From positions 41,562 to 105,561 of the IMG/VR virus record IMGVR_UViG_3300045988_157190: a stretch of DNA of 64,000 nucleotides. The stretch is one strand, 5' to 3'. The translations under genes and the position numbers were made by a program. The stretch's first letter is position 1. Each line of letters begins with the position of its first letter. This DNA is from a virus. Positions 1 to 64,000 of this stretch are shown here, piece by piece. Below the pieces are notes generated by a model, which searched no databases, was not told the DNA's origin, and saw only the letters and a list, made by a program, of their open reading frames with translations.

Positions 1-999
1 TATTGGATAAAAACATTAAAAGCTACTATAAATCAGCCCAAGATTATAAGAAGTATCCCAGTAAATATAAAGAAAAACCTGGACTTCCAAGTTACAAAAA
101 GAGAGGTTCGGAATTTTCTTTATATTATACGAATCAAAGTTGTAAGATTGAAGACGGAAAAATTATTTTATCAAAAGAGCTTTCAATAAGTATTCCTCAA
201 TATGAGAAGTATTCTGATTTGATAAAAGATTTCCAACAAGTTAGAATAAAACCATTAAATAAAGGATATAAAGTCGAGGTAATTTACGAAGTTAAAGATG
301 TTGAAACACCTAAAGAGAGAAAAGAAAAAATTGCTTCAATTGATTTGGGGATTGACAATTTGGTAACTCTTATCAGTGAGGATTTTGTTATCCTTTTTAG
401 TGGTAAATTCATCAAATCATACAATCGATTTTTCAATAAGAAACTTGCTAAACTAAATAGTATCAAGGATTTGCAAAAGATAAAAGGAACAACAAGACGA
501 ATAAAGAAATTATATTATGATAGAGAACAGTACATAGAAGATGTCTTTCATAAAATTAGTAGAAAGATAGTTGATTTGCTTGTTGATTTTAAGATAACAA
601 AATTAGTTGTAGGCTATAACAAGGGGTGGAAACAAAATGTAAATATAGGCAAAAAAGAATAACCAAAAGTTTGTACAAATCCCTTTTGCGAGATTGGTTA
701 GTTACTTAGAATATAAATGCGAGTTAGCTGGTATTGAAATAGTTATTCATGAAGAATCATATACTTCAAAATGTGATTCATTAGCATTTGAGAAGATAGG
801 AAGACATAAGAGCTATTTAGGAAGAAGAAAGAAACGAGGATTGTTTCAATCATCAGTAGGAAAACTTATTAATGCTGATGTAAATGGTGCATTGAACATT
901 ATGAGAAAAGTAGTCGGTGATTCCTGTGAATCTATTCAAAGGATAATCGATAGAGGGTTATTGTTTAACCCAGTAAGGATTACGAATGTATTTTGTTAA
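1..999 (+). pseudogene. tnpB: TnpB-like RuvC nuclease (IS200/IS605-family accessory protein), copy 1; 5' end lies outside the window and the frame is broken at 651-662
   Basis: ORFs 3..662 and 694..999 are collinear with the intact copies at 25575..26786 and 40001..41188 (SIDLGIDN, EESYTSK, NADVNGALN = RuvC D-E-D). Frame 1 from nt 661 reads NQKFVQIPFARLVSYLEYKC, continuing GKK of the first ORF. Removing one A from the A6 run 651-656 gives GKKNNQKF, matching GKRNNQNF of copy 2. Confidence 0.8.
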
Positions 1000-1099
1000 G
1001 AAAGTATATTCTGAAACTTATAAAGAAATGTAATAGATTTAATATTTTCATAACATGTTTTCCTACTTTTTCACAAGTACAATTTAAAAACAACAAGAC

Positions 1100-1348
1100 A
1101 TGAGCAGAAAGAAAGAAACAGAGCTTCAAAAGCTCATTAGACATATTAATTCCATAGACCGTCCATTTGAGTTTTACGATGTGTCGAGATGTAATTTATT
1201 CTTTAACGGTACACTTAGAAAAACTATTACCTATCTTTACAGAGCGGGATTTATAGAACGGATTGAAAGAGGACGTTATAAACGCCTTAAAACAATCCCG
1301 GAGAATATAACTACTGTGGAGTTAGAAAAAATGGCTTACAAACGATAA
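1100..1348 (+). CDS. hypothetical small basic protein (possible DNA binder)
   Basis: 82-aa ATG ORF on the same strand as the flanking genes. No motif recognised. Confidence 0.5.
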   Translation: MSRKKETELQKLIRHINSIDRPFEFYDVSRCNLFFNGTLRKTITYLYRAGFIERIERGRYKRLKTIPENITTVELEKMAYKR

Positions 1349-1353
1349 AAGAT

Positions 1354-1641
1354 ATGGAATTTTCGACAATTTGCATTGTATTACTGGGAATAATAACGGT
1401 TTTCCTATTGGGGACTGTATTTGTTCTTTGGTTGAGAGTTAAGAACTTGAGACACTACTGCATGGCAATAGATTCAAGAATTGATTCTGTAAGACTTAAC
1501 TATCTCATAGGTTTTAGAAACCTCTTGATTCAGCAGGAAAAGTTTGAAGATGTAGAATACATAGACGAACTGATCAAAGACGAATATCCCGACATAAACC
1601 TAAAGGAAGTGACAGTAGAAGACATGCTTGATTTATTATAA
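1354..1641 (+). CDS. small membrane protein with a single N-terminal TM helix
   Basis: Hydrophobic N terminus FSTICIVLLGIITVFLLGTVFVLWL followed by an acidic tail. Starts 5 nt after the previous stop. Confidence 0.5.
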   Translation: MEFSTICIVLLGIITVFLLGTVFVLWLRVKNLRHYCMAIDSRIDSVRLNYLIGFRNLLIQQEKFEDVEYIDELIKDEYPDINLKEVTVEDMLDLL

Positions 1642-1662
1642 ACTTTTAAAAATCAATTGATT

Positions 1663-2094
1663 ATGGAGATTAAAGTAAAAAGAATAACACCTATTGATTA
1701 TCCCTATACAATAGGAAAGATGTACATTGATGAGACTTATTTTTGTGACACCTTGGAAGATCGTGTAAGAGACAAGGACAAGTCCGGTAAATTTGACAAC
1801 GGGGAAACAAAAGTATATGGCGAATCCGCTATTCCTTACGGACGATACAAAGTTGTTGTAAATATGTCTCCCCGGTTTAAAAGAGAACTACCCTTATTGC
1901 TGGACGTCCCTCATTTTGAGGGTATTAGAATCCACAGAGGGAATACAGACAAGGATAGCTCCGGCTGTATTCTTGTGGGGGAAAACAAGGTGAAAGGGAA
2001 AGTTATCAATTCCACACCTTATGAACAAAAAATTGTTGCTATTCTAAAAGAAGCACAGGACAAAGGGGAAGATATTTGGATCACAATTGAGTAA
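1663..2094 (+). CDS. DUF5675-like protein with a YkuD-like His / Gly-Cys motif (putative cell-wall L,D-peptidase)
   Basis: Pattern FCDTLED ... IPYGRY ... SPRF ... VP.F.GIRIHRGN ... SSGCILVG matches my recollection of the DUF5675 family. First ATG of the ORF is at 1663 (the ORF track starts at a TTG at 1657). Confidence 0.55.
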   Translation: MEIKVKRITPIDYPYTIGKMYIDETYFCDTLEDRVRDKDKSGKFDNGETKVYGESAIPYGRYKVVVNMSPRFKRELPLLLDVPHFEGIRIHRGNTDKDSSGCILVGENKVKGKVINSTPYEQKIVAILKEAQDKGEDIWITIE

Positions 2095-2228
2095 GAAATA
2101 TATACCTGTATAATTGTTTATAGTTAATCGAGTTGCAAACCCATTAAAAGAAAGGAGGTGAGAGCATGAAATAGCAAAAATCTATTCTAAATTCCTCTAT
2201 GAACAAATCTAAGTTTTAATAAAGGAGG

Positions 2229-2516
2229 ATGCCGAAAATCCTTAACAGAGTAGGTACATTAACAATCTCGTTGTTAGTAAATTACGTTAATCAAGAAAGG
2301 GCTTTGAACACAATCTGTAAAAATCGGTTCTTAGCCCTTTCGTCTTTAAAAACTAATAGTATGCCTTACGAAAAGAAGAATATTGAAACTCCCAAAAAGA
2401 AACCTATGATCATTCCGGTAAAGAATGCTGCTCCTGCTTGGACAAAGACAAAGGTACGGAACATTATGCGTGATTCCAAATATCCCGAACTTCATGGAGA
2501 GATGTATCTGGGTTAA
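2229..2516 (+). CDS. doubtful ORF (alternative start M45 at 2361)
   Basis: 95-aa ORF with a basic, low-complexity C terminus. Converges on and overlaps the minus-strand gene 2513..3028 by 4 nt. Its N-terminal half covers a 9-bp inverted repeat (gaaagggct / agccctttc). Confidence 0.2.
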   Translation: MPKILNRVGTLTISLLVNYVNQERALNTICKNRFLALSSLKTNSMPYEKKNIETPKKKPMIIPVKNAAPAWTKTKVRNIMRDSKYPELHGEMYLG

Positions 2517-3028
2517 GAATAAGCCCGGAAAATAGTTTTTGTATTGGGTATGATCGACCGGTCATATTTTGCTTTCAATCTGAACAAGATTTCCCTTTGA
2601 AGGGCTGATTCTTGGTTTTTCAGTTTCAATACTGTTCCCCGGTAGTCCGATACAATCCATTTTCCGTCTTTCTTTTCCAAAAGAGACAAACGCGATCTTA
2701 TATCCCCATTTACAAACACTTTTATAGATGGGGATATTTTTATTTTCGCGTCCTTTACATTTACCAGATACTTTTTCAGTTCCGGTAGCATTCTTTTCCT
2801 TCCATCACTGCCTGCATCACCTTCCAGATACTTTATAAACTTTTCTATTCCTTTTATCTTCCGGTCTATACTTTCTTCTTTTTCTCCCGACAGGGCTATT
2901 TTCAAATTCCGTCTTGTAATAGGTTTAATGATCGTACTTCCCCACAGGAAACCGTTGGAGGGACAAAGCTCGTTGAACCTTTCCACTCTTTTTATATAGA
3001 GGTTTATCTTTCTTTCCTTGTTCGTCAT
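2513..3028 (-). CDS. hypothetical protein
   Basis: 171-aa ORF, last gene of the minus-strand block. No motif recognised. Confidence 0.55.
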   Translation of the reverse strand: MTNKERKINLYIKRVERFNELCPSNGFLWGSTIIKPITRRNLKIALSGEKEESIDRKIKGIEKFIKYLEGDAGSDGRKRMLPELKKYLVNVKDAKIKISPSIKVFVNGDIRSRLSLLEKKDGKWIVSDYRGTVLKLKNQESALQREILFRLKAKYDRSIIPNTKTIFRAYS

Positions 3029-3040
3029 AGCTCCCTTTCC

Positions 3041-4180
3041 CTATTTAAGTCGTAAAGCCTTTAATCTGTCCTTTACAGAGGCTTTTCTTTCATCATCTAT
3101 ATAAGTAGCCTCCTGCACTTCATAAGGCGTCATTTCGTCTAAGAACTTCTTGTTTTGCTTTTCCAGTTCTTCCCAATTGGCTGCACGGATCAGATCGCCC
3201 GGAAGCATAATCTTTTCCCTACCCAGAATAGTTTTATTGAAACCATTGAAGTCCTTGTAGTAGCTTGTTGCAAGCTGATGTACCAATACAGTAGGGTCAA
3301 GACCTGATTTTGCGGCGACAAGGCCTATTATGATAGAATTGATAGGAAGTGTTCGAAATACACGAGAAACGTTTTCTTGTCCATGCAAGGTAGCGACAAT
3401 ATCTATTTTCCCGTCTACGGTCAACTTTAGTTCATTGCCTTTTACTTCTTTCCGGGCTTGCTCCAGCATGTTTCTTATTTCCCGCTCGAATATCAATGCC
3501 TTTTCTTCCTTTTCTCCTGCAAGGTATTTTTGATACCGGTGCTGTAGGTCTATTATGATAGTGTTTATGATCTGTAGCCGTCCGGCTTCCGTTGCTACCT
3601 TATATTGATTGGATGAAGCAAGAAATACGGCACGTTTGCTTTCGATTTCCGCTTTCTTTTTGGCGAAGATGGCTTGCAGTTCCTTTTGGGTAAGTTTTAT
3701 CTTCTTTTCTTCCTTTAGGATTTTCTGGACATCATCAACGCCGTTCATCTCCCCAAACAGTTTCACGATATAGGACATGATCTCCGGCGTGACGGAAGAA
3801 AGCATTTCTTTTCGATAAATGTCGTTGAATACCTCTTTGCACCTCTTTATTTCTTCTATGAGAGGCATAACATACATTTCTTTGTGCCGTTGTGCTTTCT
3901 TTACGTCCGATTCCTTTCCACCGTGACGAAGGATAAAACCCTTTGCAGAATAGCTTTTTAAGTCGGCCGTGATCTCCTCCCCGTCCTTACCTTCAAAGAC
4001 AAAGAAACGGTAAGACGATTCAGATAGTGCCCTTTCTGCCGTTTCCAAAGCGACAAAAGCGTTTTTTAGCTCACTGGAAGCGGTCTGGATCACTTCTGGA
4101 GCTTGTTCTATTATTTCCACAAAGTCCTTTTGGGAAATAGCCGGTAAATCTTTATTAGTAAGTTGTTTCCCCTTCTGCAT
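3041..4180 (-). CDS. hypothetical protein, helical/coiled-coil rich
   Basis: 379-aa ORF with ATG start, tightly packed with its neighbours. No catalytic motif recognised. Confidence 0.65.
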   Translation of the reverse strand: MQKGKQLTNKDLPAISQKDFVEIIEQAPEVIQTASSELKNAFVALETAERALSESSYRFFVFEGKDGEEITADLKSYSAKGFILRHGGKESDVKKAQRHKEMYVMPLIEEIKRCKEVFNDIYRKEMLSSVTPEIMSYIVKLFGEMNGVDDVQKILKEEKKIKLTQKELQAIFAKKKAEIESKRAVFLASSNQYKVATEAGRLQIINTIIIDLQHRYQKYLAGEKEEKALIFEREIRNMLEQARKEVKGNELKLTVDGKIDIVATLHGQENVSRVFRTLPINSIIIGLVAAKSGLDPTVLVHQLATSYYKDFNGFNKTILGREKIMLPGDLIRAANWEELEKQNKKFLDEMTPYEVQEATYIDDERKASVKDRLKALRLK

Positions 4181-4325
4181 TGTTCAATTCTTCGATTTGA
4201 GATTTGGAAAGCTGTGCACTATTATATTCAAAACATTCTGATTTGTCCACATAAGGACATTCGATTTTGTATCTACAGTTATCGCAAACTATAGAAGGTT
4301 TGTCTACAGACTTTTGTAACTTCAT
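4155..4325 (-). CDS. small Cys-rich protein (56 aa), not in the supplied ORF track
   Basis: Hand translation gives MKLQKSVDKPSIVCDNCRYKIECPYVDKSECFEYNSAQLSKSQIEELNNAEGETTY. It has a CxxC...C...C pattern and overlaps the start of 3041..4180 by 26 nt. Confidence 0.4.
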   Translation of the reverse strand: MKLQKSVDKPSIVCDNCRYKIECPYVDKSECFEYNSAQLSKSQIEELNNAEGETTY

Positions 4326-4384
4326 TTTGACAAAAATTTAATGGTTGTTTTTATTATGTGACAAAACTACACTAAAGAAAGGAC

Positions 4385-4427
4385 AAAAACAAAAGTCCTT
4401 ACCTATACATCGCGTACCGGTAAGGAC
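4385..4427 (-). terminator. intrinsic terminator candidate downstream of 4549..4935
   Basis: Perfect 9-bp stem gtccttacc (4395-4403) / ggtaaggac (4419-4427). On the minus strand it is followed by TTTTGTTTTT (plus-strand 4385-4394). Confidence 0.5.
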
Positions 4428-4548
4428 AAAATAATAACATAAACTAATTAAACTACTAAATACCAATTGAATAACTAAACTAATAATATAACAAACATAA
4501 AATTTTCTACACATAGCAAAGATATACAAATCTTTTTCTTTGGAAAGG

Positions 4549-4935
4549 CTAAACACTTTCAAAATATGCAACCTCTTTAAGCTGATACATTTTCAGTCTT
4601 TCTCCGTTTTCTATTTTGTAGCCGACATATACCAATTTATAAAGGAACTGATAAAAGTTGCCCGGCAAAAATTTCTTTTTGTTTTTCTTTAGGATATTCT
4701 TTACAAAATATCCTTTACAGAAAAAACCTTGTAACTTTTTTGAATCATTCAATAGAAGTACATTCACAATATCTACAGATTTGTTCAAATAGAAGCACGG
4801 CACGCCGGCATTGTATTTCCATGTTACAAACTTAACATTGTCTTTTGTGTAATACTTCATTCTATTCTTTCCTTTTCCTTTCCTTATCTGCCTTTTAGAG
4901 ACAAACAAGGAAAGGAATTTGTTTAACCGGATCAT
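4549..4935 (-). CDS. hypothetical basic protein
   Basis: 128-aa ORF. ATG lies 4 nt after the stop of the upstream gene 4940..6706. Confidence 0.5.
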   Translation of the reverse strand: MIRLNKFLSLFVSKRQIRKGKGKNRMKYYTKDNVKFVTWKYNAGVPCFYLNKSVDIVNVLLLNDSKKLQGFFCKGYFVKNILKKNKKKFLPGNFYQFLYKLVYVGYKIENGERLKMYQLKEVAYFESV

Positions 4936-4939
4936 AGCG

Positions 4940-6706
4940 TTACATGCTTTCGTTTATCTTTTGTAATACACTTTGCAACACACTGTCGCCGTTGAAAGTT
5001 GTTTCTATTATAGTATTTGTATTTCCATCACCATAAGTAAACACTATTTTCCCGGTTTTATCATATAGCTTTATATCCTGTATAACTTTTAACTCTTTTG
5101 GGCTATCCTGTTTTACTTTAGATATGATACTTTCCAGGTTAAGTCCGGTTACCTCTAACATATCGTCCGTATAGTCCGAGACATTAAAATCAAAATAGCT
5201 TTCATTCTCTTTATTCTGGACAAAGTTATACGCTTCAAACTCGTTTTTAAATACTTTTTCTTTTCCGTTCTTGAATAGGTGGAATGTTTGCGCGTTCGGT
5301 TGCTCCCAATGATAACCGTCTTTCTCCATAAAGAAAAATACTTTGTTTGTAGCACTTTCTTTGCTCTCCTGTAGGTTTGTATCATTTTTATTTTCCGACG
5401 TTCCTACAGGCTTAATATCTGTGTCCGGTTCTTTTGTTTCTTTTCCACAATAAACAGACGTTAACTTATCCGGGAAATAATCGTTCTTATCTCTAATTGA
5501 ATTAAAATAATTAATTTTGTTATCAATCATAAAACAGTTGTCACAGTTGTCAGAGACAAAAGAAAGTTTACAATAACTATATTCTTTTGTAAAATATATT
5601 TCGCCGTTCCAACCGTCCAGACAAGAAAGTACTTTACTTAATCTATTATCTGATCTATAACTAAAATTAGACGGTTCAGACAATTGTACAAACAATTCTC
5701 CGTATTTATTCTCTGTATCACTTATTCCTAATTCTGTAATATAATTTACTCTTAATCGGTCTGATCCTTTTTCTATCTCAAAAGAAACAAATTCGGAGAC
5801 TTTAGATATAGTTTTTAAATCCTTTGTAAACTGTTTATCGTCCTTAACCGTTAATTTTAATTCTTTATATAAAATAGGATAAACAGATTCTATATTTACG
5901 TTTTTATCAGAATCATAGTAGCTACATTCAAACATTTCACCTTTATCTGTTACGATCGTTACGACTGTTTGCTCTTCTTTATCGTCGCTATTGACAATAA
6001 TATGGCATTCTTTCCCTACCAACTTTTTAAAGGTGTCAAAAGATATACATATATGCTTATCCCAATCGCCAAAAAGATTAGATATTTTCACGTTTCTACT
6101 TTTACAAATAAACGCATTAGTAGCATATATTTTGCTTAAATTTATATCTATCAAAATATTGTTATCAATATATCGACTTGAATTTTTGGTTTTTACAGTT
6201 AGAAACGTTTTGTCTTTCTTATTAAATATAATATCAAAAGAACAAATACAATTATCCTCGCTTTCTTGTACCTGATTTCCTTCTTTGACAAATTCTAATT
6301 TTTCTTTGGCGCCGGACAACTGTTTGAACCTTTCCAAATATTCAAACACTTTGACTATATCAAAACTGCATTTAAAATTGTCTTTTTCAATAGAGACAAT
6401 ATTATTAGACACCTTACATACATAAGACACGCTATTTATAAAAAAAGAATCAATATTTGAATAATAAGGACTTTTGTGTAGTATTTTTGTCACTTGTTCT
6501 TTTTCTTTCTCTGTTAGTCTTTCTGCTTTCCCTTGCTTTGTTTCAAGGCTTTCGCAGTTTGCGATATAGGCGTAAACGTCTTTCAATGTATATACGCCCG
6601 GTTTTTCGTTTTTAAAAAGTTCTTGGAAGTATGCTCTTGCGATTTCCAACAATTCAACAAAAATTTCCATGAATAAAGTATTTGTACTGTTATTAGTTGC
6701 TTTCAT
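4940..6706 (-). CDS. hypothetical large protein
   Basis: 588-aa uninterrupted ORF. No motif I can name with confidence. Confidence 0.7.
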   Translation of the reverse strand: MKATNNSTNTLFMEIFVELLEIARAYFQELFKNEKPGVYTLKDVYAYIANCESLETKQGKAERLTEKEKEQVTKILHKSPYYSNIDSFFINSVSYVCKVSNNIVSIEKDNFKCSFDIVKVFEYLERFKQLSGAKEKLEFVKEGNQVQESEDNCICSFDIIFNKKDKTFLTVKTKNSSRYIDNNILIDINLSKIYATNAFICKSRNVKISNLFGDWDKHICISFDTFKKLVGKECHIIVNSDDKEEQTVVTIVTDKGEMFECSYYDSDKNVNIESVYPILYKELKLTVKDDKQFTKDLKTISKVSEFVSFEIEKGSDRLRVNYITELGISDTENKYGELFVQLSEPSNFSYRSDNRLSKVLSCLDGWNGEIYFTKEYSYCKLSFVSDNCDNCFMIDNKINYFNSIRDKNDYFPDKLTSVYCGKETKEPDTDIKPVGTSENKNDTNLQESKESATNKVFFFMEKDGYHWEQPNAQTFHLFKNGKEKVFKNEFEAYNFVQNKENESYFDFNVSDYTDDMLEVTGLNLESIISKVKQDSPKELKVIQDIKLYDKTGKIVFTYGDGNTNTIIETTFNGDSVLQSVLQKINESM

Positions 6707-6826
6707 TTTATTATCTCCTATTAGTTTAGTTATTGTTATTAATTGTTTATATAGCTCCCTATTGTTGTACCCTTCAAAAGAAGCATAAAAGTTTTGAAGC
6801 CTTTTCGCTTACTAATCTTATTTGTA

Positions 6827-7138
6827 TTATTTTAAATTTATTCGTATAACTGTATTTCTGTTTTTACAAATATCGCCGTATTTCCCTATATGGTCACAAA
6901 AATATTTAGCTGTCGTTAAACTTGTGTAATTGTCACCTGGGTACAACTGATTCAAATTATTTATTATGTTTAAATCGTTTTCACTCTTTACTGTTTTGTT
7001 CATACTATTACGAAAGATATCACTTACTTTTGTGTTAAAAACAAGCATTTCCGAAGGCGTAGCAAATACATTCAGGCGACAATTATATACTGTTCCACTT
7101 GCAAAAAGTCTTTTATGATATGATACTTTTATTTTCAT
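6827..7138 (-). CDS. hypothetical protein
   Basis: 103-aa ORF co-oriented with the block. Confidence 0.5.
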   Translation of the reverse strand: MKIKVSYHKRLFASGTVYNCRLNVFATPSEMLVFNTKVSDIFRNSMNKTVKSENDLNIINNLNQLYPGDNYTSLTTAKYFCDHIGKYGDICKNRNTVIRINLK

Positions 7139-7197
7139 CTCTATATATTTTTAAATTGATAAATTGAATAAAATAAGTGAGTAAACAGGTAGGGCGA

Positions 7198-8160
7198 TTA
7201 TTCCCTACCTTTGTCTAAATTTGTTACCTCTATTCCTTCTGGTAGGGTATTACTGCACACAAGTTCGTTGATTAAATCAGAAGGAATCTTTTTGCAGCAA
7301 TCTAACCAATTAAAGCAAAGCTCGTTTTTATGATCGTAAAGGGTAACGTTATCCCAACTTATGCCAAAAGAAACAACTGCCTTTTTTACTTCATAAATTC
7401 TTTTTGCTTTTTCTACACTTTTGGCAAACTCTTTTTCAATCTCTGCAAGTTCTTCTAACCGTTTCTTTGTTCTTGTAATTTCTTCACGCGCTTGTTTCAT
7501 TTCTTTTGTCGCGTAACCATGTTTAAACAAATAGGCCATGTCGTTACACTTTTCCGCGTCAAACTGTTTATAAACTCTATCTTTATTTTCAATTTTCAAG
7601 GTTAAGCCCGTTTTTGCTTCCATCTCCCGAATGGCTTCATCTGCTTGCTTTTTCCAAATACCAGCAACGCCCAAGTAAAAAACAAGGTAGTGAAATAAAT
7701 CTTTGTTGTCTGAAGCGTTACGTAATATTTCAATAGCTTCCAAATTAGAAATATTATACATTTCCGCTATTTGTTCATTTGTTTCGCCTTCATTGATATG
7801 AAAGCGAATGTCATCTATAAACATTGGCTGCCCTAAATGATTGCAAGTATGCAGCTTTTCAAACATAGAAAGCTCAGGTTTTAAGTAGGCGATAATGTCA
7901 CCTATTGCGCCGGAAATCAAAGTATAATAACGTCCGTTGTTCTTCTTTACCTTAATTTCGCCGGTAAAACTAAAGGTTAAATGTCCGTTTTTGCAATCAT
8001 CATTTAACCCAATATAGTAGGCAAAAGAATAACATTTACCGCCTTCAAAAAGAGTGTTATCTACTTGTGTGTCCTCTTTAAAGAACTTAGAAAATGATCC
8101 AAAGAAACCAATACGATTTACAGTTACCTTGTTTTCGTTGTTATTTACTGTAGTTGTCAT
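7198..8160 (-). CDS. hypothetical protein with a coiled-coil C-terminal half
   Basis: 320-aa ORF with ATG start. Confidence 0.7.
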   Translation of the reverse strand: MTTTVNNNENKVTVNRIGFFGSFSKFFKEDTQVDNTLFEGGKCYSFAYYIGLNDDCKNGHLTFSFTGEIKVKKNNGRYYTLISGAIGDIIAYLKPELSMFEKLHTCNHLGQPMFIDDIRFHINEGETNEQIAEMYNISNLEAIEILRNASDNKDLFHYLVFYLGVAGIWKKQADEAIREMEAKTGLTLKIENKDRVYKQFDAEKCNDMAYLFKHGYATKEMKQAREEITRTKKRLEELAEIEKEFAKSVEKAKRIYEVKKAVVSFGISWDNVTLYDHKNELCFNWLDCCKKIPSDLINELVCSNTLPEGIEVTNLDKGRE

Positions 8161-8222
8161 AACTTAATCGCGTTTTGTCAAGGTTTGCGCACCTTGCTTA
8201 ATTAGTTTAGTTAGTTGCTTTA

Positions 8223-8495
8223 TTAATAAGTTAAAATTTGTACTTTATACCCGTCTTTCCCGGAAAATTGATATATTTCGCTTGTTGCTTCTGCATATTC
8301 GCTTTCGATTATATCTAAACAGCCTTTCACTTTTCCGTCAAAAGAGTAAGTTTTAAGTTCCTTAATAAATTCTACGCAATCACCCTGTAATAGGGTTAAA
8401 CCATTACCGCCACACCCTAAAGTTGCTACAATAACAGTATTACTATTTTTCAATTCTGTAGCAATAAATTCAAAAATTTGTTCTTTCGCCTTCAT
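8223..8495 (-). CDS. hypothetical protein
   Basis: 90-aa ORF. ATG lies 17 nt downstream (minus sense) of the 118-bp repeat copy A. Confidence 0.55.
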   Translation of the reverse strand: MKAKEQIFEFIATELKNSNTVIVATLGCGGNGLTLLQGDCVEFIKELKTYSFDGKVKGCLDIIESEYAEATSEIYQFSGKDGYKVQILTY

Positions 8496-8511
8496 GATCT
8501 CTATTTGTTTA

Positions 8512-8629
8512 TGTTATTGTTAGTTCTTTATCACATTACAAATGTAACACTTTAATGTTACATACCAAAGGTTTTATAGTTAAGAAAGGTTAATTTGATG
8601 ATTTTTCTTTGTTTTGTTTGTTACTTATA
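8512..8629. repeat. 118-bp perfect direct repeat, copy A
   Basis: Base-for-base identical to 9331..9448 by direct comparison of the printed sequence. Confidence 0.95.
8539..8569 (-). promoter_or_regulatory. Bacteroidetes-type promoter candidate with an embedded palindrome
   Basis: The minus strand reads TTTG (8569-8566), then 19 nt, then TACATTTG (8546-8539), fitting -33 TTTG / -7 TAnnTTTG. The palindrome ATGTAACA-N6-TGTTACAT (8542-8563) fills the spacer and overlaps the -7 box. Confidence 0.45.
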
Positions 8630-8796
8630 AATGATTTTTCAACCAAAATATAAAGTAAAACTAAAACAATAGGAACAGATAAGATAACATGCAAAAAATT
8701 CTTTTCGTCTATAAATAGAATAATAAGAGTGATAACGAAAGAAATAAATACTACTTTCAAACCTTCTAATATTATTTGTATTGCTTTCAGTTTCAT
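8590..8796 (-). CDS. small membrane protein (two predicted TM segments)
   Basis: 68-aa ORF with two hydrophobic stretches. Its 3' end lies inside repeat copy A. Confidence 0.45.
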   Translation of the reverse strand: MKLKAIQIILEGLKVVFISFVITLIILFIDEKNFLHVILSVPIVLVLLYILVEKSFISNKQNKEKSSN

Positions 8797-8818
8797 AACT
8801 TTATTGTTTAACTGTTTA

Positions 8819-9031
8819 TTAAAGTGTATTATTTACATTTATTTTATAGGACTTTCCAAAAGAGACACCGCGCTTTGTATTTTCAATAGGTGTAAAAGTT
8901 ACATTATTTCCGTTCCTATCGGCTCCATAAATACCCGTTGCACCTGTTTTGTTTTCCCTACAAAATTGCTTTGCTTTTTGAAGGCTGGAGAACTCCAGCC
9001 CATCAATTACCCATTTATATACGCGTTTCAT
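8819..9031 (-). CDS. hypothetical protein
   Basis: 70-aa ORF co-oriented with the block. Confidence 0.5.
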   Translation of the reverse strand: MKRVYKWVIDGLEFSSLQKAKQFCRENKTGATGIYGADRNGNNVTFTPIENTKRGVSFGKSYKINVNNTL

Positions 9032-9067
9032 TGTATTTGCAAATTTGACAATAGTTCTATTGCTCTT

Positions 9068-9310
9068 TTATTTCCTTTGTTTGCTTCTTGTTGCAATGTA
9101 GTGATTATGATTTTCCGGGTATTTTTTATCCCATTTGCAAGCCTTCGTATTTGAAAGCAAACATTTAATTTTGATTGTTTTACCTTCGTAGGAAATAGAA
9201 GTTTCTTTGCTATCACCGTTATTAATTATTGCCGGCTGATCGTTAAATCTTTCTTCTTCGTTGTTAATTAACCCTTGTGCTTGCTTTGCATTAATTCTTG
9301 TTGCTTTCAT
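9068..9310 (-). CDS. hypothetical protein
   Basis: 80-aa ORF. ATG lies 20 nt downstream (minus sense) of repeat copy B. It competes with the overlapping ORF 9028..9216. Confidence 0.45.
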   Translation of the reverse strand: MKATRINAKQAQGLINNEEERFNDQPAIINNGDSKETSISYEGKTIKIKCLLSNTKACKWDKKYPENHNHYIATRSKQRK

Positions 9311-9330
9311 AACTTTGTTGTTTAATTAGT

Positions 9331-9448
9331 TGTTATTGTTAGTTCTTTATCACATTACAAATGTAACACTTTAATGTTACATACCAAAGGTTTTATAGTT
9401 AAGAAAGGTTAATTTGATGATTTTTCTTTGTTTTGTTTGTTACTTATA
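9331..9448. repeat. 118-bp perfect direct repeat, copy B
   Basis: Identical to 8512..8629. Confidence 0.95.
9358..9388 (-). promoter_or_regulatory. second copy of the promoter plus palindrome cassette
   Basis: Same sequence as 8539..8569, offset by 819 nt. Palindrome at 9361-9382. Confidence 0.45.
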
Positions 9449-9450
9449 TC

Positions 9451-9501
9451 AAATTAAAGGCGGAGCGAAAGCGCACTTAGCGCGTGCGGAACCTTTAATT
9501 T
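9451..9501. other. hairpin with an AT-rich 10-bp stem and a GC-rich interior
   Basis: aaattaaagg (9451-9460) is the exact reverse complement of cctttaattt (9492-9501). The interior is ggcggagcgaaagcgcacttagcgcgtgcggaa. Confidence 0.6.
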
Positions 9502-10867
9502 AAAACAAATAGTTATAACCCAATACCAAAAAATAAAACCTTATTTAGAATGAATCTAAATAACCAACTACACAAATAAGTAATTATCAACAAATTGAAC
9601 AAAATTCTATGAAAATAGAAGGAAAGAATGAGAAAAAGCATGTCGAAAAACTATAACTAAAAAGTTATAACGAATAGGAAAAAGAGAAAAGAAGGAAATC
9701 AAAGGAATGTAAATATGAAAATGTTAGATAAGTAGGTAGGTGTAAAAATGTGATTTGTGACTTTTTAGATTTATGTATTTCTGGATATGCTTCAAAATTT
9801 AGATTATATGATTTTATTAGACACAGATATTTCTTTTTGTATGGTTTGTAAACTTTGGTATATCTCTATTAGGTGCATATTTAAAAATTTAGCTTTGAAA
9901 CTTAGAATTTATAATTTTAGAGATGTTTGTGTATGTATTTGTCCGCCTCACCTGCCATCACCCTCCCCCCAATCCTTTCCCTCCTATCCTTCTATTATCC
10001 TATCTTTTCCACTATTCATGTATCTTTCAGAGTGTTTGCGATTGTGTTTGCTGTCTACTTTTCGCTTCTATTCTTATAGTTGTTGATCACCTTCTATATC
10101 TATTTTTATACTCTATACATTGCCTTTCTTTTTTACGGGAGTTATATTAATACCAAAATGTACCTATTTTCACCTGTAAAACTTCAATACTTTTCATTTT
10201 TGACACTAAAATAGAGTAAATCACTTATTGTATAATTTTTAATCACTCTAAAAAATCGAGTTTTTGAAGTAAAAATAGATAACTTGCTAAAAATCAATAT
10301 TTTAAATGAATTAATTTTTCGATTACGCCCTATAGGCAAAAAGAGTTTAACTTATTGTACTTTTTACAATGAAAATAGGGATATTTTAAGCTGAAACCTT
10401 TCAAATTTGACACAAATAACCCTATTTTGATATAATAGGGCATTACCTGTATATACGAGTATCATATATAGCTTCGTATGCATTTATATCTTCTTTTGCT
10501 CTGGATATATCCTTATATTTGATTTTTCCTATATATATTATATATAATATATATAGGAACTTTTGTTTTTGGTGTATACACTCTTGTACCCTTTCTTTTA
10601 TCCTTGTACATGGAGTATGTAGGTAGGTGGCACTCCCTCTATATCCTTTTTGCTTCTCCTTTTTCCCGTTCCTGTGATCCAATTCCATAATATCAAATAA
10701 TCGTTTTTAAGGCTTTATTTCCTTTTGGGTGGTATTGGTGTATCATTTTGAAAAGAAAGTGCCAGAAATAAGCGGAAAAGCAGGTAATCCGGGGTATTTT
10801 GTTTTAGTAGGGTATCTTTAGGGACTGTTTGAGGACTCTCCATATAAAGCCTACGTCTCTAATACGT

Positions 10868-11080
10868 CACAAGACAAAATCCTAAAATAGCACCTATTTG
10901 ACAAAATTCCCATAGATGTTTATTTGGCTTTCTCCTTTACAGGACAAAACTTCCAAATAGGTTCTATGTAGCGAATTTTCAAGATTTATTCTTTTTTTTT
11001 GTTTCCACACAAGATAAAACTCTTAAATGTACTCTTATTGGCAAATTTTCATAGAAAGTTCTTTTATTTATCTCTTTGGT
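10868..11080. repeat. three degenerate tandem repeats with a period of about 70 nt
   Basis: Units start near 10868 (cacaagacaaaatcctaaaatagcacctatttgacaaaattcccatagatg), 10938 (acaggacaaaacttccaaataggttctatgtagcgaattttcaagattt) and 11008 (cacaagataaaactcttaaatgtactcttattggcaaattttcatagaaag). Confidence 0.6.
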
Positions 11081-11637
11081 TTTCAATAAATTTTCAATAT
11101 AATCAAATAGGAGAAGGTGGGTATTTGTTTCCTACACAAATAATAATGCTGTGACATTTCTCTACCCTTCTATATACAGGATTTTTAGATTTGCTTTTTT
11201 ATAGGGCTTTTTTTGAGGGGTAGGGTATTTCTTTTCTGTTCTATATAGCTGGCTTTTCTGTTTTTCTTTCTTGGTATGTATAGAAATATGGATTTGGGTT
11301 CTTATTGGCGATTTTTGGTGGGTTGGTCTATCCGTTTTTCTTTCGGAAGGGGAATCCTCACGGATTCTTTCTCCCTTCCGAGGGACAATCGCTTCGCTCA
11401 ACACATAAAATCTCCCTATTTTGACAAAATGATTTAGAAACAATCTATATCCCTATCAAAATGATAGAAAGAAAATCGGGTTTTCAAAACTTTTTTCGCT
11501 ATAAGGGGGTGGACAAAAATTGAAAAATTTAAATTATTGATTTTCAGGCTTATGTGATTTTTGATGAATTTCATTCAGCCTATTTTCGACTATTTTTGAA
11601 TTTTGACTATTTGTAAAGTAAATATATATTTGTTGTT

Positions 11638-12111
11638 TCAAAATGATTTTGATTTATCCTTATTTTCCAAAAACTCAAAAATAAAATTATTAAATGCAAT
11701 TACCTTATTTTTATTATAATATCCCCATTTTTTCAATAACTGTACACTATCTTCTGTTAAATATGCACTCTTTTCTATATTTTCTTTTGCTGGTATAATT
11801 CTAAGGTTTTCTATAGATGATATTAAGGATACTGGAATATGATTTTTATATCCATAGAAAATAGGAACAATGTGGTCTAAATGATATTCTTGTCCTCTTT
11901 TACTATTCATACCAAAAGACCTTGCGTTCTTTTCAGAAGCGTTTTTAACATCATTAAAATAAGTTCTTTTGTTATATTTGTTTTTGACTTTACTTTTTAA
12001 ATACAAAGGTATTACCAGATTTCTATTTTCTATAGACAGAGAGTGAAACGCTTTCTTTTCATCTCCATTATAATATTCTATTTGTATTTTATATAATTCT
12101 AAAGCGTTCAT
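11638..12111 (-). CDS. HNH endonuclease
   Basis: C-terminal EYHLDHIVPI ... ENLRIIPAKENIEKS is an H-N-H signature. Start placed at the first ATG (MNALELY); the TTG start in the ORF track lies inside an inverted repeat. Confidence 0.8.
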   Translation of the reverse strand: MNALELYKIQIEYYNGDEKKAFHSLSIENRNLVIPLYLKSKVKNKYNKRTYFNDVKNASEKNARSFGMNSKRGQEYHLDHIVPIFYGYKNHIPVSLISSIENLRIIPAKENIEKSAYLTEDSVQLLKKWGYYNKNKVIAFNNFIFEFLENKDKSKSF

Positions 12112-12140
12112 ACATTTATAAGTAACAAACTTTTTATGGA

Positions 12141-12205
12141 TTTGTCGCAATATAATATGTTATACGAAGTTTTTGAGCTAAAATGTAACATTATATTGCG
12201 ACAAA
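12141..12205. repeat. long inverted repeat between the antirepressor and HNH genes
   Basis: tttgtcgcaatataat (12141-12156) is the exact reverse complement of attatattgcgacaaa (12190-12205). Four more base pairs form after a 2-nt bulge. The right arm contains a TGTAACA half-site. Confidence 0.8.
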
Positions 12206-12222
12206 TCGGATGATTTTTGATT

Positions 12223-13023
12223 TCATTTTGAGACATATTCTTTTAGGAACTTGTTCACGAGATAAACTTGTCCTTTCCCGGTTACAAGAGGTGTACTTAC
12301 CGTAATCAGATCTCCGTTAGGTTTTGTGATCGTTCTTTTCTTGATCTCGAACATTCCTGCTTCTACCCATCTTTGCATTGGTTGGTTGTAGTATTCGCCT
12401 TTCACTCCAAGATACCCTCTTTTGCGAAGCCACTTGAATAACCGGTTCTGCCCTACCTCCATTCCATTTTGGCAAATGATCTTGGTAAGCTCGGCAACAA
12501 GGCAGGAACGTTTGGATTCGGTTACAGCCATTGCAAAAATCACTTTAGGCAAATCTTCTTCTATTTGGTTCTCCAAGTTTTTGTTTTCTTCTGTGAGTTG
12601 CCTTGTCTGTTCTTTTAGAGCCTGTCTTTCTTTTTCTTCTTGAATCCATGTTTCGGCACGCTTGATTGGATTCTCTATTTGATAAGACGGTAAATTGTAG
12701 CTTCCGGTTTTTCTAATAGCAGGCAACACTTCGGAAGTTACCCATCTTTTAAAACTCTTTGCAGATTCTAATTTACTACCGAAAATCAAAGAGTAAAGCC
12801 CACTTTCGTTTATCAAAGTTGTTTGTTGAGTAAAACCTTGACTGTCAGGGACGCCCTGTTTTAAGTCGTCCTCACTATCAACATGTTGCAAAATTGCGTT
12901 TCTGGTGTTAGAATAACCCAAAACAGATGCAACATCTTTTCCCACAAAGTAAGGTTCGCCATTTACTAACATTGTTCTTACTTCTCCAAATTCTTCATTT
13001 TTGAAAATCTTTAATTCACTCAT
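12223..13023 (-). CDS. phage antirepressor (Bro-N domain plus KilAC/ANT-like C-terminal domain)
   Basis: N terminus IFKNEEFGEVRTMLVNGEPYFVGKDVASVLGY ... ESGLYSLIFGSKLESAKSFKRWVTSEVLPAIRKTG is a classic Bro-N sequence. The C-terminal half resembles KilAC. Confidence 0.85.
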   Translation of the reverse strand: MSELKIFKNEEFGEVRTMLVNGEPYFVGKDVASVLGYSNTRNAILQHVDSEDDLKQGVPDSQGFTQQTTLINESGLYSLIFGSKLESAKSFKRWVTSEVLPAIRKTGSYNLPSYQIENPIKRAETWIQEEKERQALKEQTRQLTEENKNLENQIEEDLPKVIFAMAVTESKRSCLVAELTKIICQNGMEVGQNRLFKWLRKRGYLGVKGEYYNQPMQRWVEAGMFEIKKRTITKPNGDLITVSTPLVTGKGQVYLVNKFLKEYVSK

Positions 13024-13049
13024 AACTTTGTATTTTAATTGTATTTGTA

Positions 13050-13143
13050 GGCAAAAAGAAAACGGCTTTGCCTTTCCCGGTTGCGAATCACATTAAGAAG
13101 CATGGTAAGATTTTCCTTAACGTTGGGAAGGCAAAAGCCGTTT
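13050..13143 (-). terminator. long-stem intrinsic terminator candidate 35 nt upstream of the antirepressor ATG
   Basis: 13060-13078 pairs with 13125-13143 (18 bp, two 1-nt bulges, checked base by base). On the minus strand the stem is followed by TTTTCTTTTTG. Confidence 0.55.
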
Positions 13144-13215
13144 AAATATGAATAGAACGGTTGTTGGTTTCTTGCATTATAAAAGCTTTACCATGTTTGT
13201 ATTAATGTAATTCGC
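13083..13215 (-). promoter_or_regulatory. alternative (antiterminator-like) helix competing with the terminator
   Basis: 13083-13096 pairs with 13202-13215 (13 of 14 bp) and 13101-13108 pairs with 13188-13195 (8 bp). This helix encloses the 5' arm of the terminator (13125-13143) in its loop. Confidence 0.45.
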
Positions 13216-13276
13216 ACCACAAATATAGCAAAGTTTTGCTTGATTTTTAGGCTTTCACCAAAAATATCGGAAACCG

Positions 13277-14026
13277 TTAATCCAATTTTCCTTCGGTGAG
13301 TTTGCATTCTTTGATGATTTTCTCGATCTCATCTCCTTCATAATCGTCTGTTTCACCTACAAGATGCGCTGTTTCTTCGTTGTAAGGAATGCAGTACCTT
13401 CTATTTAAACCACCTTCTATAGTGTAAATACACTCTTGATTGCGAGGATTGATATGAGAAAAGAATGCTACAGACCAAGCACTTTCTTTATTATTTCTTA
13501 CAAGTACCTTGTCGAAAGGTTGGAAATAATAAACATATTTCTTTCTCGGAAGAGAATAATGCCGGTGCTTTTTGTGGTTTTCTTGATTCCAGATATCTAT
13601 CTCTACTTCTGTAGCAAGACGATCAATAGGAGAGATTCTGCTACCATCTACATTTGTCATGAAAGAGCCATCATCAGATATTATTCCAAATTCATTCAGA
13701 TGTTCATTGTAGCCTACCATTCCAGCTTCAAAGGGAGATTCTATTGTAGTCGCATAAGGATCAAAACCTTCCCATGTATTCCATATAGTAGGGAACAGTA
13801 CACATGATCCTTTTTCATATAATCTCCCACATTCGTCCAGTTTTAATGTTAGATTTTTGTCTAAAGGCAAAACTTTCAAAAAGATATTGCCTTCTTTGTC
13901 TATTCTGTCCAAAAGGACATCTCCATGCGTGACAGAGTAAAGTTTAGTGTATTGTTTACACTCTTCGAGCAAACCCGCTATGTTTATTAATTTTTCCATG
14001 ACCTTTATTGTTTGTTGTTGTTCCAC
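13277..14026 (-). CDS. hypothetical protein
   Basis: 249-aa ORF with ATG start. Confidence 0.65.
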   Translation of the reverse strand: MEQQQTIKVMEKLINIAGLLEECKQYTKLYSVTHGDVLLDRIDKEGNIFLKVLPLDKNLTLKLDECGRLYEKGSCVLFPTIWNTWEGFDPYATTIESPFEAGMVGYNEHLNEFGIISDDGSFMTNVDGSRISPIDRLATEVEIDIWNQENHKKHRHYSLPRKKYVYYFQPFDKVLVRNNKESAWSVAFFSHINPRNQECIYTIEGGLNRRYCIPYNEETAHLVGETDDYEGDEIEKIIKECKLTEGKLD

Positions 14027-14421
14027 TTCGCATTATCCGGTATTATATCTCTAAAACATTCTGGCACATCACCCTGATGCCACCAATCGTTAGATATCAC
14101 CTTTTCTCCAGAGTTTTTAATGGCTTCCATCATCCTACCGCCAAAACCCATGAATCGTCTTGTCATGTTATTTGTATTAGGAACGAATGGGTTGGCAATG
14201 TATGAAACTCCATCTATAATTAGCCAATTGGGATCGTTTTTGTGTTGCTCATACATTCTTATCCAAAATGCACAATGGTAGCAAACACCGTCTCTTTCCA
14301 TGATTGTACGGATATCACATTTTACAAAATGCTCTGGGTTCATGTCATGGATTTTATTTTGTCCCGACCCATCTTCTTGTCCACACTTAGGGCATATCTT
14401 TTTCTTCGTTTCCATATTCAT
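14005..14421 (-). CDS. hypothetical Cys-rich protein (CPKC ... CYHC)
   Basis: 138-aa ORF that overlaps the downstream gene by 22 nt. Confidence 0.6.
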   Translation of the reverse strand: MNMETKKKICPKCGQEDGSGQNKIHDMNPEHFVKCDIRTIMERDGVCYHCAFWIRMYEQHKNDPNWLIIDGVSYIANPFVPNTNNMTRRFMGFGGRMMEAIKNSGEKVISNDWWHQGDVPECFRDIIPDNAKWNNNKQ

Positions 14422-14439
14422 TCTTTTTTTGTTTTTACC

Positions 14440-14820
14440 TTATTCTTCCCATTCTATTTTTACTGTTTTGTAATATAAACGATTTGACTTTTCACCTGAT
14501 TCCATTCTATCCTTTGCTTCTTTTTCAGATTCAAAAAGATTAAGTCCTGGGAATAGTCGTTCATCTTTATCTTTGTACAAATTTATCCATGCTTCTCGTT
14601 TTACAGCTTTCATGAAAAGGTCACACATACATCCCCTTCCATCGTTACTGAATCTTCCTTTCTTGTTATAAGAAAAGATAGTTTCATCACCAGCCTCTTT
14701 TACTAAGGCCACAATAGGATAATGTCCTATTCTATCAAAACACAAGATTCTCGCTTCCTTACCATCTCTTGTGCACACCGGATGTCCGACTTTCGCTTTT
14801 TCTAAATCAAATTCCTTCAT
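14440..14820 (-). CDS. hypothetical protein, paralogue of 20951..21262
   Basis: MKEFDLEKAKVGHPVCTRDGKEARI aligns with MKPFNLEEAKVGKPVCTRNGRRVEI. Confidence 0.6.
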   Translation of the reverse strand: MKEFDLEKAKVGHPVCTRDGKEARILCFDRIGHYPIVALVKEAGDETIFSYNKKGRFSNDGRGCMCDLFMKAVKREAWINLYKDKDERLFPGLNLFESEKEAKDRMESGEKSNRLYYKTVKIEWEE

Positions 14821-14821
14821 T

Positions 14822-15067
14822 TCAAAATTTCATTTTTTCGAGTTTGACAATCTGCTTTTTCAAAGACTCGATTTTCCTAAGTCTCATATCTTCCACCTTT
14901 TTCAAGACTTCTTCTTTTGTGTGAACATAATCTCTGTTTGTCCACATAATATTCATCTGATTTTTTGACTTAGCATACTCTCCATAAGTACTTTATTTTA
15001 TTTCAGTATCTACCTCTATGATACCTTTTGTTAAAGCATACTTGAATACAAAAATTTTCTTTTCCAT
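14822..15067 (-). pseudogene. 82-codon reading frame interrupted by one in-frame TAA (24 aa + stop + 56 aa)
   Basis: Hand translation gives MEKKIFVFKYALTKGIIEVDTEIK*STYGEYAKSKNQMNIMWTNRDYVHTKEEVLKKVEDMRLRKIESLKKQIVKLEKMKF. The TAA is at 14993-14995 and the final TGA abuts the ATG of the next gene. Confidence 0.3.
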
Positions 15068-15078
15068 TTTGATTCTGT

Positions 15079-15288
15079 TTATTTTAAATGTTTTAATCTT
15101 TTAATGGCATCTTTTCTGGAATATGCCATTACTTTTATTCCTTTTATACAAAACTCTTTTTCCTGTTTCTTTTTCTCTGGCCTCCGGTAATTGGGGTTCA
15201 TTCCGCTACCCGTTTTAAATGGATATGTACTTCCATTTACACCCAATGTGGACATCATTAACATAGCTGTCAGCATTCCTCTTTTCAT
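15079..15288 (-). CDS. small basic protein with a hydrophobic N-terminal segment
   Basis: 69-aa ORF. N terminus MKRGMLTAMLMMSTLGV is signal-like. Confidence 0.45.
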   Translation of the reverse strand: MKRGMLTAMLMMSTLGVNGSTYPFKTGSGMNPNYRRPEKKKQEKEFCIKGIKVMAYSRKDAIKRLKHLK

Positions 15289-15300
15289 GACTTGTTTTTA

Positions 15301-15708
15301 TTATTTGTTTTTTACACATCCATTCTTAACACACCACACCAACATTTCATAGGCAGCCTCAATAATATCTTCTTTTTCGAAGATACTAAGAATAGACCGG
15401 GTATAGGTATCTTCATAAGAAATACTTACACCATTGACATGTTTCCTAATAGTCAGCACATTATTGTCTATAGAGCCAGGGAGAATGTCTATAATATCTT
15501 GCAAAGTGAAAGTGGGAATTACCTCATGAGCAGTAAACCCTACACCCATAAATTCTTTTTGCAGGCTTAAAAACCAATTACCTTTAGAAGAATCGTTTAT
15601 CCTACTTCCATGTGATCTTCTTACCCAATATATGTTGGATTTGCTTGTATCAACACCCAACTCTTTAAGGCGTTGCATTTGGTCGATTGATAAAACTTGA
15701 TTTTTCAT
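15301..15708 (-). CDS. hypothetical protein
   Basis: 135-aa ORF, tightly packed. Confidence 0.6.
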   Translation of the reverse strand: MKNQVLSIDQMQRLKELGVDTSKSNIYWVRRSHGSRINDSSKGNWFLSLQKEFMGVGFTAHEVIPTFTLQDIIDILPGSIDNNVLTIRKHVNGVSISYEDTYTRSILSIFEKEDIIEAAYEMLVWCVKNGCVKNK

Positions 15709-15711
15709 GAT

Positions 15712-16047
15712 TCAACCCTCCATAAGACCTAACAAGTCGTTTAAATATGCCCATTGCATTGTTTCACTGAAACGATACAGAATACACCCTGGACGGGACG
15801 ATATAAAAACTTGATCTTCTTGAAGGATACCCATCAGTTTCCCTTTCTCATGAATACAAACAATAAACTCACCAATTTTGGGTTTTACTGTTTTATCATA
15901 CCATACAGAATCTATAAACCAATCAACACCCTCTCTAAAAGCAACCGCAACACTGCTTAGGCTTATGCCATTATGAAAGTACCCTATTCGTTCTTGCTCT
16001 GTCTTTTTAAAGACAGAAGATGCTTTTGTTATATCTTTTCTTTTCAT
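15712..16047 (-). CDS. hypothetical protein
   Basis: 111-aa ORF, 3-nt spacing to both neighbours. Confidence 0.6.
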   Translation of the reverse strand: MKRKDITKASSVFKKTEQERIGYFHNGISLSSVAVAFREGVDWFIDSVWYDKTVKPKIGEFIVCIHEKGKLMGILQEDQVFISSRPGCILYRFSETMQWAYLNDLLGLMEG

Positions 16048-16049
16048 AT

Positions 16050-16394
16050 CTATTCTGCTAATTCAATTATTGCTTGTCTGAATGACATATGTTCTCTTAA
16101 TTTAGATATTGTTCCATCCTTCTTTGCTTTCATAAGAATAGGAACAACTTCATTTGCCACAATTTCATATCCAGTTACATAAGCAAATTTCTTTTCTTCT
16201 GGAACTATTCTTATTCTATTAATACCGAGACCTCGGAGTTCATAAGCGGGAATAGTCAAACAAACTTTACTCCCAATAGGGAATTTTTGATTAGAGACTA
16301 TGTATTCATTCTCTAATTCTTTCATTTCTTTCTTACAACTATCAATCTTAGATTGAATTTCTTCTTTTCGTGTTTTAAAATATAATTTGTCCAT
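16050..16394 (-). CDS. hypothetical protein
   Basis: 114-aa ORF. Confidence 0.6.
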   Translation of the reverse strand: MDKLYFKTRKEEIQSKIDSCKKEMKELENEYIVSNQKFPIGSKVCLTIPAYELRGLGINRIRIVPEEKKFAYVTGYEIVANEVVPILMKAKKDGTISKLREHMSFRQAIIELAE

Positions 16395-16464
16395 GATGTT
16401 CAGTTACTTTAACAATTTTCATCTACTATAACAGCTACGACAATCATTTCAATAGCAAGAACGA

Positions 16465-16563
16465 TCATTCCAACCCAAAATAAAGTTTAAAACCAATTGC
16501 AGGTAGCGATATGAATAACAACGCAATCCCGCATCTTCCCAAAAATTTACTCCAGTCTATCAT
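16465..16563 (-). CDS. possible 32-aa hydrophobic peptide, translationally coupled (ATGA overlap)
   Basis: Hand translation gives MIDWSKFLGRCGIALLFISLPAIGFKLYFGLE. Its ATG overlaps the TGA of 16560..17069. Confidence 0.25.
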   Translation of the reverse strand: MIDWSKFLGRCGIALLFISLPAIGFKLYFGLE

Positions 16564-17069
16564 AACTTTTCTTCATATTGTTTGTGATGAACTTTTTCTC
16601 TATCCGTATAGTAATCTCTTTCAATCAAATCCATAAGTTCCGACATGCTTTCTGAATTATCGTCAGAGGATTTTCCTTTAAAGAAATACCGCATATATTC
16701 TGCAAGTCCTTTTGCAGCTTCATGAAATGCTTTTTCTTTAGCTTTCCATTCATCGGTAGGAACAAATCCTCTTTCCTTGAAATGAAGCAAATACAAGTCC
16801 AGGTAATATACAGACAAATCAGCCATATTGAGAGAAAGATTGAGTGTCTTTGCTGCCCAAGAAACAAGTGATTTTTCCAAATTTTGTTCTTGGTAATAGA
16901 ACTTGTCTTTGGATTTTAAGTAATCCAGTTCTTCTTGCAGGCGTATTCTTTTTTGATTTAGAAAAGAAATTTTTGCCCAATTTCTTGTACTTCTTGCTTT
17001 ACTGATTTCTCTTTGAACTTCCCTTAATTCAATAGAGACTTCTGTTTTTGTTCTATCTTTCGTTTCCAT
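16560..17069 (-). CDS. hypothetical protein
   Basis: 169-aa ORF. Confidence 0.6.
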   Translation of the reverse strand: METKDRTKTEVSIELREVQREISKARSTRNWAKISFLNQKRIRLQEELDYLKSKDKFYYQEQNLEKSLVSWAAKTLNLSLNMADLSVYYLDLYLLHFKERGFVPTDEWKAKEKAFHEAAKGLAEYMRYFFKGKSSDDNSESMSELMDLIERDYYTDREKVHHKQYEEKL

Positions 17070-17095
17070 ATTTTGTTGTTTTTGAGATGATTATA

Positions 17096-17479
17096 TTATT
17101 CTACATCGAAAAGTTGATCTAATACCAGTAATTCTGCATTCATATTTTCGTCTTTTGGGAAACGAACTTTTATATTTCCAAACTTAGATGTCTTGAATAA
17201 GATGTAAGGATTTCTATCCTCGGCAGTTACCGGTTTGTATTCTCTGATCTCTGACATTTTGAGATACCAGTCACCTATTTTTACGAATTTGGGGAATACA
17301 GAACAAAGATACTGTTTTACAGGAGACATGTCTTTGTTCTCTTTAAAAGGAATGATTTCTTCTTTTCCTCTTATTCTGATTGAAAGAAAAGGACGAATGT
17401 TATCTGTTTCATTTTGAAACTTGAAGCCTGTTACAGCTTGTTTAGGTAGTCTTCTGTTTTGTAAGATAAAATAAGCCAT
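17096..17479 (-). CDS. hypothetical protein
   Basis: ORF 17096..17524 trimmed to the internal ATG (MAYFILQNRR). The upstream 15 codons are hydrophobic and lack a convincing start context. Confidence 0.5.
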   Translation of the reverse strand: MAYFILQNRRLPKQAVTGFKFQNETDNIRPFLSIRIRGKEEIIPFKENKDMSPVKQYLCSVFPKFVKIGDWYLKMSEIREYKPVTAEDRNPYILFKTSKFGNIKVRFPKDENMNAELLVLDQLFDVE

Positions 17480-17589
17480 TGCGATACAGTATTTAAAAAT
17501 GAGATAAAACCCGGCGGAAGCCAATCTTTGCGGGAAGATGATGAACTGTCCCGCCGGGGAACTTAAAAATATATGGAAACGTTGGGTTA

Positions 17590-18159
17590 TTATTGTTTAG
17601 GATCGTCTTTTGTTCCCACCAAATGTTCGTTTCCTTCAAAAGGGATACATTCATCCCACATACCGGAAATGGTAAAATACTTGCCTTCTTTTGAAATGTG
17701 GGAAAATAAATCACAACGCCAAACGTTAAACATTCCTTCTTCGCAATCCTTTGTAAGCACTTTCTGAAAAGGCTGGAATTTTGGTGTTTCTTGAATCTTT
17801 ACCGCAATATATAAAGGTATTGAAATTACACCACAAACAGAAATAGGCTTCTTTGCAGCATTGAAAATAAAAGGATTGTTGGTTGCAACAGAATTTTTGG
17901 TTATATCCAAAGATTTTAATTCGTATTTTCCCGGTTCAAGCATCCATTCGTAAAATATATAAGGAATATCATTTAAATAGATACCTTTGACTCCTGCTTC
18001 ATCAATAACAAAGCATTTCCCACAATATTCACTTAATACTTTTGTGAACGAACAAGGGTAGCCGGTTACACTTACGTTCCCTTTTTCGTCTTTGTTATTG
18101 TTGTACCAATCAAGACTTTTGATCCGTACAATGTCACCTTTTTTAAATTTTGTTTCCAT
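17590..18159 (-). CDS. hypothetical protein
   Basis: ORF 17590..18243 trimmed to METKFKKGDIVRIK, so that it no longer overlaps the HTH gene. Confidence 0.6.
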   Translation of the reverse strand: METKFKKGDIVRIKSLDWYNNNKDEKGNVSVTGYPCSFTKVLSEYCGKCFVIDEAGVKGIYLNDIPYIFYEWMLEPGKYELKSLDITKNSVATNNPFIFNAAKKPISVCGVISIPLYIAVKIQETPKFQPFQKVLTKDCEEGMFNVWRCDLFSHISKEGKYFTISGMWDECIPFEGNEHLVGTKDDPKQ

Positions 18160-18196
18160 ATTTTTCTTTTTAATATTGTTTGTTACTATCAATAAA

Positions 18197-18400
18197 TCAA
18201 TCCTTCTTCTCATCGTTGAACAAGTCTTTTGGAGAAACATCAAGAATATCAGCTATTTCCTTTAACCGGTTCATGGTAGGATTTCCGTTCAGACACCTAT
18301 AAAGAGATTGTCTTGTTACTCCCAATTTTTCTGACATCTGGGTTACAGAAATACCTTTTTCTTGCATGATCTCTTTGATTTTTAATCCATTTTTCTGCAT
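18197..18400 (-). CDS. Xre/Cro-C1-type helix-turn-helix transcriptional regulator
   Basis: IKEIMQEKGISVTQMSEKLGVTRQSLYRCLNGNPTMNRLKEIADILDVSPKDLF is a textbook HTH_3 pattern. It is the first gene of the leftward block. Confidence 0.85.
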   Translation of the reverse strand: MQKNGLKIKEIMQEKGISVTQMSEKLGVTRQSLYRCLNGNPTMNRLKEIADILDVSPKDLFNDEKKD

Positions 18401-18436
18401 TAAATTTTTAATCCATTTTCTTTATTCTGCCGCAGA

Positions 18437-18458
18437 ATGTAACGCTTTAATGTTACAT
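18437..18458. promoter_or_regulatory. palindromic operator-like site ATGTAACGCTTTAATGTTACAT, plus an extra half-site TGTTACAT at 18471-18478
   Basis: Same motif as in the 118-bp repeat with one mismatch. Lies 37 nt upstream of the HTH gene start. Confidence 0.5.
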
Positions 18459-18671
18459 GACAAAACAAAATGTTACATTTTTGTCGAAATTCAGTCAAAA
18501 ACTTTTAGTGTCAAAATAACACCAATAAGAACAACTGCGATAGGAACAATGATTATTTCATTGTCGGAAGCGCATACTTTTGCCAAACTATCTATTGTAA
18601 GATATACCATTACTGATTTGACTAATCTGCTTTCTGTTTTCCTATCTTTTCTCATGCCGGCACAAAGATAA

Positions 18672-18692
18672 ATGTAACAGTATAATGTTACA
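18672..18692. promoter_or_regulatory. palindromic operator-like site ATGTAACAGTATAATGTTACA
   Basis: TGTAACA / TGTTACA arms. Lies about 50 nt upstream of the TActTTTG box at 18741-18748. Confidence 0.5.
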
Positions 18693-18740
18693 ACATTATT
18701 AACATTTGTTAAAGTATTTGTTTTTGAATAGGAGAGGGAT

Positions 18741-18748
18741 TACTTTTG
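18741..18748 (+). promoter_or_regulatory. -7 box candidate (TACTTTTG) for the rightward block
   Basis: Matches TAnnTTTG. Lies 21 nt upstream of the ATG at 18769. Confidence 0.4.
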
Positions 18749-18768
18749 AAAACAAAAAGAATATAGGT

Positions 18769-18993
18769 ATGGCAACTTATCAAGAAAGACTGGAAGCAGC
18801 TAAAGTAAAACTGCAAAAAATTTACCCAGATGCAACAATAGAGCAGACTATTGATGATAACGGAAACGCTATCTGGAGAACAAATGTACCGGGAGTGAAA
18901 ATCATCGAAAGTATGAATATAAATGCTTTGGAAATCGTAGTAGAAAATCTTCGACAGGCTTATAGAGCTAAGTTGGGAGTGAAAAGAAATTAA
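18769..18993 (+). CDS. hypothetical small protein, first rightward gene
   Basis: ORF 18706..18993 trimmed to the first ATG (MATYQERLEAAK). Confidence 0.5.
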   Translation: MATYQERLEAAKVKLQKIYPDATIEQTIDDNGNAIWRTNVPGVKIIESMNINALEIVVENLRQAYRAKLGVKRN

Positions 18994-19043
18994 CAATTGA
19001 ATGATTTGATACTTTATCATTGGCGATAAACAGTAAATGATTG

Positions 19044-19076
19044 AAAGGTGTGCTTGCGAAAGTGCACCTTTTTCTT
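19044..19076 (+). terminator. intrinsic terminator candidate
   Basis: aaaggtg / caccttt 7-bp stem around a 14-nt loop, followed by TTTCTTC. Confidence 0.45.
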
Positions 19077-19117
19077 CTATCTTTGACACGGTTAATTAAC
19101 TCAAAATAAATATCATC

Positions 19118-19504
19118 ATGAACAGAATTTTATTGACATTGACTTTTTTGTTCTCCTGCATTGCTTGCATTTTTGCACAAGGAGAGTTGCCGGAAGAAAC
19201 AGTTGACTATGCAGCGAACTTTGCAACTTTCGCCGGCGTAGTAGGTGTTACAACAGTTGTAACGGAGTTCATCAAGAAACTATTCAAAACAGAACCGTCA
19301 GAATGGGTTCAAAGAATTATCTCTTGGGTAACCGGCATCGGACTTGGTATGTTCGCTTGGGGTTTCCATTTGGGTATGTTTGAAGGATTGGATTGGTGGC
19401 AAGCATTATTGTGGGGATTTGGAGCAGGATTAGCATCGAACGGCGTTTTTGATTCCGGACTTATCGAATGGCTGTTTGGATTGTTTACCAAGAAAAAAGG
19501 ATAA
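19118..19504 (+). CDS. membrane protein (signal-like N terminus plus Gly/Trp-rich TM segments); holin-like is only a guess
   Basis: MNRILLTLTFLFSCIACIFAQ, then hydrophobic segments GVVGVTTVV and ISWVTGIGLGMFAWGF ... GFGAGLASNG. Confidence 0.55.
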   Translation: MNRILLTLTFLFSCIACIFAQGELPEETVDYAANFATFAGVVGVTTVVTEFIKKLFKTEPSEWVQRIISWVTGIGLGMFAWGFHLGMFEGLDWWQALLWGFGAGLASNGVFDSGLIEWLFGLFTKKKG

Positions 19505-19540
19505 TCTTCTTCATCACACTTTTTTTGTTTTTATTGGTTC

Positions 19541-19562
19541 AGGCGGGGCGAAAGTTCCGCCT
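19541..19562 (+). terminator. short GC hairpin after 19118..19504
   Basis: aggcgg / ccgcct stem with loop ggcgaaagtt. The T-tract is weak. Confidence 0.35.
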
Positions 19563-19584
19563 TTACTATAATAGGTTTTATAAC

Positions 19585-20763
19585 ATGACAATAGACGAAA
19601 AATATACGAAGCTGAAAAGCATTTTCTTTAAAGATTTTGTAGTAGTGACAGAGAACTACAATTGCCGAGGAACTAATATCCCAGCAAGTAAAGTGACAAA
19701 GAGTAACACAACAGGGCTGAAAATCTTATATTGGGGAGACGGGACGATCAATATGGCGGAATACCTACATTATTTATATGTAGAAGCTGTGCTGGGGGAT
19801 AAATCTTGTGTAGATAAAATTTACTGGTGTCTGAAATCAATAGAAAGACTTTCTTTGAGTGCCTATGAGGATGAAAAGATGAAGAATCCAAAAGTATATT
19901 TTAAATACGAGCCTGGATTCTTCCTTAGAGACGACATATCGGTAAATTCAAAAGACCTTTTTAATGCTTACAAAATAGAAAGCGGTTACTCGAACGGTAT
20001 CGAACTTGAAAATGAAGACCCCTGCTTTTCTCCTTTTGTATCACAAGACCAAATTTGGAACTTACTTCCATCTCTTACATTAATAGCGGAGGGGATGGAA
20101 GATCACAAAACAGGCATTTTAGCAAAAGAAATACTGAAAAACATCCTTTCCTATGTTTCTGATCACGGACATACCATTTACAATCCCTATTTCAGTGCAT
20201 TGAAACATTTTTGGACGTACCTTCCTTCTATGAACACAGAAAAAGTAAAACCATGGGATAGGGTGTATGATAGGAACATTCATTTGAAATACACAATCAA
20301 AGTAAAAAGAGGTGCTAACAACTGGTATTTTGCTTATGGATTCAGAAAAACGCTCAAAAAATTCATTCCAGAAGCAAAATTGAACGGTTTTCTGACTTTT
20401 TTGTACGGTTTATGGTATATTCCATTCATTTTTCTTGCTGATAGGGTATATTTCCCTATTGTTACCCGGTTCGGAGCAAAAAGAAAAGACAACTCCTATT
20501 ACTGCATGTCGTCTGCCGGTGATGTTTGGTATTCCGGGAGAAAAAGTTATCTCAAAAGGGTATGCAAGAAGTTCAACAAGGATAAGGAATATACCTTTCC
20601 CGCGCTTGCAGAGTGCATGAAACAAGAAAAATGGCAATATCTGAACCTGGAAGAAATAGAAAAATGGCTGAATGAGTATGAATTTGACGAAAATTCGTTG
20701 GAATCACCCGTCAAATTCCTAACTTTGTCATGTTACTTGAAGTTGATCCAATCGCTTGCTTAG
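19585..20763 (+). CDS. hypothetical protein (392 aa)
   Basis: ORF 19468..20763 trimmed to MTIDEKYTKL, downstream of the hairpin. No motif recognised. Confidence 0.65.
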   Translation: MTIDEKYTKLKSIFFKDFVVVTENYNCRGTNIPASKVTKSNTTGLKILYWGDGTINMAEYLHYLYVEAVLGDKSCVDKIYWCLKSIERLSLSAYEDEKMKNPKVYFKYEPGFFLRDDISVNSKDLFNAYKIESGYSNGIELENEDPCFSPFVSQDQIWNLLPSLTLIAEGMEDHKTGILAKEILKNILSYVSDHGHTIYNPYFSALKHFWTYLPSMNTEKVKPWDRVYDRNIHLKYTIKVKRGANNWYFAYGFRKTLKKFIPEAKLNGFLTFLYGLWYIPFIFLADRVYFPIVTRFGAKRKDNSYYCMSSAGDVWYSGRKSYLKRVCKKFNKDKEYTFPALAECMKQEKWQYLNLEEIEKWLNEYEFDENSLESPVKFLTLSCYLKLIQSLA

Positions 20764-20784
20764 ACAATCAATTCTTTCATGTTT

Positions 20785-20822
20785 TCTCCCGTTCTTCTTT
20801 ATTGAGGGACGGGAGTTTTTGT
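20785..20822 (+). terminator. intrinsic terminator candidate
   Basis: tctcccgt / acgggag stem followed by TTTTTGTTT. Confidence 0.55.
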
Positions 20823-20836
20823 TTCCATTAACGAGA

Positions 20837-20858
20837 GTGTAACACTAAAATGTTACAT
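20837..20858. promoter_or_regulatory. palindromic operator-like site GTGTAACACTAAAATGTTACAT
   Basis: Same TGTAACA-N6-TGTTACA architecture. Lies upstream of the TActTTTG box at 20907-20914 and the gene at 20951. Confidence 0.5.
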
Positions 20859-20950
20859 TTTAAAGTAATTTAACTCCATAGACTGCATTTTGTACAAAAA
20901 CGATATTACTTTTGCAGCACAATCAAGTAACAACAATAAAAATAACAATC

Positions 20951-21262
20951 ATGAAACCTTTCAATTTAGAAGAAGCAAAAGTAGGCAAACCCGTCTGCAC
21001 AAGAAATGGTAGGAGAGTGGAAATCATTTCTTTTGAAAATCCGAGCAACAACAACTATCCTATTTTGGCAAAAGTATTTTTCGGTAAAGATGATTATGAA
21101 GAATTTACCTTTACAGAAAGTGGAACGTTTTTCGTTGCTGGTAAAGAATCTGAAGCAGATTTAATGATGACAGAAGATGAAACGGAAATAGAAATCCCTT
21201 CACTCTGGACACAATCTTGTACAGAAGAAAACACAAAGATCAATTATACAATCAAAAACTAA
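20951..21262 (+). CDS. hypothetical protein, paralogue of 14440..14820
   Basis: ORF 20912..21262 trimmed to the ATG (MKPFNLEEAKVGKPVCTRNG). Confidence 0.6.
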   Translation: MKPFNLEEAKVGKPVCTRNGRRVEIISFENPSNNNYPILAKVFFGKDDYEEFTFTESGTFFVAGKESEADLMMTEDETEIEIPSLWTQSCTEENTKINYTIKN

Positions 21263-21270
21263 TAGAAGAT

Positions 21271-21597
21271 ATGGAAGTAAAGATGACGGAAAGACAAGCG
21301 TTGCTTTATGAAGCGAGAAAGAAAAAGCTGTTTAGGGCTTTTATTATGACCTGTATGTGGGGAGGGTTTGGGCTTTATTACACCGGTAAACCCATTATCG
21401 CATCCATCCTGACCATCTGTACCCTGTACAATCTTTTAGGAGCTGCAATCACCTTATTTAAGGTCGATCTGGTAAACTGTGTCGAATACCTACTTTGGTT
21501 TACAGGATTTTGGATTTTCTCAATCCTGATAGCAGTTCCTTTGGCAGAGGATACAAACAACAATATCAAACGTGAAATCATCAAAAACAACAAATAA
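21271..21597 (+). CDS. membrane protein, TM2-domain-like
   Basis: MTCMWGGFGLYYTGKPIIASIL resembles the G.fG.h.FY.G motif of TM2 domains. Trimmed to MEVKMTERQ. Confidence 0.45.
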   Translation: MEVKMTERQALLYEARKKKLFRAFIMTCMWGGFGLYYTGKPIIASILTICTLYNLLGAAITLFKVDLVNCVEYLLWFTGFWIFSILIAVPLAEDTNNNIKREIIKNNK

Positions 21598-21598
21598 C

Positions 21599-22192
21599 AT
21601 GAAAAGAGTAATTTTTATCAGTGCATTATTTACACTTATTTCGATGTGTGGATGCAAGCAGGAAGCCTCTAAAGAATCAGAAATTACCAAAGAGCAAGAA
21701 ACCTCCAAAGAATTGAACATCTATCAAATTATGGATATTCAATTTAAAATATTGGATGCTTCTTCTAAAGATTTTTTGGTTGAAGAAGCAGATAAACTCA
21801 TTCCAAAAGAAGCCTACAGCGAAAGGGTTGCTATAGAGACTGGAGGAAAAGCTATAAAATATAGCCTCAATACAGGTTATAAATTAAGTGTAAACGAGGT
21901 TTTTGATGAAAAATCAGGGATAGTTCCTTATACAAGTCTCGAAGCAAAGTTCGATATTTATGATATGGAAGATACAAAAACCTTTATAGATGGGATTCTG
22001 GATTATCTGAAAGAAAAGAAAAGGTTAAAGAAAGAAGGGATATCCGAGGTTGTAGATAAACCAGATTACAAACTTATTGCCCTTATTTGGGACGGTGGAT
22101 TCAGTTCAATTGAAATGAAACAAAACGGAGCAATTGGATTTGACATTATCTTTATCAACTATTACGACATGAACAAACAGAAAAAGAAATAG
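21599..22192 (+). CDS. putative lipoprotein
   Basis: Trimmed to MKRVIFISALFTLISMCGCKQE, a signal peptide with a lipobox-like Cys. Confidence 0.6.
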   Translation: MKRVIFISALFTLISMCGCKQEASKESEITKEQETSKELNIYQIMDIQFKILDASSKDFLVEEADKLIPKEAYSERVAIETGGKAIKYSLNTGYKLSVNEVFDEKSGIVPYTSLEAKFDIYDMEDTKTFIDGILDYLKEKKRLKKEGISEVVDKPDYKLIALIWDGGFSSIEMKQNGAIGFDIIFINYYDMNKQKKK

Positions 22193-22196
22193 GAAT

Positions 22197-22640
22197 ATGG
22201 AAAGGAAAATAAAATACTTTATAAGCAAAAGAAGAAGGCTTTTGTATTTATATTACGAATGGGATGGAGATGTGATGAAAGCGTTCTTGTCGAACTTCTT
22301 TCTGCGAGGTATGGATGTGGAAGTCATTCCCAAAGAACAAAACAGATCAAATGAAGATTTATTGATGGTAGGGTTTGCTCCAGGAAAGAGATTCCTATTA
22401 AGAATAGGTGATGGTATTCTACGTGATCCTAATTGGAGAGCTGCTAGACGAATGAGAAGAGAATATGGCAGGGATCAAAATCCTTTTCCCGGTCTTGTGG
22501 AAGTAACAGACGAAGAAAAGATACGATACATAGAAGAACAAAAAGAAAAAGGAATTATCAAATTCGACGAATCATTTGTAGAATCTTTACTACCTTTGGG
22601 CAAAAGAGTAGAAAACGAAACAAAAGACCAAGAATTTTAA
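22197..22640 (+). CDS. hypothetical protein
   Basis: 147-aa ORF. Confidence 0.55.
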   Translation: MERKIKYFISKRRRLLYLYYEWDGDVMKAFLSNFFLRGMDVEVIPKEQNRSNEDLLMVGFAPGKRFLLRIGDGILRDPNWRAARRMRREYGRDQNPFPGLVEVTDEEKIRYIEEQKEKGIIKFDESFVESLLPLGKRVENETKDQEF

Positions 22641-23056
22641 TCATGGTATATGTATAAGATTAAGTTCTGATCATCAAAAAGGGTAGGAACTATTGAGAAA
22701 TACCTTCCTACCCAAAATTCAAAAACTGACATAGTGTATTAAATCATAATTTTCACCAAAGCCTCAACGGTTTCTTCAAAATTCTTATTTTACTATTCGA
22801 TGGGTGGGTAGCAGTCATTTGATTTGCTACCCATTTTTCTTTATCTCCACTACCTCTTTTTGACAAGCTTCACACCCCATTTCAAGAACCCCACACCCCC
22901 TACGGGGGTTCTTTGTCGATTTAGAAAATCTCTTCATTTTCACTCGTTTACACTACGTTCAATGCCGGATTTTCCCGACATAATTAACATGATTATATAT
23001 ATACATACTTTTAAAAAAGTAGTATATAATAATCCTTGGAAAATCGAAAATTCGGG

Positions 23057-23185
23057 AATAGGAGTATTCCCTCATTATTTCGAATTTTCCGATTTGCTGA
23101 ACAAATTTCTCTTTTAGTAGGAATACTCCTATTAAGAAAGAAAAAGAAGTGAAAAGAAAAGAACAAAAACAGGATTACTCCTATT
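23057..23185. repeat. three copies of a 14-nt site (one inverted, two direct)
   Basis: aataggagtattcc (23057-23070) is the reverse complement of ggaatactcctatt (23120-23133). ggattactcctatt (23172-23185) differs at one position. The first copy sits in a larger imperfect palindrome. Confidence 0.75.
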
Positions 23186-23413
23186 AAAGAAAAGAGGGAA
23201 AGGAAAACACGCGCATACGCGCTTGAATGGGAAAATCGGAAAACAAGACTTAGGGATGGAGGGTGGGAAGGAAACCCTACGGGCGCGCGCGAGACGGGTG
23301 CTGTGGCGATGCGCCCTGTGGTGCTTTTTCGCGCCGTTCTTTGTTTTTGTCGGTTTTTTGTTGTACCTTTGTGGCAAAAGTGATATATTTTTATATTCTA
23401 TAAATGAAACGGG

Positions 23414-23442
23414 AAACTACGTTGCGAAACGTAGTTTTTTTT
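23414..23442 (+). terminator. strong intrinsic terminator
   Basis: aaactacgtt GCGA aacgtagttt is a perfect 10-bp stem with a tetraloop, followed by a T8 run. Confidence 0.7.
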
Positions 23443-23530
23443 ATGTTAGTTTGCTTGTTATTGTTTTTTTTGCTTTCTTTGTACTGTGAGAATTAAAACG
23501 ATTTGATAACAACCATTAAAAATTCCATTT

Positions 23531-24634
23531 ATGGACTGTAAAAATATAGCAGCCTTTTTGATTCGTTCTGATTTAGAACGGCAGTTACTACTAAATGAGA
23601 GTGAAGGTAAATTTTCGGGCAGAAGAAGGTTTACCAAAAAAGGAAAAGAGGTCACTCCTAAGAGAAAAACCAAAGGTATTACTTCAAAGATTTTTTATTC
23701 AAAAAAATCTCTTTTGTCTTTTCTAAAAGATGCAATAGGATGTGAATCTGAAAATCAAGCATTGACGATATTTAATAAGTATGCCGGTGGCATGAAGATT
23801 GAACATAAGGTGGAAAAAATTTTTGATCCTTCTTGTGGAAGGATGAAGGTTATTACTTCCTATCGTTTCGTGATAAAAGATAAATCCTTCTATTCTAAAG
23901 ATATGAATTTAATTCCTGCTTGCCTTTTGCGTCCCTTTAAGGCATTTAAAGATACTCAAAGATTTAATAATCGAGAATTAAGACTTGGTTTTAATGAACG
24001 TGTTCTTTCGGTCTATCTTGAACTAAAAAGAAGAATTATTTATCATGTGTGGTTGTCTGAAAAGAAAAACGATCCTTCTCTCAAATGGGAACCTTCTTTG
24101 TTTTTTAGTCAAAAGACTATTGCACGAGAACTTGGTTGGACGATAGATCAAGTCAGATATAGCATGAAAAAGCTGAAATTCTATTTTGGAAGGGATTTTT
24201 TTAGAGAGCCTACAAAAAAAGAATCAGATTCCCGTAAAATAAAAGGTTGCTGGAATTTTCAGATCAATCTTCCTCCTATGCGTAAATGGAACGCTATTGT
24301 TGCTAAGAAAATTATTATGTACACAAAAAACGTAGGGGATTCTGCTCTAAAAAAGCGTTTCCCTCTTGAAACCTATCGTTATCTTGTTTATGCACAACGT
24401 AGGACAAAACGGTATGATTGTTATGCAGAAAATTTTATGAATAACAGCAATAAAGAATATGAGCGATTATGTAGTCTTGCGAGCACAATAAGGTCTTATT
24501 TACAGGAAAAGAAGGAAGTTACTGCCGACTTTTTAAAATCTCTTATATTTGACAAACGTCCGCTTACTTATAGAAAGCGTGTACCTCAACCTATTGTCAG
24601 AAATTATTATCGAAAACTTTATAAAGCAGCTTGA
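23531..24634 (+). CDS. hypothetical basic protein with an HTH-like segment (possible replication initiator or DNA-binding protein)
   Basis: 367-aa ORF. SQKTIARELGWTIDQVRYSMKKLK looks like a (w)HTH. It lies next to the iteron-like repeats. The function is inference only. Confidence 0.6.
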   Translation: MDCKNIAAFLIRSDLERQLLLNESEGKFSGRRRFTKKGKEVTPKRKTKGITSKIFYSKKSLLSFLKDAIGCESENQALTIFNKYAGGMKIEHKVEKIFDPSCGRMKVITSYRFVIKDKSFYSKDMNLIPACLLRPFKAFKDTQRFNNRELRLGFNERVLSVYLELKRRIIYHVWLSEKKNDPSLKWEPSLFFSQKTIARELGWTIDQVRYSMKKLKFYFGRDFFREPTKKESDSRKIKGCWNFQINLPPMRKWNAIVAKKIIMYTKNVGDSALKKRFPLETYRYLVYAQRRTKRYDCYAENFMNNSNKEYERLCSLASTIRSYLQEKKEVTADFLKSLIFDKRPLTYRKRVPQPIVRNYYRKLYKAA

Positions 24635-24854
24635 CTATGAATAAGATTATGATTATATCTGCTGGAAGTATTCATACTTTTGATAAAATAAAAGAGGCTG
24701 CCGAATACAAATTTAAGTTTTGTGTCATTATAAGTCAGATAGAGAGGTAAAGGATGAGTATTTTGGCATTAGGATTAGTTTTGAGAGAAATCCAGTGTTG
24801 TGGTATAGACAAAGGAGGGGTAATCTTAGCCCTGTTGTTATAGAGGAAATACTA

Positions 24855-25043
24855 ATGAATTTAACTATAGCTGGAATAAACATTTCCGATTATTTTTCGT
24901 CAGCACAACAGGATAAATATAAAGCAGGCTTTTGTGGTGAAAGATGTTACAAAGCTATTTTTAAAAGATTAAGAAAGGATATGGCAATAAAGAGTAAGAA
25001 AATTGAAATGGCGAAAACGCCATCTTTTTTAAGGAGGGTGTAA
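24855..25043 (+). CDS. doubtful small ORF
   Basis: ORF 24720..25043 trimmed to the first ATG (MNLTIAGINIS). Confidence 0.3.
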   Translation: MNLTIAGINISDYFSSAQQDKYKAGFCGERCYKAIFKRLRKDMAIKSKKIEMAKTPSFLRRV

Positions 25044-25044
25044 A

Positions 25045-25275
25045 ATGGCAAATAAATCACTTAACATCGAAAACAAACTTTCTATGACGGAAGAAGAAAA
25101 GAAAAGCGTATTGGCTTTCTACAACGTTTCAGAAGAACAAAAGAAAGCGATCATAGAGAGTTATAACGGTAACCCGGAAGGATATAAGGCTTCTATCCAG
25201 AAGATGCCGGAAAAGGAACGTGAAGTGTCCCTACTGATAGCTTCTGCATGTGGGATAGACATTAAGGATATTTAA
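25045..25275 (+). CDS. hypothetical acidic small protein
   Basis: 76-aa ORF. ATG lies 1 nt after the previous stop. Confidence 0.5.
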   Translation: MANKSLNIENKLSMTEEEKKSVLAFYNVSEEQKKAIIESYNGNPEGYKASIQKMPEKEREVSLLIASACGIDIKDI

Positions 25276-25322
25276 CATCAAAAATTTCAATTATTGCATA
25301 CAATAGTTGTATATTTGCAGTC

Positions 25323-25537
25323 GAGATGAGATAGCTAAAAAGTTGAAGATTGGGAGTGATTCGCGGTAACTTCCCTTCTTTTCTTGAAGGCTATGTGAGG
25401 TTGATGGGAAATGACTTTAGGGTGTTTCCCAAAATTAAGGAGTTAAATTTCCCCTATAAGAATCGTTCCTAAAAAATAAGTCCCGAAGTAGGGCAAATGG
25501 CGGCTTATAGGATGGTTTACTCCTTTTTTTGTTTTTA
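25323..25537 (+). ncRNA. candidate structured non-coding RNA immediately 5' of tnpB copy 2 (ends approximate)
   Basis: TAtaTTTG box at 25310-25317. GC-richer, ORF-free sequence with helices gggaaa/tttccc (25406-25411 / 25425-25430) and aaggagttaaa/tttactcctt (25437-25447 / 25516-25525). The latter is followed by TTTTTGTTTTT. Confidence 0.3.
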
Positions 25538-25574
25538 AATAGGAAATTTCAAATATTCTATTTAAATTTGCACC

Positions 25575-26786
25575 ATGTATTTAGTAGAACAACATATTAT
25601 TTCTGTAAATGATAAGAGGTATAAAGATTTAGATCGAATTTGCTTCTTATCCAAAAATTTGTACAATGCAGCTTTATATGAAATAAAGCAAGAGTTCCTT
25701 CGTACGGGTAAATGGATAAGATACACTTCTCTTGATAGAAAATTAAAAGATGAAGATAATTTTGATTATAGAGCTATAAGTGCGGCTTCATCTCAACAAA
25801 TTCTTATGTCTTTAGACAAAAGTCTAAAATCTTATTTTTTTGCTATCAAAGCATGGAAAAGAGATAACAAGAAATTTACCGGTTGTCCTAAGTTTCCAAA
25901 ATACAAACATAAGACTAAAGGTAGAAATGTGTTCCCTTACTCTTATGCACAGTTTAAGCACAGAGATAATTATATTTTCTTTCCTAAGAAAGAAGGTCTG
26001 TCGCCTTTGAAAACAAATTGTAAAGAAGGTTCTGTTAAACAAGTTCGATTTGTTCCTAAACCAGATTGTTATATTATAGAGGTTGTATATGAATCAAAAG
26101 TAAAAGAACAGCTTCCTGATAACAATAGGGTTATGTCTATTGATTTGGGCGTAAATAATCTTGCTTCTATTGTTACTAATGTAAGTAAGAAAGCTATTTT
26201 GATTGATGGAAGAAAATTGAAATCCATAAATCAGTATTACAACAAAAAGAAGTCAAAAATCCAACAACAGCTAAAAAAGACAAATGGAAAAGAAAATTCG
26301 AGGCGGTTAATGTCTCTAACAAGAAAAAGAAACAATAAAGTGAAAGATTATCTTCATAAAGCAAGTAAAGAAATTATCAATATTTGCTTGGAAGATAATA
26401 TAACAACGTTGATAGTAGGACATAATGATGGATGGAAGCAAAATACCAATCTTGGTAAAAGAAACAATCAGAATTTTGTAAGTATTCCATTTGAAACGTT
26501 TATATCAATGTTGAGATATAAATCAGAAAGACAAGGACTAAGGTTTGTTGAAGTAAACGAATCTCATACGTCAAAATGCAGTTCTTTTGATTTAGAACCA
26601 GTGGAACATCATGATCCTTACGTTGGTAAAAGAGTAAAAAGAGGACTTTTTAAAACAAAAGATGGAATTTTGCTCAATGCAGATATCAACGGAAGTTACA
26701 ATATCATGAGAAAAGTAAAAGGGGATGCAGCAATGCCACCCTATACAGGGTTTGGGTATAACCCAGTTAAGAAATTTATTAACTAA
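25575..26786 (+). CDS. TnpB-like RuvC nuclease, copy 2 (intact)
   Basis: 403 aa with MSIDLGVNNL, NESHTSK and LNADINGSYNIMRKV in TnpB order, plus GWKQNTNLGKRNNQNFVSIPF. No CxxC pairs between RuvC-II and RuvC-III. Confidence 0.85.
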   Translation: MYLVEQHIISVNDKRYKDLDRICFLSKNLYNAALYEIKQEFLRTGKWIRYTSLDRKLKDEDNFDYRAISAASSQQILMSLDKSLKSYFFAIKAWKRDNKKFTGCPKFPKYKHKTKGRNVFPYSYAQFKHRDNYIFFPKKEGLSPLKTNCKEGSVKQVRFVPKPDCYIIEVVYESKVKEQLPDNNRVMSIDLGVNNLASIVTNVSKKAILIDGRKLKSINQYYNKKKSKIQQQLKKTNGKENSRRLMSLTRKRNNKVKDYLHKASKEIINICLEDNITTLIVGHNDGWKQNTNLGKRNNQNFVSIPFETFISMLRYKSERQGLRFVEVNESHTSKCSSFDLEPVEHHDPYVGKRVKRGLFKTKDGILLNADINGSYNIMRKVKGDAAMPPYTGFGYNPVKKFIN

Positions 26787-26938
26787 TAAATACTTAGGAT
26801 GTCGTGAGATGAATGGTTTTTCGTGAGAAAGGCTTCTTTTGAAGTAACACTGTTCACCGCGTCTTTGAACGTAGCTGTAAGCTCCTTCTTTTAAAGGCTC
26901 TGCCGTTACCTTTGATCCCTGTGCGGAGGGAGATCGGC

Positions 26939-27006
26939 ACTTGTAAGCGATATGAGTACGGTTGCCGCACCAACATAGAAAGTATCGCTTACAAGTTTTT
27001 CTTTTT
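26939..27006 (+). terminator. intrinsic terminator downstream of tnpB copy 2
   Basis: acttgtaagcgata (26939-26952) is the exact reverse complement of tatcgcttacaagt (26983-26996), followed by TTTTTCTTTTT. Confidence 0.6.
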
Positions 27007-27215
27007 AGATTGTTCTTTTATAGGAAAAAAGTTATACTTTTGTATGTGTTGAATTATAAATAGGTGATTAGTATAACTTTGCACCAGTTTATGTTAATCA
27101 TCAATTTTATTAACGATACCGGTGGTGCACTGGGAATTTAAGCATGTGGAGAGACCTCTTTAGAAATTATTACGGGTTGATGGTTTCAACAATGTCCCTA
27201 TGAAGCGTGAAAATA

Positions 27216-27223
27216 TACTTTTG
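27216..27223 (+). promoter_or_regulatory. -7 box candidate TACTTTTG
   Basis: Matches TAnnTTTG. Lies 34 nt upstream of the ATG at 27258. Confidence 0.35.
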
Positions 27224-27257
27224 GTGCAAAGAAGTGTATAAGCACCCAATTACGTCC

Positions 27258-27677
27258 ATGAGTGTACAAGAATTTCCTATAAATGAATTTTTAATCCTTG
27301 CAGAAAAGAACAACTGGGAGGTTTATTCGTTGGAACAGGTGAAAAACTTTGCTTCTGACGTTGTAAAAAGCATTGATCCAATTGAGCAGGAGCATGGAGC
27401 TATTGACTTTGTGTCCCTGAATCGTGTTGTTGTGGTTGACGAAAACTTCAACAAATCTGTTGTATATTATAGAGAATCTCAGATTGAGTGGAAGGATGCT
27501 GACCAAGAAACAATCGAAAAAGCCGGAGCAACCGGACTTCCTGTAAAAAACAAATTGGGTTTCTATAAAGACACCCCCGAAAACCGCCGAAAGGGAATTG
27601 TGGGTATGCCTTACAAGAAAGATACCGAGTATAAAAAGAAAAAATCAGAATCCGATAAAACTGACAAGAAAGAGTAA
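27258..27677 (+). CDS. hypothetical protein with a Lys-rich tail
   Basis: ORF 27207..27677 trimmed to the first ATG (MSVQEFPINEF). Confidence 0.55.
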   Translation: MSVQEFPINEFLILAEKNNWEVYSLEQVKNFASDVVKSIDPIEQEHGAIDFVSLNRVVVVDENFNKSVVYYRESQIEWKDADQETIEKAGATGLPVKNKLGFYKDTPENRRKGIVGMPYKKDTEYKKKKSESDKTDKKE

Positions 27678-27690
27678 GCCTTATTGAGCG

Positions 27691-28194
27691 ATGGAAAGAA
27701 AACAGAGAGTACATTATTTAAAGGCTTATTTGGGTAGCTTCGGTTATCCATTGCTTGTCGCTATTCCTCTTTCTCCTATTGTGGATTTAATAGAAAAATA
27801 CATATTCAAAGATTGGGAGTTCTTAAAATTCCTTGTAGTTTTAATTGTAATAGATACACTTGTTAGTTGGGTGTTCCATTTACGACAGAAAGATTTTTCT
27901 TCTAAAGGTATTGGAATGATCTTTACTAAACTTTTTGTATATGCTTGCTTGTTGGTTGTAGCGCATGTATTGGGAGGTTATACGATTAACGGAGAATCTA
28001 CAGAAACATTTACTTGGTTCCGGTCTTTGATATGCACGGCTCTTATCGTCAGGGAATCTGTTTCCATTGTTGAGAATGCAGGAAAGATCAGTCCTAACCT
28101 TGTCCCTTCATGGATCAGGAAATATTTAAGGGACTTTGACGAAAATGGATTTTTAAAAATGAAGGACAAGAGCGACAACCGTCCTTCTATTTAG
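27691..28194 (+). CDS. holin (phage_holin_4-like)
   Basis: Several TM segments, plus IDTLVSWVFHLRQKDFSSKG and RESVSIVENAGKISPNLVP, which match the D.iTG ... E.lSilEN ... P signature I recall for this holin family. Confidence 0.7.
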   Translation: MERKQRVHYLKAYLGSFGYPLLVAIPLSPIVDLIEKYIFKDWEFLKFLVVLIVIDTLVSWVFHLRQKDFSSKGIGMIFTKLFVYACLLVVAHVLGGYTINGESTETFTWFRSLICTALIVRESVSIVENAGKISPNLVPSWIRKYLRDFDENGFLKMKDKSDNRPSI

Positions 28195-28219
28195 ATAGGT
28201 AATTTTAAATTTTTGAGAT

Positions 28220-28807
28220 ATGCGTTTATATAGATTTATCGATACAGACAAGAAAATTGACGTAGTTGTCGTTACAGATGGTTCTTGTGAACAAAAAAGA
28301 GTGTTTATTACAGAATCTCCGAGAGGCGTAGTCCCTGCCGGTTCTGCCAATCCTTCTGCTGATGAAAAAGCAGGAAGTGATGCTTTCCTTGCTTTGGGTT
28401 GGAAATGGAATGTGGGGGAAAGTGTTCAACATGAAGAGTTGGTTGCGTTTGCAGAAAACAACGCGCTTACTCTTACAATCGAACCGCAAGGACTGAATGA
28501 GGTTGTCGCTGTGAATGCAGAATGGAACGATGAGAATGCTTGTGTGCTGTCTGTTTACACTACTGTTCCGGCAGAAAAGGAAATTGAAATTTATTTCCCC
28601 AATTCAGTAAAACTCAATAACTCTATAGGAAGATATGGTGTTATTAGAGGTGATAGAAAAGTGCTTACATCAAAAGTAAATGGTCGCACTCCTATGGAAT
28701 TTACTTTGGCAGACTTGGGATTGGATGCTAAGGAAGATTTAAACCTTGTCGTAATGGCAGATGCCGGAGTGCAGAAATTTGAAGTTGTGGCTAAAAACAG
28801 TAAGTAA
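28220..28807 (+). CDS. hypothetical protein whose N terminus is paralogous to the next gene
   Basis: IDVVVVTDGSCEQKRVFITE aligns with MTVITDGVDSQMNVFVTE. Confidence 0.6.
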   Translation: MRLYRFIDTDKKIDVVVVTDGSCEQKRVFITESPRGVVPAGSANPSADEKAGSDAFLALGWKWNVGESVQHEELVAFAENNALTLTIEPQGLNEVVAVNAEWNDENACVLSVYTTVPAEKEIEIYFPNSVKLNNSIGRYGVIRGDRKVLTSKVNGRTPMEFTLADLGLDAKEDLNLVVMADAGVQKFEVVAKNSK

Positions 28808-28809
28808 CT

Positions 28810-30012
28810 ATGCTTAGGCTTTTATTTACAACAAAAGATTTAAGCAAGCAAATGACTGTCATAACAGATGGTGTAGACAGTCAGATGAATGTTTTTGTAA
28901 CTGAAAATACGGTAGGTGATGTAGACTATTACAAATCTTTAGGGATTGTAATAAAAGCTGGTATTACCTATAATATCGGTAAGTTTATAGAATGGTGTCT
29001 TGCTAATGAATTGGGTCTTATCGGCTATCCCGAAGGACTGGAAGAAGAAAAGATCAATTATGTAAACGTTCTTGATAGAACGGAATATACGTTTACATTG
29101 CAGACAAAATCTCTTTCTTTCGTTAATACGGGTGAAAGCAAGAATTTTGTTGTTACTTCCAGCAAGCAGGAATATCGGGACGGTGCGCCTTACGGGGAAC
29201 CCATAGCCGTTGCTATTCAGATTAAAATTTCCGGTACAGGTTTTTCGGGTAATGCGGGAATAAGTCAAATTTCTGCTACAGAGAATCCTACTGACAAGCA
29301 AAGAACTGGTACAGCTACAATCATTCAGAATGAGAGTGGAAAAACAGCAACCATTTCTTTAAGTCAAGCTGCATCTGTTATTACTTATGAAAATACGATC
29401 ACAGCCAATAAGACAACTCTTACTTTTGCTGCAACGGCAGGTGATCAAGTGGTCACAATCACTTCTACCAGACAAAAGAAGCTGAACGGTAAGAACAGTG
29501 GTTCTCCAACTACCGTAAATACTACAGGAAAAGTAACCGGTACGGGTTTTTCTTTGAAAACTCAATCGGGAGCAAACTATACCGTTTCTGTTACTGAAAA
29601 TACAAATGAGACTACCGGAAGAACAGGAACTCTTGTTGTGACACAGGAAGGGTCGGGAGCAAAATCAATTACGATTAATTTAAGCCAGCCAAAGGCAACT
29701 GTTGCTTATGTTTATAATTTGTCTTCAAACCCTTCAAGAGTGGAATTTGTTGCTACGGGTGAAACAAAAACTCTTTCTATTTCTTCTACAAAACAAAAGA
29801 CGGTAAATGGAAAGAATAGTGGTAGTCCTGTGGCTGTGAATTATACTACGACAGTTTCCGGTACAGGTTTTTCGAAAGGAACAACCGAATATTCCGTTGT
29901 AGCAGCGGTCAATACTGGTACAGCAAGAGAAGGGTCAGCAGTTGTAAAACAATCGGAAGGAACAAAGCAAATAACAATTACGCTATCACAGGCAGCAGGC
30001 ACTTCCGCTTAA
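28810..30012 (+). CDS. protein with three tandem BACON/Ig-like beta-sandwich repeats (putative virion surface or adhesion protein)
   Basis: Three repeats of about 90 aa, each ending in TI(S/N/T)LSQ: ...TGTATIIQNESGKTATISLSQ, ...TGTLVVTQEGSGAKSITINLSQ and ...REGSAVVKQSEGTKQITITLSQ. Confidence 0.6.
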   Translation: MLRLLFTTKDLSKQMTVITDGVDSQMNVFVTENTVGDVDYYKSLGIVIKAGITYNIGKFIEWCLANELGLIGYPEGLEEEKINYVNVLDRTEYTFTLQTKSLSFVNTGESKNFVVTSSKQEYRDGAPYGEPIAVAIQIKISGTGFSGNAGISQISATENPTDKQRTGTATIIQNESGKTATISLSQAASVITYENTITANKTTLTFAATAGDQVVTITSTRQKKLNGKNSGSPTTVNTTGKVTGTGFSLKTQSGANYTVSVTENTNETTGRTGTLVVTQEGSGAKSITINLSQPKATVAYVYNLSSNPSRVEFVATGETKTLSISSTKQKTVNGKNSGSPVAVNYTTTVSGTGFSKGTTEYSVVAAVNTGTAREGSAVVKQSEGTKQITITLSQAAGTSA

Positions 30013-30024
30013 TTTTTTATTGAC

Positions 30025-31728
30025 GTGAGTAGGAAAAGAGACAAAAATAAAAATCAAGGAAAGTCAGACCTGTTAAAGGGTCTGACCAGCCTTTCTTTGG
30101 AAGATATTGTAGGATTGCAGAAAACTCTTCCTACTTTGCTTCAATCCAAATTACAACAGATGTCCCGGTCTGACAACTTGGGGGATTTGGTGAAAGCTAA
30201 TCTTTACATGGGGAACATCAACCAAAGACAGGACGATGTAAAGGCTGTGTTCTTCAACCCGGACGAAGCAAGCGATACGGGAAGGGGTTACAAAGATCCT
30301 AACTTTTACGGTTCTATGCCGTTCGAAGTGCTTCGGAGAATGGGGGACATCTTTGTTGTTCGGGCTGTTGTCAATACCCGTGTCGAACAGGTTCAGAACT
30401 TTCTCCATTTCAGTACGGATGAACAGAAAGAAGGATACACTATTAGAAGGAAAAGGAATCCTTTTGAGAAGGTAAGTGCAGAACGCTCAAGAGAAGATCA
30501 GATTAAAATTAGCTATATCAGAAAGTTTTTGGAAGAAGGCGGTTTTCACGACAAATGGGAATCATTTGATACATTCCAAGACTTTGGGAGAAAAGTTGTG
30601 TTTGATAGCCTTACTCTTGATCAGCTTGCATTTGAAATAGTAAGGGATAGATCGTGGAATCTGGCACGTTATCGTGCTGTAGACGCTTCTTTGATACGTT
30701 TTCTTGATAGTATCGATCCGAAGTTCCGGGAAGAATTTGAGCAGTATCGGTTCAAAGGCTATTTACCAAAATATTGTATGTGCTGGCAAGGTCAGATCAT
30801 GCAGCATCCTGTTACGCATGAAAGTGTTATCTTTTACCCTTGGGAGCTGGGTATTGGTATCCGTAACAAATCCACCAACATATATAAAAACGGGTACGGA
30901 ACATCTGAACTGGAAACACTGTCAAGCGTTATGACATGGATTTTGTGGGGGTTTGAATACAACGGCCTGTATTTTTCTAAAGGGTCTAATCCTAAAGGAA
31001 TTATTAATGTTAAGAATCCGAACATATCGCAGGCTTCTTTAAGTGAGTTCAGACAGGCATGGCAGCAGACGATGGTGGGGGTTCAAAATTCTCATAGAAC
31101 GCCTATTATCAATGGGTTAGACCTTCAATGGGTTGATTTATCCAAAAACACTAACCGTGATATGGAGTTTAGTGAGTGGGTAAAATTCCTACTTGTTATG
31201 ACTTGTGCTGTTTATCGTATTGATCCGTCAGAGCTTGGATTCCAATTCAAAGATCAGACAAATATCTTTGGACAAGCTGGACAAAAGGAACGTTTACAAC
31301 ATTCAAAAGACAAAGGACTAAAACCTATTCTTGTGTTCTTACAAGAGGTGATCAATTATTATCTTGTATCAGAACTGGATGAAGATTTTGAGTTTGTCTT
31401 TACAGGTGTAGATGCGGAAGATGAAGGAAGACAGGTTGAGATTGATGCTAAGAAAATTCAAAACGGTATGGTTTGTCTGGAAGATATTTTTGAAAAATAC
31501 TCTGGACGTAAATTCAACCCAGAAACTGATACCATTTTGAATCAATCCTACCAGCTTCAAAAACAATATCAGATGCAGCAAGCTATGTACGGAGGTGATG
31601 CGATGAACGAAGAAGTGGATCGACAGATCGCGTCAGAAGACAAAGAAGATACACAGAAATCGTTTGATTCCAACCCTATCATGAGTGCTGCAATGTCTTA
31701 CATTGAAAAGAATTGGGGAGAAAAGTAA
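30025..31728 (+). CDS. portal protein
   Basis: 567 aa with a GTG start, directly upstream of a Mu F/SPP1 gp7-like gene (the canonical portal-gp7 order). Size and acidic C terminus fit. Confidence 0.65.
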   Translation: MSRKRDKNKNQGKSDLLKGLTSLSLEDIVGLQKTLPTLLQSKLQQMSRSDNLGDLVKANLYMGNINQRQDDVKAVFFNPDEASDTGRGYKDPNFYGSMPFEVLRRMGDIFVVRAVVNTRVEQVQNFLHFSTDEQKEGYTIRRKRNPFEKVSAERSREDQIKISYIRKFLEEGGFHDKWESFDTFQDFGRKVVFDSLTLDQLAFEIVRDRSWNLARYRAVDASLIRFLDSIDPKFREEFEQYRFKGYLPKYCMCWQGQIMQHPVTHESVIFYPWELGIGIRNKSTNIYKNGYGTSELETLSSVMTWILWGFEYNGLYFSKGSNPKGIINVKNPNISQASLSEFRQAWQQTMVGVQNSHRTPIINGLDLQWVDLSKNTNRDMEFSEWVKFLLVMTCAVYRIDPSELGFQFKDQTNIFGQAGQKERLQHSKDKGLKPILVFLQEVINYYLVSELDEDFEFVFTGVDAEDEGRQVEIDAKKIQNGMVCLEDIFEKYSGRKFNPETDTILNQSYQLQKQYQMQQAMYGGDAMNEEVDRQIASEDKEDTQKSFDSNPIMSAAMSYIEKNWGEK

Positions 31729-31729
31729 C

Positions 31730-31927
31730 GTGAATGTAAGATATGTCAAAAATATCAAGGTCGAAAAGATGCCTTTAGTGTCAAATGTACATCATCATGT
31801 TGATCCTATGCGTTACCCAAAAGTACAGGAAGGATATGAAGGTATGGCGCAAGTTATCTTTTCGACACAGATAAATAATATGTTGATGGATTTGACGAAG
31901 AAAATAGTAGAACAAAAATCTAAGTAA
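31730..31927 (+). CDS. doubtful small ORF between the portal and MuF genes
   Basis: GTG at 31730 just after the portal stop. An alternative ATG is at 31769. Confidence 0.3.
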   Translation: MNVRYVKNIKVEKMPLVSNVHHHVDPMRYPKVQEGYEGMAQVIFSTQINNMLMDLTKKIVEQKSK

Positions 31928-31929
31928 GT

Positions 31930-32883
31930 ATGCTATTCACACCGGAAGAGATACAGCAGTTGTTTTTCATTGTCGATTATCGTATTGCTCGTGTAATTGC
32001 CGATGTGCTGGGTAAGGAATATCTTTCCCAAGAAGACATAGATATGCTGAAAAGATTTGGCTTTGATTTAAAGACAGAAGTTCTGAAAATACCACCTTAT
32101 TGGCAAGCATTCATATTTGGACGGTTAGCAGCCATACTTTCTCCTGCGCAGCTTTCTTCGCTTGATTTTAACGACTTAAAACAATATGTTGAAAAGGAAC
32201 AATACCCGGCATTGACAACAAGGGAAAAGGCAGAATACAATGCGTCGGCTATGCGTTCTTATTCCTATATAAAGGGAATGGGAAATAAAATAAAGGATTC
32301 TCTTTCTTCTACTATATCGGAAGAAGAAATGAAAATAGCTGTTGCGGAACGAGAAATGGAAGTTGAAACAGCTATTAAAGAAGAACTTTCAGAAGGGGTT
32401 ATAAAAAGGAAATCTGTTCAGTCTATAGTAAGTGCACTTGGACATAGATTGGATGAATGGAATCGTGACTGGGGACGTATAGTCGCCACCGAAATGGAGA
32501 ACATTTTTCAGATAGGTACGGCTCAAATGATAATGAAAGAACATGGCATCCATGCTAAGGTGTATAAGCAAACAATGCCACAAGCCTGCCGGTATTGCTT
32601 AAATGCCTACACTACAAATGGCTATGGCTCTAAGCCCGTTATTTTTGATTTGTCCGAATTGATTGCCAACGGTACTAACATAGGTAAAAAGTCAAAAGAC
32701 TGGAAGCCTGTTTTAACAAATATTCACCCTTTTTGCAGGTGTATGTTAAGACATGTTCCAGATGGATATGAATGGGATGACAAAACACAGTCATTTGAAC
32801 CTAAAAAAGTAGATGAAAGTAAGCGGGTTCAGAGAAAATCAAAGGTAAAAATAACTGTAGGTACAAAATATTTCGAAGTGTAA
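31930..32883 (+). CDS. head morphogenesis protein, Mu F / SPP1 gp7 family
   Basis: RDWGRIVATEMENIFQIG ... QACRYCLNAY ... IHPFCRCMLRHVP matches the Phage_Mu_F signature (RTE ... C..C ... HP.CRC). Confidence 0.8.
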   Translation: MLFTPEEIQQLFFIVDYRIARVIADVLGKEYLSQEDIDMLKRFGFDLKTEVLKIPPYWQAFIFGRLAAILSPAQLSSLDFNDLKQYVEKEQYPALTTREKAEYNASAMRSYSYIKGMGNKIKDSLSSTISEEEMKIAVAEREMEVETAIKEELSEGVIKRKSVQSIVSALGHRLDEWNRDWGRIVATEMENIFQIGTAQMIMKEHGIHAKVYKQTMPQACRYCLNAYTTNGYGSKPVIFDLSELIANGTNIGKKSKDWKPVLTNIHPFCRCMLRHVPDGYEWDDKTQSFEPKKVDESKRVQRKSKVKITVGTKYFEV

Positions 32884-33356
32884 TGAAACAAAGAACGATT
32901 TTTAATTCCGGTTTTATCAGTATTCTTACTATAGATGGTTCAAAATGGATAAAGGACATCCAAGTAGGAAATGTGATAAAAACCGTTTCCGGTTACAGAA
33001 GGGTGACAAAGGTTATCCAGTCTGAACTGTCTTCTGTTCCTCGTATTTTTGATATATGCTACGTTACGGAAGATGAAACTCTTGAAAAGGGATACCGTGA
33101 AGATGCTTTACATAGAGTGGTAGATGGCTCTTATGTTTTGTGCCATAATAAAACAAAAAGAGTAGATAAGATAAAACCGGGTGATGTTCTTATACTTAAA
33201 AATGGATGTAAAGGTAAAGTAACCAACATTATACAGATACCTATTGCAAATGTTTCGCAATATTTCTATACCTTTGAACTTGATAAACCGGACTTTTATT
33301 TTGCAGACAATGTCTGTGTGCCGGATGCGACAATTTGTAAAGACAAAACAAAATAA
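32883..33356 (+). CDS. free-standing Hint (Hedgehog/intein)-like domain protein, probably degenerate
   Basis: SGFISILTIDGSKWIKDIQVGNVIKT resembles the intein N-terminal block. KPGDVLILKNGCKGKVTNI ... FYTFELDKPDFYFADNVCVPD resembles the C-terminal blocks. The canonical Cys1 and His-Asn are not conserved. Confidence 0.45.
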   Translation: MKQRTIFNSGFISILTIDGSKWIKDIQVGNVIKTVSGYRRVTKVIQSELSSVPRIFDICYVTEDETLEKGYREDALHRVVDGSYVLCHNKTKRVDKIKPGDVLILKNGCKGKVTNIIQIPIANVSQYFYTFELDKPDFYFADNVCVPDATICKDKTK

Positions 33357-33364
33357 TTTCTGAT

Positions 33365-35338
33365 ATGGGTTTAAACTTGAAAGCGTTGCTCGGATTGCAG
33401 ACGCAAAATGAAAAAATAGCTGAATATAAAAGACTTCTTAAAAAAGGAAAAGAGGTAAGCCAAGAGATAAGCTCCCTTGGTGAAATCTATTCCATTCAGA
33501 AGTCGCAGTACGATGAACTGAAAGGAAGTGAAGATGCTGATGCAGTTGCAAAGGCAGAAAGTTGTTTTAATGAGTTTTTAAAGCAACAGTCTAAGGATTT
33601 GATGGATGTGTACAAGAGAAGAAATTCTATCCATAAATCCATTGCAAAGTTGGAAAATGATGAAGAATTTGCTGAAATGGCAAAAGACATTCGTCAACTT
33701 GAAAGCTGTCGTGAGTTATGGAGACAGGGCTTGATCAAGAAATCTGTTTACTTTGATTTGTTTAAGGCGAAGCAAGGGAAAGTTCAGTTTGCGGACGTGC
33801 TTGTTTTTAGAGGAGACAAACTTCTTATTTTGAATCGTGTGGGAGAAAAGGGCGCGGTTTCAAATGATTGGTGTATTCCGGGTGGACATGTTGACCCGGG
33901 AGAAACTTTCTTGCAAGCTGCAAAAAGAGAACTGTTTGAGGAAACAGGTATTGATATGTCGGAAGAACTTTTGATGCCGGTCGGTAAATACATTCCAAAG
34001 AGAAAAGGTATTGAAATTCACTATTTCATGTGCTTTGTTGATCCTGATGCTCCTGTCAACATTCTTGTGGACGGAGAAGAAGAAACAGGTAGTGAATGGA
34101 TCAATCCTCACACTGAACTTGACCAATATAATTTTATCTTTGATATGAAAGATAATATCAAACGTATTCTTGGTATTGAGGTACAGGATGAGTTTCAGTT
34201 GGTAATGAAATCTTTCAAAGAGGGCAAAATTTCAAAGGATGTATTCACCTCCTATTGTGAAAAGAATCCTGAAAAACTTGAAAAGTCGGCAAACAAAACT
34301 TCTTTTACGCATGAAGAAAGAAAGGATTTGGCAAAGAAAGGTGAAGCAATGCCCAATGGCAAATATCCTATTCGCAATCGGCAGGATTTGAAAGATGCTA
34401 TTCGTTTGTCCGGTAGTTCTTCTATGTCGAAAGAAGAAGTAAAGAAATGGATCAAGAAACGGGCAAAGGAGCTTAATCTGGAAGACGAATTGCCGGAAGA
34501 CTGGAAAGTAGAAAAAACTATGGATACAGCAGACGTACATGTATTGCAGCGTGAATCTTTGGATGGTGAAACCAAAAATATTGTTCGTACAGAGGATGGT
34601 GTAGGCGAAGGTATTGAAAAGGCTATTACTTTCAAGAGAACTATCTATGAAGAAAAAGAAGTCGAAGTGGTAGAAGAGCCGAACAAATACACTTACGGTG
34701 AGTTTCATATGAATTTCTCTGATAATGATGGTGGAAAAGGAGATAAGTTTGCTGATTTTTTAGGCATACTTCAAAAGGTAACTTGTCTTGGTAAACCTTT
34801 TTCTATTGTTATTAAGACAGAAGAAAATGGGGAACAAGAATGGAAATGGAATGGTAAGTTTCGCATTGAAGGCACTACCAAAACAGAAAACATCCGAAAA
34901 TCGACAGAAGATGAATTGTCTGTTGAAAATGGAAATACCGAAGAAATCGAAAAGTCCAAAAAGACCGATAAGAGTATTTTCAACACTTATCTCAATTTTC
35001 TGGAAGGAACTAAAACACGTCTTAAAAATATTCATTGGGGTGAGGAAGATAATTCCAAGCATGTCTATCTCGATGAACTTTCAGAAGAAGTTTCAGAATT
35101 TGAGGATAAGATTGCGGAAGCCGGGCAATCGGGATTCGGACGATTCAAAGACGGGGAAATCCAAGGGGATGAAGTGAAAGAGGATGATCCGGTTGCTATT
35201 TGCCAAATGATATTCGACAAAACGATTGAGTTCAGAAAAGAACTTGCTGAAAAGGATGAATACATTGGCGAGGTAAGCTGGATTGATGATTTTCTTGCAA
35301 CACTCAAACAGTCTAAATATAGATTGCAATTGCATTAA
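33365..35338 (+). CDS. multidomain protein containing a Nudix hydrolase domain
   Basis: Perfect Nudix box GGHVDPGETFLQAAKRELFEETGI at nt 33881-33952 (GX5EX7REUXEEXGU). A coiled-coil N terminus, the motif KGEAMPNGKYPIRNRQDLKDAIRL and a helical C-terminal domain are also present. Confidence 0.8.
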   Translation: MGLNLKALLGLQTQNEKIAEYKRLLKKGKEVSQEISSLGEIYSIQKSQYDELKGSEDADAVAKAESCFNEFLKQQSKDLMDVYKRRNSIHKSIAKLENDEEFAEMAKDIRQLESCRELWRQGLIKKSVYFDLFKAKQGKVQFADVLVFRGDKLLILNRVGEKGAVSNDWCIPGGHVDPGETFLQAAKRELFEETGIDMSEELLMPVGKYIPKRKGIEIHYFMCFVDPDAPVNILVDGEEETGSEWINPHTELDQYNFIFDMKDNIKRILGIEVQDEFQLVMKSFKEGKISKDVFTSYCEKNPEKLEKSANKTSFTHEERKDLAKKGEAMPNGKYPIRNRQDLKDAIRLSGSSSMSKEEVKKWIKKRAKELNLEDELPEDWKVEKTMDTADVHVLQRESLDGETKNIVRTEDGVGEGIEKAITFKRTIYEEKEVEVVEEPNKYTYGEFHMNFSDNDGGKGDKFADFLGILQKVTCLGKPFSIVIKTEENGEQEWKWNGKFRIEGTTKTENIRKSTEDELSVENGNTEEIEKSKKTDKSIFNTYLNFLEGTKTRLKNIHWGEEDNSKHVYLDELSEEVSEFEDKIAEAGQSGFGRFKDGEIQGDEVKEDDPVAICQMIFDKTIEFRKELAEKDEYIGEVSWIDDFLATLKQSKYRLQLH

Positions 35339-35406
35339 GGAGTTTAGAGGTAGATTATGATAATTATTAATAAAAGTTAAAATATTGGGTTATTGTGATT
35401 TATCTC

Positions 35407-35425
35407 TAATTTTGCAGTATTTTTG
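35407..35425 (+). promoter_or_regulatory. two adjacent -7 box candidates (TAATTTTG, TATTTTTG)
   Basis: Both match TAnnTTTG in the 127-nt gap before the protease gene. Confidence 0.4.
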
Positions 35426-35465
35426 AGTGTTATAAATACGTTTATTTCAATTTCAACCAATCAAA

Positions 35466-36206
35466 ATGTTTGATAGTTTTAAATTATATGTAGATTTGGA
35501 TTTGGAGAAAGCCAAAAGCGCGGTATCAGAGCAACAATCTCCATACGCAAACATGGTATTTTCCGGTGTCGCTTCCGATTCTTCAAAAGATGATGAAGAA
35601 GAAGTCTTAGAGCCGTCCGGGTTTATATATGATAGATTTTTGAAATCCGGTTTGTTTAACCTCGATCATTTGCCCACACGTTCACCTATTAACAAAAGTC
35701 GTTTTTGGATTGGTGAACCTATTGAAGCCTATGTGAAAGACAATAAGTTTTTTGTAAAAGGTAAATTGTGGGAAAAGTCGCCGGAAGCCCGTGCTTTTTG
35801 GGATAAGGCAATTGAAATGCAAGAATCGGGTTCGACAAGAAAACCGGGTATGAGCGTAGAAGGTAAGGCGTTGGAACGGGATAAGAAAAACCCTAAAAGA
35901 GTGACAAAAGCTCTTATTACAAACATTGCTCTTACAATGACACCGGTCAACACTAAGACCTATTTGGATATCGAAAAAAGTAAGGGTGGTAATGTGAATG
36001 ATTTGTTGGAAATACAAAAATCAACTATTCTTTTTGAATATTGTACAGAGAATGGACTTGTCCAGATTGACAATAATTTCAAGGTGAATTTTCAAAAATC
36101 ACATTCTTTTGATGTTGATGCTTTTTGGGAAATTTATCGTGCAGTTCAAGAAGGTAGGGTTGAAAAAAGTGTTTTAGATACATTCGTAGAAAAAGTTCGA
36201 CAATAA
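35466..36206 (+). CDS. prohead (capsid maturation) protease, HK97/S78-like
   Basis: VFSGVASDSSKDDEEEV ... FNLDHL ... KPGMSVEGKAL fits the His/Ser arrangement of prohead proteases. It sits just before the scaffold and capsid genes. Confidence 0.6.
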   Translation: MFDSFKLYVDLDLEKAKSAVSEQQSPYANMVFSGVASDSSKDDEEEVLEPSGFIYDRFLKSGLFNLDHLPTRSPINKSRFWIGEPIEAYVKDNKFFVKGKLWEKSPEARAFWDKAIEMQESGSTRKPGMSVEGKALERDKKNPKRVTKALITNIALTMTPVNTKTYLDIEKSKGGNVNDLLEIQKSTILFEYCTENGLVQIDNNFKVNFQKSHSFDVDAFWEIYRAVQEGRVEKSVLDTFVEKVRQ

Positions 36207-36223
36207 TTTTTATACATAATGTT

Positions 36224-36910
36224 ATGGTAGACGTAAAAGAATTTAAAGACGATCCGTTATACAAGGCACTTGAAAATTCTGGTTTCAGTGCAGAAGATAT
36301 CGCTACTATGGTGGAGAACGGAGATGTAACTTTTGAAAAATCGAAAAGTGTTGCCGATATGAAAGAATCCGAAAAGAAGGAGGACAAGAATATCGGCAAT
36401 GACAAAAAGCACATTGACGATTTGAAGAAGGACGAAAAAGAGGATAAAAAAGACAAGAAGGACTTGAAAGAGGACATCAAAGAGAAAGAAGACAAAGTTG
36501 AGAAATCTTTCTCTATGGATGATATGAAGGCTTTCGGTGCTTCTTTGGCTGCTAACATCGTTAAGGGCATGACAGAAGTCATGAACGAACGTTTTGGCAA
36601 TATTGAAAAGTCTTTGGAATCTTTCGGTGCGCAGACACCTTCTTTTAAGGGAGTGCAGACTTCTGCTGTTTTGGAAAAATCCATGAAGCCGGAAGTGGAC
36701 GAAGATGGTAAGACACTTCTTTCTGTCACAAAACAACGTCCTTTGGTGATGGCAGCTATCAACAAGGCTGTTGAAAACGCCGGTGAAGAACTTGAAAAGT
36801 CGATTGGTGATGATGCTCTGATTTTCTTGGCAGACAGTCAGGCTGAAACCATTGGACAGGATTTGGCAAAATTCATGTACGAAAAGTACAACATCAAGTT
36901 CCAGAAGTAA
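36224..36910 (+). CDS. scaffolding protein
   Basis: 228 aa, very K/E/D-rich (KKEDKNIGNDKKHIDDLKKDEKEDKKDKKDLKEDIKEKEDK). Located between the protease and capsid genes. Confidence 0.55.
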   Translation: MVDVKEFKDDPLYKALENSGFSAEDIATMVENGDVTFEKSKSVADMKESEKKEDKNIGNDKKHIDDLKKDEKEDKKDKKDLKEDIKEKEDKVEKSFSMDDMKAFGASLAANIVKGMTEVMNERFGNIEKSLESFGAQTPSFKGVQTSAVLEKSMKPEVDEDGKTLLSVTKQRPLVMAAINKAVENAGEELEKSIGDDALIFLADSQAETIGQDLAKFMYEKYNIKFQK

Positions 36911-36949
36911 GAAGTAATTCGATCGAATAAATATAAAGATTATAGAAAG

Positions 36950-38458
36950 ATGGACTTGTATAACTATAATGATTTAGCTGCTTTTGGCGGTGCTGGTAAT
37001 GTTGCCGATGTGTTGAAAGCAATGGAAGCCGGTTTACAAACCGGTATGCAGTACGACAATCAGATCAACAATGGTGGTGGTCTGAAAGTTGAATCTTTGG
37101 ATGCTTACATCAAGGTTTTGGCTAACCGCTTGAACCAGTTGGTTGTTTACAACGAAATGCCGAAACAGAGAATTGAGAATACGGTTCACCAGTACAACCA
37201 GTTGTACAAATATGGTGAAGAAATTGGTATTTTCAATCTTGAAGGTGAAACACCGGAAGAAACAGATACTCAATACATCCGTAAGTCAATCATCTCTAAG
37301 TTTATGGGCGTTACAGGACAGGTAACTGATCCGGCTATGCTTGCTAAACTTGCCGGTGGTATGAACATGTACACTCGTGAGGTACAGAATAAGACCACTT
37401 TGCTTTTGACTTTGATTGACACTCGTTTGACGGATGCTGATTCTACTTGTATCGCAGAACAGTTTGATGGCATCTTCCGTCAGCACATGATGGGTGTAGC
37501 TGCTACTGACCGTGGTTCTACGGAAGGTATGAGCACAGAACAGATTTTGGATGCTTACTATGGCTCACAGGCTGTGATTGATGCACAGAATGGTATCTTG
37601 ACTGATGCTTTGGTTGAAGATGCTGCTGATCGCGTTGTAAACGTTTACAACGGTTATATCGACCGTATCGTTTCTGCACCGGTTGTGTTCAACAACTATG
37701 TGAAGAAATTCCATGAATCAAAACGCGTTGTTGTTGGCATGTCTAACAGCGTTGTAGGCGCAACAATGGGACAGTCTGTAAACGACATCATGACGCAGTT
37801 CGGTAAGGTTGCTGTTAAAACAGACAAGTTCTTTGACGTTCGCCGTCCGATCAAGGCTTCTGCTACAGCTTCTTCTCCGAAGGCTCCGGGTATTCCTGTT
37901 GCTGGTGGAACTAAGTCTGTTGTTGTTGCCGATACAAAAACCAACTTCGTATTACATGCCGGCTCTTATGGCTACTTGGTAACAGCTAAGAACCGTTATG
38001 GTGAATCTGCTCCTTTGAAATTGACGGATACTGCTCTGGCAGTTGCAGCTAATCAGTCTGTAGATTTGCAGTGGACAGCTCCAGTTGGAGGTGCTTATGC
38101 TCCTACTTGCTACGTTGTTTATCGTACTAAGAAAGTAACTGCTTTGACAGATACGACAGAATACTATCCTATCTTCACTATTCCGGCTTCTATGCTGGCT
38201 GCTGGATATGATGGTGCTGCTGCAACAAAAGTACGTGACCGTAACCGTATCATTGCAGGTACGAAGTCTGCTCTGATTTACTATAACGACAGCCAGATCA
38301 ACGAATACTTGCAGTTTGGTGACACTCGCAAACTTGACTTTGCAATCACCGCTCCGTCTCGCAGATTCGCTATCTTGAACTACGGTACTCCAGTTCTGTA
38401 TCAGTCGGCTAAGATTTGCCGTATTATCAATATCGGTGATGAAGGTTTGGGTGCATAA
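36950..38458 (+). CDS. major capsid protein
   Basis: 502 aa after protease and scaffold, followed by a strong hairpin terminator. Gly/Ala/Thr-rich composition and biased codon usage suggest high expression. Confidence 0.65.
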   Translation: MDLYNYNDLAAFGGAGNVADVLKAMEAGLQTGMQYDNQINNGGGLKVESLDAYIKVLANRLNQLVVYNEMPKQRIENTVHQYNQLYKYGEEIGIFNLEGETPEETDTQYIRKSIISKFMGVTGQVTDPAMLAKLAGGMNMYTREVQNKTTLLLTLIDTRLTDADSTCIAEQFDGIFRQHMMGVAATDRGSTEGMSTEQILDAYYGSQAVIDAQNGILTDALVEDAADRVVNVYNGYIDRIVSAPVVFNNYVKKFHESKRVVVGMSNSVVGATMGQSVNDIMTQFGKVAVKTDKFFDVRRPIKASATASSPKAPGIPVAGGTKSVVVADTKTNFVLHAGSYGYLVTAKNRYGESAPLKLTDTALAVAANQSVDLQWTAPVGGAYAPTCYVVYRTKKVTALTDTTEYYPIFTIPASMLAAGYDGAAATKVRDRNRIIAGTKSALIYYNDSQINEYLQFGDTRKLDFAITAPSRRFAILNYGTPVLYQSAKICRIINIGDEGLGA

Positions 38459-38490
38459 CTAAGACGTATTTAGTCTCGGAATTTTATAAA

Positions 38491-38535
38491 GGGAGGGAAA
38501 GGTTTTTGAAACACCTTCCTCTCCCTATTTTATTT
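38491..38535 (+). terminator. terminator candidate after the capsid gene
   Basis: gggagggaaagg ... ccttcctctccc is an imperfect stem followed by TATTTTATTT. Confidence 0.55.
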
Positions 38536-38555
38536 ATCAATAAATCATATTTCGT

Positions 38556-39122
38556 ATGAAAAAGATTGTATCAACAGTATATAAAAACACTACCATTCAG
38601 TTTTTGAATGAGCTTGTGGAGTTTGAAAACGGGAAAGCCGAAGTAAAGGACGAAACTTGGGAATACATCAAAAATGGCGGTTTCTCCGGTATTGCTTTGG
38701 AAGAAGAAGCTAATACGCTTGAAAAGGAAAAATCTGAATCTGAAAAAGATACTGATGAAGCTCTGAAAGTTCTGAAAGAAGAATACGAGTTTGAAATTGC
38801 TCGTTTGAACGGTATTATCAAAGATAAGAACAAGAAAATCGAACAATTGGAGCAGTCTATTGACGTTTGGAAAAAAGAGGTTGAAAGACTGTCTAACGGT
38901 GGTCAGCCGAAAGAAACTGTGGAAGAACCGGTTAAAGAAGAAGCCGGCGCAACAGAAGAAGAAATTGCTTCTTTAAAGGAAGATATGTCTAAAATGACTT
39001 TTGAGGATTTGAAGGCACTTGCTATTGAAAACGGAATGAGCAAACAGAAAGCCGGAAGATTCAAAGAAGAAAGTCAGAAAGATGAACTGATTGATGCTAT
39101 AATTGCGTTACCCAAAAAGTAA
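38556..39122 (+). CDS. acidic coiled-coil protein with a SAP/Rho-N-like C-terminal motif
   Basis: MTFEDLKALAIENGMSKQKAGRFKEESQKDELIDAI resembles a Rho_N/SAP helix-extension-helix. Confidence 0.55.
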   Translation: MKKIVSTVYKNTTIQFLNELVEFENGKAEVKDETWEYIKNGGFSGIALEEEANTLEKEKSESEKDTDEALKVLKEEYEFEIARLNGIIKDKNKKIEQLEQSIDVWKKEVERLSNGGQPKETVEEPVKEEAGATEEEIASLKEDMSKMTFEDLKALAIENGMSKQKAGRFKEESQKDELIDAIIALPKK

Positions 39123-39137
39123 AAAAGACATTAAGTT

Positions 39138-39944
39138 ATGCCGGGACAACTGATTTTTACAGTAAAGTACAAGAAAAATACGGGTTCTGTCATTTCCGTT
39201 GCGGAGATGTGGAACAATTACCTGTACGGTATCGCTATACAAGCCGGTACGGGGACTTCTTTTTCTGATGAATCACTTAGAACTTATTTGAGTGCTGCAC
39301 AGAGAGAGATCGAGAATTATTTTAATCTCAAATTTGTAAAGCAATTAGTTGAATCGGAAACACATTCTTATTACAGAACAGATTATTTCCAACAATTTCC
39401 TATCATTCAAACTAACTGCCCGGTAAGAGTTCCACTTGCACTTACAGGTATGCTTAATAAGATGGAGCAGATTATTTACCCGCAAGGTTGGCTTAGTTGT
39501 GAGAAAGATATGGACGGGATAGGAAAACGAAGAATGAGTGTTGTTCCTACCGGTGCAAATTCGGTCAATGCGAACGCAGATGTTATCCTTACCGGAATGA
39601 CAACTCAGATAGGCTTCCAGCGGTTTACAAACATACCAGATTATTGGGATATTCAATATATAACCGGTTTTGATTTGGATAAAATGCCTGCCGATTTGAT
39701 TAATCTTGTTGGTAAACTTGCTTCGTTCGGCCCGCTTAATATTGCCGGAGATATGATATTCAGTTTACCCGGTATAGCTTCTATGCACTTGGAAATAGAT
39801 GGATTAAGACAATCTATCAACTCTACCGCTTCTGCTGAAAATGCAGGTTACGGGGCACGCTTGAAACAGTATCAAAAAGAAATAGAGGAAACTGTAGGGC
39901 GGATAAAACTCGTGTACGATGAATTTAGGTTTTTAGTATTATAA
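39138..39944 (+). CDS. hypothetical virion (head-completion/neck region) protein
   Basis: 268-aa ORF in the structural operon. Confidence 0.6.
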   Translation: MPGQLIFTVKYKKNTGSVISVAEMWNNYLYGIAIQAGTGTSFSDESLRTYLSAAQREIENYFNLKFVKQLVESETHSYYRTDYFQQFPIIQTNCPVRVPLALTGMLNKMEQIIYPQGWLSCEKDMDGIGKRRMSVVPTGANSVNANADVILTGMTTQIGFQRFTNIPDYWDIQYITGFDLDKMPADLINLVGKLASFGPLNIAGDMIFSLPGIASMHLEIDGLRQSINSTASAENAGYGARLKQYQKEIEETVGRIKLVYDEFRFLVL

Positions 39945-41227
39945 GGAGGGTAATTTGTTTATTTTGTTTTTATTGAAATTTCAAATAGTAAAATTGATTG
40001 ATGAGATTGGTTGAAAAACATATTGTTAAAGATAACCGATTTGAAGATATTTGCCTCAAATCAGGATTGCTATATAATTATGTCCTGTATAATGTGCGTC
40101 AAGGTATCTTCAATAAAGAATATCTGAAAGAATATGATCTTTCTACTAAACTTTGCAAAGAAAATCAATTTGATTTTAGAAATTTGCCATCATCTATTTC
40201 TCAGCAAGTAGTTGGACAAGTATTCAAGTCTATCAATTCTTGGATAAAGTTGAAAAAGGATTTTGGAAAGAATCCAGCTAAACACAACAATCGTAAGCCT
40301 CACCTTCCTTCTTACAAGAAAGGAAAGAAACAGAATATGGTAGTCTTTACAACTTCTGCTTGTAGAATCAAAGATGGATATATTTACTTCGTTAAAAATA
40401 TCATTCAACCAATTAAAACTAAAATAGGAAACAATAAACTATGTCAAGTTAGAATTATACCACAAGCTACTTGTTATGTAGTTGAAGTGATTTACGAAAA
40501 GAAAGAACAGGATTTGAATTTAAACAAAGATAATGTTCTTTCGATTGATTTGGGATTGAATAATTTATGTTCATGTATTAACAATGCAGGAAAACAACCT
40601 TTCATTGTAAACGGACATATTATCAAATCTTTTAATCAGTGGTACAATAAGAGAAAAGCTAAATTAATGTCTTTTGCAGGAGACAAAGGGACTTCAAAAA
40701 GACTTAGACAACTTAACAATTATAGGAATTTTTGGATAGAAGATCATATCCATAAGGTTAGTAGATTTATTATAAACTATTGTATTGACAATAATATCGG
40801 TAGTCTTGTAGTAGGACTGAATAAAGGATGGAAACAGAAAATTAATCTTGGAAAGAAAACAAACCAGAAATTTGTTGAGATTCCTTTTTCAAGGCTTATA
40901 GATAAAATTTCCTATAAATGCAAATTAGTTGGAATTAGTTTTTATCTTAGTGAAGAATCATACACATCAAAGGTTGATCATTTAGCTTTTGAAGAATTAG
41001 GAAAACATGACGCTTACTTAGGCAAAAGAAAGAAACGTGGGTTGTTCCAAAGTTCTGTAAATAAATTGATTAACGCAGATATCAATGGAGCTATTGGAAT
41101 AGGTAGAAAAGTATTCAGTGATTCTTATGTAAGTAGGATAATTGATAGTGGGTTAGCGTTTACCCCGGTCAAAGTAAACATTGCATAGTGTGGAAATTTG
41201 ATAAATGAAATTTAAAATTTTAGTAAC
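39945..41227 (+). mobile_element. minimal tnpB-only insertion between two structural genes
   Basis: tnpB copy 3 fills the whole gap between the stop at 39944 and the GTG at 41228. Only 56 nt of 5' flank and 39 nt of 3' flank remain. The 5' flank shares TTTTGTTTTTA ... GAAATTTCAAATA with copy 2. Confidence 0.45.
40001..41188 (+). CDS. tnpB: TnpB-like RuvC nuclease, copy 3 (intact)
   Basis: MRLVEKHIV ..., LSIDLGLNNL, SEESYTSK and INADINGAIGIGRKV. It is closest to copy 1 (KRGLFQSSV.KLINAD). There are no Cys residues between RuvC-II and RuvC-III. Confidence 0.85.
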   Translation: MRLVEKHIVKDNRFEDICLKSGLLYNYVLYNVRQGIFNKEYLKEYDLSTKLCKENQFDFRNLPSSISQQVVGQVFKSINSWIKLKKDFGKNPAKHNNRKPHLPSYKKGKKQNMVVFTTSACRIKDGYIYFVKNIIQPIKTKIGNNKLCQVRIIPQATCYVVEVIYEKKEQDLNLNKDNVLSIDLGLNNLCSCINNAGKQPFIVNGHIIKSFNQWYNKRKAKLMSFAGDKGTSKRLRQLNNYRNFWIEDHIHKVSRFIINYCIDNNIGSLVVGLNKGWKQKINLGKKTNQKFVEIPFSRLIDKISYKCKLVGISFYLSEESYTSKVDHLAFEELGKHDAYLGKRKKRGLFQSSVNKLINADINGAIGIGRKVFSDSYVSRIIDSGLAFTPVKVNIA

Positions 41228-42019
41228 GTGGCAAAGAGTATTTTACAAACACCGGTTCCGCCTTTGAGTAATGCAAGTCCTGAATTTATACGTTCAGAGT
41301 TTGATTCTGCCGTTTATTTGAAAGGGTATGAGGTGATATTGGAAAAGGCGTTAAGATGTCCTTGTAATGCACCGGATGCGCCTTTAGTGGATTGCCAGAA
41401 TTGTTTTGGTACAGGTTATTTTTATATCAATCCTACAAACACTCATGCTCTTATAACCGGCATAAACGGGGATAATAGTTACAAACGTTGGTCAGAAGAA
41501 CTGATAGGAACAATTAACGTAACGGTAACAGACGTTGATAAACCCAATTTAGGATATTTTGACCGGATCACAATTTTAAAAGAGTTCTCTTACTTTAGTG
41601 AAAATTTGTCTGTAAGAACGGATGGGGAGAACTTTTTTGTGTTTACGACTTACAAACCATTGAGCATTTATAGCATACATGTGTTTGAATCGTCTACAGA
41701 GCCTTTGAGACAGCTTTCTCCGGCAGATTATAAGATAAGTGATACAAACCCTTATTGCGTAATTTTGACGGCTGATATGTCTTTAAATCCGGTTGTAAGC
41801 ATTTATTACCAGCATCAATTGGAATTTCATGTATTGGACTTTCCTCATGAAGTTCGGGCTTCTTGGAAGAAAAACAAGGAAACGGGACAGTTGGAAAGAA
41901 CAAGACTTCCTATTCAAGCAGTGGCAAGAAGGACACATTTGATTGTGTCTGAAAAACCTAATTTTGATGGATCGGGAGTTATTTTGAATGATAATATTCA
42001 AATGAAAATTAGTGAGTAA
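41228..42019 (+). CDS. hypothetical structural protein with a CPC ... CQNC cluster
   Basis: 263-aa ORF with a GTG start, in the structural operon. Confidence 0.6.
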   Translation: MAKSILQTPVPPLSNASPEFIRSEFDSAVYLKGYEVILEKALRCPCNAPDAPLVDCQNCFGTGYFYINPTNTHALITGINGDNSYKRWSEELIGTINVTVTDVDKPNLGYFDRITILKEFSYFSENLSVRTDGENFFVFTTYKPLSIYSIHVFESSTEPLRQLSPADYKISDTNPYCVILTADMSLNPVVSIYYQHQLEFHVLDFPHEVRASWKKNKETGQLERTRLPIQAVARRTHLIVSEKPNFDGSGVILNDNIQMKISE

Positions 42020-42786
42020 TGGTAGTACCTATCAACATAGATTTAAGTGATCTGGTGGAAGAATTTGATCTTTCACAGGATCAATCTACGTTTTTAGGTG
42101 CTTCTATTATAGATGCTGTTATAACTGAATATCAGCTTAGGTGGGAAAATCTAATAAACCGGGAACTTCGTATTACAAGAAATGAGTATAAAAGGGGAGT
42201 TTTCATTGAAAGAGAATCCCCTTTGTCAGTTACGTTCGGGTTGACAAACAGGGCTTCTTCTATTCCTTTGATGATAGAAGAAGGACAGCCGCCTTTTGAC
42301 GAAAAGGAAGGTTTTAGAAATTCCCCAAAAAGAAAGATTGCACAGGATGGAGGTTGGTATATAGATATTCCCTTTAGACATGCAACGCCGGAAGCTGTAG
42401 CGGATTCGGGATTGTTTGCTTCTATAATGCCGCAACAAATTTACAACGCAGTTCAGAAGACAGGAAGATTAGGAAGTGGTAATTTACCAGAAAGTTTTTC
42501 TGAAAAAGGGCAGAGACAAGCAATAAATAGGCTGGGTGTAAACAAACCGGCTTATATGCATAAAGCATCTATTTATGAAGGGCTGACTAAAGTAAATATT
42601 GCTTCTACTGAAAAAGAAAAGAGAAGCGGTTACTTTACATGGAGAAGGGTGAGTGAAAACTCTGATCCTAATAGTTGGTGGAATGGCGGTATTGTTCCAT
42701 ATAAACTTATGGACAAAGCTCTTGAACAAGCGAAGATAGATGTTGTTGCAGACAAAGTGATTGATCAATTTTTAAATGCAATGTAA
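42019..42786 (+). CDS. hypothetical structural protein
   Basis: 255 aa. ATGA-type overlap with the previous gene. Confidence 0.6.
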   Translation: MVVPINIDLSDLVEEFDLSQDQSTFLGASIIDAVITEYQLRWENLINRELRITRNEYKRGVFIERESPLSVTFGLTNRASSIPLMIEEGQPPFDEKEGFRNSPKRKIAQDGGWYIDIPFRHATPEAVADSGLFASIMPQQIYNAVQKTGRLGSGNLPESFSEKGQRQAINRLGVNKPAYMHKASIYEGLTKVNIASTEKEKRSGYFTWRRVSENSDPNSWWNGGIVPYKLMDKALEQAKIDVVADKVIDQFLNAM

Positions 42787-42788
42787 CG

Positions 42789-43487
42789 ATGCTACAGATA
42801 GTCAAAATAAAAAAGATAGTGGAAGCCTGTTTGGAATATGTACAAACGGACTTCGAAAGTAAAACGAATGAAAAGGATTCTTTCTTGTACAAAGTGTTGG
42901 GAGATACACAGGACGGCTCTTTCAACTACTATGAACAGGCAAAAAATATCTTTCTAAGAAAGGAAACAAATCCGAACAACATAAAGGTAGCTTTGGAATA
43001 TCCGAAAGATAAAACAGGGCTGCCGGCATACATTATTCGTGAACCCGGGAAAACAGGTGGCATTGCCAATTCCATAGGTAAAATAGAATCTTTTATGGGT
43101 GGCGTTCCTATGTACAGGGACACAAGACAGTACGGATTGGAAATCATGTGCTTTTCTGTAAACATGAATGAATCAATCCTGATGTCAGAGATTCTGTACG
43201 CATTACTACTTGGCTCTTGGGATACTTTGGCTTCACAGTTCCTTAAAATAGAATTTACCATGAAGGAGCTTATGATGCAAAACAATCTGATGCCGACACC
43301 TATTTTCATTCGTTCTATCGGACTTGATTTATCGTCAGAAGAAATAGTACCGGGATTGGTGGATACGTCTTTACTCGGAAAGATCATCTTTGGGAAAGTG
43401 AATCAAGTGGATAGCATTGCTCTTGGTGACCCGACTTCTATTGACGGACTTCCAGGTGTAGAATCAGAAATTGTGGGGTTCAGATAG
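42789..43487 (+). CDS. hypothetical structural protein
   Basis: 232 aa, 2 nt after the previous stop. Confidence 0.6.
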   Translation: MLQIVKIKKIVEACLEYVQTDFESKTNEKDSFLYKVLGDTQDGSFNYYEQAKNIFLRKETNPNNIKVALEYPKDKTGLPAYIIREPGKTGGIANSIGKIESFMGGVPMYRDTRQYGLEIMCFSVNMNESILMSEILYALLLGSWDTLASQFLKIEFTMKELMMQNNLMPTPIFIRSIGLDLSSEEIVPGLVDTSLLGKIIFGKVNQVDSIALGDPTSIDGLPGVESEIVGFR

Positions 43488-43690
43488 TTCGTTGATTGAA
43501 AAATGATTACCTTTGAGGTAGTTTGATTTATGTGTAAGAATTAATTAATACATTTAATTATTAGATTTTTGTCGTAATTACTTAAAATAATTGTTTTGAA
43601 GTTTTTTGCAAATTAATTGATTTAATTTTTGAATGTGTTTTTAAATAAAATCAAATAATAATTCGATAACAAATTGAAAATCAATAAATT

Positions 43691-45334
43691 ATGGCTACAT
43701 CGTATATTTTTGGTAATAAACAAATAACCTTACCGGGTGCGTATAGTCGGATCGTATCTGGAGAAACAAGCCCAGCCAGAACATTAGATTATTCAAAGGT
43801 TTTGGTCATAGATAGTGGCGTTTATGGTGCAAATTGGGGTGGTGGTTCTGGTATAGATGGAGAAAACTTTCAAGGATTGGATTCTGTCTATACGTTTGAC
43901 ACCCTTGCAGAGTTCCGTTCTTTTGTAAAGGGAGGCATGTTCTGGAAGATTGCAGAAGGCCTTTTTACACCGGATTATACAAACCCGGCTTCTACAGGTA
44001 TCTCTCAACTTTTGTATGTAAGGGCAGCTAAGACTACTTCTGCAACTATTACTTTTGCTACTACAGCAGGTGGCACGTTTGAAGTAAAGACACTGGATGA
44101 AGGTTTGGGAGCAAATGGCAAACTTTCCGAAGCTGGTAATTTGATTACCGGTTATGGTGTATCCATTGTGAAAGGCGTAGACGATCCGGCAAAATGGATC
44201 ATGAAATTCTATGTCGGTTCTTTTACAGGATACGCAGAAGATGATTACCCTATTGGAGAAACGCCGGAAGATCAAGCAGCACCTACATTGGTATTGCAGT
44301 CACCGGAATTTGACAATATTGGAACTTTGCTTGAATGGGCTAAATCCGATTCCAATTTTGCTAACCTGTTTGTATTGACAGAAAACGCGGAAGTACAAGG
44401 AGAAGGAACGGTATCTGAGAGTGACGTTACTACTGCACTGGCTGGGAAATCCTATTTCTTGGCAAAGGGCGGTACTGAAACTTACAATACTGACAACATG
44501 GCGAAAGTTATGGAAGCAATTACAGGTTTGGACTATAGCTTTGCTCTTATGGATCAGTTCGGTACAAATGCTGATTCCGCATTGCAGAAACAGTACATTG
44601 CTCATATGAATAGTCAAGCTAAGTACACCCACTTCTTGTTTGTGGGAGGTTATGACGATGCCGCCAATTTCTCTAAATCACTTGATTTGGCGAAAGGGTT
44701 CAACAGTGAGTTGGTTCAGTTGGTACATGGTGGTGCAGGTATGACTTCCGGTATTACAGGTATCAAAACACGCTGGTGGGGAGTAATGTATAACTTGTGT
44801 TGTATTTTGGGTAGAACGGCAGGAAAACCGCCTTATATTCCGGTTACAAACAAGACAATCGGTATTGACAAACTGAAGCACACTTTGAACGATACGGAAA
44901 AGACAAAGGCTTTGAATGCCGGTATGCTTGTGACGGTTTACAATGACTATACGAACAACTTTGTTGTATTACAAGGCGTAAATACTTTACAGGACAACAA
45001 AGTGCTCTTCAATTCCAACGGTCAGAGCCACAGTATTCAGTTTATGCGTATCGTTGCCCAAATCAACAAGGAATTGGTTGTAAACGCTTCTATTGACTTG
45101 TTGGGACAGGAAAACGGTGTAAACGTCAATACATTGTCTGCCGGTGCGGTGAAAGACTGGACGGTTGCTTATTTGCAATCGAGAGTGGCAAATGAGGCAC
45201 AGGATAACCTATTACTTTCATTCAAAGACGTTCTTGTTACAAGACAGGAAGATGCTTGGTTTGTAACCTACAAGATCGTTGTTAACAATGAAATCAACAA
45301 GTTGTTCTTCACAGGCTTCTTAATTCGTGGATAA
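43691..45334 (+). CDS. tail sheath protein
   Basis: 547 aa, directly upstream of a 160-aa tube-like protein, chaperones, tape measure and baseplate genes (the canonical contractile-tail order). No database confirmation. Confidence 0.6.
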   Translation: MATSYIFGNKQITLPGAYSRIVSGETSPARTLDYSKVLVIDSGVYGANWGGGSGIDGENFQGLDSVYTFDTLAEFRSFVKGGMFWKIAEGLFTPDYTNPASTGISQLLYVRAAKTTSATITFATTAGGTFEVKTLDEGLGANGKLSEAGNLITGYGVSIVKGVDDPAKWIMKFYVGSFTGYAEDDYPIGETPEDQAAPTLVLQSPEFDNIGTLLEWAKSDSNFANLFVLTENAEVQGEGTVSESDVTTALAGKSYFLAKGGTETYNTDNMAKVMEAITGLDYSFALMDQFGTNADSALQKQYIAHMNSQAKYTHFLFVGGYDDAANFSKSLDLAKGFNSELVQLVHGGAGMTSGITGIKTRWWGVMYNLCCILGRTAGKPPYIPVTNKTIGIDKLKHTLNDTEKTKALNAGMLVTVYNDYTNNFVVLQGVNTLQDNKVLFNSNGQSHSIQFMRIVAQINKELVVNASIDLLGQENGVNVNTLSAGAVKDWTVAYLQSRVANEAQDNLLLSFKDVLVTRQEDAWFVTYKIVVNNEINKLFFTGFLIRG

Positions 45335-45355
45335 TAATTCTAAAACATAGATATT

Positions 45356-45838
45356 ATGCAGACATTCAGTGCACCTATGGCATATATCAAGATCGGCAAC
45401 GAAACAGCCGGTTTTGTTAGAAATATAACTGTACAGGAACAAATTAACCGTGTGGATGTACAGGGATTGGGTAGTTTGCCTATTCAGGAAATCCCGCCGG
45501 TTTCTTACAGATGTTCGGCAACGGTAGATCAGTTCTTCTTGTCTTTCAAAGCTCCGGTGGTGGAAGCGATGATTCACCGTCTGGGGACTTTGCAGGAAGT
45601 TTTGGATACCCTTACATTTGCAGAGCAAGGATTCTCTATCATGATCTATAAGAAATTGGTACAGAACTTTGATGATGCCCGTAAGATGGTGACGCAGGTT
45701 GATCCGACAGGGCAGACGGTTGCTCTTTTAACTCCGTGTTTCATTGAAAATCAGAATTGGCAGTTGCAAGAGCAATCAGTTGCTTCCTATAATGTCAATA
45801 TTAGGTATCTTAACCCCGTCGTAACTGCCGAATATTGA
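45356..45838 (+). CDS. tail tube protein
   Basis: 160 aa immediately after the sheath gene. Called on size and position. Confidence 0.55.
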   Translation: MQTFSAPMAYIKIGNETAGFVRNITVQEQINRVDVQGLGSLPIQEIPPVSYRCSATVDQFFLSFKAPVVEAMIHRLGTLQEVLDTLTFAEQGFSIMIYKKLVQNFDDARKMVTQVDPTGQTVALLTPCFIENQNWQLQEQSVASYNVNIRYLNPVVTAEY

Positions 45839-45867
45839 GGCAATTAGATTTTATTAACGTCATTTTT

Positions 45868-45910
45868 AAAGGTAAGAATTGAAGATGTTATATCTAAAGT
45901 TCTTACCTTT
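45868..45910 (+). terminator. hairpin after the tube gene
   Basis: aaaggtaagaa (45868-45878) / ttcttaccttt (45900-45910) form a perfect 11-bp stem with a 21-nt loop. Confidence 0.5.
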
Positions 45911-45997
45911 GTTGTGTATAACAATAAATGCCCATACAAAGATTGCAGTCAATGTATGGGCAGATTTCGATAAATTGAACTTAAATTGGTTTTGGTT

Positions 45998-47065
45998 ATG
46001 AAAGCTAATTTTGACAAAGGTACAAAAATTTGCTCTAAGTGCAAGAGAGAACTCCCTATTGAGAATTTTCAAAAGAACAGCTATTCTTCTGATGGATTTA
46101 CTTGTAGATGTAAAGAATGTCTTTCTCATAAAAATATGACAGATGAGGAAAAGGAAAGAAGAAAGCAAATCCATAAAAAATATCGTTTGTCTGAAAAAGG
46201 AGAAGAAAGTAGGAAAAGACAGAATGAGCGAAAGAGAAATGATCCTGAATATAAAGAGAAAAATAGGCAAAAATCACACGAGTATTATCATAAAAACTTG
46301 GCACATCCAAAGAAATTAAAAGAAATTGAAATAGACGAAAATGGAAATGAAGTTTTTGAATGTACTACTTGTAGAAGAAAACTTCCTATAGAGATGTTCC
46401 CAAAAGACAATACCAATAGACTTGGTATTCATTTTTCATGTAAAGATTGCTATAACGCTTATCGTAGAGAAAAATCGCATACAGAAGAATATAGAGAGAA
46501 AAACAGAAAAAAGATGGCAAAATTTAGAAATTCAGAAAAAGGGAAAGAATATTTTTCTGAATACAGAAAATCGGAATCATTTAAACAATCTTCAAAAAAA
46601 TATAGAGAATCTGAACATGGAAAGGAAACAAAAAGACAATATAGAAAGAGGCTTTGGAATGAAAGTCCTGAATATAAATTAGAGACTGCTTTAAGAAATA
46701 GAGTTAGATTAGCGATAAAAAATGGCTCTAAAGCTGCTTCTACTATAGAACTTGTTGGATGCTCTGTCCAAGATTTAAAAAAACACATTGAATCACAATT
46801 TTGTGAAGGTATGAGCTGGGATAATTATAATCATAAAACTTGGCACATTGATCATATAGTTCCTTGTTCTGCTTTTGATTTAACGAACCCAATCCACCAA
46901 AGAGTTTGCTTTAATTGGATGAATTTACAGCCTTTGTGGAGTAAGTTAAATATAAAGAAAAAAGATAGATTAACAGAAGGGTCGCAGGAATTAGTAGATT
47001 TTATAAGAGACGAATTAGGGATTAAAGAAGAAATCGTTTTAAAGGATGTTGAAAAGAATAGATAA
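45998..47065 (+). CDS. HNH homing-type endonuclease with N-terminal Cys4 fingers and basic repeats
   Basis: KTWHIDHIVPCSAFDL ... NLQPLWSKLNIKKKD is an HNH signature. Two C..C ... LPIE.F ... C..C units and repeated (E/K)Y(R/K)EKNR-like segments are present. Trimmed to the ATG (MKANFDKG). Confidence 0.8.
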   Translation: MKANFDKGTKICSKCKRELPIENFQKNSYSSDGFTCRCKECLSHKNMTDEEKERRKQIHKKYRLSEKGEESRKRQNERKRNDPEYKEKNRQKSHEYYHKNLAHPKKLKEIEIDENGNEVFECTTCRRKLPIEMFPKDNTNRLGIHFSCKDCYNAYRREKSHTEEYREKNRKKMAKFRNSEKGKEYFSEYRKSESFKQSSKKYRESEHGKETKRQYRKRLWNESPEYKLETALRNRVRLAIKNGSKAASTIELVGCSVQDLKKHIESQFCEGMSWDNYNHKTWHIDHIVPCSAFDLTNPIHQRVCFNWMNLQPLWSKLNIKKKDRLTEGSQELVDFIRDELGIKEEIVLKDVEKNR

Positions 47066-47072
47066 TCTTTTC

Positions 47073-47100
47073 AGAAAGCAGGACAAAAGTTCTGCTTTCT
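47073..47100 (+). terminator. hairpin after the HNH gene
   Basis: agaaagcag / ctgctttct form a perfect 9-bp stem. Confidence 0.5.
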
Positions 47101-47112
47101 CTGCTTTATTAC

Positions 47113-47120
47113 TATCTTTG
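47113..47120 (+). promoter_or_regulatory. -7 box candidate TATCTTTG
   Basis: Matches TAnnTTTG. Lies 32 nt upstream of the ATG at 47153. Confidence 0.4.
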
Positions 47121-47152
47121 CATATATCAACAAATTAATCATAAAACAAAGT

Positions 47153-47491
47153 ATGAGTACGAAAGAAATTACAGTAAAAGGAAGAAAGTACGAAATTCAA
47201 TTTCCTAATGTAGGGCAGTATTACCAGATCGAAGTAAACAAGCAGAGATTGGGAAAAGGAAGTTATAACTCGTTGATTGGCAATCCTACCATTACGGCAC
47301 AGCGTGCTTTGGACATGATTGATGTTGAAGCAACATTATCCGTTCTTTGCCCGCAGTTGGTGGCGGATTTGAAGGTAAAAAGTTTCTCGGAACTTGGACT
47401 GAAAGATTTTAAGGAAATCAGCGATATTTATATGAACGAGGTGTTTCCTTTCTTGAAAGAGGCTGAAAAAATACTTTCTTCTGTGGACTGA
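47153..47491 (+). CDS. tail assembly chaperone (gpG/E-like)
   Basis: 112 aa, located between the tube and tape measure genes. Confidence 0.55.
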   Translation: MSTKEITVKGRKYEIQFPNVGQYYQIEVNKQRLGKGSYNSLIGNPTITAQRALDMIDVEATLSVLCPQLVADLKVKSFSELGLKDFKEISDIYMNEVFPFLKEAEKILSSVD

Positions 47492-47841
47492 TGAACCGGG
47501 AAGAATATAGGAATTTCGTCATAAAATGGGATAACACTTTTCCTATTGACAGGTGGTTTAGGAACAGGCACAATATCCCTTTCCTTTCGGAAGATCATAA
47601 GAAGTGTGATTTTTTTGCTGAACTTATGGAGTTCGAAGAAGAAAAGGCATTTTATGAACTTAGTCAAGAAAAGAAAGAAAAAGAGGAAAGAGCACAAGAA
47701 TATATTCCCAATATCGGAGATTGGTTAAAAGCACCGGAAGGGGAAATTTCGGAACAAGATACCGCCTTCTATGAAGATCAGATGTTTAAAATGATCGAGA
47801 TGGAACAGAAGGCAAAAGAAAATAAAGAGAAAGATGGCTGA
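47491..47841 (+). CDS. tail assembly chaperone extension (gpT/E'-like), in the -1 frame relative to 47153..47491
   Basis: The -1 frame is open from 47467 into this ORF. An A6 run lies at 47466-47471. Confidence 0.5.
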   Translation: MNREEYRNFVIKWDNTFPIDRWFRNRHNIPFLSEDHKKCDFFAELMEFEEEKAFYELSQEKKEKEERAQEYIPNIGDWLKAPEGEISEQDTAFYEDQMFKMIEMEQKAKENKEKDG

Positions 47842-49954
47842 TAACGAAAAAAGACTTAGGGTGTCGGTGGATGTCTCTCAACTTAGGTCGGTCGGGAGAG
47901 ATGTCGAGAATATGCAGCGAAGAATAGTCGAGAACAACAACGACATTATTCGCCAGCAGAACGATGCTCTTAACCAACTTAGGGAACAATTGAACCTTTT
48001 GGGACAGCAAAATTCCGAAAAGGGCAGACAGACTACAACACCCACACGTCCAGTTGTCCAGCCTACACCGCAACCAGAAGGAGAAGATCAAGAAACTGCA
48101 ACACCTACACGAAGGAGAAGAAAAAAGCAACCGGAAGCGGACATTTCGGGAGAAAGAGGTGAATCCTATCAAGATAGAGGAACAAGAGCTATCGACTTGT
48201 CGGCTTTGCTTGGTGTAAATCAAGAAGGCTTTCGTGATATTGTGGAAGCCATTTCTTCCGGTAATAGTGATTTGTCTGATATAACAAAGCAAATTCTCCA
48301 AAACGTACAAGCAGGAGCACGTGCTTTAGAGGGAATACAAGAAGGTGTCTTTTCTATTGATGAAACTTTGTACAATCAAAGAGGTACTTCTGCGGGTGGA
48401 TCGGGAATACAGCCTATTCCAGTGCCCACACTATCACCAGTGCCCACACTATCACCAGTGCCAGCAAGAGAAGAAACACCTATTACAAGAGAAAGAAGGG
48501 AAAATGTACAAAGAGGAAGTGACAGAAGTACAGCTACTAACATTGCCACAAGAGTGATTTCCGGTGTTGGAGCTACATTTCAAAGTCCTGCTGCTATGGG
48601 CGGAGGCCTTATATCTTCTTTGGGCGGGATTGTGGGTGAAGGTCTTTCTTTGATTCCTGGTGTGGGGGGGATTTTGGGTGGTGTAACTACTGCGGTCGCT
48701 AATGTCATGGCGGGAATTTTCACTACATCTGTTGAAAAGGCTATGGAAGCGCAAAAGAGAACCATACCTTATGCGCAGACAATGGGCGTTTCCGCAGGAC
48801 AAGCCATGCGCACAGCCTTTGGAGAAGGTAGTTATGCTGCTGGTGCTCTTGGAATGAATGTAGGAGAGTATATTCAAAGACGTGCTGCGCTTATCCGTGC
48901 CGCCGGAGGAAAAGAGGGAACAGTTGCGCCCGTACCGGAAACACAAAGTTTGATGGCTGTACAGCGTTTATATGGACTTAGTGATCGTACTGTAATGGGA
49001 ATGCAAGGGGCGATGCGTTTTGCCCGTACAGAGGAAGGACAAACAGCTTCTTCATCTGCTATTATCCGTTCATTTGAGCAGACAATGAAACAGCTTCAAA
49101 TTCCTCTTAGTGAGATTGCCTCTACAATGGATGAAAGTATGACTACCTTTATTCGTTCTGCTGACGATATTCTTTCCCGTACAGGTGAAATAGATGCAGC
49201 AAGCATAGCTTCTATCATGCGTGCTGTTCGTTTGCAGACTGGAATGGAAGGTAGACAATTGGAGCGCGTACAGCAGGCTTTCATGGGACAAGGGATTTCA
49301 CAAGATGATGTAACTCAAACTCTTTTGTTCCGTGCTGCTCAACAGGCTACAGGGGCGATGAATCCTTCCGAGGTTCTTGCTGCTATGGACGATTTATCAA
49401 GAGGCGAAGGGGATAAAAATATAATGAAGCGGTTTCTTGAATCATTAAAGGAGATATCGGGAGGAAGTCTTGAAATGCTTCGTCACTTGATGCGAGGTGC
49501 TTTCACAAATCTTTCTTATACGGACATCAACAAGATAACAGAGCGCAGGGATATTGATTTTGGAGAGTTCTTTGAGAGAATGGAAGAATCCAGGCAGGCA
49601 CTTAGGGGACAGAATGATCCGGTAAACAGATATGAGCCTACTGCGGCCGAAAGAACTGTTACGTCTGGCGAAAAGATGATGTCTACTTATGAAAACAGAA
49701 TGATTGGAATTGGTGAAGCAAATATAGACAGATTGGGTAAGATATTGAATGCCTTGAACGCCATGTACACGGCTACAGCTAATTTCCCTACAGCGTTGGA
49801 AAAATTTATATCAGAAAATAAAGAAAAAATTAAGGATGGTGGCATGGATTTATTATCATCCGCACCATATGGAATTGGCATGATTCCAGCAGCATTATAT
49901 AAGATAGGGTTAAAAGAATTGGTTAAATCTTTAGCTTCGGAGGACAACAAATAA
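47834..49954 (+). CDS. tape measure protein
   Basis: 706 aa with a coiled-coil N terminus, Gly-rich hydrophobic segments (GGLISSLGGIVGEGLSLIPGVGGILGG) and a position after the chaperones. Confidence 0.75.
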   Translation: MADNEKRLRVSVDVSQLRSVGRDVENMQRRIVENNNDIIRQQNDALNQLREQLNLLGQQNSEKGRQTTTPTRPVVQPTPQPEGEDQETATPTRRRRKKQPEADISGERGESYQDRGTRAIDLSALLGVNQEGFRDIVEAISSGNSDLSDITKQILQNVQAGARALEGIQEGVFSIDETLYNQRGTSAGGSGIQPIPVPTLSPVPTLSPVPAREETPITRERRENVQRGSDRSTATNIATRVISGVGATFQSPAAMGGGLISSLGGIVGEGLSLIPGVGGILGGVTTAVANVMAGIFTTSVEKAMEAQKRTIPYAQTMGVSAGQAMRTAFGEGSYAAGALGMNVGEYIQRRAALIRAAGGKEGTVAPVPETQSLMAVQRLYGLSDRTVMGMQGAMRFARTEEGQTASSSAIIRSFEQTMKQLQIPLSEIASTMDESMTTFIRSADDILSRTGEIDAASIASIMRAVRLQTGMEGRQLERVQQAFMGQGISQDDVTQTLLFRAAQQATGAMNPSEVLAAMDDLSRGEGDKNIMKRFLESLKEISGGSLEMLRHLMRGAFTNLSYTDINKITERRDIDFGEFFERMEESRQALRGQNDPVNRYEPTAAERTVTSGEKMMSTYENRMIGIGEANIDRLGKILNALNAMYTATANFPTALEKFISENKEKIKDGGMDLLSSAPYGIGMIPAALYKIGLKELVKSLASEDNK

Positions 49955-52113
49955 TGGCAGAAAAAGATAACAATAAAACAAGCATACCGCCAATATACCC
50001 ACTTCCGGCGTATAGGTATTCTACTATACAGGATTTTATTGATATATGGCAAAAGGCTATCCCTACTGGGAAGAAAAAATATACCCCGTCTGATTTATTG
50101 AAAGTAAAGAACGAAAAAGGGGTTTCCAATCTTGATATTATTTGGGGGACTTATGACAAAGAGGAACAAGTCAAATACAAAAGCGATTATGATTCCGGTA
50201 CATTGCCTTATGTAAAGCAAGGGACAACTTTGTTCTGCCCAAAAGATGATACGCCATTGTCCCTTACAAAAGCTGCAAAAGAAGGACAATTTGTATCACA
50301 AGGAAGTTTCAAGGCTTATTGGGGAGAAAACTATGAAAGCCTGATAAGTGATGAAGAATATTTGCCCGATACAAGTGTAACTTCCTCACTCAAAGGGACA
50401 GGAATAAATGCTAAGATAATCTCTATGAATGTAAGGGTATGGGTATATATTAAGGCTTTGGATAAGGTTATGGACTTATCCCCTTACGTTTTGCAGGTAG
50501 TAACGACAAAATCAAAACAGACGGGAGAATTTACCGTTTTGCTATCTCCTTTCTATGCCAATGAAAGTTCTTTTGCTTTTGGAGAATCTATTGTAGAACA
50601 GTTTAATCTTGTTTCCAATGAGGGAGCACAAGTCAAGTCTTTTCAAGAAAAGTTTATCCAGAATAATGATATAGTCTTTATCCGGTTCGAACGTTTGAAA
50701 AAGGAAAAATTAACGGGAGATTTAGATTTAGGAAAGCAGGTTAACTTGGAAATTCCTGTTTCTAAAATAGCCAAAAATAATATTTGGGATATGATAGGAT
50801 TTGTAGATACCTGTACATCTTCTTTTGAAGCACAAGGAAACATAAAATCTATCACGATAGAAGGAAGAGACATAAGCAAACTCTTTATGGAGGACGGGTG
50901 CTATTTCATTCCTTTATTGAACGCTACTGATACGTTTTCCCATTGGTATGAGATGAGCGAGGATAGTATTTGGTTTAAAAGGAATGTTCTTACAGGAGCT
51001 TTTTCAAATCTTTTGTGGTCATACGCAGAAAAGCCTATACGGGAGTGTCTATGGTTTATTGTAAACGTCATGTCAACAATAGGAATAGCCAAAAATAGTG
51101 TATTTGATTCCTGGCAAGACAAAAGAACAGAAGGGTATGATATTGGAGCAAAGGAAAAACGTCCTGTTAATGGCGTTTGGCAGATAGTGAAAGTATTTGT
51201 AGAGGATATTCTTGAAAAAAGAGTTCTTATCGATTCTTCTATTGCCAATCCGAACGGCACGTTATTGGAGTATATGACAAGGGTATGTCAGTTTCCTTTG
51301 GTGGAATTTTACTTTGACACCTATATTAATACGATAGATATAGTTGTAAGACAGCCTCCATTCAATAAGGATGCTATTTTGGGAGCTTATAAGAACGGGC
51401 AGTATGTGACGATTACTTCTGGCAATTTACAAGGATATGATTTGTCTTATGATACAAGAAGTTATTCTTGGTATCAGTTAAGAGTGATGGATAATCATGC
51501 TGGACAAAGGAACACAACAAGTCTTGCTTTTGTTCCTATTGTATATTTGAACGATTACGCAGAAGTGTTTGGTAACAAGAAGATGTCTTTCACCGACCAA
51601 TATTTGAATTACAATGAGGTAGAAGGGATAAATAAGACACGGACGCTTTCTAATTTTCAGGCGGCAGCATTAAACGATCTTATATACATTATAGAATCAA
51701 CAGCTTATCTTCCTTTCACGAGAACAGGTACTATTACGATAAATGGGGATAGAAGAATAAAGGTTGGTACATTTATTTACTTTGAACCGACAAATGAATT
51801 TTTTTATGTATCCTCTGTTGTCAATAATGTTTCTTTCTTGGATGGGAATTTGCAAAGACAGACTATTATGCAAGTGGAAAGAGGTATGTACGTTCCTATT
51901 CTTTCCAATTCTTTCTCTTCTGTAAAGAATAGACAGGATAACGCAGGGGAAGAAAGTAAGGATGTGAAACCGGATTATTTCAAATTGGTTGATTTGACTG
52001 AAATGAAAAATGCAGTCAAAGTAGCTCAAAAAGATCAGATCGCTACGCTTGTTTCTCCAAAGGTGGAGAGGGATCAATTTGAATATTTTCTTAATCGTAA
52101 GATGTTTAGTTGA
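49954..52113 (+). CDS. tail/baseplate-associated protein (hub or distal-tail candidate)
   Basis: 719 aa immediately after the tape measure gene (ATGG overlap). Confidence 0.55.
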   Translation: MAEKDNNKTSIPPIYPLPAYRYSTIQDFIDIWQKAIPTGKKKYTPSDLLKVKNEKGVSNLDIIWGTYDKEEQVKYKSDYDSGTLPYVKQGTTLFCPKDDTPLSLTKAAKEGQFVSQGSFKAYWGENYESLISDEEYLPDTSVTSSLKGTGINAKIISMNVRVWVYIKALDKVMDLSPYVLQVVTTKSKQTGEFTVLLSPFYANESSFAFGESIVEQFNLVSNEGAQVKSFQEKFIQNNDIVFIRFERLKKEKLTGDLDLGKQVNLEIPVSKIAKNNIWDMIGFVDTCTSSFEAQGNIKSITIEGRDISKLFMEDGCYFIPLLNATDTFSHWYEMSEDSIWFKRNVLTGAFSNLLWSYAEKPIRECLWFIVNVMSTIGIAKNSVFDSWQDKRTEGYDIGAKEKRPVNGVWQIVKVFVEDILEKRVLIDSSIANPNGTLLEYMTRVCQFPLVEFYFDTYINTIDIVVRQPPFNKDAILGAYKNGQYVTITSGNLQGYDLSYDTRSYSWYQLRVMDNHAGQRNTTSLAFVPIVYLNDYAEVFGNKKMSFTDQYLNYNEVEGINKTRTLSNFQAAALNDLIYIIESTAYLPFTRTGTITINGDRRIKVGTFIYFEPTNEFFYVSSVVNNVSFLDGNLQRQTIMQVERGMYVPILSNSFSSVKNRQDNAGEESKDVKPDYFKLVDLTEMKNAVKVAQKDQIATLVSPKVERDQFEYFLNRKMFS

Positions 52114-53126
52114 GTATGGCAGGTGGAAAAGTAAGAAAATTGAATGCGTCCCCCGAAGCAATTTCATTCGGGTTCATTGTTGTTCCCAATGGAGTGGACA
52201 GGGATTTGTATGTGGAAACTTGTTTAAGAAGAGGTCGTGTTTCTGTCATGGGAAATGGGGGAGCTTTCTTTCGGGATATTTATATAACAAATGAAGTTTT
52301 GGCTAATATTGAGTTCCCGGAGAAAGAAAATGAACAAGGGTCGGCTGTAGTGATAGCGAGCAACCCGTATGACGGTGTTCCTATTGTGATAGGGAGCTAT
52401 CCGAGAAATGATCAGTCTCCTATGTGGAAAGAGAATACATTCCAGTTCAGAAAGACAGTAGGGAATGTGACTGCATCCTTATCGGTTGATCCGGCTAACA
52501 ATGCAGTAATTGTTTCAATTAATTCTCCCGAAAAAGCATCCGTAAAGGTTCTTGCTACAGGATCAGAAGAATCGGAGGTAATTGTTGAATCCACTGGAAG
52601 CGTGAATGTGACCGGAGGAACAAATGTTTCCGTAAAGGGATACACACAGATAGAGGCAAAGGTTGTGAATCCAGAAAAACCGGAAGAAGAGGAAAGAAAA
52701 ATCTCTATGGATTTGGAAAAGGTTTATTTTCATTGGAAAACGGAGGAAATGGAACAATCTTTACAGGTGAACAATAACGGTGTATCGGTAAAGATTGGTG
52801 AAGAAGTTCAAAGCACGATAACGAAAGAACAGTTGGATTTGAAAACGGGAGCATCCACATTGAAAATGAATAATGATATTATCGAGTTCAATGGAGGCGG
52901 ACTAAAGGGTCTTGTGGAACTCGATAACCTTACAAGTAAATTGAACACTTTTGTTCAGTCTTTCAATTCTTTTGTAAGCACTTATAATACACATTCTCAT
53001 CCCGTATCAACGGCAGGATCGGCAACAGCACAGACAGGTTCAACTACAGGTATTGTCGGGAGTGCACAAACGGCACAATCATTCAATGCTTCTGATTATG
53101 AGAATGAAAAGATAACACAAGGATAG
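52110..53126 (+). CDS. baseplate central spike-like protein (gpV/gp45-like), tentative
   Basis: 338 aa. The N-terminal half looks OB-fold-like (RGRVSVMGNGG ... GSAVVIASNPYDGVPIVIGSYP). The C terminus has THSHPV. Confidence 0.4.
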   Translation: MSMAGGKVRKLNASPEAISFGFIVVPNGVDRDLYVETCLRRGRVSVMGNGGAFFRDIYITNEVLANIEFPEKENEQGSAVVIASNPYDGVPIVIGSYPRNDQSPMWKENTFQFRKTVGNVTASLSVDPANNAVIVSINSPEKASVKVLATGSEESEVIVESTGSVNVTGGTNVSVKGYTQIEAKVVNPEKPEEEERKISMDLEKVYFHWKTEEMEQSLQVNNNGVSVKIGEEVQSTITKEQLDLKTGASTLKMNNDIIEFNGGGLKGLVELDNLTSKLNTFVQSFNSFVSTYNTHSHPVSTAGSATAQTGSTTGIVGSAQTAQSFNASDYENEKITQG

Positions 53127-53178
53127 GAGAATGTGGGAAAAGTTTGTACTTTTGGGAAACAATTAAATTTTTACAGCC

Positions 53179-53961
53179 GTGGCAGTTTTGGATTCAGTGG
53201 TAAAAACAGCGAAATCGACACTTAAAAATTTGGGTCGCTCCATGATGGCGGCGCAATTCCCAAATGATTTTGAAGTGTATATGTGTTCTTTGGAGTTGGC
53301 AGATTCTAAAGGGAACACAATTGATGTCTTTACTTTCCCTATCAGCCCGGAGAGTATAGATAAGAGTGAACCGAAAAGAACTACGGTAGTCAATACGGCA
53401 GGAGGCATAACGGTACTCACTTCTCCTGTTTTCATGCCGCAGACGATCACGATAAAGGGGAATTTTGGAAGGACATTCAAGATTCTTTTAAGCGGTTCTG
53501 ATAGCGTTTCGTTGACAGGTGCAGCTTTTAGTATCTCGGCAGGAAAGCGTTATCTCTATCAATTACAGGGAAAATCTACAAGTTCTCTCACTATGCCTTC
53601 CTTTGATGCCGGTATTAAAACGGGATATGGTTGTATCAAGATATTACAATCTATCATAGATAAAAGCAATGGAGTGGACGAGAACGGGTTTCCCATGAAA
53701 CTTTTCTTCTATAACATGGCACTTGGAGAAAGCTATCTTGTTACGATTCCACCACGTGGCGTTAATTTCAGTCAGAGCATATCAAAGAATATGATATGGG
53801 AATACAATCTTGAAATGACTGTTATAGCTCCTTTAGAAGCGGTTTCGGGAACAAGTGGTAGTAAAGGTTCGCTTTTGGAAATGTGCGCCTCTAATGTAAT
53901 ACAAAAGGGTATAAATGAATTTGCAAGTTCAATCTCTAAAGGTTTGTTGGGCAATGAATGA
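53179..53961 (+). CDS. hypothetical baseplate protein
   Basis: 260-aa ORF with a GTG start. An alternative ATG is at MMAAQF. Confidence 0.5.
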   Translation: MAVLDSVVKTAKSTLKNLGRSMMAAQFPNDFEVYMCSLELADSKGNTIDVFTFPISPESIDKSEPKRTTVVNTAGGITVLTSPVFMPQTITIKGNFGRTFKILLSGSDSVSLTGAAFSISAGKRYLYQLQGKSTSSLTMPSFDAGIKTGYGCIKILQSIIDKSNGVDENGFPMKLFFYNMALGESYLVTIPPRGVNFSQSISKNMIWEYNLEMTVIAPLEAVSGTSGSKGSLLEMCASNVIQKGINEFASSISKGLLGNE

Positions 53962-54862
53962 AGCATTTGAAAAATTTTACAACGTAACAGGATATGATAT
54001 AAAGTCATATTTCCAGAAGTTCGTTGATTTCTGTACCAACGACTATCCTCTTATTGTGGACTATTATAGTAATGGTGGAGAGATGGACAAGGATTCTTTT
54101 TTGCGCCTTGTGGAACTTGTGAGAGAATCGGAAACGATTGAGCCTTTGTTCATCTTACATGAAAATACTTTGGATGACATTTCCATGTGGGAAATTTTGG
54201 ACAACTTTACGGAGACACAGACAAAACTTTCCACTATTAAAAGTTCTGCAAGGTGGCTTAGAAGTTCTTCTTTAGACAGGAACAATACTTTGCAGATGGA
54301 AAAGACACTTCGGACAGGTGAGCGTTTTGAAGATGTGGCACGTCAGCTTAATAGTTCTAATCCAGAAGATGATTGGATGAACATTACAATACCGCAGTAT
54401 ATAGAAGAAACTGATTATTCGTTCTCTGATGGAGGGAACAAGTTCTATATCAATCTAAAGAACGCTGGGAATAATTATCTTGATACTGTTGTAGATGTAC
54501 TTGTGGGAGATAATATTCTGGGACGTGATATAGATGTGAATTTTGTTTTTGAGAATGACGATTTGAAGATAGTGATAGGCGATGATGCGATTCGACAGGC
54601 TTTGGATACTATTCTTTCTTCTCAAAAAGGTGCTATACCAGAGTTTAAGGATTATGGAATTGCAAATGAGTTCATAGGAACAACGGTGAACGCAATCCAG
54701 TACCCTTCTATTTTTAAGGATGTAATGAATATGTTCCAAAGGGATTCAAGATGGGACTCTGTGGAGTTGATAGATGTAAAAAGAGAGGAAGATGCCGTGT
54801 TCCTTTCTTTGCAATGTAAAACGGTAACAAAGAAAGATTATTTAGTAAATGTTCCTATATAA
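53954..54862 (+). CDS. baseplate wedge protein with a gp25/GPW-like C-terminal domain
   Basis: IRQALDTILSSQKGAIPEFKDYGI ... FQRDSRWDSVELIDV resembles the GPW_gp25 pattern. It sits immediately before the J-like gene (W-J order). Trimmed to MNEAFEKF. Confidence 0.5.
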   Translation: MNEAFEKFYNVTGYDIKSYFQKFVDFCTNDYPLIVDYYSNGGEMDKDSFLRLVELVRESETIEPLFILHENTLDDISMWEILDNFTETQTKLSTIKSSARWLRSSSLDRNNTLQMEKTLRTGERFEDVARQLNSSNPEDDWMNITIPQYIEETDYSFSDGGNKFYINLKNAGNNYLDTVVDVLVGDNILGRDIDVNFVFENDDLKIVIGDDAIRQALDTILSSQKGAIPEFKDYGIANEFIGTTVNAIQYPSIFKDVMNMFQRDSRWDSVELIDVKREEDAVFLSLQCKTVTKKDYLVNVPI

Positions 54863-54873
54863 TTGATATTCAG

Positions 54874-57800
54874 ATGATTACAAAAACAAGTGCAACAATA
54901 ACCAATCTAAAGAATCTTTTTATAGAGATGTTTTTAGATAAGACAGCTAAGGTAAGTAATGTAGCTGACGGTTCGGTTGTGAATGCTACGGCATTCGGTG
55001 TAGCGAAAGTTGCTCAAAAGGCAATGAAGGATATTGCCATAAAGGAAGCGCAGATATTTCCAGATACAGCTACAGGCGTTTATCTGGATAAGGCTGCTGC
55101 TTTGTATGGCGTTAGCCCGCGTAAAGGTGCTTTGGGTTCTTCGACATATATAAGGGTATCTGCTGATCCAGGTACAGTATATGATACGTCTGTTACTTTT
55201 GTAAATAAAAATGGTATTCGTTTCCAAGTTGACGAAGCATTGACTGTAGGGGAAAGTGGTTACGGATATGTAAAGGTAAGAAGTATCAACGCAGGTTATT
55301 CCACAAACGTACCGCCTAATAGCATTACTAATGTTTCTCCGCAGCCACAAGGTCATATCGAATGTACGAATGAATATTATGCTATTGGAGGACGTGATAG
55401 TGAGGATGATGAAACGTTTAGAATCCGTATTAAGAACAATCTGAATATCCTTAGCAAGAATACAATAGAATACTGGACACAGACACTTAGCAACATAGAC
55501 GATCGTGTCTTAAAAGTAATGAGTGCCGGTCTAGACGAAAAGGGCATATATAATCTCTATGTTGTTTCGCAGAACGGTATTTTCTTTACCGAAGAAGAAC
55601 TTGATACACTTCTTGAAAGCGCACAAGGTTATTTTGGTATTTCAGAACTGAATATTGAAGGGAAAGTAGTTGGTATTGGTATCAAGAATATTGATTGGTT
55701 CTATGTGGGTTCAGAAAGGGGGTTGGATTTCCGTGTTCAGCTTCAACCGGATTACGATGTGTCTACTGTGCGTCAGAACATACAAGTGAACCTTACTAAA
55801 TATCTTGATTTTCGTTTTTGGACACCTGGAAAAATCGTAGAATGGGACGATTTGCTGGATATTGTAAAAAAGACCGATGGCGTAAAATATGTGCCGGACG
55901 AGTATTTCTTTCCGTATTACGATCAGCAAGTCCCGGCAAATCAGCTTCCGCGTATAAGGGGGTTTGTGATGCGCGACCAGGACGGAAATATTTTGTACGA
56001 TTCTGATAGCAACCTCTCTCCGTTGTTTTACCCGTCTGAACCGGAGGATTTGTTTGTAGGCATCAACGACAGCTCACTCAACCTTTACCAAGAGGTTTAT
56101 TTCAATGTGACGGATTCAGAGGGGAGACCTGTTGAGGGTGCAAACATTTCTATAGGAAACAATGCGGTCGTGACCAATGATAACGGACAAGCTACTATAC
56201 AGCTTGCGAATGGGCAGTATGAATACATCACCTCTGCTTCGGGATATATTCCTGTGGAGGGAATGTTTGTTGTACTGAATGGAAGCGTTTCTATTGATGT
56301 ACAAATGGTTTTAGCTCCTTATACGGTCACTTTCCATGTAACAGATGAAAAGGGTGCTGCTGTTCCCTATGCGAACGTTACAATGGACAAAAGAACAACT
56401 ACCACCAATTTACAAGGTATAGCTACTTTGTCGGCAAGGAACGGGAACTATCCCTACACTATTGAAAAGTTGGGATATGATGAGTATTCCGGCAGTGTAG
56501 TTGTGGATGGTAGAGATAAAGAAGTATATCCTGAATTGGAATTTAAGGTATGGACGATTACTGTCATTGTAAAGGATAAGGAAAATCAGCTTATACCGAA
56601 TGTCATTGTAAAGGTGAACAATGGAGAATATCTTACGAACCAGCATGGAGAGGCGGAAATACCACTTGTAAATGGTGAATATCCTGTAACAATCGAAAAG
56701 ACAGGGTATGATACTTTACAGGGGGAAATTAAGGTCAACAACCAGAATGCGGACGTTACCTTTGAGATGGATTTCTTTTTATACAATGTGGAATTTAATA
56801 TTTCGCAGGTAAATCAGGGGAATCCGGCAGAAGGAGCTACAATCAAAATAGAAGGACAGCCGGGAGTATTGAATGTAAACGGTTCTGGACAAGCTACTAT
56901 AAAATTAAAGAGTGGAAATTACAGCTACACCGTGCAGAAAAAGGGATATGATGATTTGACCGGATCGTTCAACGTAGAAGGACAGGATACATTTATTCAA
57001 AGAACCCTTGTATTGAAACATTATAATGTGGTTATCACTGTTCTTGACAGTGATAACAGTAGTCCGGTACAAGGAGCAGCAGTAAATATCAATGGTTCTT
57101 CTTATCCTACAAATGAAAGAGGGCAAGCTGTTGTAAGCCTTCAAAACGGGACATATCCTTATACCGTAACAAAGTCGGGATATTATGACGGCAGTTCTTC
57201 GGTTACTGTTCTTGACAGTGATAACAGTAGTGTAATAAGTTTGCAAGCAAGACTTTACAACGTTATAATGACTGTCAAGAATCCACTGCAAGAACCTATT
57301 AATGGTGCTACAGTGGAAATAAATGCAACATCTTATCAGACACAATCCAATGGACAAGTATCTTTGCAATTAAAAAATGGCACTTATCCATTTACAGTGA
57401 CAGCTTTAGGAATGGACGATTATTCCGGTGAATTGGAAGTGGAAAGTGCGGACATTCCGTCTTTTCCTGTAAATATGGAGTACAAGAAGTATAACGTTGT
57501 GTTTACTGTACAGACGGATGAAGGCGTTGCTATTGAAAACGCCAATATTCATATCAATGAAAACGATTATAAGACTTCACAAGGTGGGCTGGTAACAGTT
57601 CGTCTTTCTGACGGGCAGTATCCTTATACGGTAACGAAGGAAGGTTATGTTCAGACACAAGGTAATGTGGAAGTTTCCGGTAGCAACAAGAACGTATTAG
57701 CTCAACTTACCCCTATATCATATAATATTACGTTTGTAGTAAAAGATAACATGGCTTCGCCCAATCTTTTGCAAGGAGTGTCTATCGATATAGAAAATGA

Positions 57801-60800
57801 GGACAAGACAGTTACCACAAATGCGTCAGGAGAAGCGATAATCAGTCTAAAAGCTGGTAAATATACCGCTTCATTCATGAAGAACAGCTATAAGACTGAA
57901 ACTCTTTCATTTGAAGTAACTGGAGAGGCTACGTTTACGCAGATATTGAAGAAGATATGGAATCTTACCTTTAAAGTGACTTCCGCAGGAAAATCGGGTT
58001 TAAAAGATGTAACTGTTAGTGTAAGTGGCGCAGCCATATTAAGTGGAAGTACTGTAAGTCTTAAAACAAAAGACGATGGCACAACTGACCCTGTGCAGGT
58101 AATAAACGGTGCTTATGATTGGAATGCGTCACTCACAGGATATTCGCCGGAAGAAGGAGTGGGAAGTGTTCAGGATGCCGATCAGGAGAAAGTGATAGAA
58201 TTGACTTATGGATTTGAAACTACATTTACAACTTCACCAGCCACACAAGGCGTTGAAATTACTATTGATGGTAATGATACAATCACAACGGGGCAAGACG
58301 GTATAGCAACAATAAATCTTTCCACAGGAACGCATACTTACGCTTATTCAAAAACAGGTTTTTTAAACGGGACAGGAAATGTGCGAATCGAAGAAGCTGA
58401 AAAAAGTGTACAGATAACACTTGTTCCTGGAGCGACAGTTACATTCCATACAAAGGTAGGAAATTCTGCTTTGGCGGATGTAAAGATAATTGTAGGGCAA
58501 AGTAGCGCAAGGGCACTTCCTGAAACCATTGTAACAAACAGTCAGGGTATCGCGGCAATTGATCTTCCTACAGGGGATTATCAATATCAGATTCCTACTA
58601 CAAGTACGGATAATCCTAATCTGGTGGAAGTGCCAAGCGGAACATTTAGTGTGGCAACCGCCGCAAGCGCCATTGAATTGGATTTGGCCGATTATGTAAA
58701 ATACAATGTTACTTTCCAGACTGTTCCATCCACACAAGATGTAGCTATAAGTTTTGCCAAGGCAGAATCTCCAGACACACCTGTTGCAAGTGGAGCTACT
58801 GCTTCTAACGGCATTCTTACTTTGACTTACAAGAACGGACAGTATATCTATACAGCAAAGAAATCCAGTTATAAAGATGTAACAGGTGAATTTACAATTG
58901 CTGGTGGAGATCAGAACATAACGGTTGAGATGCTTCAAATTTCAACGGTTACATTTACTGTAAAAAGTCAAAATGATAGTTCTCCTATTGAGAATGCCAT
59001 TATCGAAATGGCAGATCGAAGCGATTCATCTAACAAATACAAAGGGACAACTAACTCGTCTGGCGTAGCTACTATGACGTTTAATGGCGGAGAGTTTGAG
59101 TGGTCACAAGATAGCGATGCGGATTTTTCCGGTTGTCCTGTTTTTCAAGAAGATGAAAAATATCTTGTTCCATCGGAAGGCGTAACAACAGATCAATTAA
59201 AGACCTATTTCCCCAATGGTGTAATTGTCTCTCCATTGACAATTGTTCAGGATAAGGATGATAGTAGTGTTACGGAAAGTCTTACCAGAATTTACAATTC
59301 AAATAAAATAGATGGCTGGGAGGGAAGCTGGGATAAAACGAAAAAGAACCTTACTTTAACGAGCGTGATCAAGACATCGACAGCTTCTACAGAGACTTAT
59401 GTTTTGTTTAATGTGGATGCCGGACTTATAGGGTTTTCGAATGGTCTTTTCCAAATTGGCACAGAAAAGACAGTGGATTATCACAAGGCTTTGGATTTTG
59501 GTTTTAAGGTAAGTGGTGTTCCGTCCAATCTGAAGATAGTTATAACTTATGGCTCGCAAAACGCTCCCTTAACGGTGGAGATGGAAAATGATGTAATTCA
59601 AAGATTCCAGCTTTCTGATCTTTTGTTGGATACAGAAACAATAGGTAATTCTACCATTTGGTCAGTGCATGTGCAATCTTTTGACGGAGGTACATTATCC
59701 GCAGATGATTTGAAAGATTTGAATATCACATTCTCTTTCTATGGCAAAAAGGCAATAAGTTCGGATATTCCGGCTGACAAGGTTCTTTATGGGAACTATG
59801 ATTATACAGTTACCCCGCCTTCTCCTTTGGAAGCACAATCAGGCACGTTGAATGTAAATGCGCCTGCCATCAACAAAGAAATTTTGATTGCAAATAATGT
59901 AGATGTAACATTTAAGGTAACTTCAAAACAAGATTCATCACTTATTTCCCGTCCCAAAGTTGGTGATTTTGTGTATGGTGACAAAACATGGTCAACTGAA
60001 TTGGACGGCACTAAAACTTGTGTTGGTGTTATTACCGATGTAAGAAGTAAGGATTTTGACTTCATAGGTTTGGAAAATCTGACTGCCGGTTTTTGGACAA
60101 ATTCATTAGGCACTATTTCTGATGTAATAACTGAAACAAATGAATCTTTAGCCATATGTGACTTCGCAGGTAAGACAAATTCTCAAAATATCATACTTGC
60201 TAAACCAACGGAAAGCACGGCGGCACATCAGTGTGCAGCTTATTCTACAGAAGGATTCGGTACAAATTCTTGGTTCTTGCCTTCTTGTGGACAGTGGGGT
60301 GTAGCTCAATTAAACAGAGTTAAGATCGACACTTCAATAAGTGCGACAATCGGTTCAGATCCATTGAGTAGTGGTGCATATTGGACTTCGACACAATACA
60401 ATTCAAATGATGCTTGGATTTTTGGTTGGGCTAATGGCACAAAAAGGGGAACGACCAAAAATAATTCATATACAGTTCGTCCTTTCTGTACCTATGAATA
60501 CAATCCTGTTCCAAATGGTGTATATATTTATGATAAAGATAATAATCGTTACACAAAAGAAGAATGGGCATCATCTGGTAAGGGAATATCTGATGTATGC
60601 GGCATAGGAATTTCAACCGATACTGATTCGTTTATGGTATCGACAGCCATAAGTGCCCAAAGATATCCTTTTAGAGGTCAAGGTACTTTGATCTCTAATG
60701 TACCAATGTTAACTACCAGTGTGGCAGCCTCAAACTTAAGTAAAGCAACGCATGGTTTCATTTATACCGATACGATAATATCTCAATTGAGAACTGGCAA

Positions 60801-62919
60801 TGCACCTGCGGCAGAATACGCCAAGACATATATGTTTGGGAATGGACAGAATGGCTATTTACCTTCATATAGCGAGATGACCACTCTGTATTCTTACAAA
60901 ACACAAGTGGAAGAGATTTTGCGCATGTTGGGTCTTTCTTTATGGGGAAGTGAATCTATTCAAACTTGCACCCAGTATGGGGCTTCAAGTAATGCAAATC
61001 TTAATTGGACAAACGGGATTTATCTTGGACCAGGTAAAAATGACAGGTATACAGTTTTACCTTTTACCCTTCTTCCTTTGCCTAATCCAGCAATTCCTAT
61101 CGAGAACGCTCTTGTAAAAATGACATCTGCATCAAACAATTATCAGCAGAATACAAATAACAATGGAGAAGCTGTTATTTCTGCTGCATTAGGCGTTGAT
61201 TATGATTATGAGGTCAGTGCTGATGGTTATACAACGCAGAACGGGAAAGTCGGTGTATTAAATGAAGCGAAAACAATTGAGGTTACTTTGCAACCTGCAA
61301 GTGAGCTTACAGTAGTTGTCCATAGGAACACATTAGACGGGGCAACTGACATTTCCGGCGTACAGGTTGTTGTGACTGAAAATAAGGAAGGAGGGGTGCA
61401 GATGGCTTCCGGTACAACTTCACAAAACGGGACAGTCGTTTTATTTGTACCAGACGGAAGCTATAAAGTAGCTTTTTCTAAAGATGGATTTGAAAGCAAA
61501 GAGGAAACGGTTGAAGTAAACGGGAAAACTGCGCTTAACACCTTCCTTCTACAAATATACAGTGCCATTAATGTTCAGGTAAGAAGAGTTGGACAAATGC
61601 AAGGTATGCCAAGCCAAATCCAACTAAAGGACAGTACGGGGATAGAGGTGATTCAGACTAAAAATATAACCACTACCGTAACGTTCGCCAATGTCGCATA
61701 CGGACAGTATATCTTGTATGTACCGGAAGGGGATTTTTCCAAAGAAACATCCCAAAGCATTACTGTGAATAGTGAAGGAATGCAGGTGCAAGTAAACCTT
61801 ACTCCGCTGTATATGGTGCAAGTAAAAGTAAACCCTACTGGTGGTAATGTGGAATTTACAGATTCAGAAGGGCAGAAGCATACAGGTTCGGCAGGACCAG
61901 CAACATACACGGCACGGTTTGACAAAATTCCTGCGGGAAATTATCAGATTAAGATTACATCTTCCGGTTTCAGTGATTTTTCAACGACAGGAAGTATAAG
62001 TGGGGTTTATCAAACAAGTGTGAATTTGGAATACACCTTATCCAAACCGAATAAGTTGGTGCAGATAACAAGTAACCAATCCAATTACCAATTAGATACA
62101 TCGTACAAATACGTTTCCCTTTTGATAGTTGGAAGAGGAGGTGAAAAATTTGAGAGTTGGCGATCTTGGGATAGTTTTGTATTGCTGGGCGGAACAACTG
62201 GACAAATTGTGTATATTCCTAATATATTGATATCGGATATTTCAGATGGTCGAATAGCTAAAATTACATTTAGCAATGTTCCAAATGCGGGTAGCTGGAG
62301 ATACGGCACAAAATATTCCATAAAATTAGGAATAACAACTTATGAATATACAGCTTACAATGGGGTAAGCGAGGCTCGTAATGATGCTGATCTTACTATG
62401 CCACAAGAAAGCAGACTATCTAATTATTCTGTATATAATGCAAAAAGTTCCGGTGCTATAGCTGCTCACATGGCAGGTAGATTTTATTGTAGTGGAAGTT
62501 TCGGAAGCCAAAACGCAAAAGAAGAAACTACTTCCACAGGCCCAAGAATGCAACCAGATGGTGCGCCAGGTGGAGACGGTAGATATGGATTTAAAAGCAC
62601 TTACGAAAGTCCTGTTTTGGGAAACGCAACCAAGCCTGTTCAATCCTCAGTTGTTATCCCTGTCCAGTCTATTTTTGGAGGTACAAGTAAAGGTGGAGCA
62701 GGATATTTAAACACTGAAAGTGGGAAAAGAACCGGTGCATCTGCATGGGGAGGTGCAGGGTATGGTGGTTCTAAATCCACTTCTTCAGACGGAGGAAAGA
62801 CAAGCATTGCTGGGTATGGCTCTGGACAACAATGTTCTCCGGCAGATGATGATGCGGGAAATATTACGAAACCAGGAGAAGGTATATTTTGTATATACTA
62901 CCACAACGAACCTATTTGA
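54874..62919 (+). CDS. giant (2681 aa) baseplate-J-like / tail fibre fusion protein
   Basis: The N terminus (LDKAAALYGVSPRKGALGSSTYIRV ... VRSINAGYSTNVPPNSI ... AIGGRDSEDDETFRIRIKN) matches baseplate J. About 17 repeats of roughly 80 aa follow, of the carboxypeptidase-regulatory-like type (YNV.F.V ... G..I.L..G.Y.YTV.K.GY). Two DUF1566-like modules and a Gly-rich C terminus complete it. Confidence 0.75.
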   Translation: MITKTSATITNLKNLFIEMFLDKTAKVSNVADGSVVNATAFGVAKVAQKAMKDIAIKEAQIFPDTATGVYLDKAAALYGVSPRKGALGSSTYIRVSADPGTVYDTSVTFVNKNGIRFQVDEALTVGESGYGYVKVRSINAGYSTNVPPNSITNVSPQPQGHIECTNEYYAIGGRDSEDDETFRIRIKNNLNILSKNTIEYWTQTLSNIDDRVLKVMSAGLDEKGIYNLYVVSQNGIFFTEEELDTLLESAQGYFGISELNIEGKVVGIGIKNIDWFYVGSERGLDFRVQLQPDYDVSTVRQNIQVNLTKYLDFRFWTPGKIVEWDDLLDIVKKTDGVKYVPDEYFFPYYDQQVPANQLPRIRGFVMRDQDGNILYDSDSNLSPLFYPSEPEDLFVGINDSSLNLYQEVYFNVTDSEGRPVEGANISIGNNAVVTNDNGQATIQLANGQYEYITSASGYIPVEGMFVVLNGSVSIDVQMVLAPYTVTFHVTDEKGAAVPYANVTMDKRTTTTNLQGIATLSARNGNYPYTIEKLGYDEYSGSVVVDGRDKEVYPELEFKVWTITVIVKDKENQLIPNVIVKVNNGEYLTNQHGEAEIPLVNGEYPVTIEKTGYDTLQGEIKVNNQNADVTFEMDFFLYNVEFNISQVNQGNPAEGATIKIEGQPGVLNVNGSGQATIKLKSGNYSYTVQKKGYDDLTGSFNVEGQDTFIQRTLVLKHYNVVITVLDSDNSSPVQGAAVNINGSSYPTNERGQAVVSLQNGTYPYTVTKSGYYDGSSSVTVLDSDNSSVISLQARLYNVIMTVKNPLQEPINGATVEINATSYQTQSNGQVSLQLKNGTYPFTVTALGMDDYSGELEVESADIPSFPVNMEYKKYNVVFTVQTDEGVAIENANIHINENDYKTSQGGLVTVRLSDGQYPYTVTKEGYVQTQGNVEVSGSNKNVLAQLTPISYNITFVVKDNMASPNLLQGVSIDIENEDKTVTTNASGEAIISLKAGKYTASFMKNSYKTETLSFEVTGEATFTQILKKIWNLTFKVTSAGKSGLKDVTVSVSGAAILSGSTVSLKTKDDGTTDPVQVINGAYDWNASLTGYSPEEGVGSVQDADQEKVIELTYGFETTFTTSPATQGVEITIDGNDTITTGQDGIATINLSTGTHTYAYSKTGFLNGTGNVRIEEAEKSVQITLVPGATVTFHTKVGNSALADVKIIVGQSSARALPETIVTNSQGIAAIDLPTGDYQYQIPTTSTDNPNLVEVPSGTFSVATAASAIELDLADYVKYNVTFQTVPSTQDVAISFAKAESPDTPVASGATASNGILTLTYKNGQYIYTAKKSSYKDVTGEFTIAGGDQNITVEMLQISTVTFTVKSQNDSSPIENAIIEMADRSDSSNKYKGTTNSSGVATMTFNGGEFEWSQDSDADFSGCPVFQEDEKYLVPSEGVTTDQLKTYFPNGVIVSPLTIVQDKDDSSVTESLTRIYNSNKIDGWEGSWDKTKKNLTLTSVIKTSTASTETYVLFNVDAGLIGFSNGLFQIGTEKTVDYHKALDFGFKVSGVPSNLKIVITYGSQNAPLTVEMENDVIQRFQLSDLLLDTETIGNSTIWSVHVQSFDGGTLSADDLKDLNITFSFYGKKAISSDIPADKVLYGNYDYTVTPPSPLEAQSGTLNVNAPAINKEILIANNVDVTFKVTSKQDSSLISRPKVGDFVYGDKTWSTELDGTKTCVGVITDVRSKDFDFIGLENLTAGFWTNSLGTISDVITETNESLAICDFAGKTNSQNIILAKPTESTAAHQCAAYSTEGFGTNSWFLPSCGQWGVAQLNRVKIDTSISATIGSDPLSSGAYWTSTQYNSNDAWIFGWANGTKRGTTKNNSYTVRPFCTYEYNPVPNGVYIYDKDNNRYTKEEWASSGKGISDVCGIGISTDTDSFMVSTAISAQRYPFRGQGTLISNVPMLTTSVAASNLSKATHGFIYTDTIISQLRTGNAPAAEYAKTYMFGNGQNGYLPSYSEMTTLYSYKTQVEEILRMLGLSLWGSESIQTCTQYGASSNANLNWTNGIYLGPGKNDRYTVLPFTLLPLPNPAIPIENALVKMTSASNNYQQNTNNNGEAVISAALGVDYDYEVSADGYTTQNGKVGVLNEAKTIEVTLQPASELTVVVHRNTLDGATDISGVQVVVTENKEGGVQMASGTTSQNGTVVLFVPDGSYKVAFSKDGFESKEETVEVNGKTALNTFLLQIYSAINVQVRRVGQMQGMPSQIQLKDSTGIEVIQTKNITTTVTFANVAYGQYILYVPEGDFSKETSQSITVNSEGMQVQVNLTPLYMVQVKVNPTGGNVEFTDSEGQKHTGSAGPATYTARFDKIPAGNYQIKITSSGFSDFSTTGSISGVYQTSVNLEYTLSKPNKLVQITSNQSNYQLDTSYKYVSLLIVGRGGEKFESWRSWDSFVLLGGTTGQIVYIPNILISDISDGRIAKITFSNVPNAGSWRYGTKYSIKLGITTYEYTAYNGVSEARNDADLTMPQESRLSNYSVYNAKSSGAIAAHMAGRFYCSGSFGSQNAKEETTSTGPRMQPDGAPGGDGRYGFKSTYESPVLGNATKPVQSSVVIPVQSIFGGTSKGGAGYLNTESGKRTGASAWGGAGYGGSKSTSSDGGKTSIAGYGSGQQCSPADDDAGNITKPGEGIFCIYYHNEPI

Positions 62920-63061
62920 TAAACTAAAAGGAGAGTTTAATTGCTCTCCTTTTTTTGCTTTGATTATAAAAGAGGTACAAACTTACCGTGTTTGTTGAGA
63001 AAAGACTATCTTTGTGACAAGTACTTACTTAGATAAATCAAATTTAAAAATTTTCATTGCA

Positions 63062-63388
63062 ATGGATATAATCAAAAGAACAGTAACAGCTAATTCCAAT
63101 AAGCTGATAACCACTAACGGCGAAGCCGCACCTTCTTTAATCAGCAGTGCATGGAATTTTGCCACAATTGAAGAAGATATTGTGCTGATTGACCAAAACG
63201 GACAAAAAGTTCCGTTTGTAGTTATTCCTCTTTCCGAAGGGGCAATTAAGGTAATCCTTTCAGGTGGAATGGAATATACCATTTCGGAAGCGGAAGTGAG
63301 TGCAAATATAGGAATGCCACTCATGTACATGGTACAAAAGATTCTGAAAGACGGAACAACGGCAACTTCTTTGAGTATAGGTATCTAA
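63062..63388 (+). CDS. hypothetical protein
   Basis: ORF 63014..63388 trimmed to the first ATG (MDIIKRTVTA). Confidence 0.5.
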   Translation: MDIIKRTVTANSNKLITTNGEAAPSLISSAWNFATIEEDIVLIDQNGQKVPFVVIPLSEGAIKVILSGGMEYTISEAEVSANIGMPLMYMVQKILKDGTTATSLSIGI

Positions 63389-63404
63389 AGGAAAGGAATC
63401 AGCA

Positions 63405-64000
63405 ATGAATTTAATAGGAAATATTAATACAATTCCTTTTAGGAGATTTAGGGGAGGGGGTGGGGTAGCTCCTTTCCCTCCTTTCCCATCTATTCCTGGT
63501 ATAACTGCAAGGTATTCAGCATTAGGTCTTACTAATGAACAAATGACAGAGAACCCTGTATGGGTAGATAAGACGGGCAATGGGTATGATTTACAGATGA
63601 AGAATTTCGCTTGGTCTGGGATGTCTGGAGTTGGCGGGTATGAAATGAATTTCAATTTATGGACAAACAATGTTCCAAGCGTTCCAGATATTTCTATGTC
63701 TACGACGACTACCTCAGTTAGTGTAAGTGTTGGAAATTCTACTTATAATAACAATCTTATTTATATTCATATAAATAATTGGGATATAAATAAGAATCAC
63801 TGGTTAAAGGTCACATCTACTTATGAAGATGGAGATCTCGCCTTTGTATTTTATAATAATAGCAATACTAAAAAGATTGGATTGCCAGCTAACGGCTATG
63901 TAAACATACTTGCATACCCTGAATTTAAAGGCAGTTATATGTATATCTCAACTACATCTAATAAGCAAGGTTCATTTACCATCGAACAACTTCCCCTCTA
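63405..64000 (+). CDS. hypothetical tail-fibre-region protein, 3' end outside the window (not in the ORF track)
   Basis: Hand translation from the ATG at 63405 is open to the window end: MNLIGNINTIPFRRFRGGGGVAPFPPFPSIPGITARYSALGLTNEQMTENPVWVDKTGNGYDLQMKNFAWSGMSGVGGY... Confidence 0.55.
   Translation, partial: MNLIGNINTIPFRRFRGGGGVAPFPPFPSIPGITARYSALGLTNEQMTENPVWVDKTGNGYDLQMKNFAWSGMSGVGGYEMNFNLWTNNVPSVPDISMSTTTTSVSVSVGNSTYNNNLIYIHINNWDINKNHWLKVTSTYEDGDLAFVFYNNSNTKKIGLPANGYVNILAYPEFKGSYMYISTTSNKQGSFTIEQLPL

Follow-up and report, generated by a model that had tools for sequence, protein, structure and literature searches.

Three tnpB genes in a gut myovirus

The window, that is, the whole stretch of 64,000 nucleotides analyzed here, derives from a gut myovirus of ~105 kb that carries three tnpB copies. 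All element parts and insertion sites described below lie on the plus strand unless otherwise stated. Copy 1 consists of two open reading frames (3..662 and 694..999) that represent a single gene, frame-broken and truncated by the window start, while copy 2 (25575..26786, 403 aa) and copy 3 (40001..41188, 395 aa) are full-length. The three genes had been noted as TnpB-like in a preliminary description of the sequence, and open reading frames, profile matches and fold all agree with that reading. In the profile searches proposed there, all three copies exceeded the curated Pfam thresholds for OrfB_IS605 and Cas12f1-like_TNB, and copies 2 and 3 scored 196 and 148 bits, respectively, against NCBIfam guided_TnpB (cut-off 100 bits). 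The structure prediction, also proposed, was run for copy 2. Its AlphaFold model (pLDDT 87) has a complete RuvC/TNB region and matches Cas12f, ISDra2 TnpB, the IS607 TnpB of ISFba1 and Fanzor2 (E values 1e-16 to 1e-11, TM ~0.65), with E values of 1e-16 to 1e-13 for Cas12f and the TnpB structures 8h1j, 8exa and 8iaz (the last being ISFba1 TnpB). By profile and, for copy 2, by model, the three genes are confirmed as members of the TnpB nuclease family, for which cleavage is predicted.

Pairwise identity is 47% between copies 1 and 3, 39% between copies 2 and 3 and 37% between copies 1 and 2, and copy 2 is 41.5% identical to the TnpB of H. pylori IS607. As previously proposed, the copies are not recent duplicates, and both full-length proteins share the N terminus M[YR]LVE[QK]HI. 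The divergence of copy 2 from the other two was also borne out, but copies 1 and 3 are distant from each other as well.

Catalytic residues and purifying selection

Three residues, D190, E329 and D370 in copy 2, are invariant in an alignment of 30 TnpB sequences down to 39% identity and are predicted to form the catalytic triad. The RuvC motifs listed in the preliminary description are present, but the glutamate of ES[YH]TSK does not occupy the canonical RuvC-II position, which is an invariant Gly (VGxN..WKQ). Instead, the catalytic E lies two residues ahead of YTS, at the "alternative" position defined previously (PMC10711439). RuvC-I reads S-I-D-L-G, and the zinc-finger cysteines are mostly missing.

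TnpB-derived RNA-guided regulators encoded by phages are known (PMC10705468), and the elements described below sit right at gene starts, as might be expected of nuclease-dead, TldR-like proteins repressing a downstream phage or host gene. We rejected TldR membership because the catalytic residues are kept; the proteins are moreover full-length, the model shows the RuvC/TNB region to be complete, and the elements are mobile, so that each new site would bring a new guide. We consider such a regulatory role very improbable.

Ratios of dN/dS were 0.05–0.12 overall, indicative of strong purifying selection. Copy 2 gave 0.05–0.09 against orthologues at the same site, with dS up to 0.46, and copy 3 gave 0.12 against its counterpart in L084. 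The TnpB protein is maintained by selection, even at the copy 2 site, where the element ends have decayed (see below). This selection could work via the phage and not the element, and gene conversion from mobile copies could be another cause of copy 2 conservation.

Absence of a transposase from the window

In line with the preliminary description, in which no TnpA or serine recombinase was visible, a domain search of the 51 ORFs in the window with 100 aa or more detected no transposase, recombinase or integrase. A tnpA just outside the window had also been considered; in the nearest genome, none is present just upstream of copy 1. No Y1 transposase was found in the window or adjoining relatives, and Rfam detected no group I intron, a trait of IStrons. 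The IS200/IS605 (Y1 TnpA) frame in which the genes had first been placed does not apply to any of the three copies; we rejected it given the lack of a Y1 HUH TnpA and the inverted repeats and 8-bp duplication of the copy 2 family. IS1341-type solo tnpB elements are likewise tnpB-only units of ~1.3 kb, but they have IS200/IS605 subterminal hairpins, lack repeats and duplication and depend on a Y1 HUH TnpA, none of which is seen for the window elements.

Copies 1 and 3 are IS607-type elements

Copy 1 lacks its 5' ~80 codons, which lie beyond the window start. The frame break noted earlier stems from one additional A within the run spanning 651–656. In a 98.6%-identical genome the counterpart is intact (L280:2758–3996, 412 aa, start MKMKLVYKF), so the break is possibly an assembly error. 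The right end of copy 1 (1000..1056) terminates in ..AATATTTTCATAACAT, of which the final AT is a putative 2-bp crossover core. Conservation of this end extends over 34 flank combinations with ~23 distinct right flanks. By position, the flank just 3' of it (1057..1076) is the predicted guide template.

Copy 3 is located between the genes for the major head protein (36950–38458) and the tail sheath (43691–45334), consistent with the earlier placement of one copy in the structural operon. Its left end and promoter region (39950..40000), whose precise left limit is uncertain, is a non-canonical variant also found in the L103 group; in many copy-3-type copies the left end is entirely absent. The right end (41189..41230) finishes in ..AATTTTAGTAACGTG, and its terminal GTG (41228–41230) is the start codon of the gene at 41228..42019. 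The predicted guide template, again by position (41231..41250), covers codons 2–7 of this downstream gene, and 19/20 of its bases match the empty allele of MT835500, a phage 91% identical to the window phage. There the empty site at the copy 3 point reads ATG TCA AAG AGT.., that is, ATG-TCAAAGAG.. when viewed as a putative target. At 16/17 independent sites, an ORF of 60 codons or more begins with the terminal NTG of the copy-3-type right end, and the other frames yield none.

Related elements retain a transposase. An IS607 TnpA gene sits immediately upstream of copy 1 relatives (78–88% identical) and adjoins copy 3 relatives (~64% identical), and in L163 an intact IS607 TnpA overlaps tnpB (NF033518, E 1.9e-49). 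Since tnpA is absent from the window and the nearest genome but present in these relatives, copies 1 and 3 are non-autonomous IS607 derivatives. Empty sites of IS607 type have only AT or TG in common with the element ends (the AT core was seen at two sites, and TG also occurs as a core); two sites in the comparison with MT835500 likewise fit exchange over a 2-bp core.

With H. pylori IS607 and with ISFba1 and ISXfa1, whose TnpBs work with a reRNA, the two copies share the upstream, overlapping serine TnpA of relatives, the lack of inverted repeats and of target duplication, exchange over a 2-bp core and a TnpB of ~390–410 aa; the fold modeled for copy 2 matches that of ISFba1 TnpB. They differ in lacking an adjacent tnpA, in using AT or TG cores within targets ..TGAT or ..(T/C)ATG (vs GG for IS607 and the AGGAG TAM of ISFba1), in a right end from which the following phage gene regains its start codon, in having no RAGATH-18 match, and in TnpBs with the alternative Glu and few zinc-finger cysteines.

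Copy 2 belongs to an IS1595-type family

Members of the copy 2 family are bounded by 22-bp terminal inverted repeats and flanked by 8-bp target duplications. In the window copy the duplications are still recognizable at 25507..25514 (ATAGGATG) and 26794..26801 (TTAGGATG), and the corresponding single-copy empty site in MT835500 is GTAGGATG. The inverted repeats are lost at both ends. The decayed left end (25515..25574) has lost the outer ~15 bp of the repeat and contains a TAAATTTG box that may represent a Bacteroidota -7 promoter element, which it resembles. The window copy is no longer able to move.

Empty sites for seven further insertions of the family matched at 35–36/36 bases. In 21/25 left flanks, positions -11 to -9 read TAA (background frequency 2.3%), whereas the window copy is preceded by CTT. 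Since TAA also precedes one TnpB-less MITE and two transposase-bearing elements, it may be only a target preference of the transposase.

The same repeats bound elements with an IS1595 transposase of the DDE type, encoded at ~30 of 120 metagenome loci that have these repeats (PF12762 9e-43, NF033547 2e-59); the left end of one such locus (L415) matches that of the copy 2 family at 21/22 bases. Some of these elements carry passenger genes (a P63C-domain protein, a restriction-modification methylase) and others carry none, and MITEs with copy-2-family repeats and 8-bp duplications are present in Alistipes and Chryseobacterium. Because the repeats are shared, the copy 2 family is an IS1595-type family with TnpB as its passenger. 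Resemblance to IS1595 extends to repeats beginning GGTAAyTATATA and to the 8-bp duplication; the family differs in lacking a transposase, in having tnpB as its only gene and in an omega-RNA-like 3' region of which the final hairpin extends into the right repeat. It probably falls into the ISNwi1/ISNwi1+ group (ends ggnnatTAT, 8-bp duplication); IS1595 belongs to the superfamily of eukaryotic Merlin. We found no description of a DDE cut-and-paste element carrying TnpB in bacteria or phages.

A predicted structured RNA at the 3' end of tnpB

A predicted omega-RNA-like scaffold region, matching the family structure, spans 26570..26793 of copy 2. The structure predicted for the family comprises 66 pairs, 99.1% of them paired, with compensatory changes at 9 pairs, compared with at most 3 compensatory pairs in slid controls. 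The predicted structure for the copy 3 family has weaker support. At the window loci, Rfam returned no known omega/reRNA family. The structured RNA, overlapping both the tnpB 3' end and the right end of the element, most likely serves as the guide (omega/reRNA), and guide placement was read from the architecture described for TnpB and IS607 (PMC11061315, PMC10711439). Copy 2 of the window lacks the terminal hairpin and the ..TTACC tip, and the preceding triplet is not TAA; it may therefore be an inactive guided nuclease, although its ORF is still conserved.

The families are mobile among gut phages

As had been proposed, we aligned the window with insert-free phages, which yielded element ends, empty sites and flanking target motifs. 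MT835500 carries copy 2's element at another site, lacks copy 3 and has, at a site unoccupied in the window, a fourth element. That last site (18644..18648, no strand assigned) is occupied in MT835500 by a minus-strand IS607-type element with a tnpA remnant and a broken tnpB. A second empty site, GTATGCTA (31927..31934), follows TAA in the window and holds a complete copy-2-family element in MT835500, with repeats and 8-bp duplication. A third, at 20937..20959, is composed of TAA, AAATAACA and flank and is identical (36/36 bases) to the site into which the copy-2-family elements L020/L027 have inserted; positions 20940–20959 correspond to the empty allele of the L020 element. Presence, absence and position of the families therefore vary between phages ~91% identical.

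In IMG/VR, we found 279 relatives of copy 2, 235 of copy 3 and 75 of copy 1. They are spread over dozens of separate sites, exact filled/empty site pairs among them. Abundance of such elements in host chromosomes had been raised as a caveat; close relatives of the window tnpBs were found on phage-sized contigs only. These comparisons indicate that each window copy belongs to an IS family recently mobile among human-gut phages.

Some features would fit decaying, inactive IS remnants tolerated between genes: a frameshift interrupts copy 1 in the window, the fourth copy in MT835500 is broken, the ends of copy 2 have decayed and the window holds no transposase. Inert hitch-hikers are nevertheless hard to reconcile with the low dN/dS, with invariant catalytic residues among 30 divergent sequences, with compensatory changes that preserve the 3' RNA structure and with an intact copy 1 in the nearest genome, and we regard this explanation as quite improbable.

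Discussion

We conclude, with a probability of roughly 70%, that the window harbors three non-autonomous insertion sequences of two kinds, each combining TnpB with a guide-like RNA at its 3' end and mobilized by IS607 or IS1595 partners, and that they presumably engage in homing. The likeliest role we infer for these elements is that of selfish, RNA-guided homing nucleases. Such a role is established for TnpB of IS605 and IS607 elements (PMC10055086, PMC11061315, PMC13565253). The preliminary description had likewise named selfish homing, beside domestication, for nucleases without their own transposase, and a selfish homing role suits the anatomy seen here; its preference for domestication over passage on an active IS is not supported, since the families are polymorphic by site and have autonomous partners in related phages.

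Insertion of copies 1 and 3 would be catalyzed in trans by IS607 TnpA from autonomous relatives in co-infecting phages, through exchange over the 2-bp core (AT or TG) and with no target duplication. Surviving insertions would be those on start codons, where the right end rebuilds ATG or GTG; we propose that the phage gene stays expressed because its start codon is restored. In the copy 2 branch, an IS607-clade tnpB and its RNA would have taken the place of the DDE transposase as cargo, with cut-and-paste insertion into TAA followed by 8 bp. For both kinds, the flank just past the right end would template the 3' guide of the RNA, and TnpB would cut insert-free alleles, whether in sister genomes or in co-infecting ones. 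In these alleles the guide-matching sequence would be immediately preceded, on its 5' side, by the target motif (TAA, or ..ATG/..TGAT). Recombinational repair would then copy the element into the cut allele. T4 Seg and Mob homing endonucleases are also intergenic selfish nuclease genes in myovirus structural and replication modules, presumably spread in mixed infections; elements of the window families, however, transpose as well, and their recognition would be RNA-guided and re-set by every new insertion site.

Alternatively, the tnpB genes might have ceased to be transposon parts and become fixed, domesticated phage genes, used as weapons to cut competing phages or the DNA of the host. The conserved copy 2 ORF at a site that has lost its repeats, the many copy-3-type copies with no left end and predicted guides covering the 5' ends of phage genes would all suit this explanation. 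Families that vary in presence and position between closely related phages, complete ends and autonomous partners speak against it, as does a predicted guide equal to the phage's own flank, which would reach insert-free alleles only; the conservation could also stem from gene conversion by mobile copies. We therefore hold domestication to be rather unlikely and favor homing by mobile elements.

The copy 2 family resembles Fanzor1 and Fanzor2* in that a non-autonomous element with repeats and duplication, occurring in viruses, has an IS607-lineage TnpB with the alternative Glu for its only gene, and in a right repeat inside the guide-RNA scaffold region. It differs in its prokaryotic-virus hosts, a RuvC-I with D-L-G vs the DPG of Fanzor, the lack of eukaryotic features and an 8-bp duplication of variable sequence. 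The S-I-D-L-G motif without DPG and the phage host led us to reject Fanzor membership. A broader proposal, which we put forward tentatively and at somewhat short of even odds, is that gut phages harbor a prokaryotic parallel to the path that led to Fanzor. An IS1595-type DDE transposon would have captured, as sole cargo, a TnpB of IS607 lineage that has the alternative catalytic Glu, together with its guide RNA, and the TAM would be matched to the TAA target of the transposase. Alongside the start-codon-restoring IS607 elements, these would act as self-reprogramming RNA-guided homing nucleases in mixed infections, each cutting the 5' end of a gene in insert-free competitor phages.

To our knowledge, TnpB in prokaryotes is known only with IS200/IS605 and IS607 transposases, and we know of descriptions of its capture by DDE cut-and-paste transposons only from eukaryotes and their viruses, at the origin of Fanzor. 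An IS1595-type, TnpB-only element with 8-bp duplications and transposase-bearing relatives suggests that the same capture happened in phages, and offers a tractable bacterial system for asking how a change of transposase is accommodated by guide RNA and TAM. The start-codon-rebuilding IS607 elements point to a way for a transposon to live harmlessly inside a tight structural operon. If homing holds true, every insertion of these selfish phage elements would reset their target, which would bear on phage mosaicism, and they may be possible compact genome editors with AT-rich TAMs.

Three TnpB homologues in a gut myovirus

The virus is a human-gut myovirus with a genome of approximately 105 kb, in which we located the portal gene (30025-31728), the major head protein (36950-38458) and the tail sheath (43691-45334). 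A preliminary description, made from the sequence alone, had proposed three TnpB homologues, and open reading frames together with profile searches confirmed them: copy 1 (<1..999), copy 2 (25575..26786, 403 aa) and copy 3 (40001..41188, 395 aa), the last lying, as described, inside the structural block between the head protein and sheath genes. All three scored above the curated Pfam thresholds for OrfB_IS605 and Cas12f1-like_TNB, and both complete genes (copies 2 and 3) above that of the NCBIfam 'RNA-guided endonuclease TnpB family'. Searching the PDB by sequence alone gave only weak matches for TnpB and a fold search was needed. Copy 2, modelled with AlphaFold2 (mean pLDDT 87.1, pTM 0.71), matched AsCas12f, ISDra2 TnpB, the IS607 TnpB ISFba1 and mimivirus Fanzor2 (E 1e-16 to 1e-11, TM ~0.65). 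The profile and structure searches that had been proposed thus place all copies with TnpB by profile and copy 2 by fold. Pairwise identities (copies 2 and 3, 39%; copies 1 and 2, 37%; copies 1 and 3, 47%) agree with the earlier view that these are not recent duplicates and that copy 2 is far diverged.

D190 (SIDLG), E329 (nESyTS) and D370 (NADxN) were invariant across 30 aligned sequences, the most distant at 39% identity, and the canonical RuvC-II glutamate position was occupied by an invariant glycine (G282; VGxN..WKQ). Under the terms of PMC10711439, E329 counts as the 'alternative' glutamate, as in Fanzors. Unlike Fanzors, whose hallmark at RuvC-I is DPG, the phage TnpBs here read D-L-G. 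The zinc-finger cysteines are mostly gone from the phage TnpBs.

A Pfam sweep of the 51 window ORFs of at least 100 aa detected no transposase, recombinase or integrase, in line with the earlier statement that the window holds no TnpA or serine recombinase. Elsewhere in the window, an Rfam DUF805b RNA motif (2222-2256, + strand; 52 bits, gathering cut-off 35.6, E 6e-12) is found between ORFs 1657-2094 (+) and 2513-3028 (-), and a 2,681-aa ORF (54874-62919, +) matches the baseplate wedge family (phrog_6) over its N-terminal 450 aa, with no match for the remainder.

The copies behave as discrete mobile insertions

We compared the window with MT835500, the sole close GenBank phage (55.5 kb, human faeces, ~91% identical), by blastn and by reading the junction sequences, and found four differences. 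MT835500 carries at 20543-21861 an element 92.8% identical to that of copy 2, at a point that is empty in the window (31927-31934), and is itself empty at the window's copy 2 site. The copy 3 site is also empty in MT835500, which reads ATG TCA AAG AGT.. against ..AGTAACGTG GCA AAG AGT.. in the window. Finally, at the point matching 18644-18648, where the window has no insertion, MT835500 harbors a fourth element, which is broken. The comparison with a related genome lacking the inserts, suggested in the preliminary description, therefore reveals presence/absence differences at the copy 2 and copy 3 sites. Such discrete insertions, differing in position between ~91%-identical phages, do not support the proposal that the genes are domesticated.

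Relatives in IMG/VR (279 of copy 2, 235 of copy 3 and 75 of copy 1) were found on phage contigs of 40-160 kb. Copy 2 homologues of at least 72% identity in the protein collection were all on contigs of at most 163 kb, and a 61% relative also had a phage context. The claim that the copies are not passengers of insertion sequences did not hold either, as related elements have transposase partners (IS607 TnpA and IS1595 DDE). An IS200/IS605 origin, with Y1 TnpA and hairpin ends, was ruled out by the element ends and the absence of Y1 TnpA, and an IStron or known reRNA (RAGATH-18) by Rfam, which gave nothing.

Copies 1 and 3 are IS607-type elements that rebuild start codons

Copies 1 and 3 are IS607-type. 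On related gut-phage contigs, IS607 TnpA is encoded directly upstream of TnpBs 78-88% identical to copy 1 and of TnpBs ~64% identical to copy 3. One sub-branch (L163-L169) consists of a 1,879-bp element in which a 194-aa gene overlapping the tnpB start encodes a serine transposase of the IS607 family (NF033518, E 1.9e-49, above cut-off). Exact empty sites showed that ends and target have only a 2-bp core in common, which indicates the IS607 mechanism for the copy-3 and L163 types; in the described mechanism this core is GG (PMC6188088). The core is AT in the L163 type (empty sites caaattggatattg-AT-gggtagg and ttgcccaaaaattg-AT-aatcagg) and TG in the copy-3 type (ttaata-TG-gaxaagata).

The right ends are strictly conserved, as ..AATTTTAATAACGTG in the copy-3 type and ..TTTTTCATAACAT in the copy-1 type. 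At 16/17 independent copy-3-type sites, an ORF of 60 codons or more begins at the terminal NTG (0 in the other two frames), and in the copy-1 type the terminal AT and a flanking G form ATG at 11/23 sites. These counts imply that the elements sit on start codons and rebuild them. In another locus (L118), a 481-aa phage gene is present as two tandem paralogues; two different IS607-type TnpB elements, 1.6 kb apart (154-1338 and 3001-4188), lie on either side of one paralogue, and the right end of each is fused to the start of a paralogue.

In L280, a locus 98.6% identical to the window over the copy 1 region, copy 1 is intact (412 aa), so the frameshift in the window is attributed to one extra A in a homopolymer run. 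Both genes upstream of copy 1 in L280 are unrelated to tnpA, which makes a tnpA just outside the window, a possibility raised in the preliminary description, unlikely.

The regions upstream of copy 3 (39950-40000) and copy 2 (25540-25574) both contain GAAATTTCAAATA, and both proteins begin M[YR]LVE[QK]HI though their overall identity is only 39%. The two element types may have swapped left ends and 5' regions, the copy 3 left end being a candidate chimera with that of the copy 2 type.

Copy 2 belongs to an IS1595-type family

The family of copy 2 is of IS1595 type, presumably of the ISNwi1 group. Complete members (for example L011:2917-4243) are ~1,320 bp long and are bounded by terminal inverted repeats of 22 bp (GGTAACTATATACCAGTTTACA and TGTAAACTTGTATATAATTACC), with the target present as an 8-bp direct repeat. 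Joining the left flank, a single 8-mer and the right flank predicts how a site looked without its insertion; for 7 independent insertions this empty site exists in other phages, matching at 35-36/36 bases, and one such match, to the site of an L020-type element, lies inside the window (20926-20961). TAA immediately precedes the 8-mer in 21/25 distinct left flanks (background 2.3% per position), with the next three bases mostly A, and the next gene usually starts 10-12 nt past the right end. Reading this TAA as an upstream gene's stop codon was rejected, since it ends a long upstream ORF in only 2/21 cases. Duplication through a staggered cut by TnpB itself was rejected on logic, since no guide would match a new site; elements that share these ends but have no TnpB give the same duplication and also argue against it.

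In the window, the terminal hairpin of copy 2 is gone and both its repeats are missing their outer parts; the copy retains a diverged 8-mer pair (ATAGGATG and TTAGGATG) and is immobile. Two loci with an element at this same site (L014 and L021) have, at ~4214-4260, a composite right end with a left-end repeat in direct orientation (..TATAGGTAACTATATATCAGTTTACTATATACATAATTACC), which suggests nested or recombined ends. Another right junction (L054) shows tandem TTACC tips (..AATTACC TTACC TTACC ATCACT..), and within two sets of loci (L043/L054/L057/L064 and L053/L065) the left flank is the same and the right flanks differ. Either deletions beside the right end or recombination of elements from different sites would fit this.

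A metagenome scan for pairs of the repeat (pattern GGTRAYTATATANNANYTTRCA) returned 120 loci. Among them, pairs 1.2-5.9 kb apart enclose a ~305-aa IS1595-family DDE transposase (PF12762, 9e-43 and 2e-45; NF033547, 2e-59 and 2e-60), encoded at ~30 loci and in some elements accompanied by passenger genes. Two transposase-bearing elements (L367 and L405) have perfect 8-bp duplications after TAA. One transposase locus (L415) is on a 147,387-bp contig, equal in size to an IMG/VR gut-phage contig with a copy-3-type element. The same inverted repeats bound an IS1595-type element in L388 (852-6734) that encodes a transposase, a P63C-domain protein and, as defence-type cargo, a restriction-modification protein of 1,235 aa with the domains N6_Mtase, Methylase_S and HSDR_N. 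On a window-like phage contig of 104.5 kb (L023), a partial IS1595-family transposase match (6677-7036; 42% over 122 aa, cut by the locus end) lies ~2.4 kb downstream of a copy-2-family element.

MITEs with the same repeat type and 8-bp duplications were found in Chryseobacterium jejuense (L200:4901-5075, 175 bp) and in an Alistipes MAG (L227:3058-3169, 112 bp), the latter preceded by TAA. Their presence in Bacteroidota chromosomes suggests that the IS1595-type transposase has a reservoir in cells and hints at the phylum of the phage's host. A plasmid search with a MITE as query gave nothing useful.

The TnpB of copy 2 is 41.5% identical to H. pylori IS607 TnpB, and its relatives at 41-46% identity adjoin IS607 TnpA; by sequence, it is itself placed in the IS607 clade. 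Copy-2-type repeats also bound other TnpB subfamilies in these phages. In L074 (4244-4665, -) a copy-2-family element interrupts another TnpB gene, which runs in the opposite direction, is of the classical 'MIKAFKYRLSPTKEQ' type and has the same left-end repeat itself, indicating that several TnpB lineages use these IS1595-type ends. We conclude that an IS607-lineage tnpB and its RNA probably became cargo of an IS1595-type element mobilised in trans. Reviews describe prokaryotic TnpB elements without inverted repeats or target duplications, and our literature search returned no paper linking IS1595 with TnpB as carrier and cargo. Fanzor capture in eukaryotes is a parallel to this carrier.

Retained nuclease and RNA structure, and a possible homing cycle

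Orthologues that share the window's copy 2 site all have decayed ends, and between them dN/dS was 0.05-0.09 (dS up to 0.46); comparing copy 2 with complete copies gave 0.07-0.12, and copy 3 gave 0.11-0.12. Over their final 240 nt, copy-2-family elements have a consensus fold of 66 pairs (99.1% of cells paired), 9 of them with compensatory change, including 4 in one helix inside the coding region; slid alignments gave at most 3 compensatory pairs. The copy 3 family has a similar, weaker pairing pattern, in which the terminal CGTG pairs with an upstream CATG. Both the nuclease and an RNA structure are thus retained in these elements.

Established TnpB biology (PMC8612924, PMC10055086, PMC11061315, PMC13565253) allows a homing cycle to be drawn by analogy. 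The RNA guide would be templated by the flank beyond the element's right end; the predicted RNAs are ~150-250 nt long, beginning within the 3' part of each tnpB and ending 15-20 nt past window positions 1056, 26793 and 41230. The TAMs predicted for these elements are NTAA in the copy 2 family, (T/C)ATG in the copy 3 type and a TTGAT-like motif in the copy 1 and L163 types. The empty allele would present the target motif directly 5' of the guide-matching sequence, and the filled allele would instead have ..TTACC, ..AACGTG or ..AACAT at the motif position. TnpB would therefore cut only insert-free genomes, into which recombination would then copy the element. TAA is on the gene's 5' side in 14/14 TnpB-bearing elements with clean duplications vs 3/6 transposase-bearing ones, a small sample that gives a weak hint that TAA doubles as the predicted TAM.

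The preliminary description had offered domesticated or selfish homing nucleases; domestication fails, and a selfish homing nuclease is, by this analogy, the best functional guess. The elements use two transposition chemistries with partners available in trans, and their placement at gene starts is non-disruptive. What is new is an IS1595-type carrier of TnpB, and the occurrence in phages of IS607 elements that restore start codons.

Follow-up and report, generated by a model that had tools for sequence, protein, structure and literature searches.

The window analysed here, a 64,000-nucleotide stretch of viral DNA, carries three consecutive plus-strand genes in its head module: an intein-less MuF/gp7-like minor head protein (31930..32883, 317 aa), a free-standing 157-aa protein that we call ORF157 (32883..33356) and a 657-aa Nudix protein (33365..35338). 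All three reading frames are present as an earlier note on this DNA had described them and, as it also stated, they lie between the portal and the prohead protease, flanks that we identified by Pfam and PHROG matches. The order of head genes is portal, small ORF, MuF-like gene, ORF157, Nudix protein, prohead protease and major capsid protein. The portal gene (30025..31728, plus strand; Pfam Phage_portal 5.9e-19, phrog_12 6.9e-38) is an intein-less allele of a gene that holds one or two LAGLIDADG inteins in relatives. Between portal and MuF-like gene, the ORF list places a small conserved frame (31685..31927, plus strand) that measures 51-80 aa in relatives, with equivalents of 51-67 aa called in loci L002, L004, L005 and L089-L092; it had no PHROG match. 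Downstream are the prohead maturation protease (35466..36206, plus strand; phrog_1028 5.2e-35) and a distantly SPO1-like major capsid protein (36950..38458, plus strand; phrog_752 4.3e-46), which by tblastn matched Bacteroides DAC16-23, Chryseobacterium MA9V-3 and SPO1-like Bacillus phages. This gene string lies within the late head-morphogenesis operon of a human-gut phage of ~100-108 kb that is uncultured; its capsid genes are distantly SPO1-like, and its host probably belongs to the Bacteroidota.

The genes are tightly spaced. The stop codon of the MuF-like gene (TAA, 32881-32883) and the ATG of ORF157 (32883-32885) have one base in common, forming TAATG at 32881-32885, which bears out the one-base overlap reported before. 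A TGA follows the TAA in frame, creating a double stop (TAA TGA), and no slippery heptamer was found at this stop. Only 8 nt separate ORF157 from the ATG of the Nudix gene, and no terminator-like site was found on the plus strand between portal and protease.

The MuF-like protein had been assigned to the Mu F/SPP1 gp7 family, an assignment that held as remote homology and not as a Pfam match. The protein matched phrog_115 (5.7e-6), phrog_595 (1.4e-5) and phrog_2841 (0.0096), the same three families matched by SPP1 gp7 (phrog_115 at 1.5e-66), and a CRC motif is common to it, gp7 and Mu gp30. The Pfam model Phage_Mu_F (PF04233) gave no match to the window protein at E<=0.1, and none at E<=0.01 either to 13 relatives in one alignment or to homologs from cultured phages; SPP1 gp7, the positive control for the model, scored 6.8e-33. 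Direct HMM and hhalign comparisons with gp7 and gp30 were not significant. An AF2 model (pLDDT 87) matched minor capsid, head morphogenesis and MuF-like proteins in BFVD with probabilities of 0.97-1 and E values of 1e-3 to 3e-2, at TM scores of only 0.26-0.42. Remote homology, synteny after the portal and the CRC motif thus lend remote support to membership of the MuF/gp7 superfamily, whose proteins it resembles in post-portal place, size, C-terminal CRC motif and PHROG families. It ends ~48 residues past the CRC motif with no additional domain.

Two sites in this gene are occupied by inteins in relatives and empty here. The first lies in the HPF|CRC motif (32725..32742, plus strand), where the homing site reads cac cct ttt | tgc agg tgt and the insertion point falls between nt 32733 and 32734; at exactly this point an intein interrupts the gene in 17 MuF orthologs. 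Residues H266, P267, C269, R270 and C271 of the motif are invariant in MuF-like homologs. The second is the CxxC pair C220-C223 (32587..32598, plus strand), both cysteines of which are invariant in 48 homologs. In loci L100-L104 an intein precedes C220, the MuF protein reading FPGA[CFPIEDTEFL...IWSGN]CRHCISLY, with the insertion inside PGA^CRHC. Inteins in the MuF-like family apparently have no description in the literature that we searched. The phage group as a whole is heavily colonised by inteins, at the two MuF sites and in the portal, and by TnpB elements.

The closest relatives of ORF157 are these true inteins within MuF orthologs, rather than pretoxin Hint domains. The long MuF orthologs hold inteins bounded by HP[FY]|C...N|CRC, one of which has a DUF559-type endonuclease insert and matches Pfam Intein_splicing at 3.3e-10. 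By blastp, residues 7-148 of ORF157 align with residues 2-146 of the MuF mini-inteins at 35-46% identity (E to 4e-44), and hhalign extends the homology end to end (99.8%, E 2e-30, 142 columns). In a Foldseek search the top 36 PDB matches were all inteins, BIL or Hedgehog Hint domains, at TM scores of 0.37-0.44 for a model with a pLDDT of only 63; Pfam Vint scored 0.003, below its cutoff. By these comparisons ORF157 is a Hint-fold member of that superfamily, and the label Hint-like that it had been given was correct far beyond chance.

ORF157 has nonetheless lost the residues on which splicing depends. Ile6 stands at the position of intein Cys1, V80-D-G-S83 is aligned with the T-G-N-H of block B (TxxH), and the terminal Asn and +1 Cys are replaced in Pro147-Asp148|Ala149. 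The Cys1, the T..H pair, the terminal Asn and the +1 Cys are present in all 18 inteins compared. Among free-standing homologs, 69/69 lack C1, with I, G, Q, L, A, E or M instead, and almost all also lack the block-B His and the terminal Asn; the fold-core residues are kept, and we found no universal new motif that separates the free-standing forms from inteins. ORF157 extends past the Hint core by 5 residues at its N-terminus and by 9 at its C-terminus, and in the free-standing genes in general the distances between gene ends and intein ends are 0-6 and 0-9 residues. The frame is separate rather than in-frame within a host protein, and the MuF-like gene upstream is complete. ORF157 has none of the residues that N- or C-terminal cleavage requires and is predicted neither to splice nor to cleave. 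As a candidate pretoxin-Hint release module it was rejected, being outside any cargo polypeptide and without autoproteolytic residues.

We compared the free-standing genes across related loci. In ~90 of these they always lie immediately 3' of MuF, and every lineage, the divergent P0143, P0148 and P0149 included, sits between MuF and Nudix with a stop/start overlap. The family comprises about 15 clusters at 50% identity in roughly 85 loci examined; in all ~85 the frame is intact (141-160 aa), with no disrupted copies, and the frame occurs in no fewer than 6 divergent lineages, whose identity falls to ~25%. The median dN/dS was 0.094 at a dS of 0.90 (47 unique genes, 1031 pairs), compared with 0.063 for MuF, 0.064 for Nudix, 0.041 for the portal and 0.038 for the protease, values that indicate purifying selection on the family similar to that on the portal, MuF and Nudix genes.

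The free-standing gene and the cognate (CFNS-type) intein exclude each other. The gene occurs in 0/6 loci with that intein and in 83/85 without it (Fisher p ~4e-8, computed on counts of 82/84, prior to the reclassification of one locus, and ignoring shared ancestry), and none of the in-group genomes without the cognate intein has lost it. In 10 loci the free-standing gene is found together with a heterologous LAGLIDADG intein that occupies the same MuF site. Loci L005 and L099 have neither form; because such related clades exist, the ORF157 protein is not generally required. On the MuF tree, phages with the intein and phages with the free-standing gene are intermingled; the phylogenies have poor resolution in their deep branches, and transitions between the two forms may have run in either direction, once or repeatedly.

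The third gene (33365..35338, plus strand) encodes, according to Pfam and PHROG matches, a coiled-coil N-terminus, a Nudix domain, a 76-aa module, a variable region and a putative Dps-like C-terminus. The Nudix domain (residues 144-260, 33794..34144, plus strand) matched Pfam NUDIX at 5.8e-17 (62.4 bits, cutoff 21.1). Its Nudix box, G-x5-E-x7-REUxEExGU, is perfect, as the earlier note had claimed, and spans residues 174-196 at nt 33884-33952, one codon inside the range given there (33881-33952). REx2EE is intact in 11/11 clade representatives. The closest solved structure was T. thermophilus Ndx1, an Ap6A hydrolase (3.7e-7); all NCBIfam equivalogs scored far below their cutoffs, and the protein is not demonstrably a member of the T4 NudE or NadM clades. 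The 76-aa module (residues 305-380, 34277..34504, plus strand) is mobile between proteins: in L005 an 80-aa gene of its own encodes it (57% identity), and it resembles hypothetical proteins from Gordonia and Microbacterium phages. A Dps/ferritin-like, DUF5856-like C-terminal domain (34961..35332, plus strand) is suggested by a Pfam DUF5856 match to the last ~125 residues (9e-5, 23.9 bits, below the 34.6 cutoff), by phrog_858 (4.6e-5) and by tblastn matches to the 'putative DpsA protein' of crAss-like phages (~1e-9 to 5e-11). PF19174 appears in precomputed Pfam results for most orthologs. The protein has 1356 homologs in metagenomes.

Nudix orthologs follow MuF in every clade, with or without Hint. 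In L002, L089-L092, L005 and L099 the Nudix gene is the next one after MuF, a junction found both in phages with the intein and in some with neither form; Hint is therefore dispensable for Nudix. This bears directly on the proposal, made when the genes were first noticed, that the three genes represent a split MuF-Hint-effector cargo in which a self-cleaving Hint frees a Nudix effector in the capsid or host. The gene order and its stop/start overlap are real, fusions of MuF to effectors are a familiar architecture (PMC5576092, PMC5512222), and Pfam PT-HINT scores on some intein-bearing MuF orthologs. However, those PT-HINT matches are true inteins inserted inside MuF, none of them upstream of a cargo; the cleavage residues are absent from 69/69 free-standing forms; the double in-frame stop without a slippery heptamer argues against a MuF-Hint-Nudix precursor; and the direct MuF-Nudix junctions argue against a Hint-released Nudix. 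The suggested survey for fused MuF-Hint-X architectures turned up no such fusion and no Hint-Nudix fusion in ~95 loci or in an exhaustive profile search (23 profile matches), and in each of the ~90 loci examined the Hint gene has a reading frame to itself. With the residues lost, the frames separate and Nudix independent of Hint, we consider this proposal very improbable. PT-HINT and BIL domains of polymorphic toxins belong to the Hint superfamily, as does ORF157, but they are embedded directly upstream of the toxin and keep their cleavage residues, whereas ORF157 is free-standing, catalytically dead and descended from a true intein. In MuF-effector systems (Jamet 2017; Iyer 2017), too, putative cargo enzymes abound near the MuF gene. 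In contrast to MuF-effector fusions, the 317-aa MuF-like protein fails Pfam Phage_Mu_F, has no C-terminal effector or toxin fusion, and is accompanied by no immunity-like gene. The key survey of MuF-toxin fusions (PMC5576092) mentions neither Hint, nor inteins, nor Nudix.

Plausibly, the Nudix protein is an enzyme that acts on NDP-X compounds and is either associated with the head or ejected. Packaging of a head-module Nudix enzyme is likewise plausible and has already been predicted, by comparative genomics (Iyer et al. 2022, PMC9503650). Like those proteins and gp18 of Burkholderia phage Bcep1, it has an active-looking Nudix domain among portal, MuF and protease genes; unlike the portal-Nudix fusion of Bcep1 gp18, it is separate, 657 aa long, and equipped with a coiled coil, the mobile 76-aa module and the putative Dps-like C-terminus. 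There is a substantial chance, somewhat short of even, that it is instead an unpackaged protein, either a late intracellular enzyme, for instance one combining MutT-like sanitation of the nucleotide pool with Dps-like protection of DNA or against oxidation, or a protein with an assembly role. Its best matches are generic (MutT, RppH, the Ap6A hydrolase Ndx1) and far below curated cutoffs, source annotations read 8-oxo-dGTP diphosphatase, the Dps-like C-terminus suggests DNA or iron chemistry over signal degradation, and we found neither a capsid-targeting module nor one in common with neighbouring putative cargo proteins. Genomic context speaks against that alternative. The slot between MuF and prohead protease is fixed in all clades, and relatives place predicted head-cargo enzymes in it: PBECR1 and ADP-ribosylglycohydrolase (ARH) proteins, and in phage Nachito a PARP-domain protein beside the MuF-like gene and portal. 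Fusions of Nudix to the portal (Bcep1 gp18, phrog_15528) or to MuF also occur elsewhere (including in PMC9503650).

We favour, with a probability of about 0.72, the reading that ORF157 is an exapted, non-catalytic ex-intein and that the Nudix/Dps-like protein is a separately conserved head-module enzyme. ORF157 would be a stand-alone copy of the CFNS-type mini-intein found at HPF^CRC in sister phages, now lying a short way downstream of the MuF stop codon and ~147 nt away from the homing site. Its ends would have been cut back to the intein boundaries and its splicing residues all lost, and it has nothing to release. The overlapping stop and start suggest translational coupling, by which ORF157 would be made in step with MuF. 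Purifying selection maintains it, in this reading as a Hint-fold protein with no catalytic role that most likely serves head morphogenesis as a partner in binding or assembly, and in intein-bearing relatives the excised intein may already do the same job.

Two other histories for ORF157 have to be weighed against exaptation. It could be a functionless relic, an intein copy displaced by illegitimate recombination and hitch-hiking in a tight operon. The loss of splicing residues, the lack of a new conserved motif and the complete absence of the gene from some clades fit such a relic, and there is one recorded case of a decayed intein pseudogene without exteins (Tori & Perler 2011, PMC3196547). 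A relic is hard to reconcile with a dN/dS of 0.09 at a dS of ~0.9, on par with essential head genes, with conserved fold-core residues, and with an intact frame of 141-160 aa in ~85 loci of at least 6 divergent lineages. Although phage genomes are prone to deletion, every in-group genome that is free of the cognate intein has retained the gene; we regard decay as unlikely. Only slightly less unlikely, in our view, is that ORF157 is kept for intein conflict, shielding the intein-less MuF from cognate re-invasion or blocking the splicing of competitors in trans. Strict exclusion of the cognate CFNS-type intein and not of the heterologous LAGLIDADG intein at the same site speaks for such a conflict, as do the interspersed states on the MuF tree and the intein and TnpB load of these phages. 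Common descent, or functional redundancy of one Hint copy, explains the exclusion equally well, and most cognate inteins are mini-inteins without an endonuclease, which leaves little homing to resist. We also know of no mechanism by which a dead Hint domain could block homing or splicing.

ORF157 also differs from the elements that it most resembles. It has the fold and the size (~146 aa) of mini-inteins such as gp41-1 and DnaB, and of the CFNS-type inteins of sister-phage MuF-like genes; with the CFNS type it is homologous along its whole length, at up to 46% identity, in the same MuF-like neighbourhood. Unlike them it has no exteins, has its own start and stop, and is without Cys1, block-B Thr/His, the terminal Asn and the +1 Cys; it is under purifying selection though it has no splicing to perform. 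The Arsp-FB24 Arth_1007 pseudogene is, like ORF157, an intein without a functional host protein or essential catalytic residues. Arth_1007 is a single prophage-remnant locus, experimentally dead and interpreted as decaying (Tori & Perler 2011, PMC3196547), whereas ORF157 belongs to a multi-lineage family with a conserved position, intact reading frames and a dN/dS of 0.09.

In the window, the head-module genes from portal to major capsid protein (MCP) are co-directional and form one block on the + strand. Family scans placed the portal at 30025-31728 (Pfam and PHROG), a prohead protease at 35466-36206 and the MCP at 36950-38458, and the ORF list supplied a small + strand ORF at 31685-31927 that follows the portal. 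Between this ORF and the protease lie the MuF-like ORF (317 aa, 31930-32883), the Hint-like ORF157 (157 aa, 32883-33356) and the Nudix-protein ORF (657 aa, 33365-35338); a lysine/glutamate-rich ORF of 228 aa, also on the + strand, separates the protease from the MCP. The MuF-Hint-Nudix string described in the earlier note was thus borne out by the ORF coordinates, the stop/start overlap and a perfect Nudix box at residues 174-196. The MuF-like ORF ends '...gaa gtg TAA TGA', with ORF157 starting at the last A of the TAA, and only 8 bases separate the end of ORF157 from the ATG of the Nudix gene. No terminator-like site was found on the + strand between portal and protease.

The nearest record is MT835500, an unannotated human-faecal 'Bacteriophage sp.' contig that is ~93% identical across the head region, and homologues are carried by hundreds of contigs, ~95-110 kb long, from metagenomes and IMG/VR. 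Distant relatives of the MCP and the MuF-like protein are encoded by Bacteroides phage DAC16-23, Chryseobacterium phage MA9V-3 and SPO1-like Bacillus phages. We conclude that the window represents an abundant lineage of uncultured gut phages, probably with a Bacteroidota host. A 400-aa protein with repeated BACON-like segments is encoded just 5' of the portal (28810-30012, + strand), preceded by a holin-like gene (27691-28194); BACON-like segments are in keeping with a host in the Bacteroidota.

The earlier note had assigned the 31930-32883 product to the Mu F/SPP1 gp7 family, and this holds at the level of a remote superfamily only. Pfam Phage_Mu_F did not match the protein, 13 relatives in its alignment or three cultured-phage homologues, in a scan that recovered SPP1 gp7 at 6.8e-33; an NCBIfam scan for Phage_Mu_F/MuF was likewise negative. 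The protein did match phrog_115, phrog_595 and phrog_2841 (5.7e-6 to 1e-2), exactly the three families matched by gp7; it shares a C-terminal CRC motif with gp7 and Mu gp30, and its gene comes after the portal. Compared directly with SPP1 gp7 and Mu gp30 by HMM and hhalign, it showed nothing significant other than the CRC motif. Its AF2 model is confident (pLDDT 87); in BFVD it matched minor capsid, head-morphogenesis and MuF-like proteins with high probability and low TM, and sequence and fold searches of the PDB returned nothing comparable. We treat the protein as a remote minor head protein of the MuF/gp7 superfamily, not as a Pfam-level member.

Alignment of ORF157 with its relatives pointed to inteins. 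Residues 7-148 are 35-46% identical (E to 4e-44) to residues 2-146 of a mini-intein, the CFNS type, that interrupts the MuF-like gene of sister phages at HPF^CRC. The Hint fold proposed for the 157-aa protein was upheld: profile-profile comparison with inteins gave a probability of 99.8% (E 2e-30), and the top 36 PDB matches of its AF2 model, itself weak (pLDDT 63), were all inteins, BIL or Hedgehog Hint domains. Catalytic positions were compared by aligning 18 inteins with 69 non-identical free-standing homologues. All 18 inteins have Cys1, the block-B T..H, the terminal Asn and the +1 Cys; Cys1 is missing from 69/69 free-standing homologues, and the His and Asn from nearly all, with ORF157 carrying Ile6, Val80..Ser83, Pro147-Asp148 and Ala149 at these positions. 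Fold-core residues are kept in the free-standing forms, whose genes start 0-6 residues before and stop 0-9 residues past the intein boundaries. No vestige of a duplicated C-extein was recognisable 3' of ORF157. When 1.8 billion representatives were searched exhaustively by HMM, just 23 matches emerged, mostly free-standing proteins of 135-150 aa. Judged by sequence and predicted fold, ORF157 is a free-standing ex-intein.

A dead intein with no splicing task would be expected to drift. We compared dN/dS across five genes taken from the same genomes. For the ORF157 family, 47 unique genes gave 1031 pairs with dS > 0.05 and a median dN/dS of 0.094 (at dS 0.90), next to medians of 0.063 for the MuF-like gene, 0.064 for the Nudix protein, 0.041 for the portal and 0.038 for the protease; no disrupted copies of the ORF157 family were seen. 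ORF157 does not drift, which argues that its protein is functional.

The MuF-like gene is itself an intein host. Most of its 139 homologues are ~316 aa long; 17 measure 450-508 aa and contain Hint or intein Pfam domains, the insert being bounded by HP[FY]|C...N|CRC, a canonical intein at the conserved HPxCRC motif. One homologue of 669 aa holds a full-size intein with a DUF559/Vsr-like endonuclease. In close relatives (L054-L060) the same HPxCRC site is occupied by a different, LAGLIDADG-type intein of 339 aa, with altered extein flanks (LHPH|...|CRCNLR, against IHPF|CRCMLR in intein-less genes; L057 retains HPF) that are consistent with co-conversion tracts from homing. A second site, 'FPGA|C...N|CRHC', holds a LAGLIDADG-type intein in L100-L104 (MuF ORF 3501-5543); it precedes the first Cys of an invariant CxxC, and the equivalent empty site is at window 32587-32598. 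The window's MuF-like gene is intein-less at both sites. At both sites the insertion point is followed by a conserved Cys motif, which may be a metal site. MuF-like head proteins, with two sites in conserved Cys motifs, are an addition to the known intein hosts; published phage-intein surveys name terminase, portal and others, MuF not among them. BFVD and UniProt already carry automatic annotations ('Hint domain-containing protein', 'Intein splicing domain') for the intein-bearing MuF orthologues. Portal genes of many relatives also hold one or two LAGLIDADG inteins, in ORFs of 999-1444 aa (L021, L023, L031, L044, L049, L052, L054, L055, L058, L061, L073, L075, L078, L079, L081 and L084); the portal match in these breaks at about residue 320-356, and the window portal is the intein-less allele.

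To place these states in context, we fetched ~125 loci of relatives, some of them overlapping windows of the same contigs, and classified ~95. Close relatives have the order MuF-ORF157-Nudix, with ORF157 in two allele groups, 93-99% and 70-75% identical to the window gene (L010-L061); the MuF proteins of phages carrying either group are all 89-98% identical, a pattern suggesting that cassettes have recombined here in the operon. A clade at 56-59% identity has MuF, a 190-203-aa ORF, a 141-147-aa Hint gene and then Nudix; in the L067 clade a 145-aa Hint gene stands between MuF and Nudix; and the divergent Hint genes of types P0143, P0148 and P0149 are likewise placed between MuF and the gene that follows, with a start that overlaps the MuF stop. 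The 190-203-aa gene (H199; L004 6948-7547, L062 5948-6520, L070 5951-6559 and similar loci) has intein-like termini, MxGYKGDxxV ... YNL...IIHE, which gave the impression of another ex-intein, possibly an older one. Comparison did not bear this out: hhalign against inteins gave 2% probability and the PDB no match.

In the six loci (five distinct sequences) with the CFNS-type intein, MuF is followed directly by Nudix. This cognate intein and the free-standing gene never occur together (0/6 loci with the intein, against 83/85 without it, have the gene; Fisher p ~4e-8 on counts of 82/84, one locus then being misclassified, in a test that ignores phylogeny). The heterologous LAGLIDADG intein and the free-standing gene do occur together, in 10 loci. 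L005 and L099 have neither intein nor free-standing Hint gene; a rule of exactly one Hint copy per genome was abandoned when sampling of the P0069 clade brought in L099, with none. Intein-bearing and free-standing states are interspersed in an NJ tree of MuF exteins with weak deep nodes, and active mini-inteins are nested, with weak support, among free-standing forms in the Hint tree; the number and direction of state changes are not derivable from these trees, which are unresolved at depth.

The reading best supported by these comparisons is that ORF157 is an exapted, non-catalytic Hint-fold protein, produced in step with MuF. The earlier note had proposed that the string may be a split MuF-Hint-effector system in which the Hint domain releases the Nudix protein by self-cleavage. 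Its Hint fold, Nudix domain and head context stand; the release mechanism is contradicted. ORF157 lacks the catalytic residues, and its ancestry is that of a true intein, not of a pretoxin Hint domain. Neither the ~95 loci nor the exhaustive profile search contained a fused MuF-Hint-X or Hint-Nudix architecture, and Nudix directly follows MuF in relatives without a Hint gene. MuF moreover ends in a double in-frame stop; with no canonical slippery heptamer in its last 20 codons (by eye), a MuF-ORF157 fusion by frameshift or readthrough was also rejected. That ORF157 is a functionless relic conflicts with the selection data. A role in conflict or immunity would agree with the mutual exclusivity of ORF157 and the cognate intein, but comes without a mechanism.

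A more specific version of exaptation, which we hold only tentatively and consider rather unlikely, is that the Hint protein serves a function of its own in its free form, so that being spliced from MuF and being made from a dedicated, translationally coupled gene just after MuF would be interchangeable alleles. Interchangeable states would explain both why cognate intein and free-standing gene never co-occur and why a catalytically dead copy is under purifying selection. If true, this would be the first documented case of an intein Hint domain exapted as a stand-alone viral protein, with the further implication that a mini-intein has a function after splicing.

The Nudix protein is best understood as an independent head-module enzyme. 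Its residues 1-296 (coiled-coil and Nudix) are conserved in every clade, with 35% identity to the 433-aa L005 orthologue, and the REx2EE catalytic residues are intact in 11/11 representatives; searches for a Nudix subfamily or substrate reached no assignment. Residues 305-380 (window 34277-34504) form a mobile 76-aa module containing GKYPIxNxxDLxDAIRL, which the L005 clade encodes at another place as a gene of its own, 80 aa long (L005 1725-1967), and which resembles hypothetical proteins of Gordonia and Microbacterium phages; the C-terminus is Dps-like. The slot between MuF and protease is constant, and in relatives it also holds PBECR1 and ADP-ribosylglycohydrolase proteins. Conflict-type enzymes of these kinds, a PBECR1-domain protein and ADP-ribosylglycohydrolases, lie after Nudix or next to the MuF-like gene (L089 7833-9389; L004 12014-12880; L090 9257-9386), and in Bacillus phage Nachito a PARP-domain protein of 866 aa is encoded next to the portal and the MuF-like gene (L093 6181-8781). 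Nudix-portal fusions are represented by Bcep1 gp18 and phrog_15528. A search for a capsid-targeting module that the Nudix protein might share with large proteins encoded nearby in relatives found none. Head-module Nudix proteins have been predicted to be packaged (Iyer et al. 2022, PMC9503650); a literature search for Nudix proteins in virion proteomes found no experimental virion evidence. Gene context lends support to a putative head-associated role. Packaging of NAD/ADPr-related enzymes into phage heads has been predicted in print, and the Nudix protein, whose adjacency to MuF is constant and whose slot holds PBECR1, ARH and PARP proteins in relatives, is a concrete candidate for testing that prediction.

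In the usual view an intein is a selfish insert with one of three fates: it persists, is lost precisely or decays. The sole extein-less, catalytically dead intein in the literature we covered is a single decayed copy, reported as the first of its kind and called a pseudogene (Tori & Perler, PMC3196547), whereas the family described here is selected and spans multiple lineages. A review of mobile-element exaptation includes inteins only as conditional splicing switches, and a survey of MuF toxins (PMC5576092) does not mention Hint, intein or Nudix. In the literature covered (not all journals) we found no description of free-standing, selected intein descendants, and no direct precedent for MuF inteins or for free-standing or domesticated inteins. 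A dead but selected free-standing family beside the host gene of a live intein offers a natural snapshot of Hint-domain exaptation, a step comparable to that presumed behind Hedgehog, BIL and pretoxin Hint domains. For experiments the system is tractable, being small, abundant in human gut viromes and available as paired intein-bearing and free-standing genomes. It also cautions against annotating a Hint gene next to MuF as a toxin-processing module.

No tRNA genes were found in the window, and its sole Rfam match is a DUF805b RNA motif at 2222-2256 (+ strand; 52 bits, E 6e-12). A TnpB element (OrfB_IS605 and Cas12f1-like TNB) at 39953-41229, with its ORF at 39998-41188 (+ strand), is inserted after a 268-aa gene (39138-39944); MT835500, the closest relative, lacks it. 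Other TnpB copies occupy differing intergenic head-module sites in relatives: between portal and MuF (L001, L037), between MuF and Hint (L026, L028, L031, L034) and between Hint and Nudix (L013, L014, L020, L030, L042, L050, L058, L059, L077).
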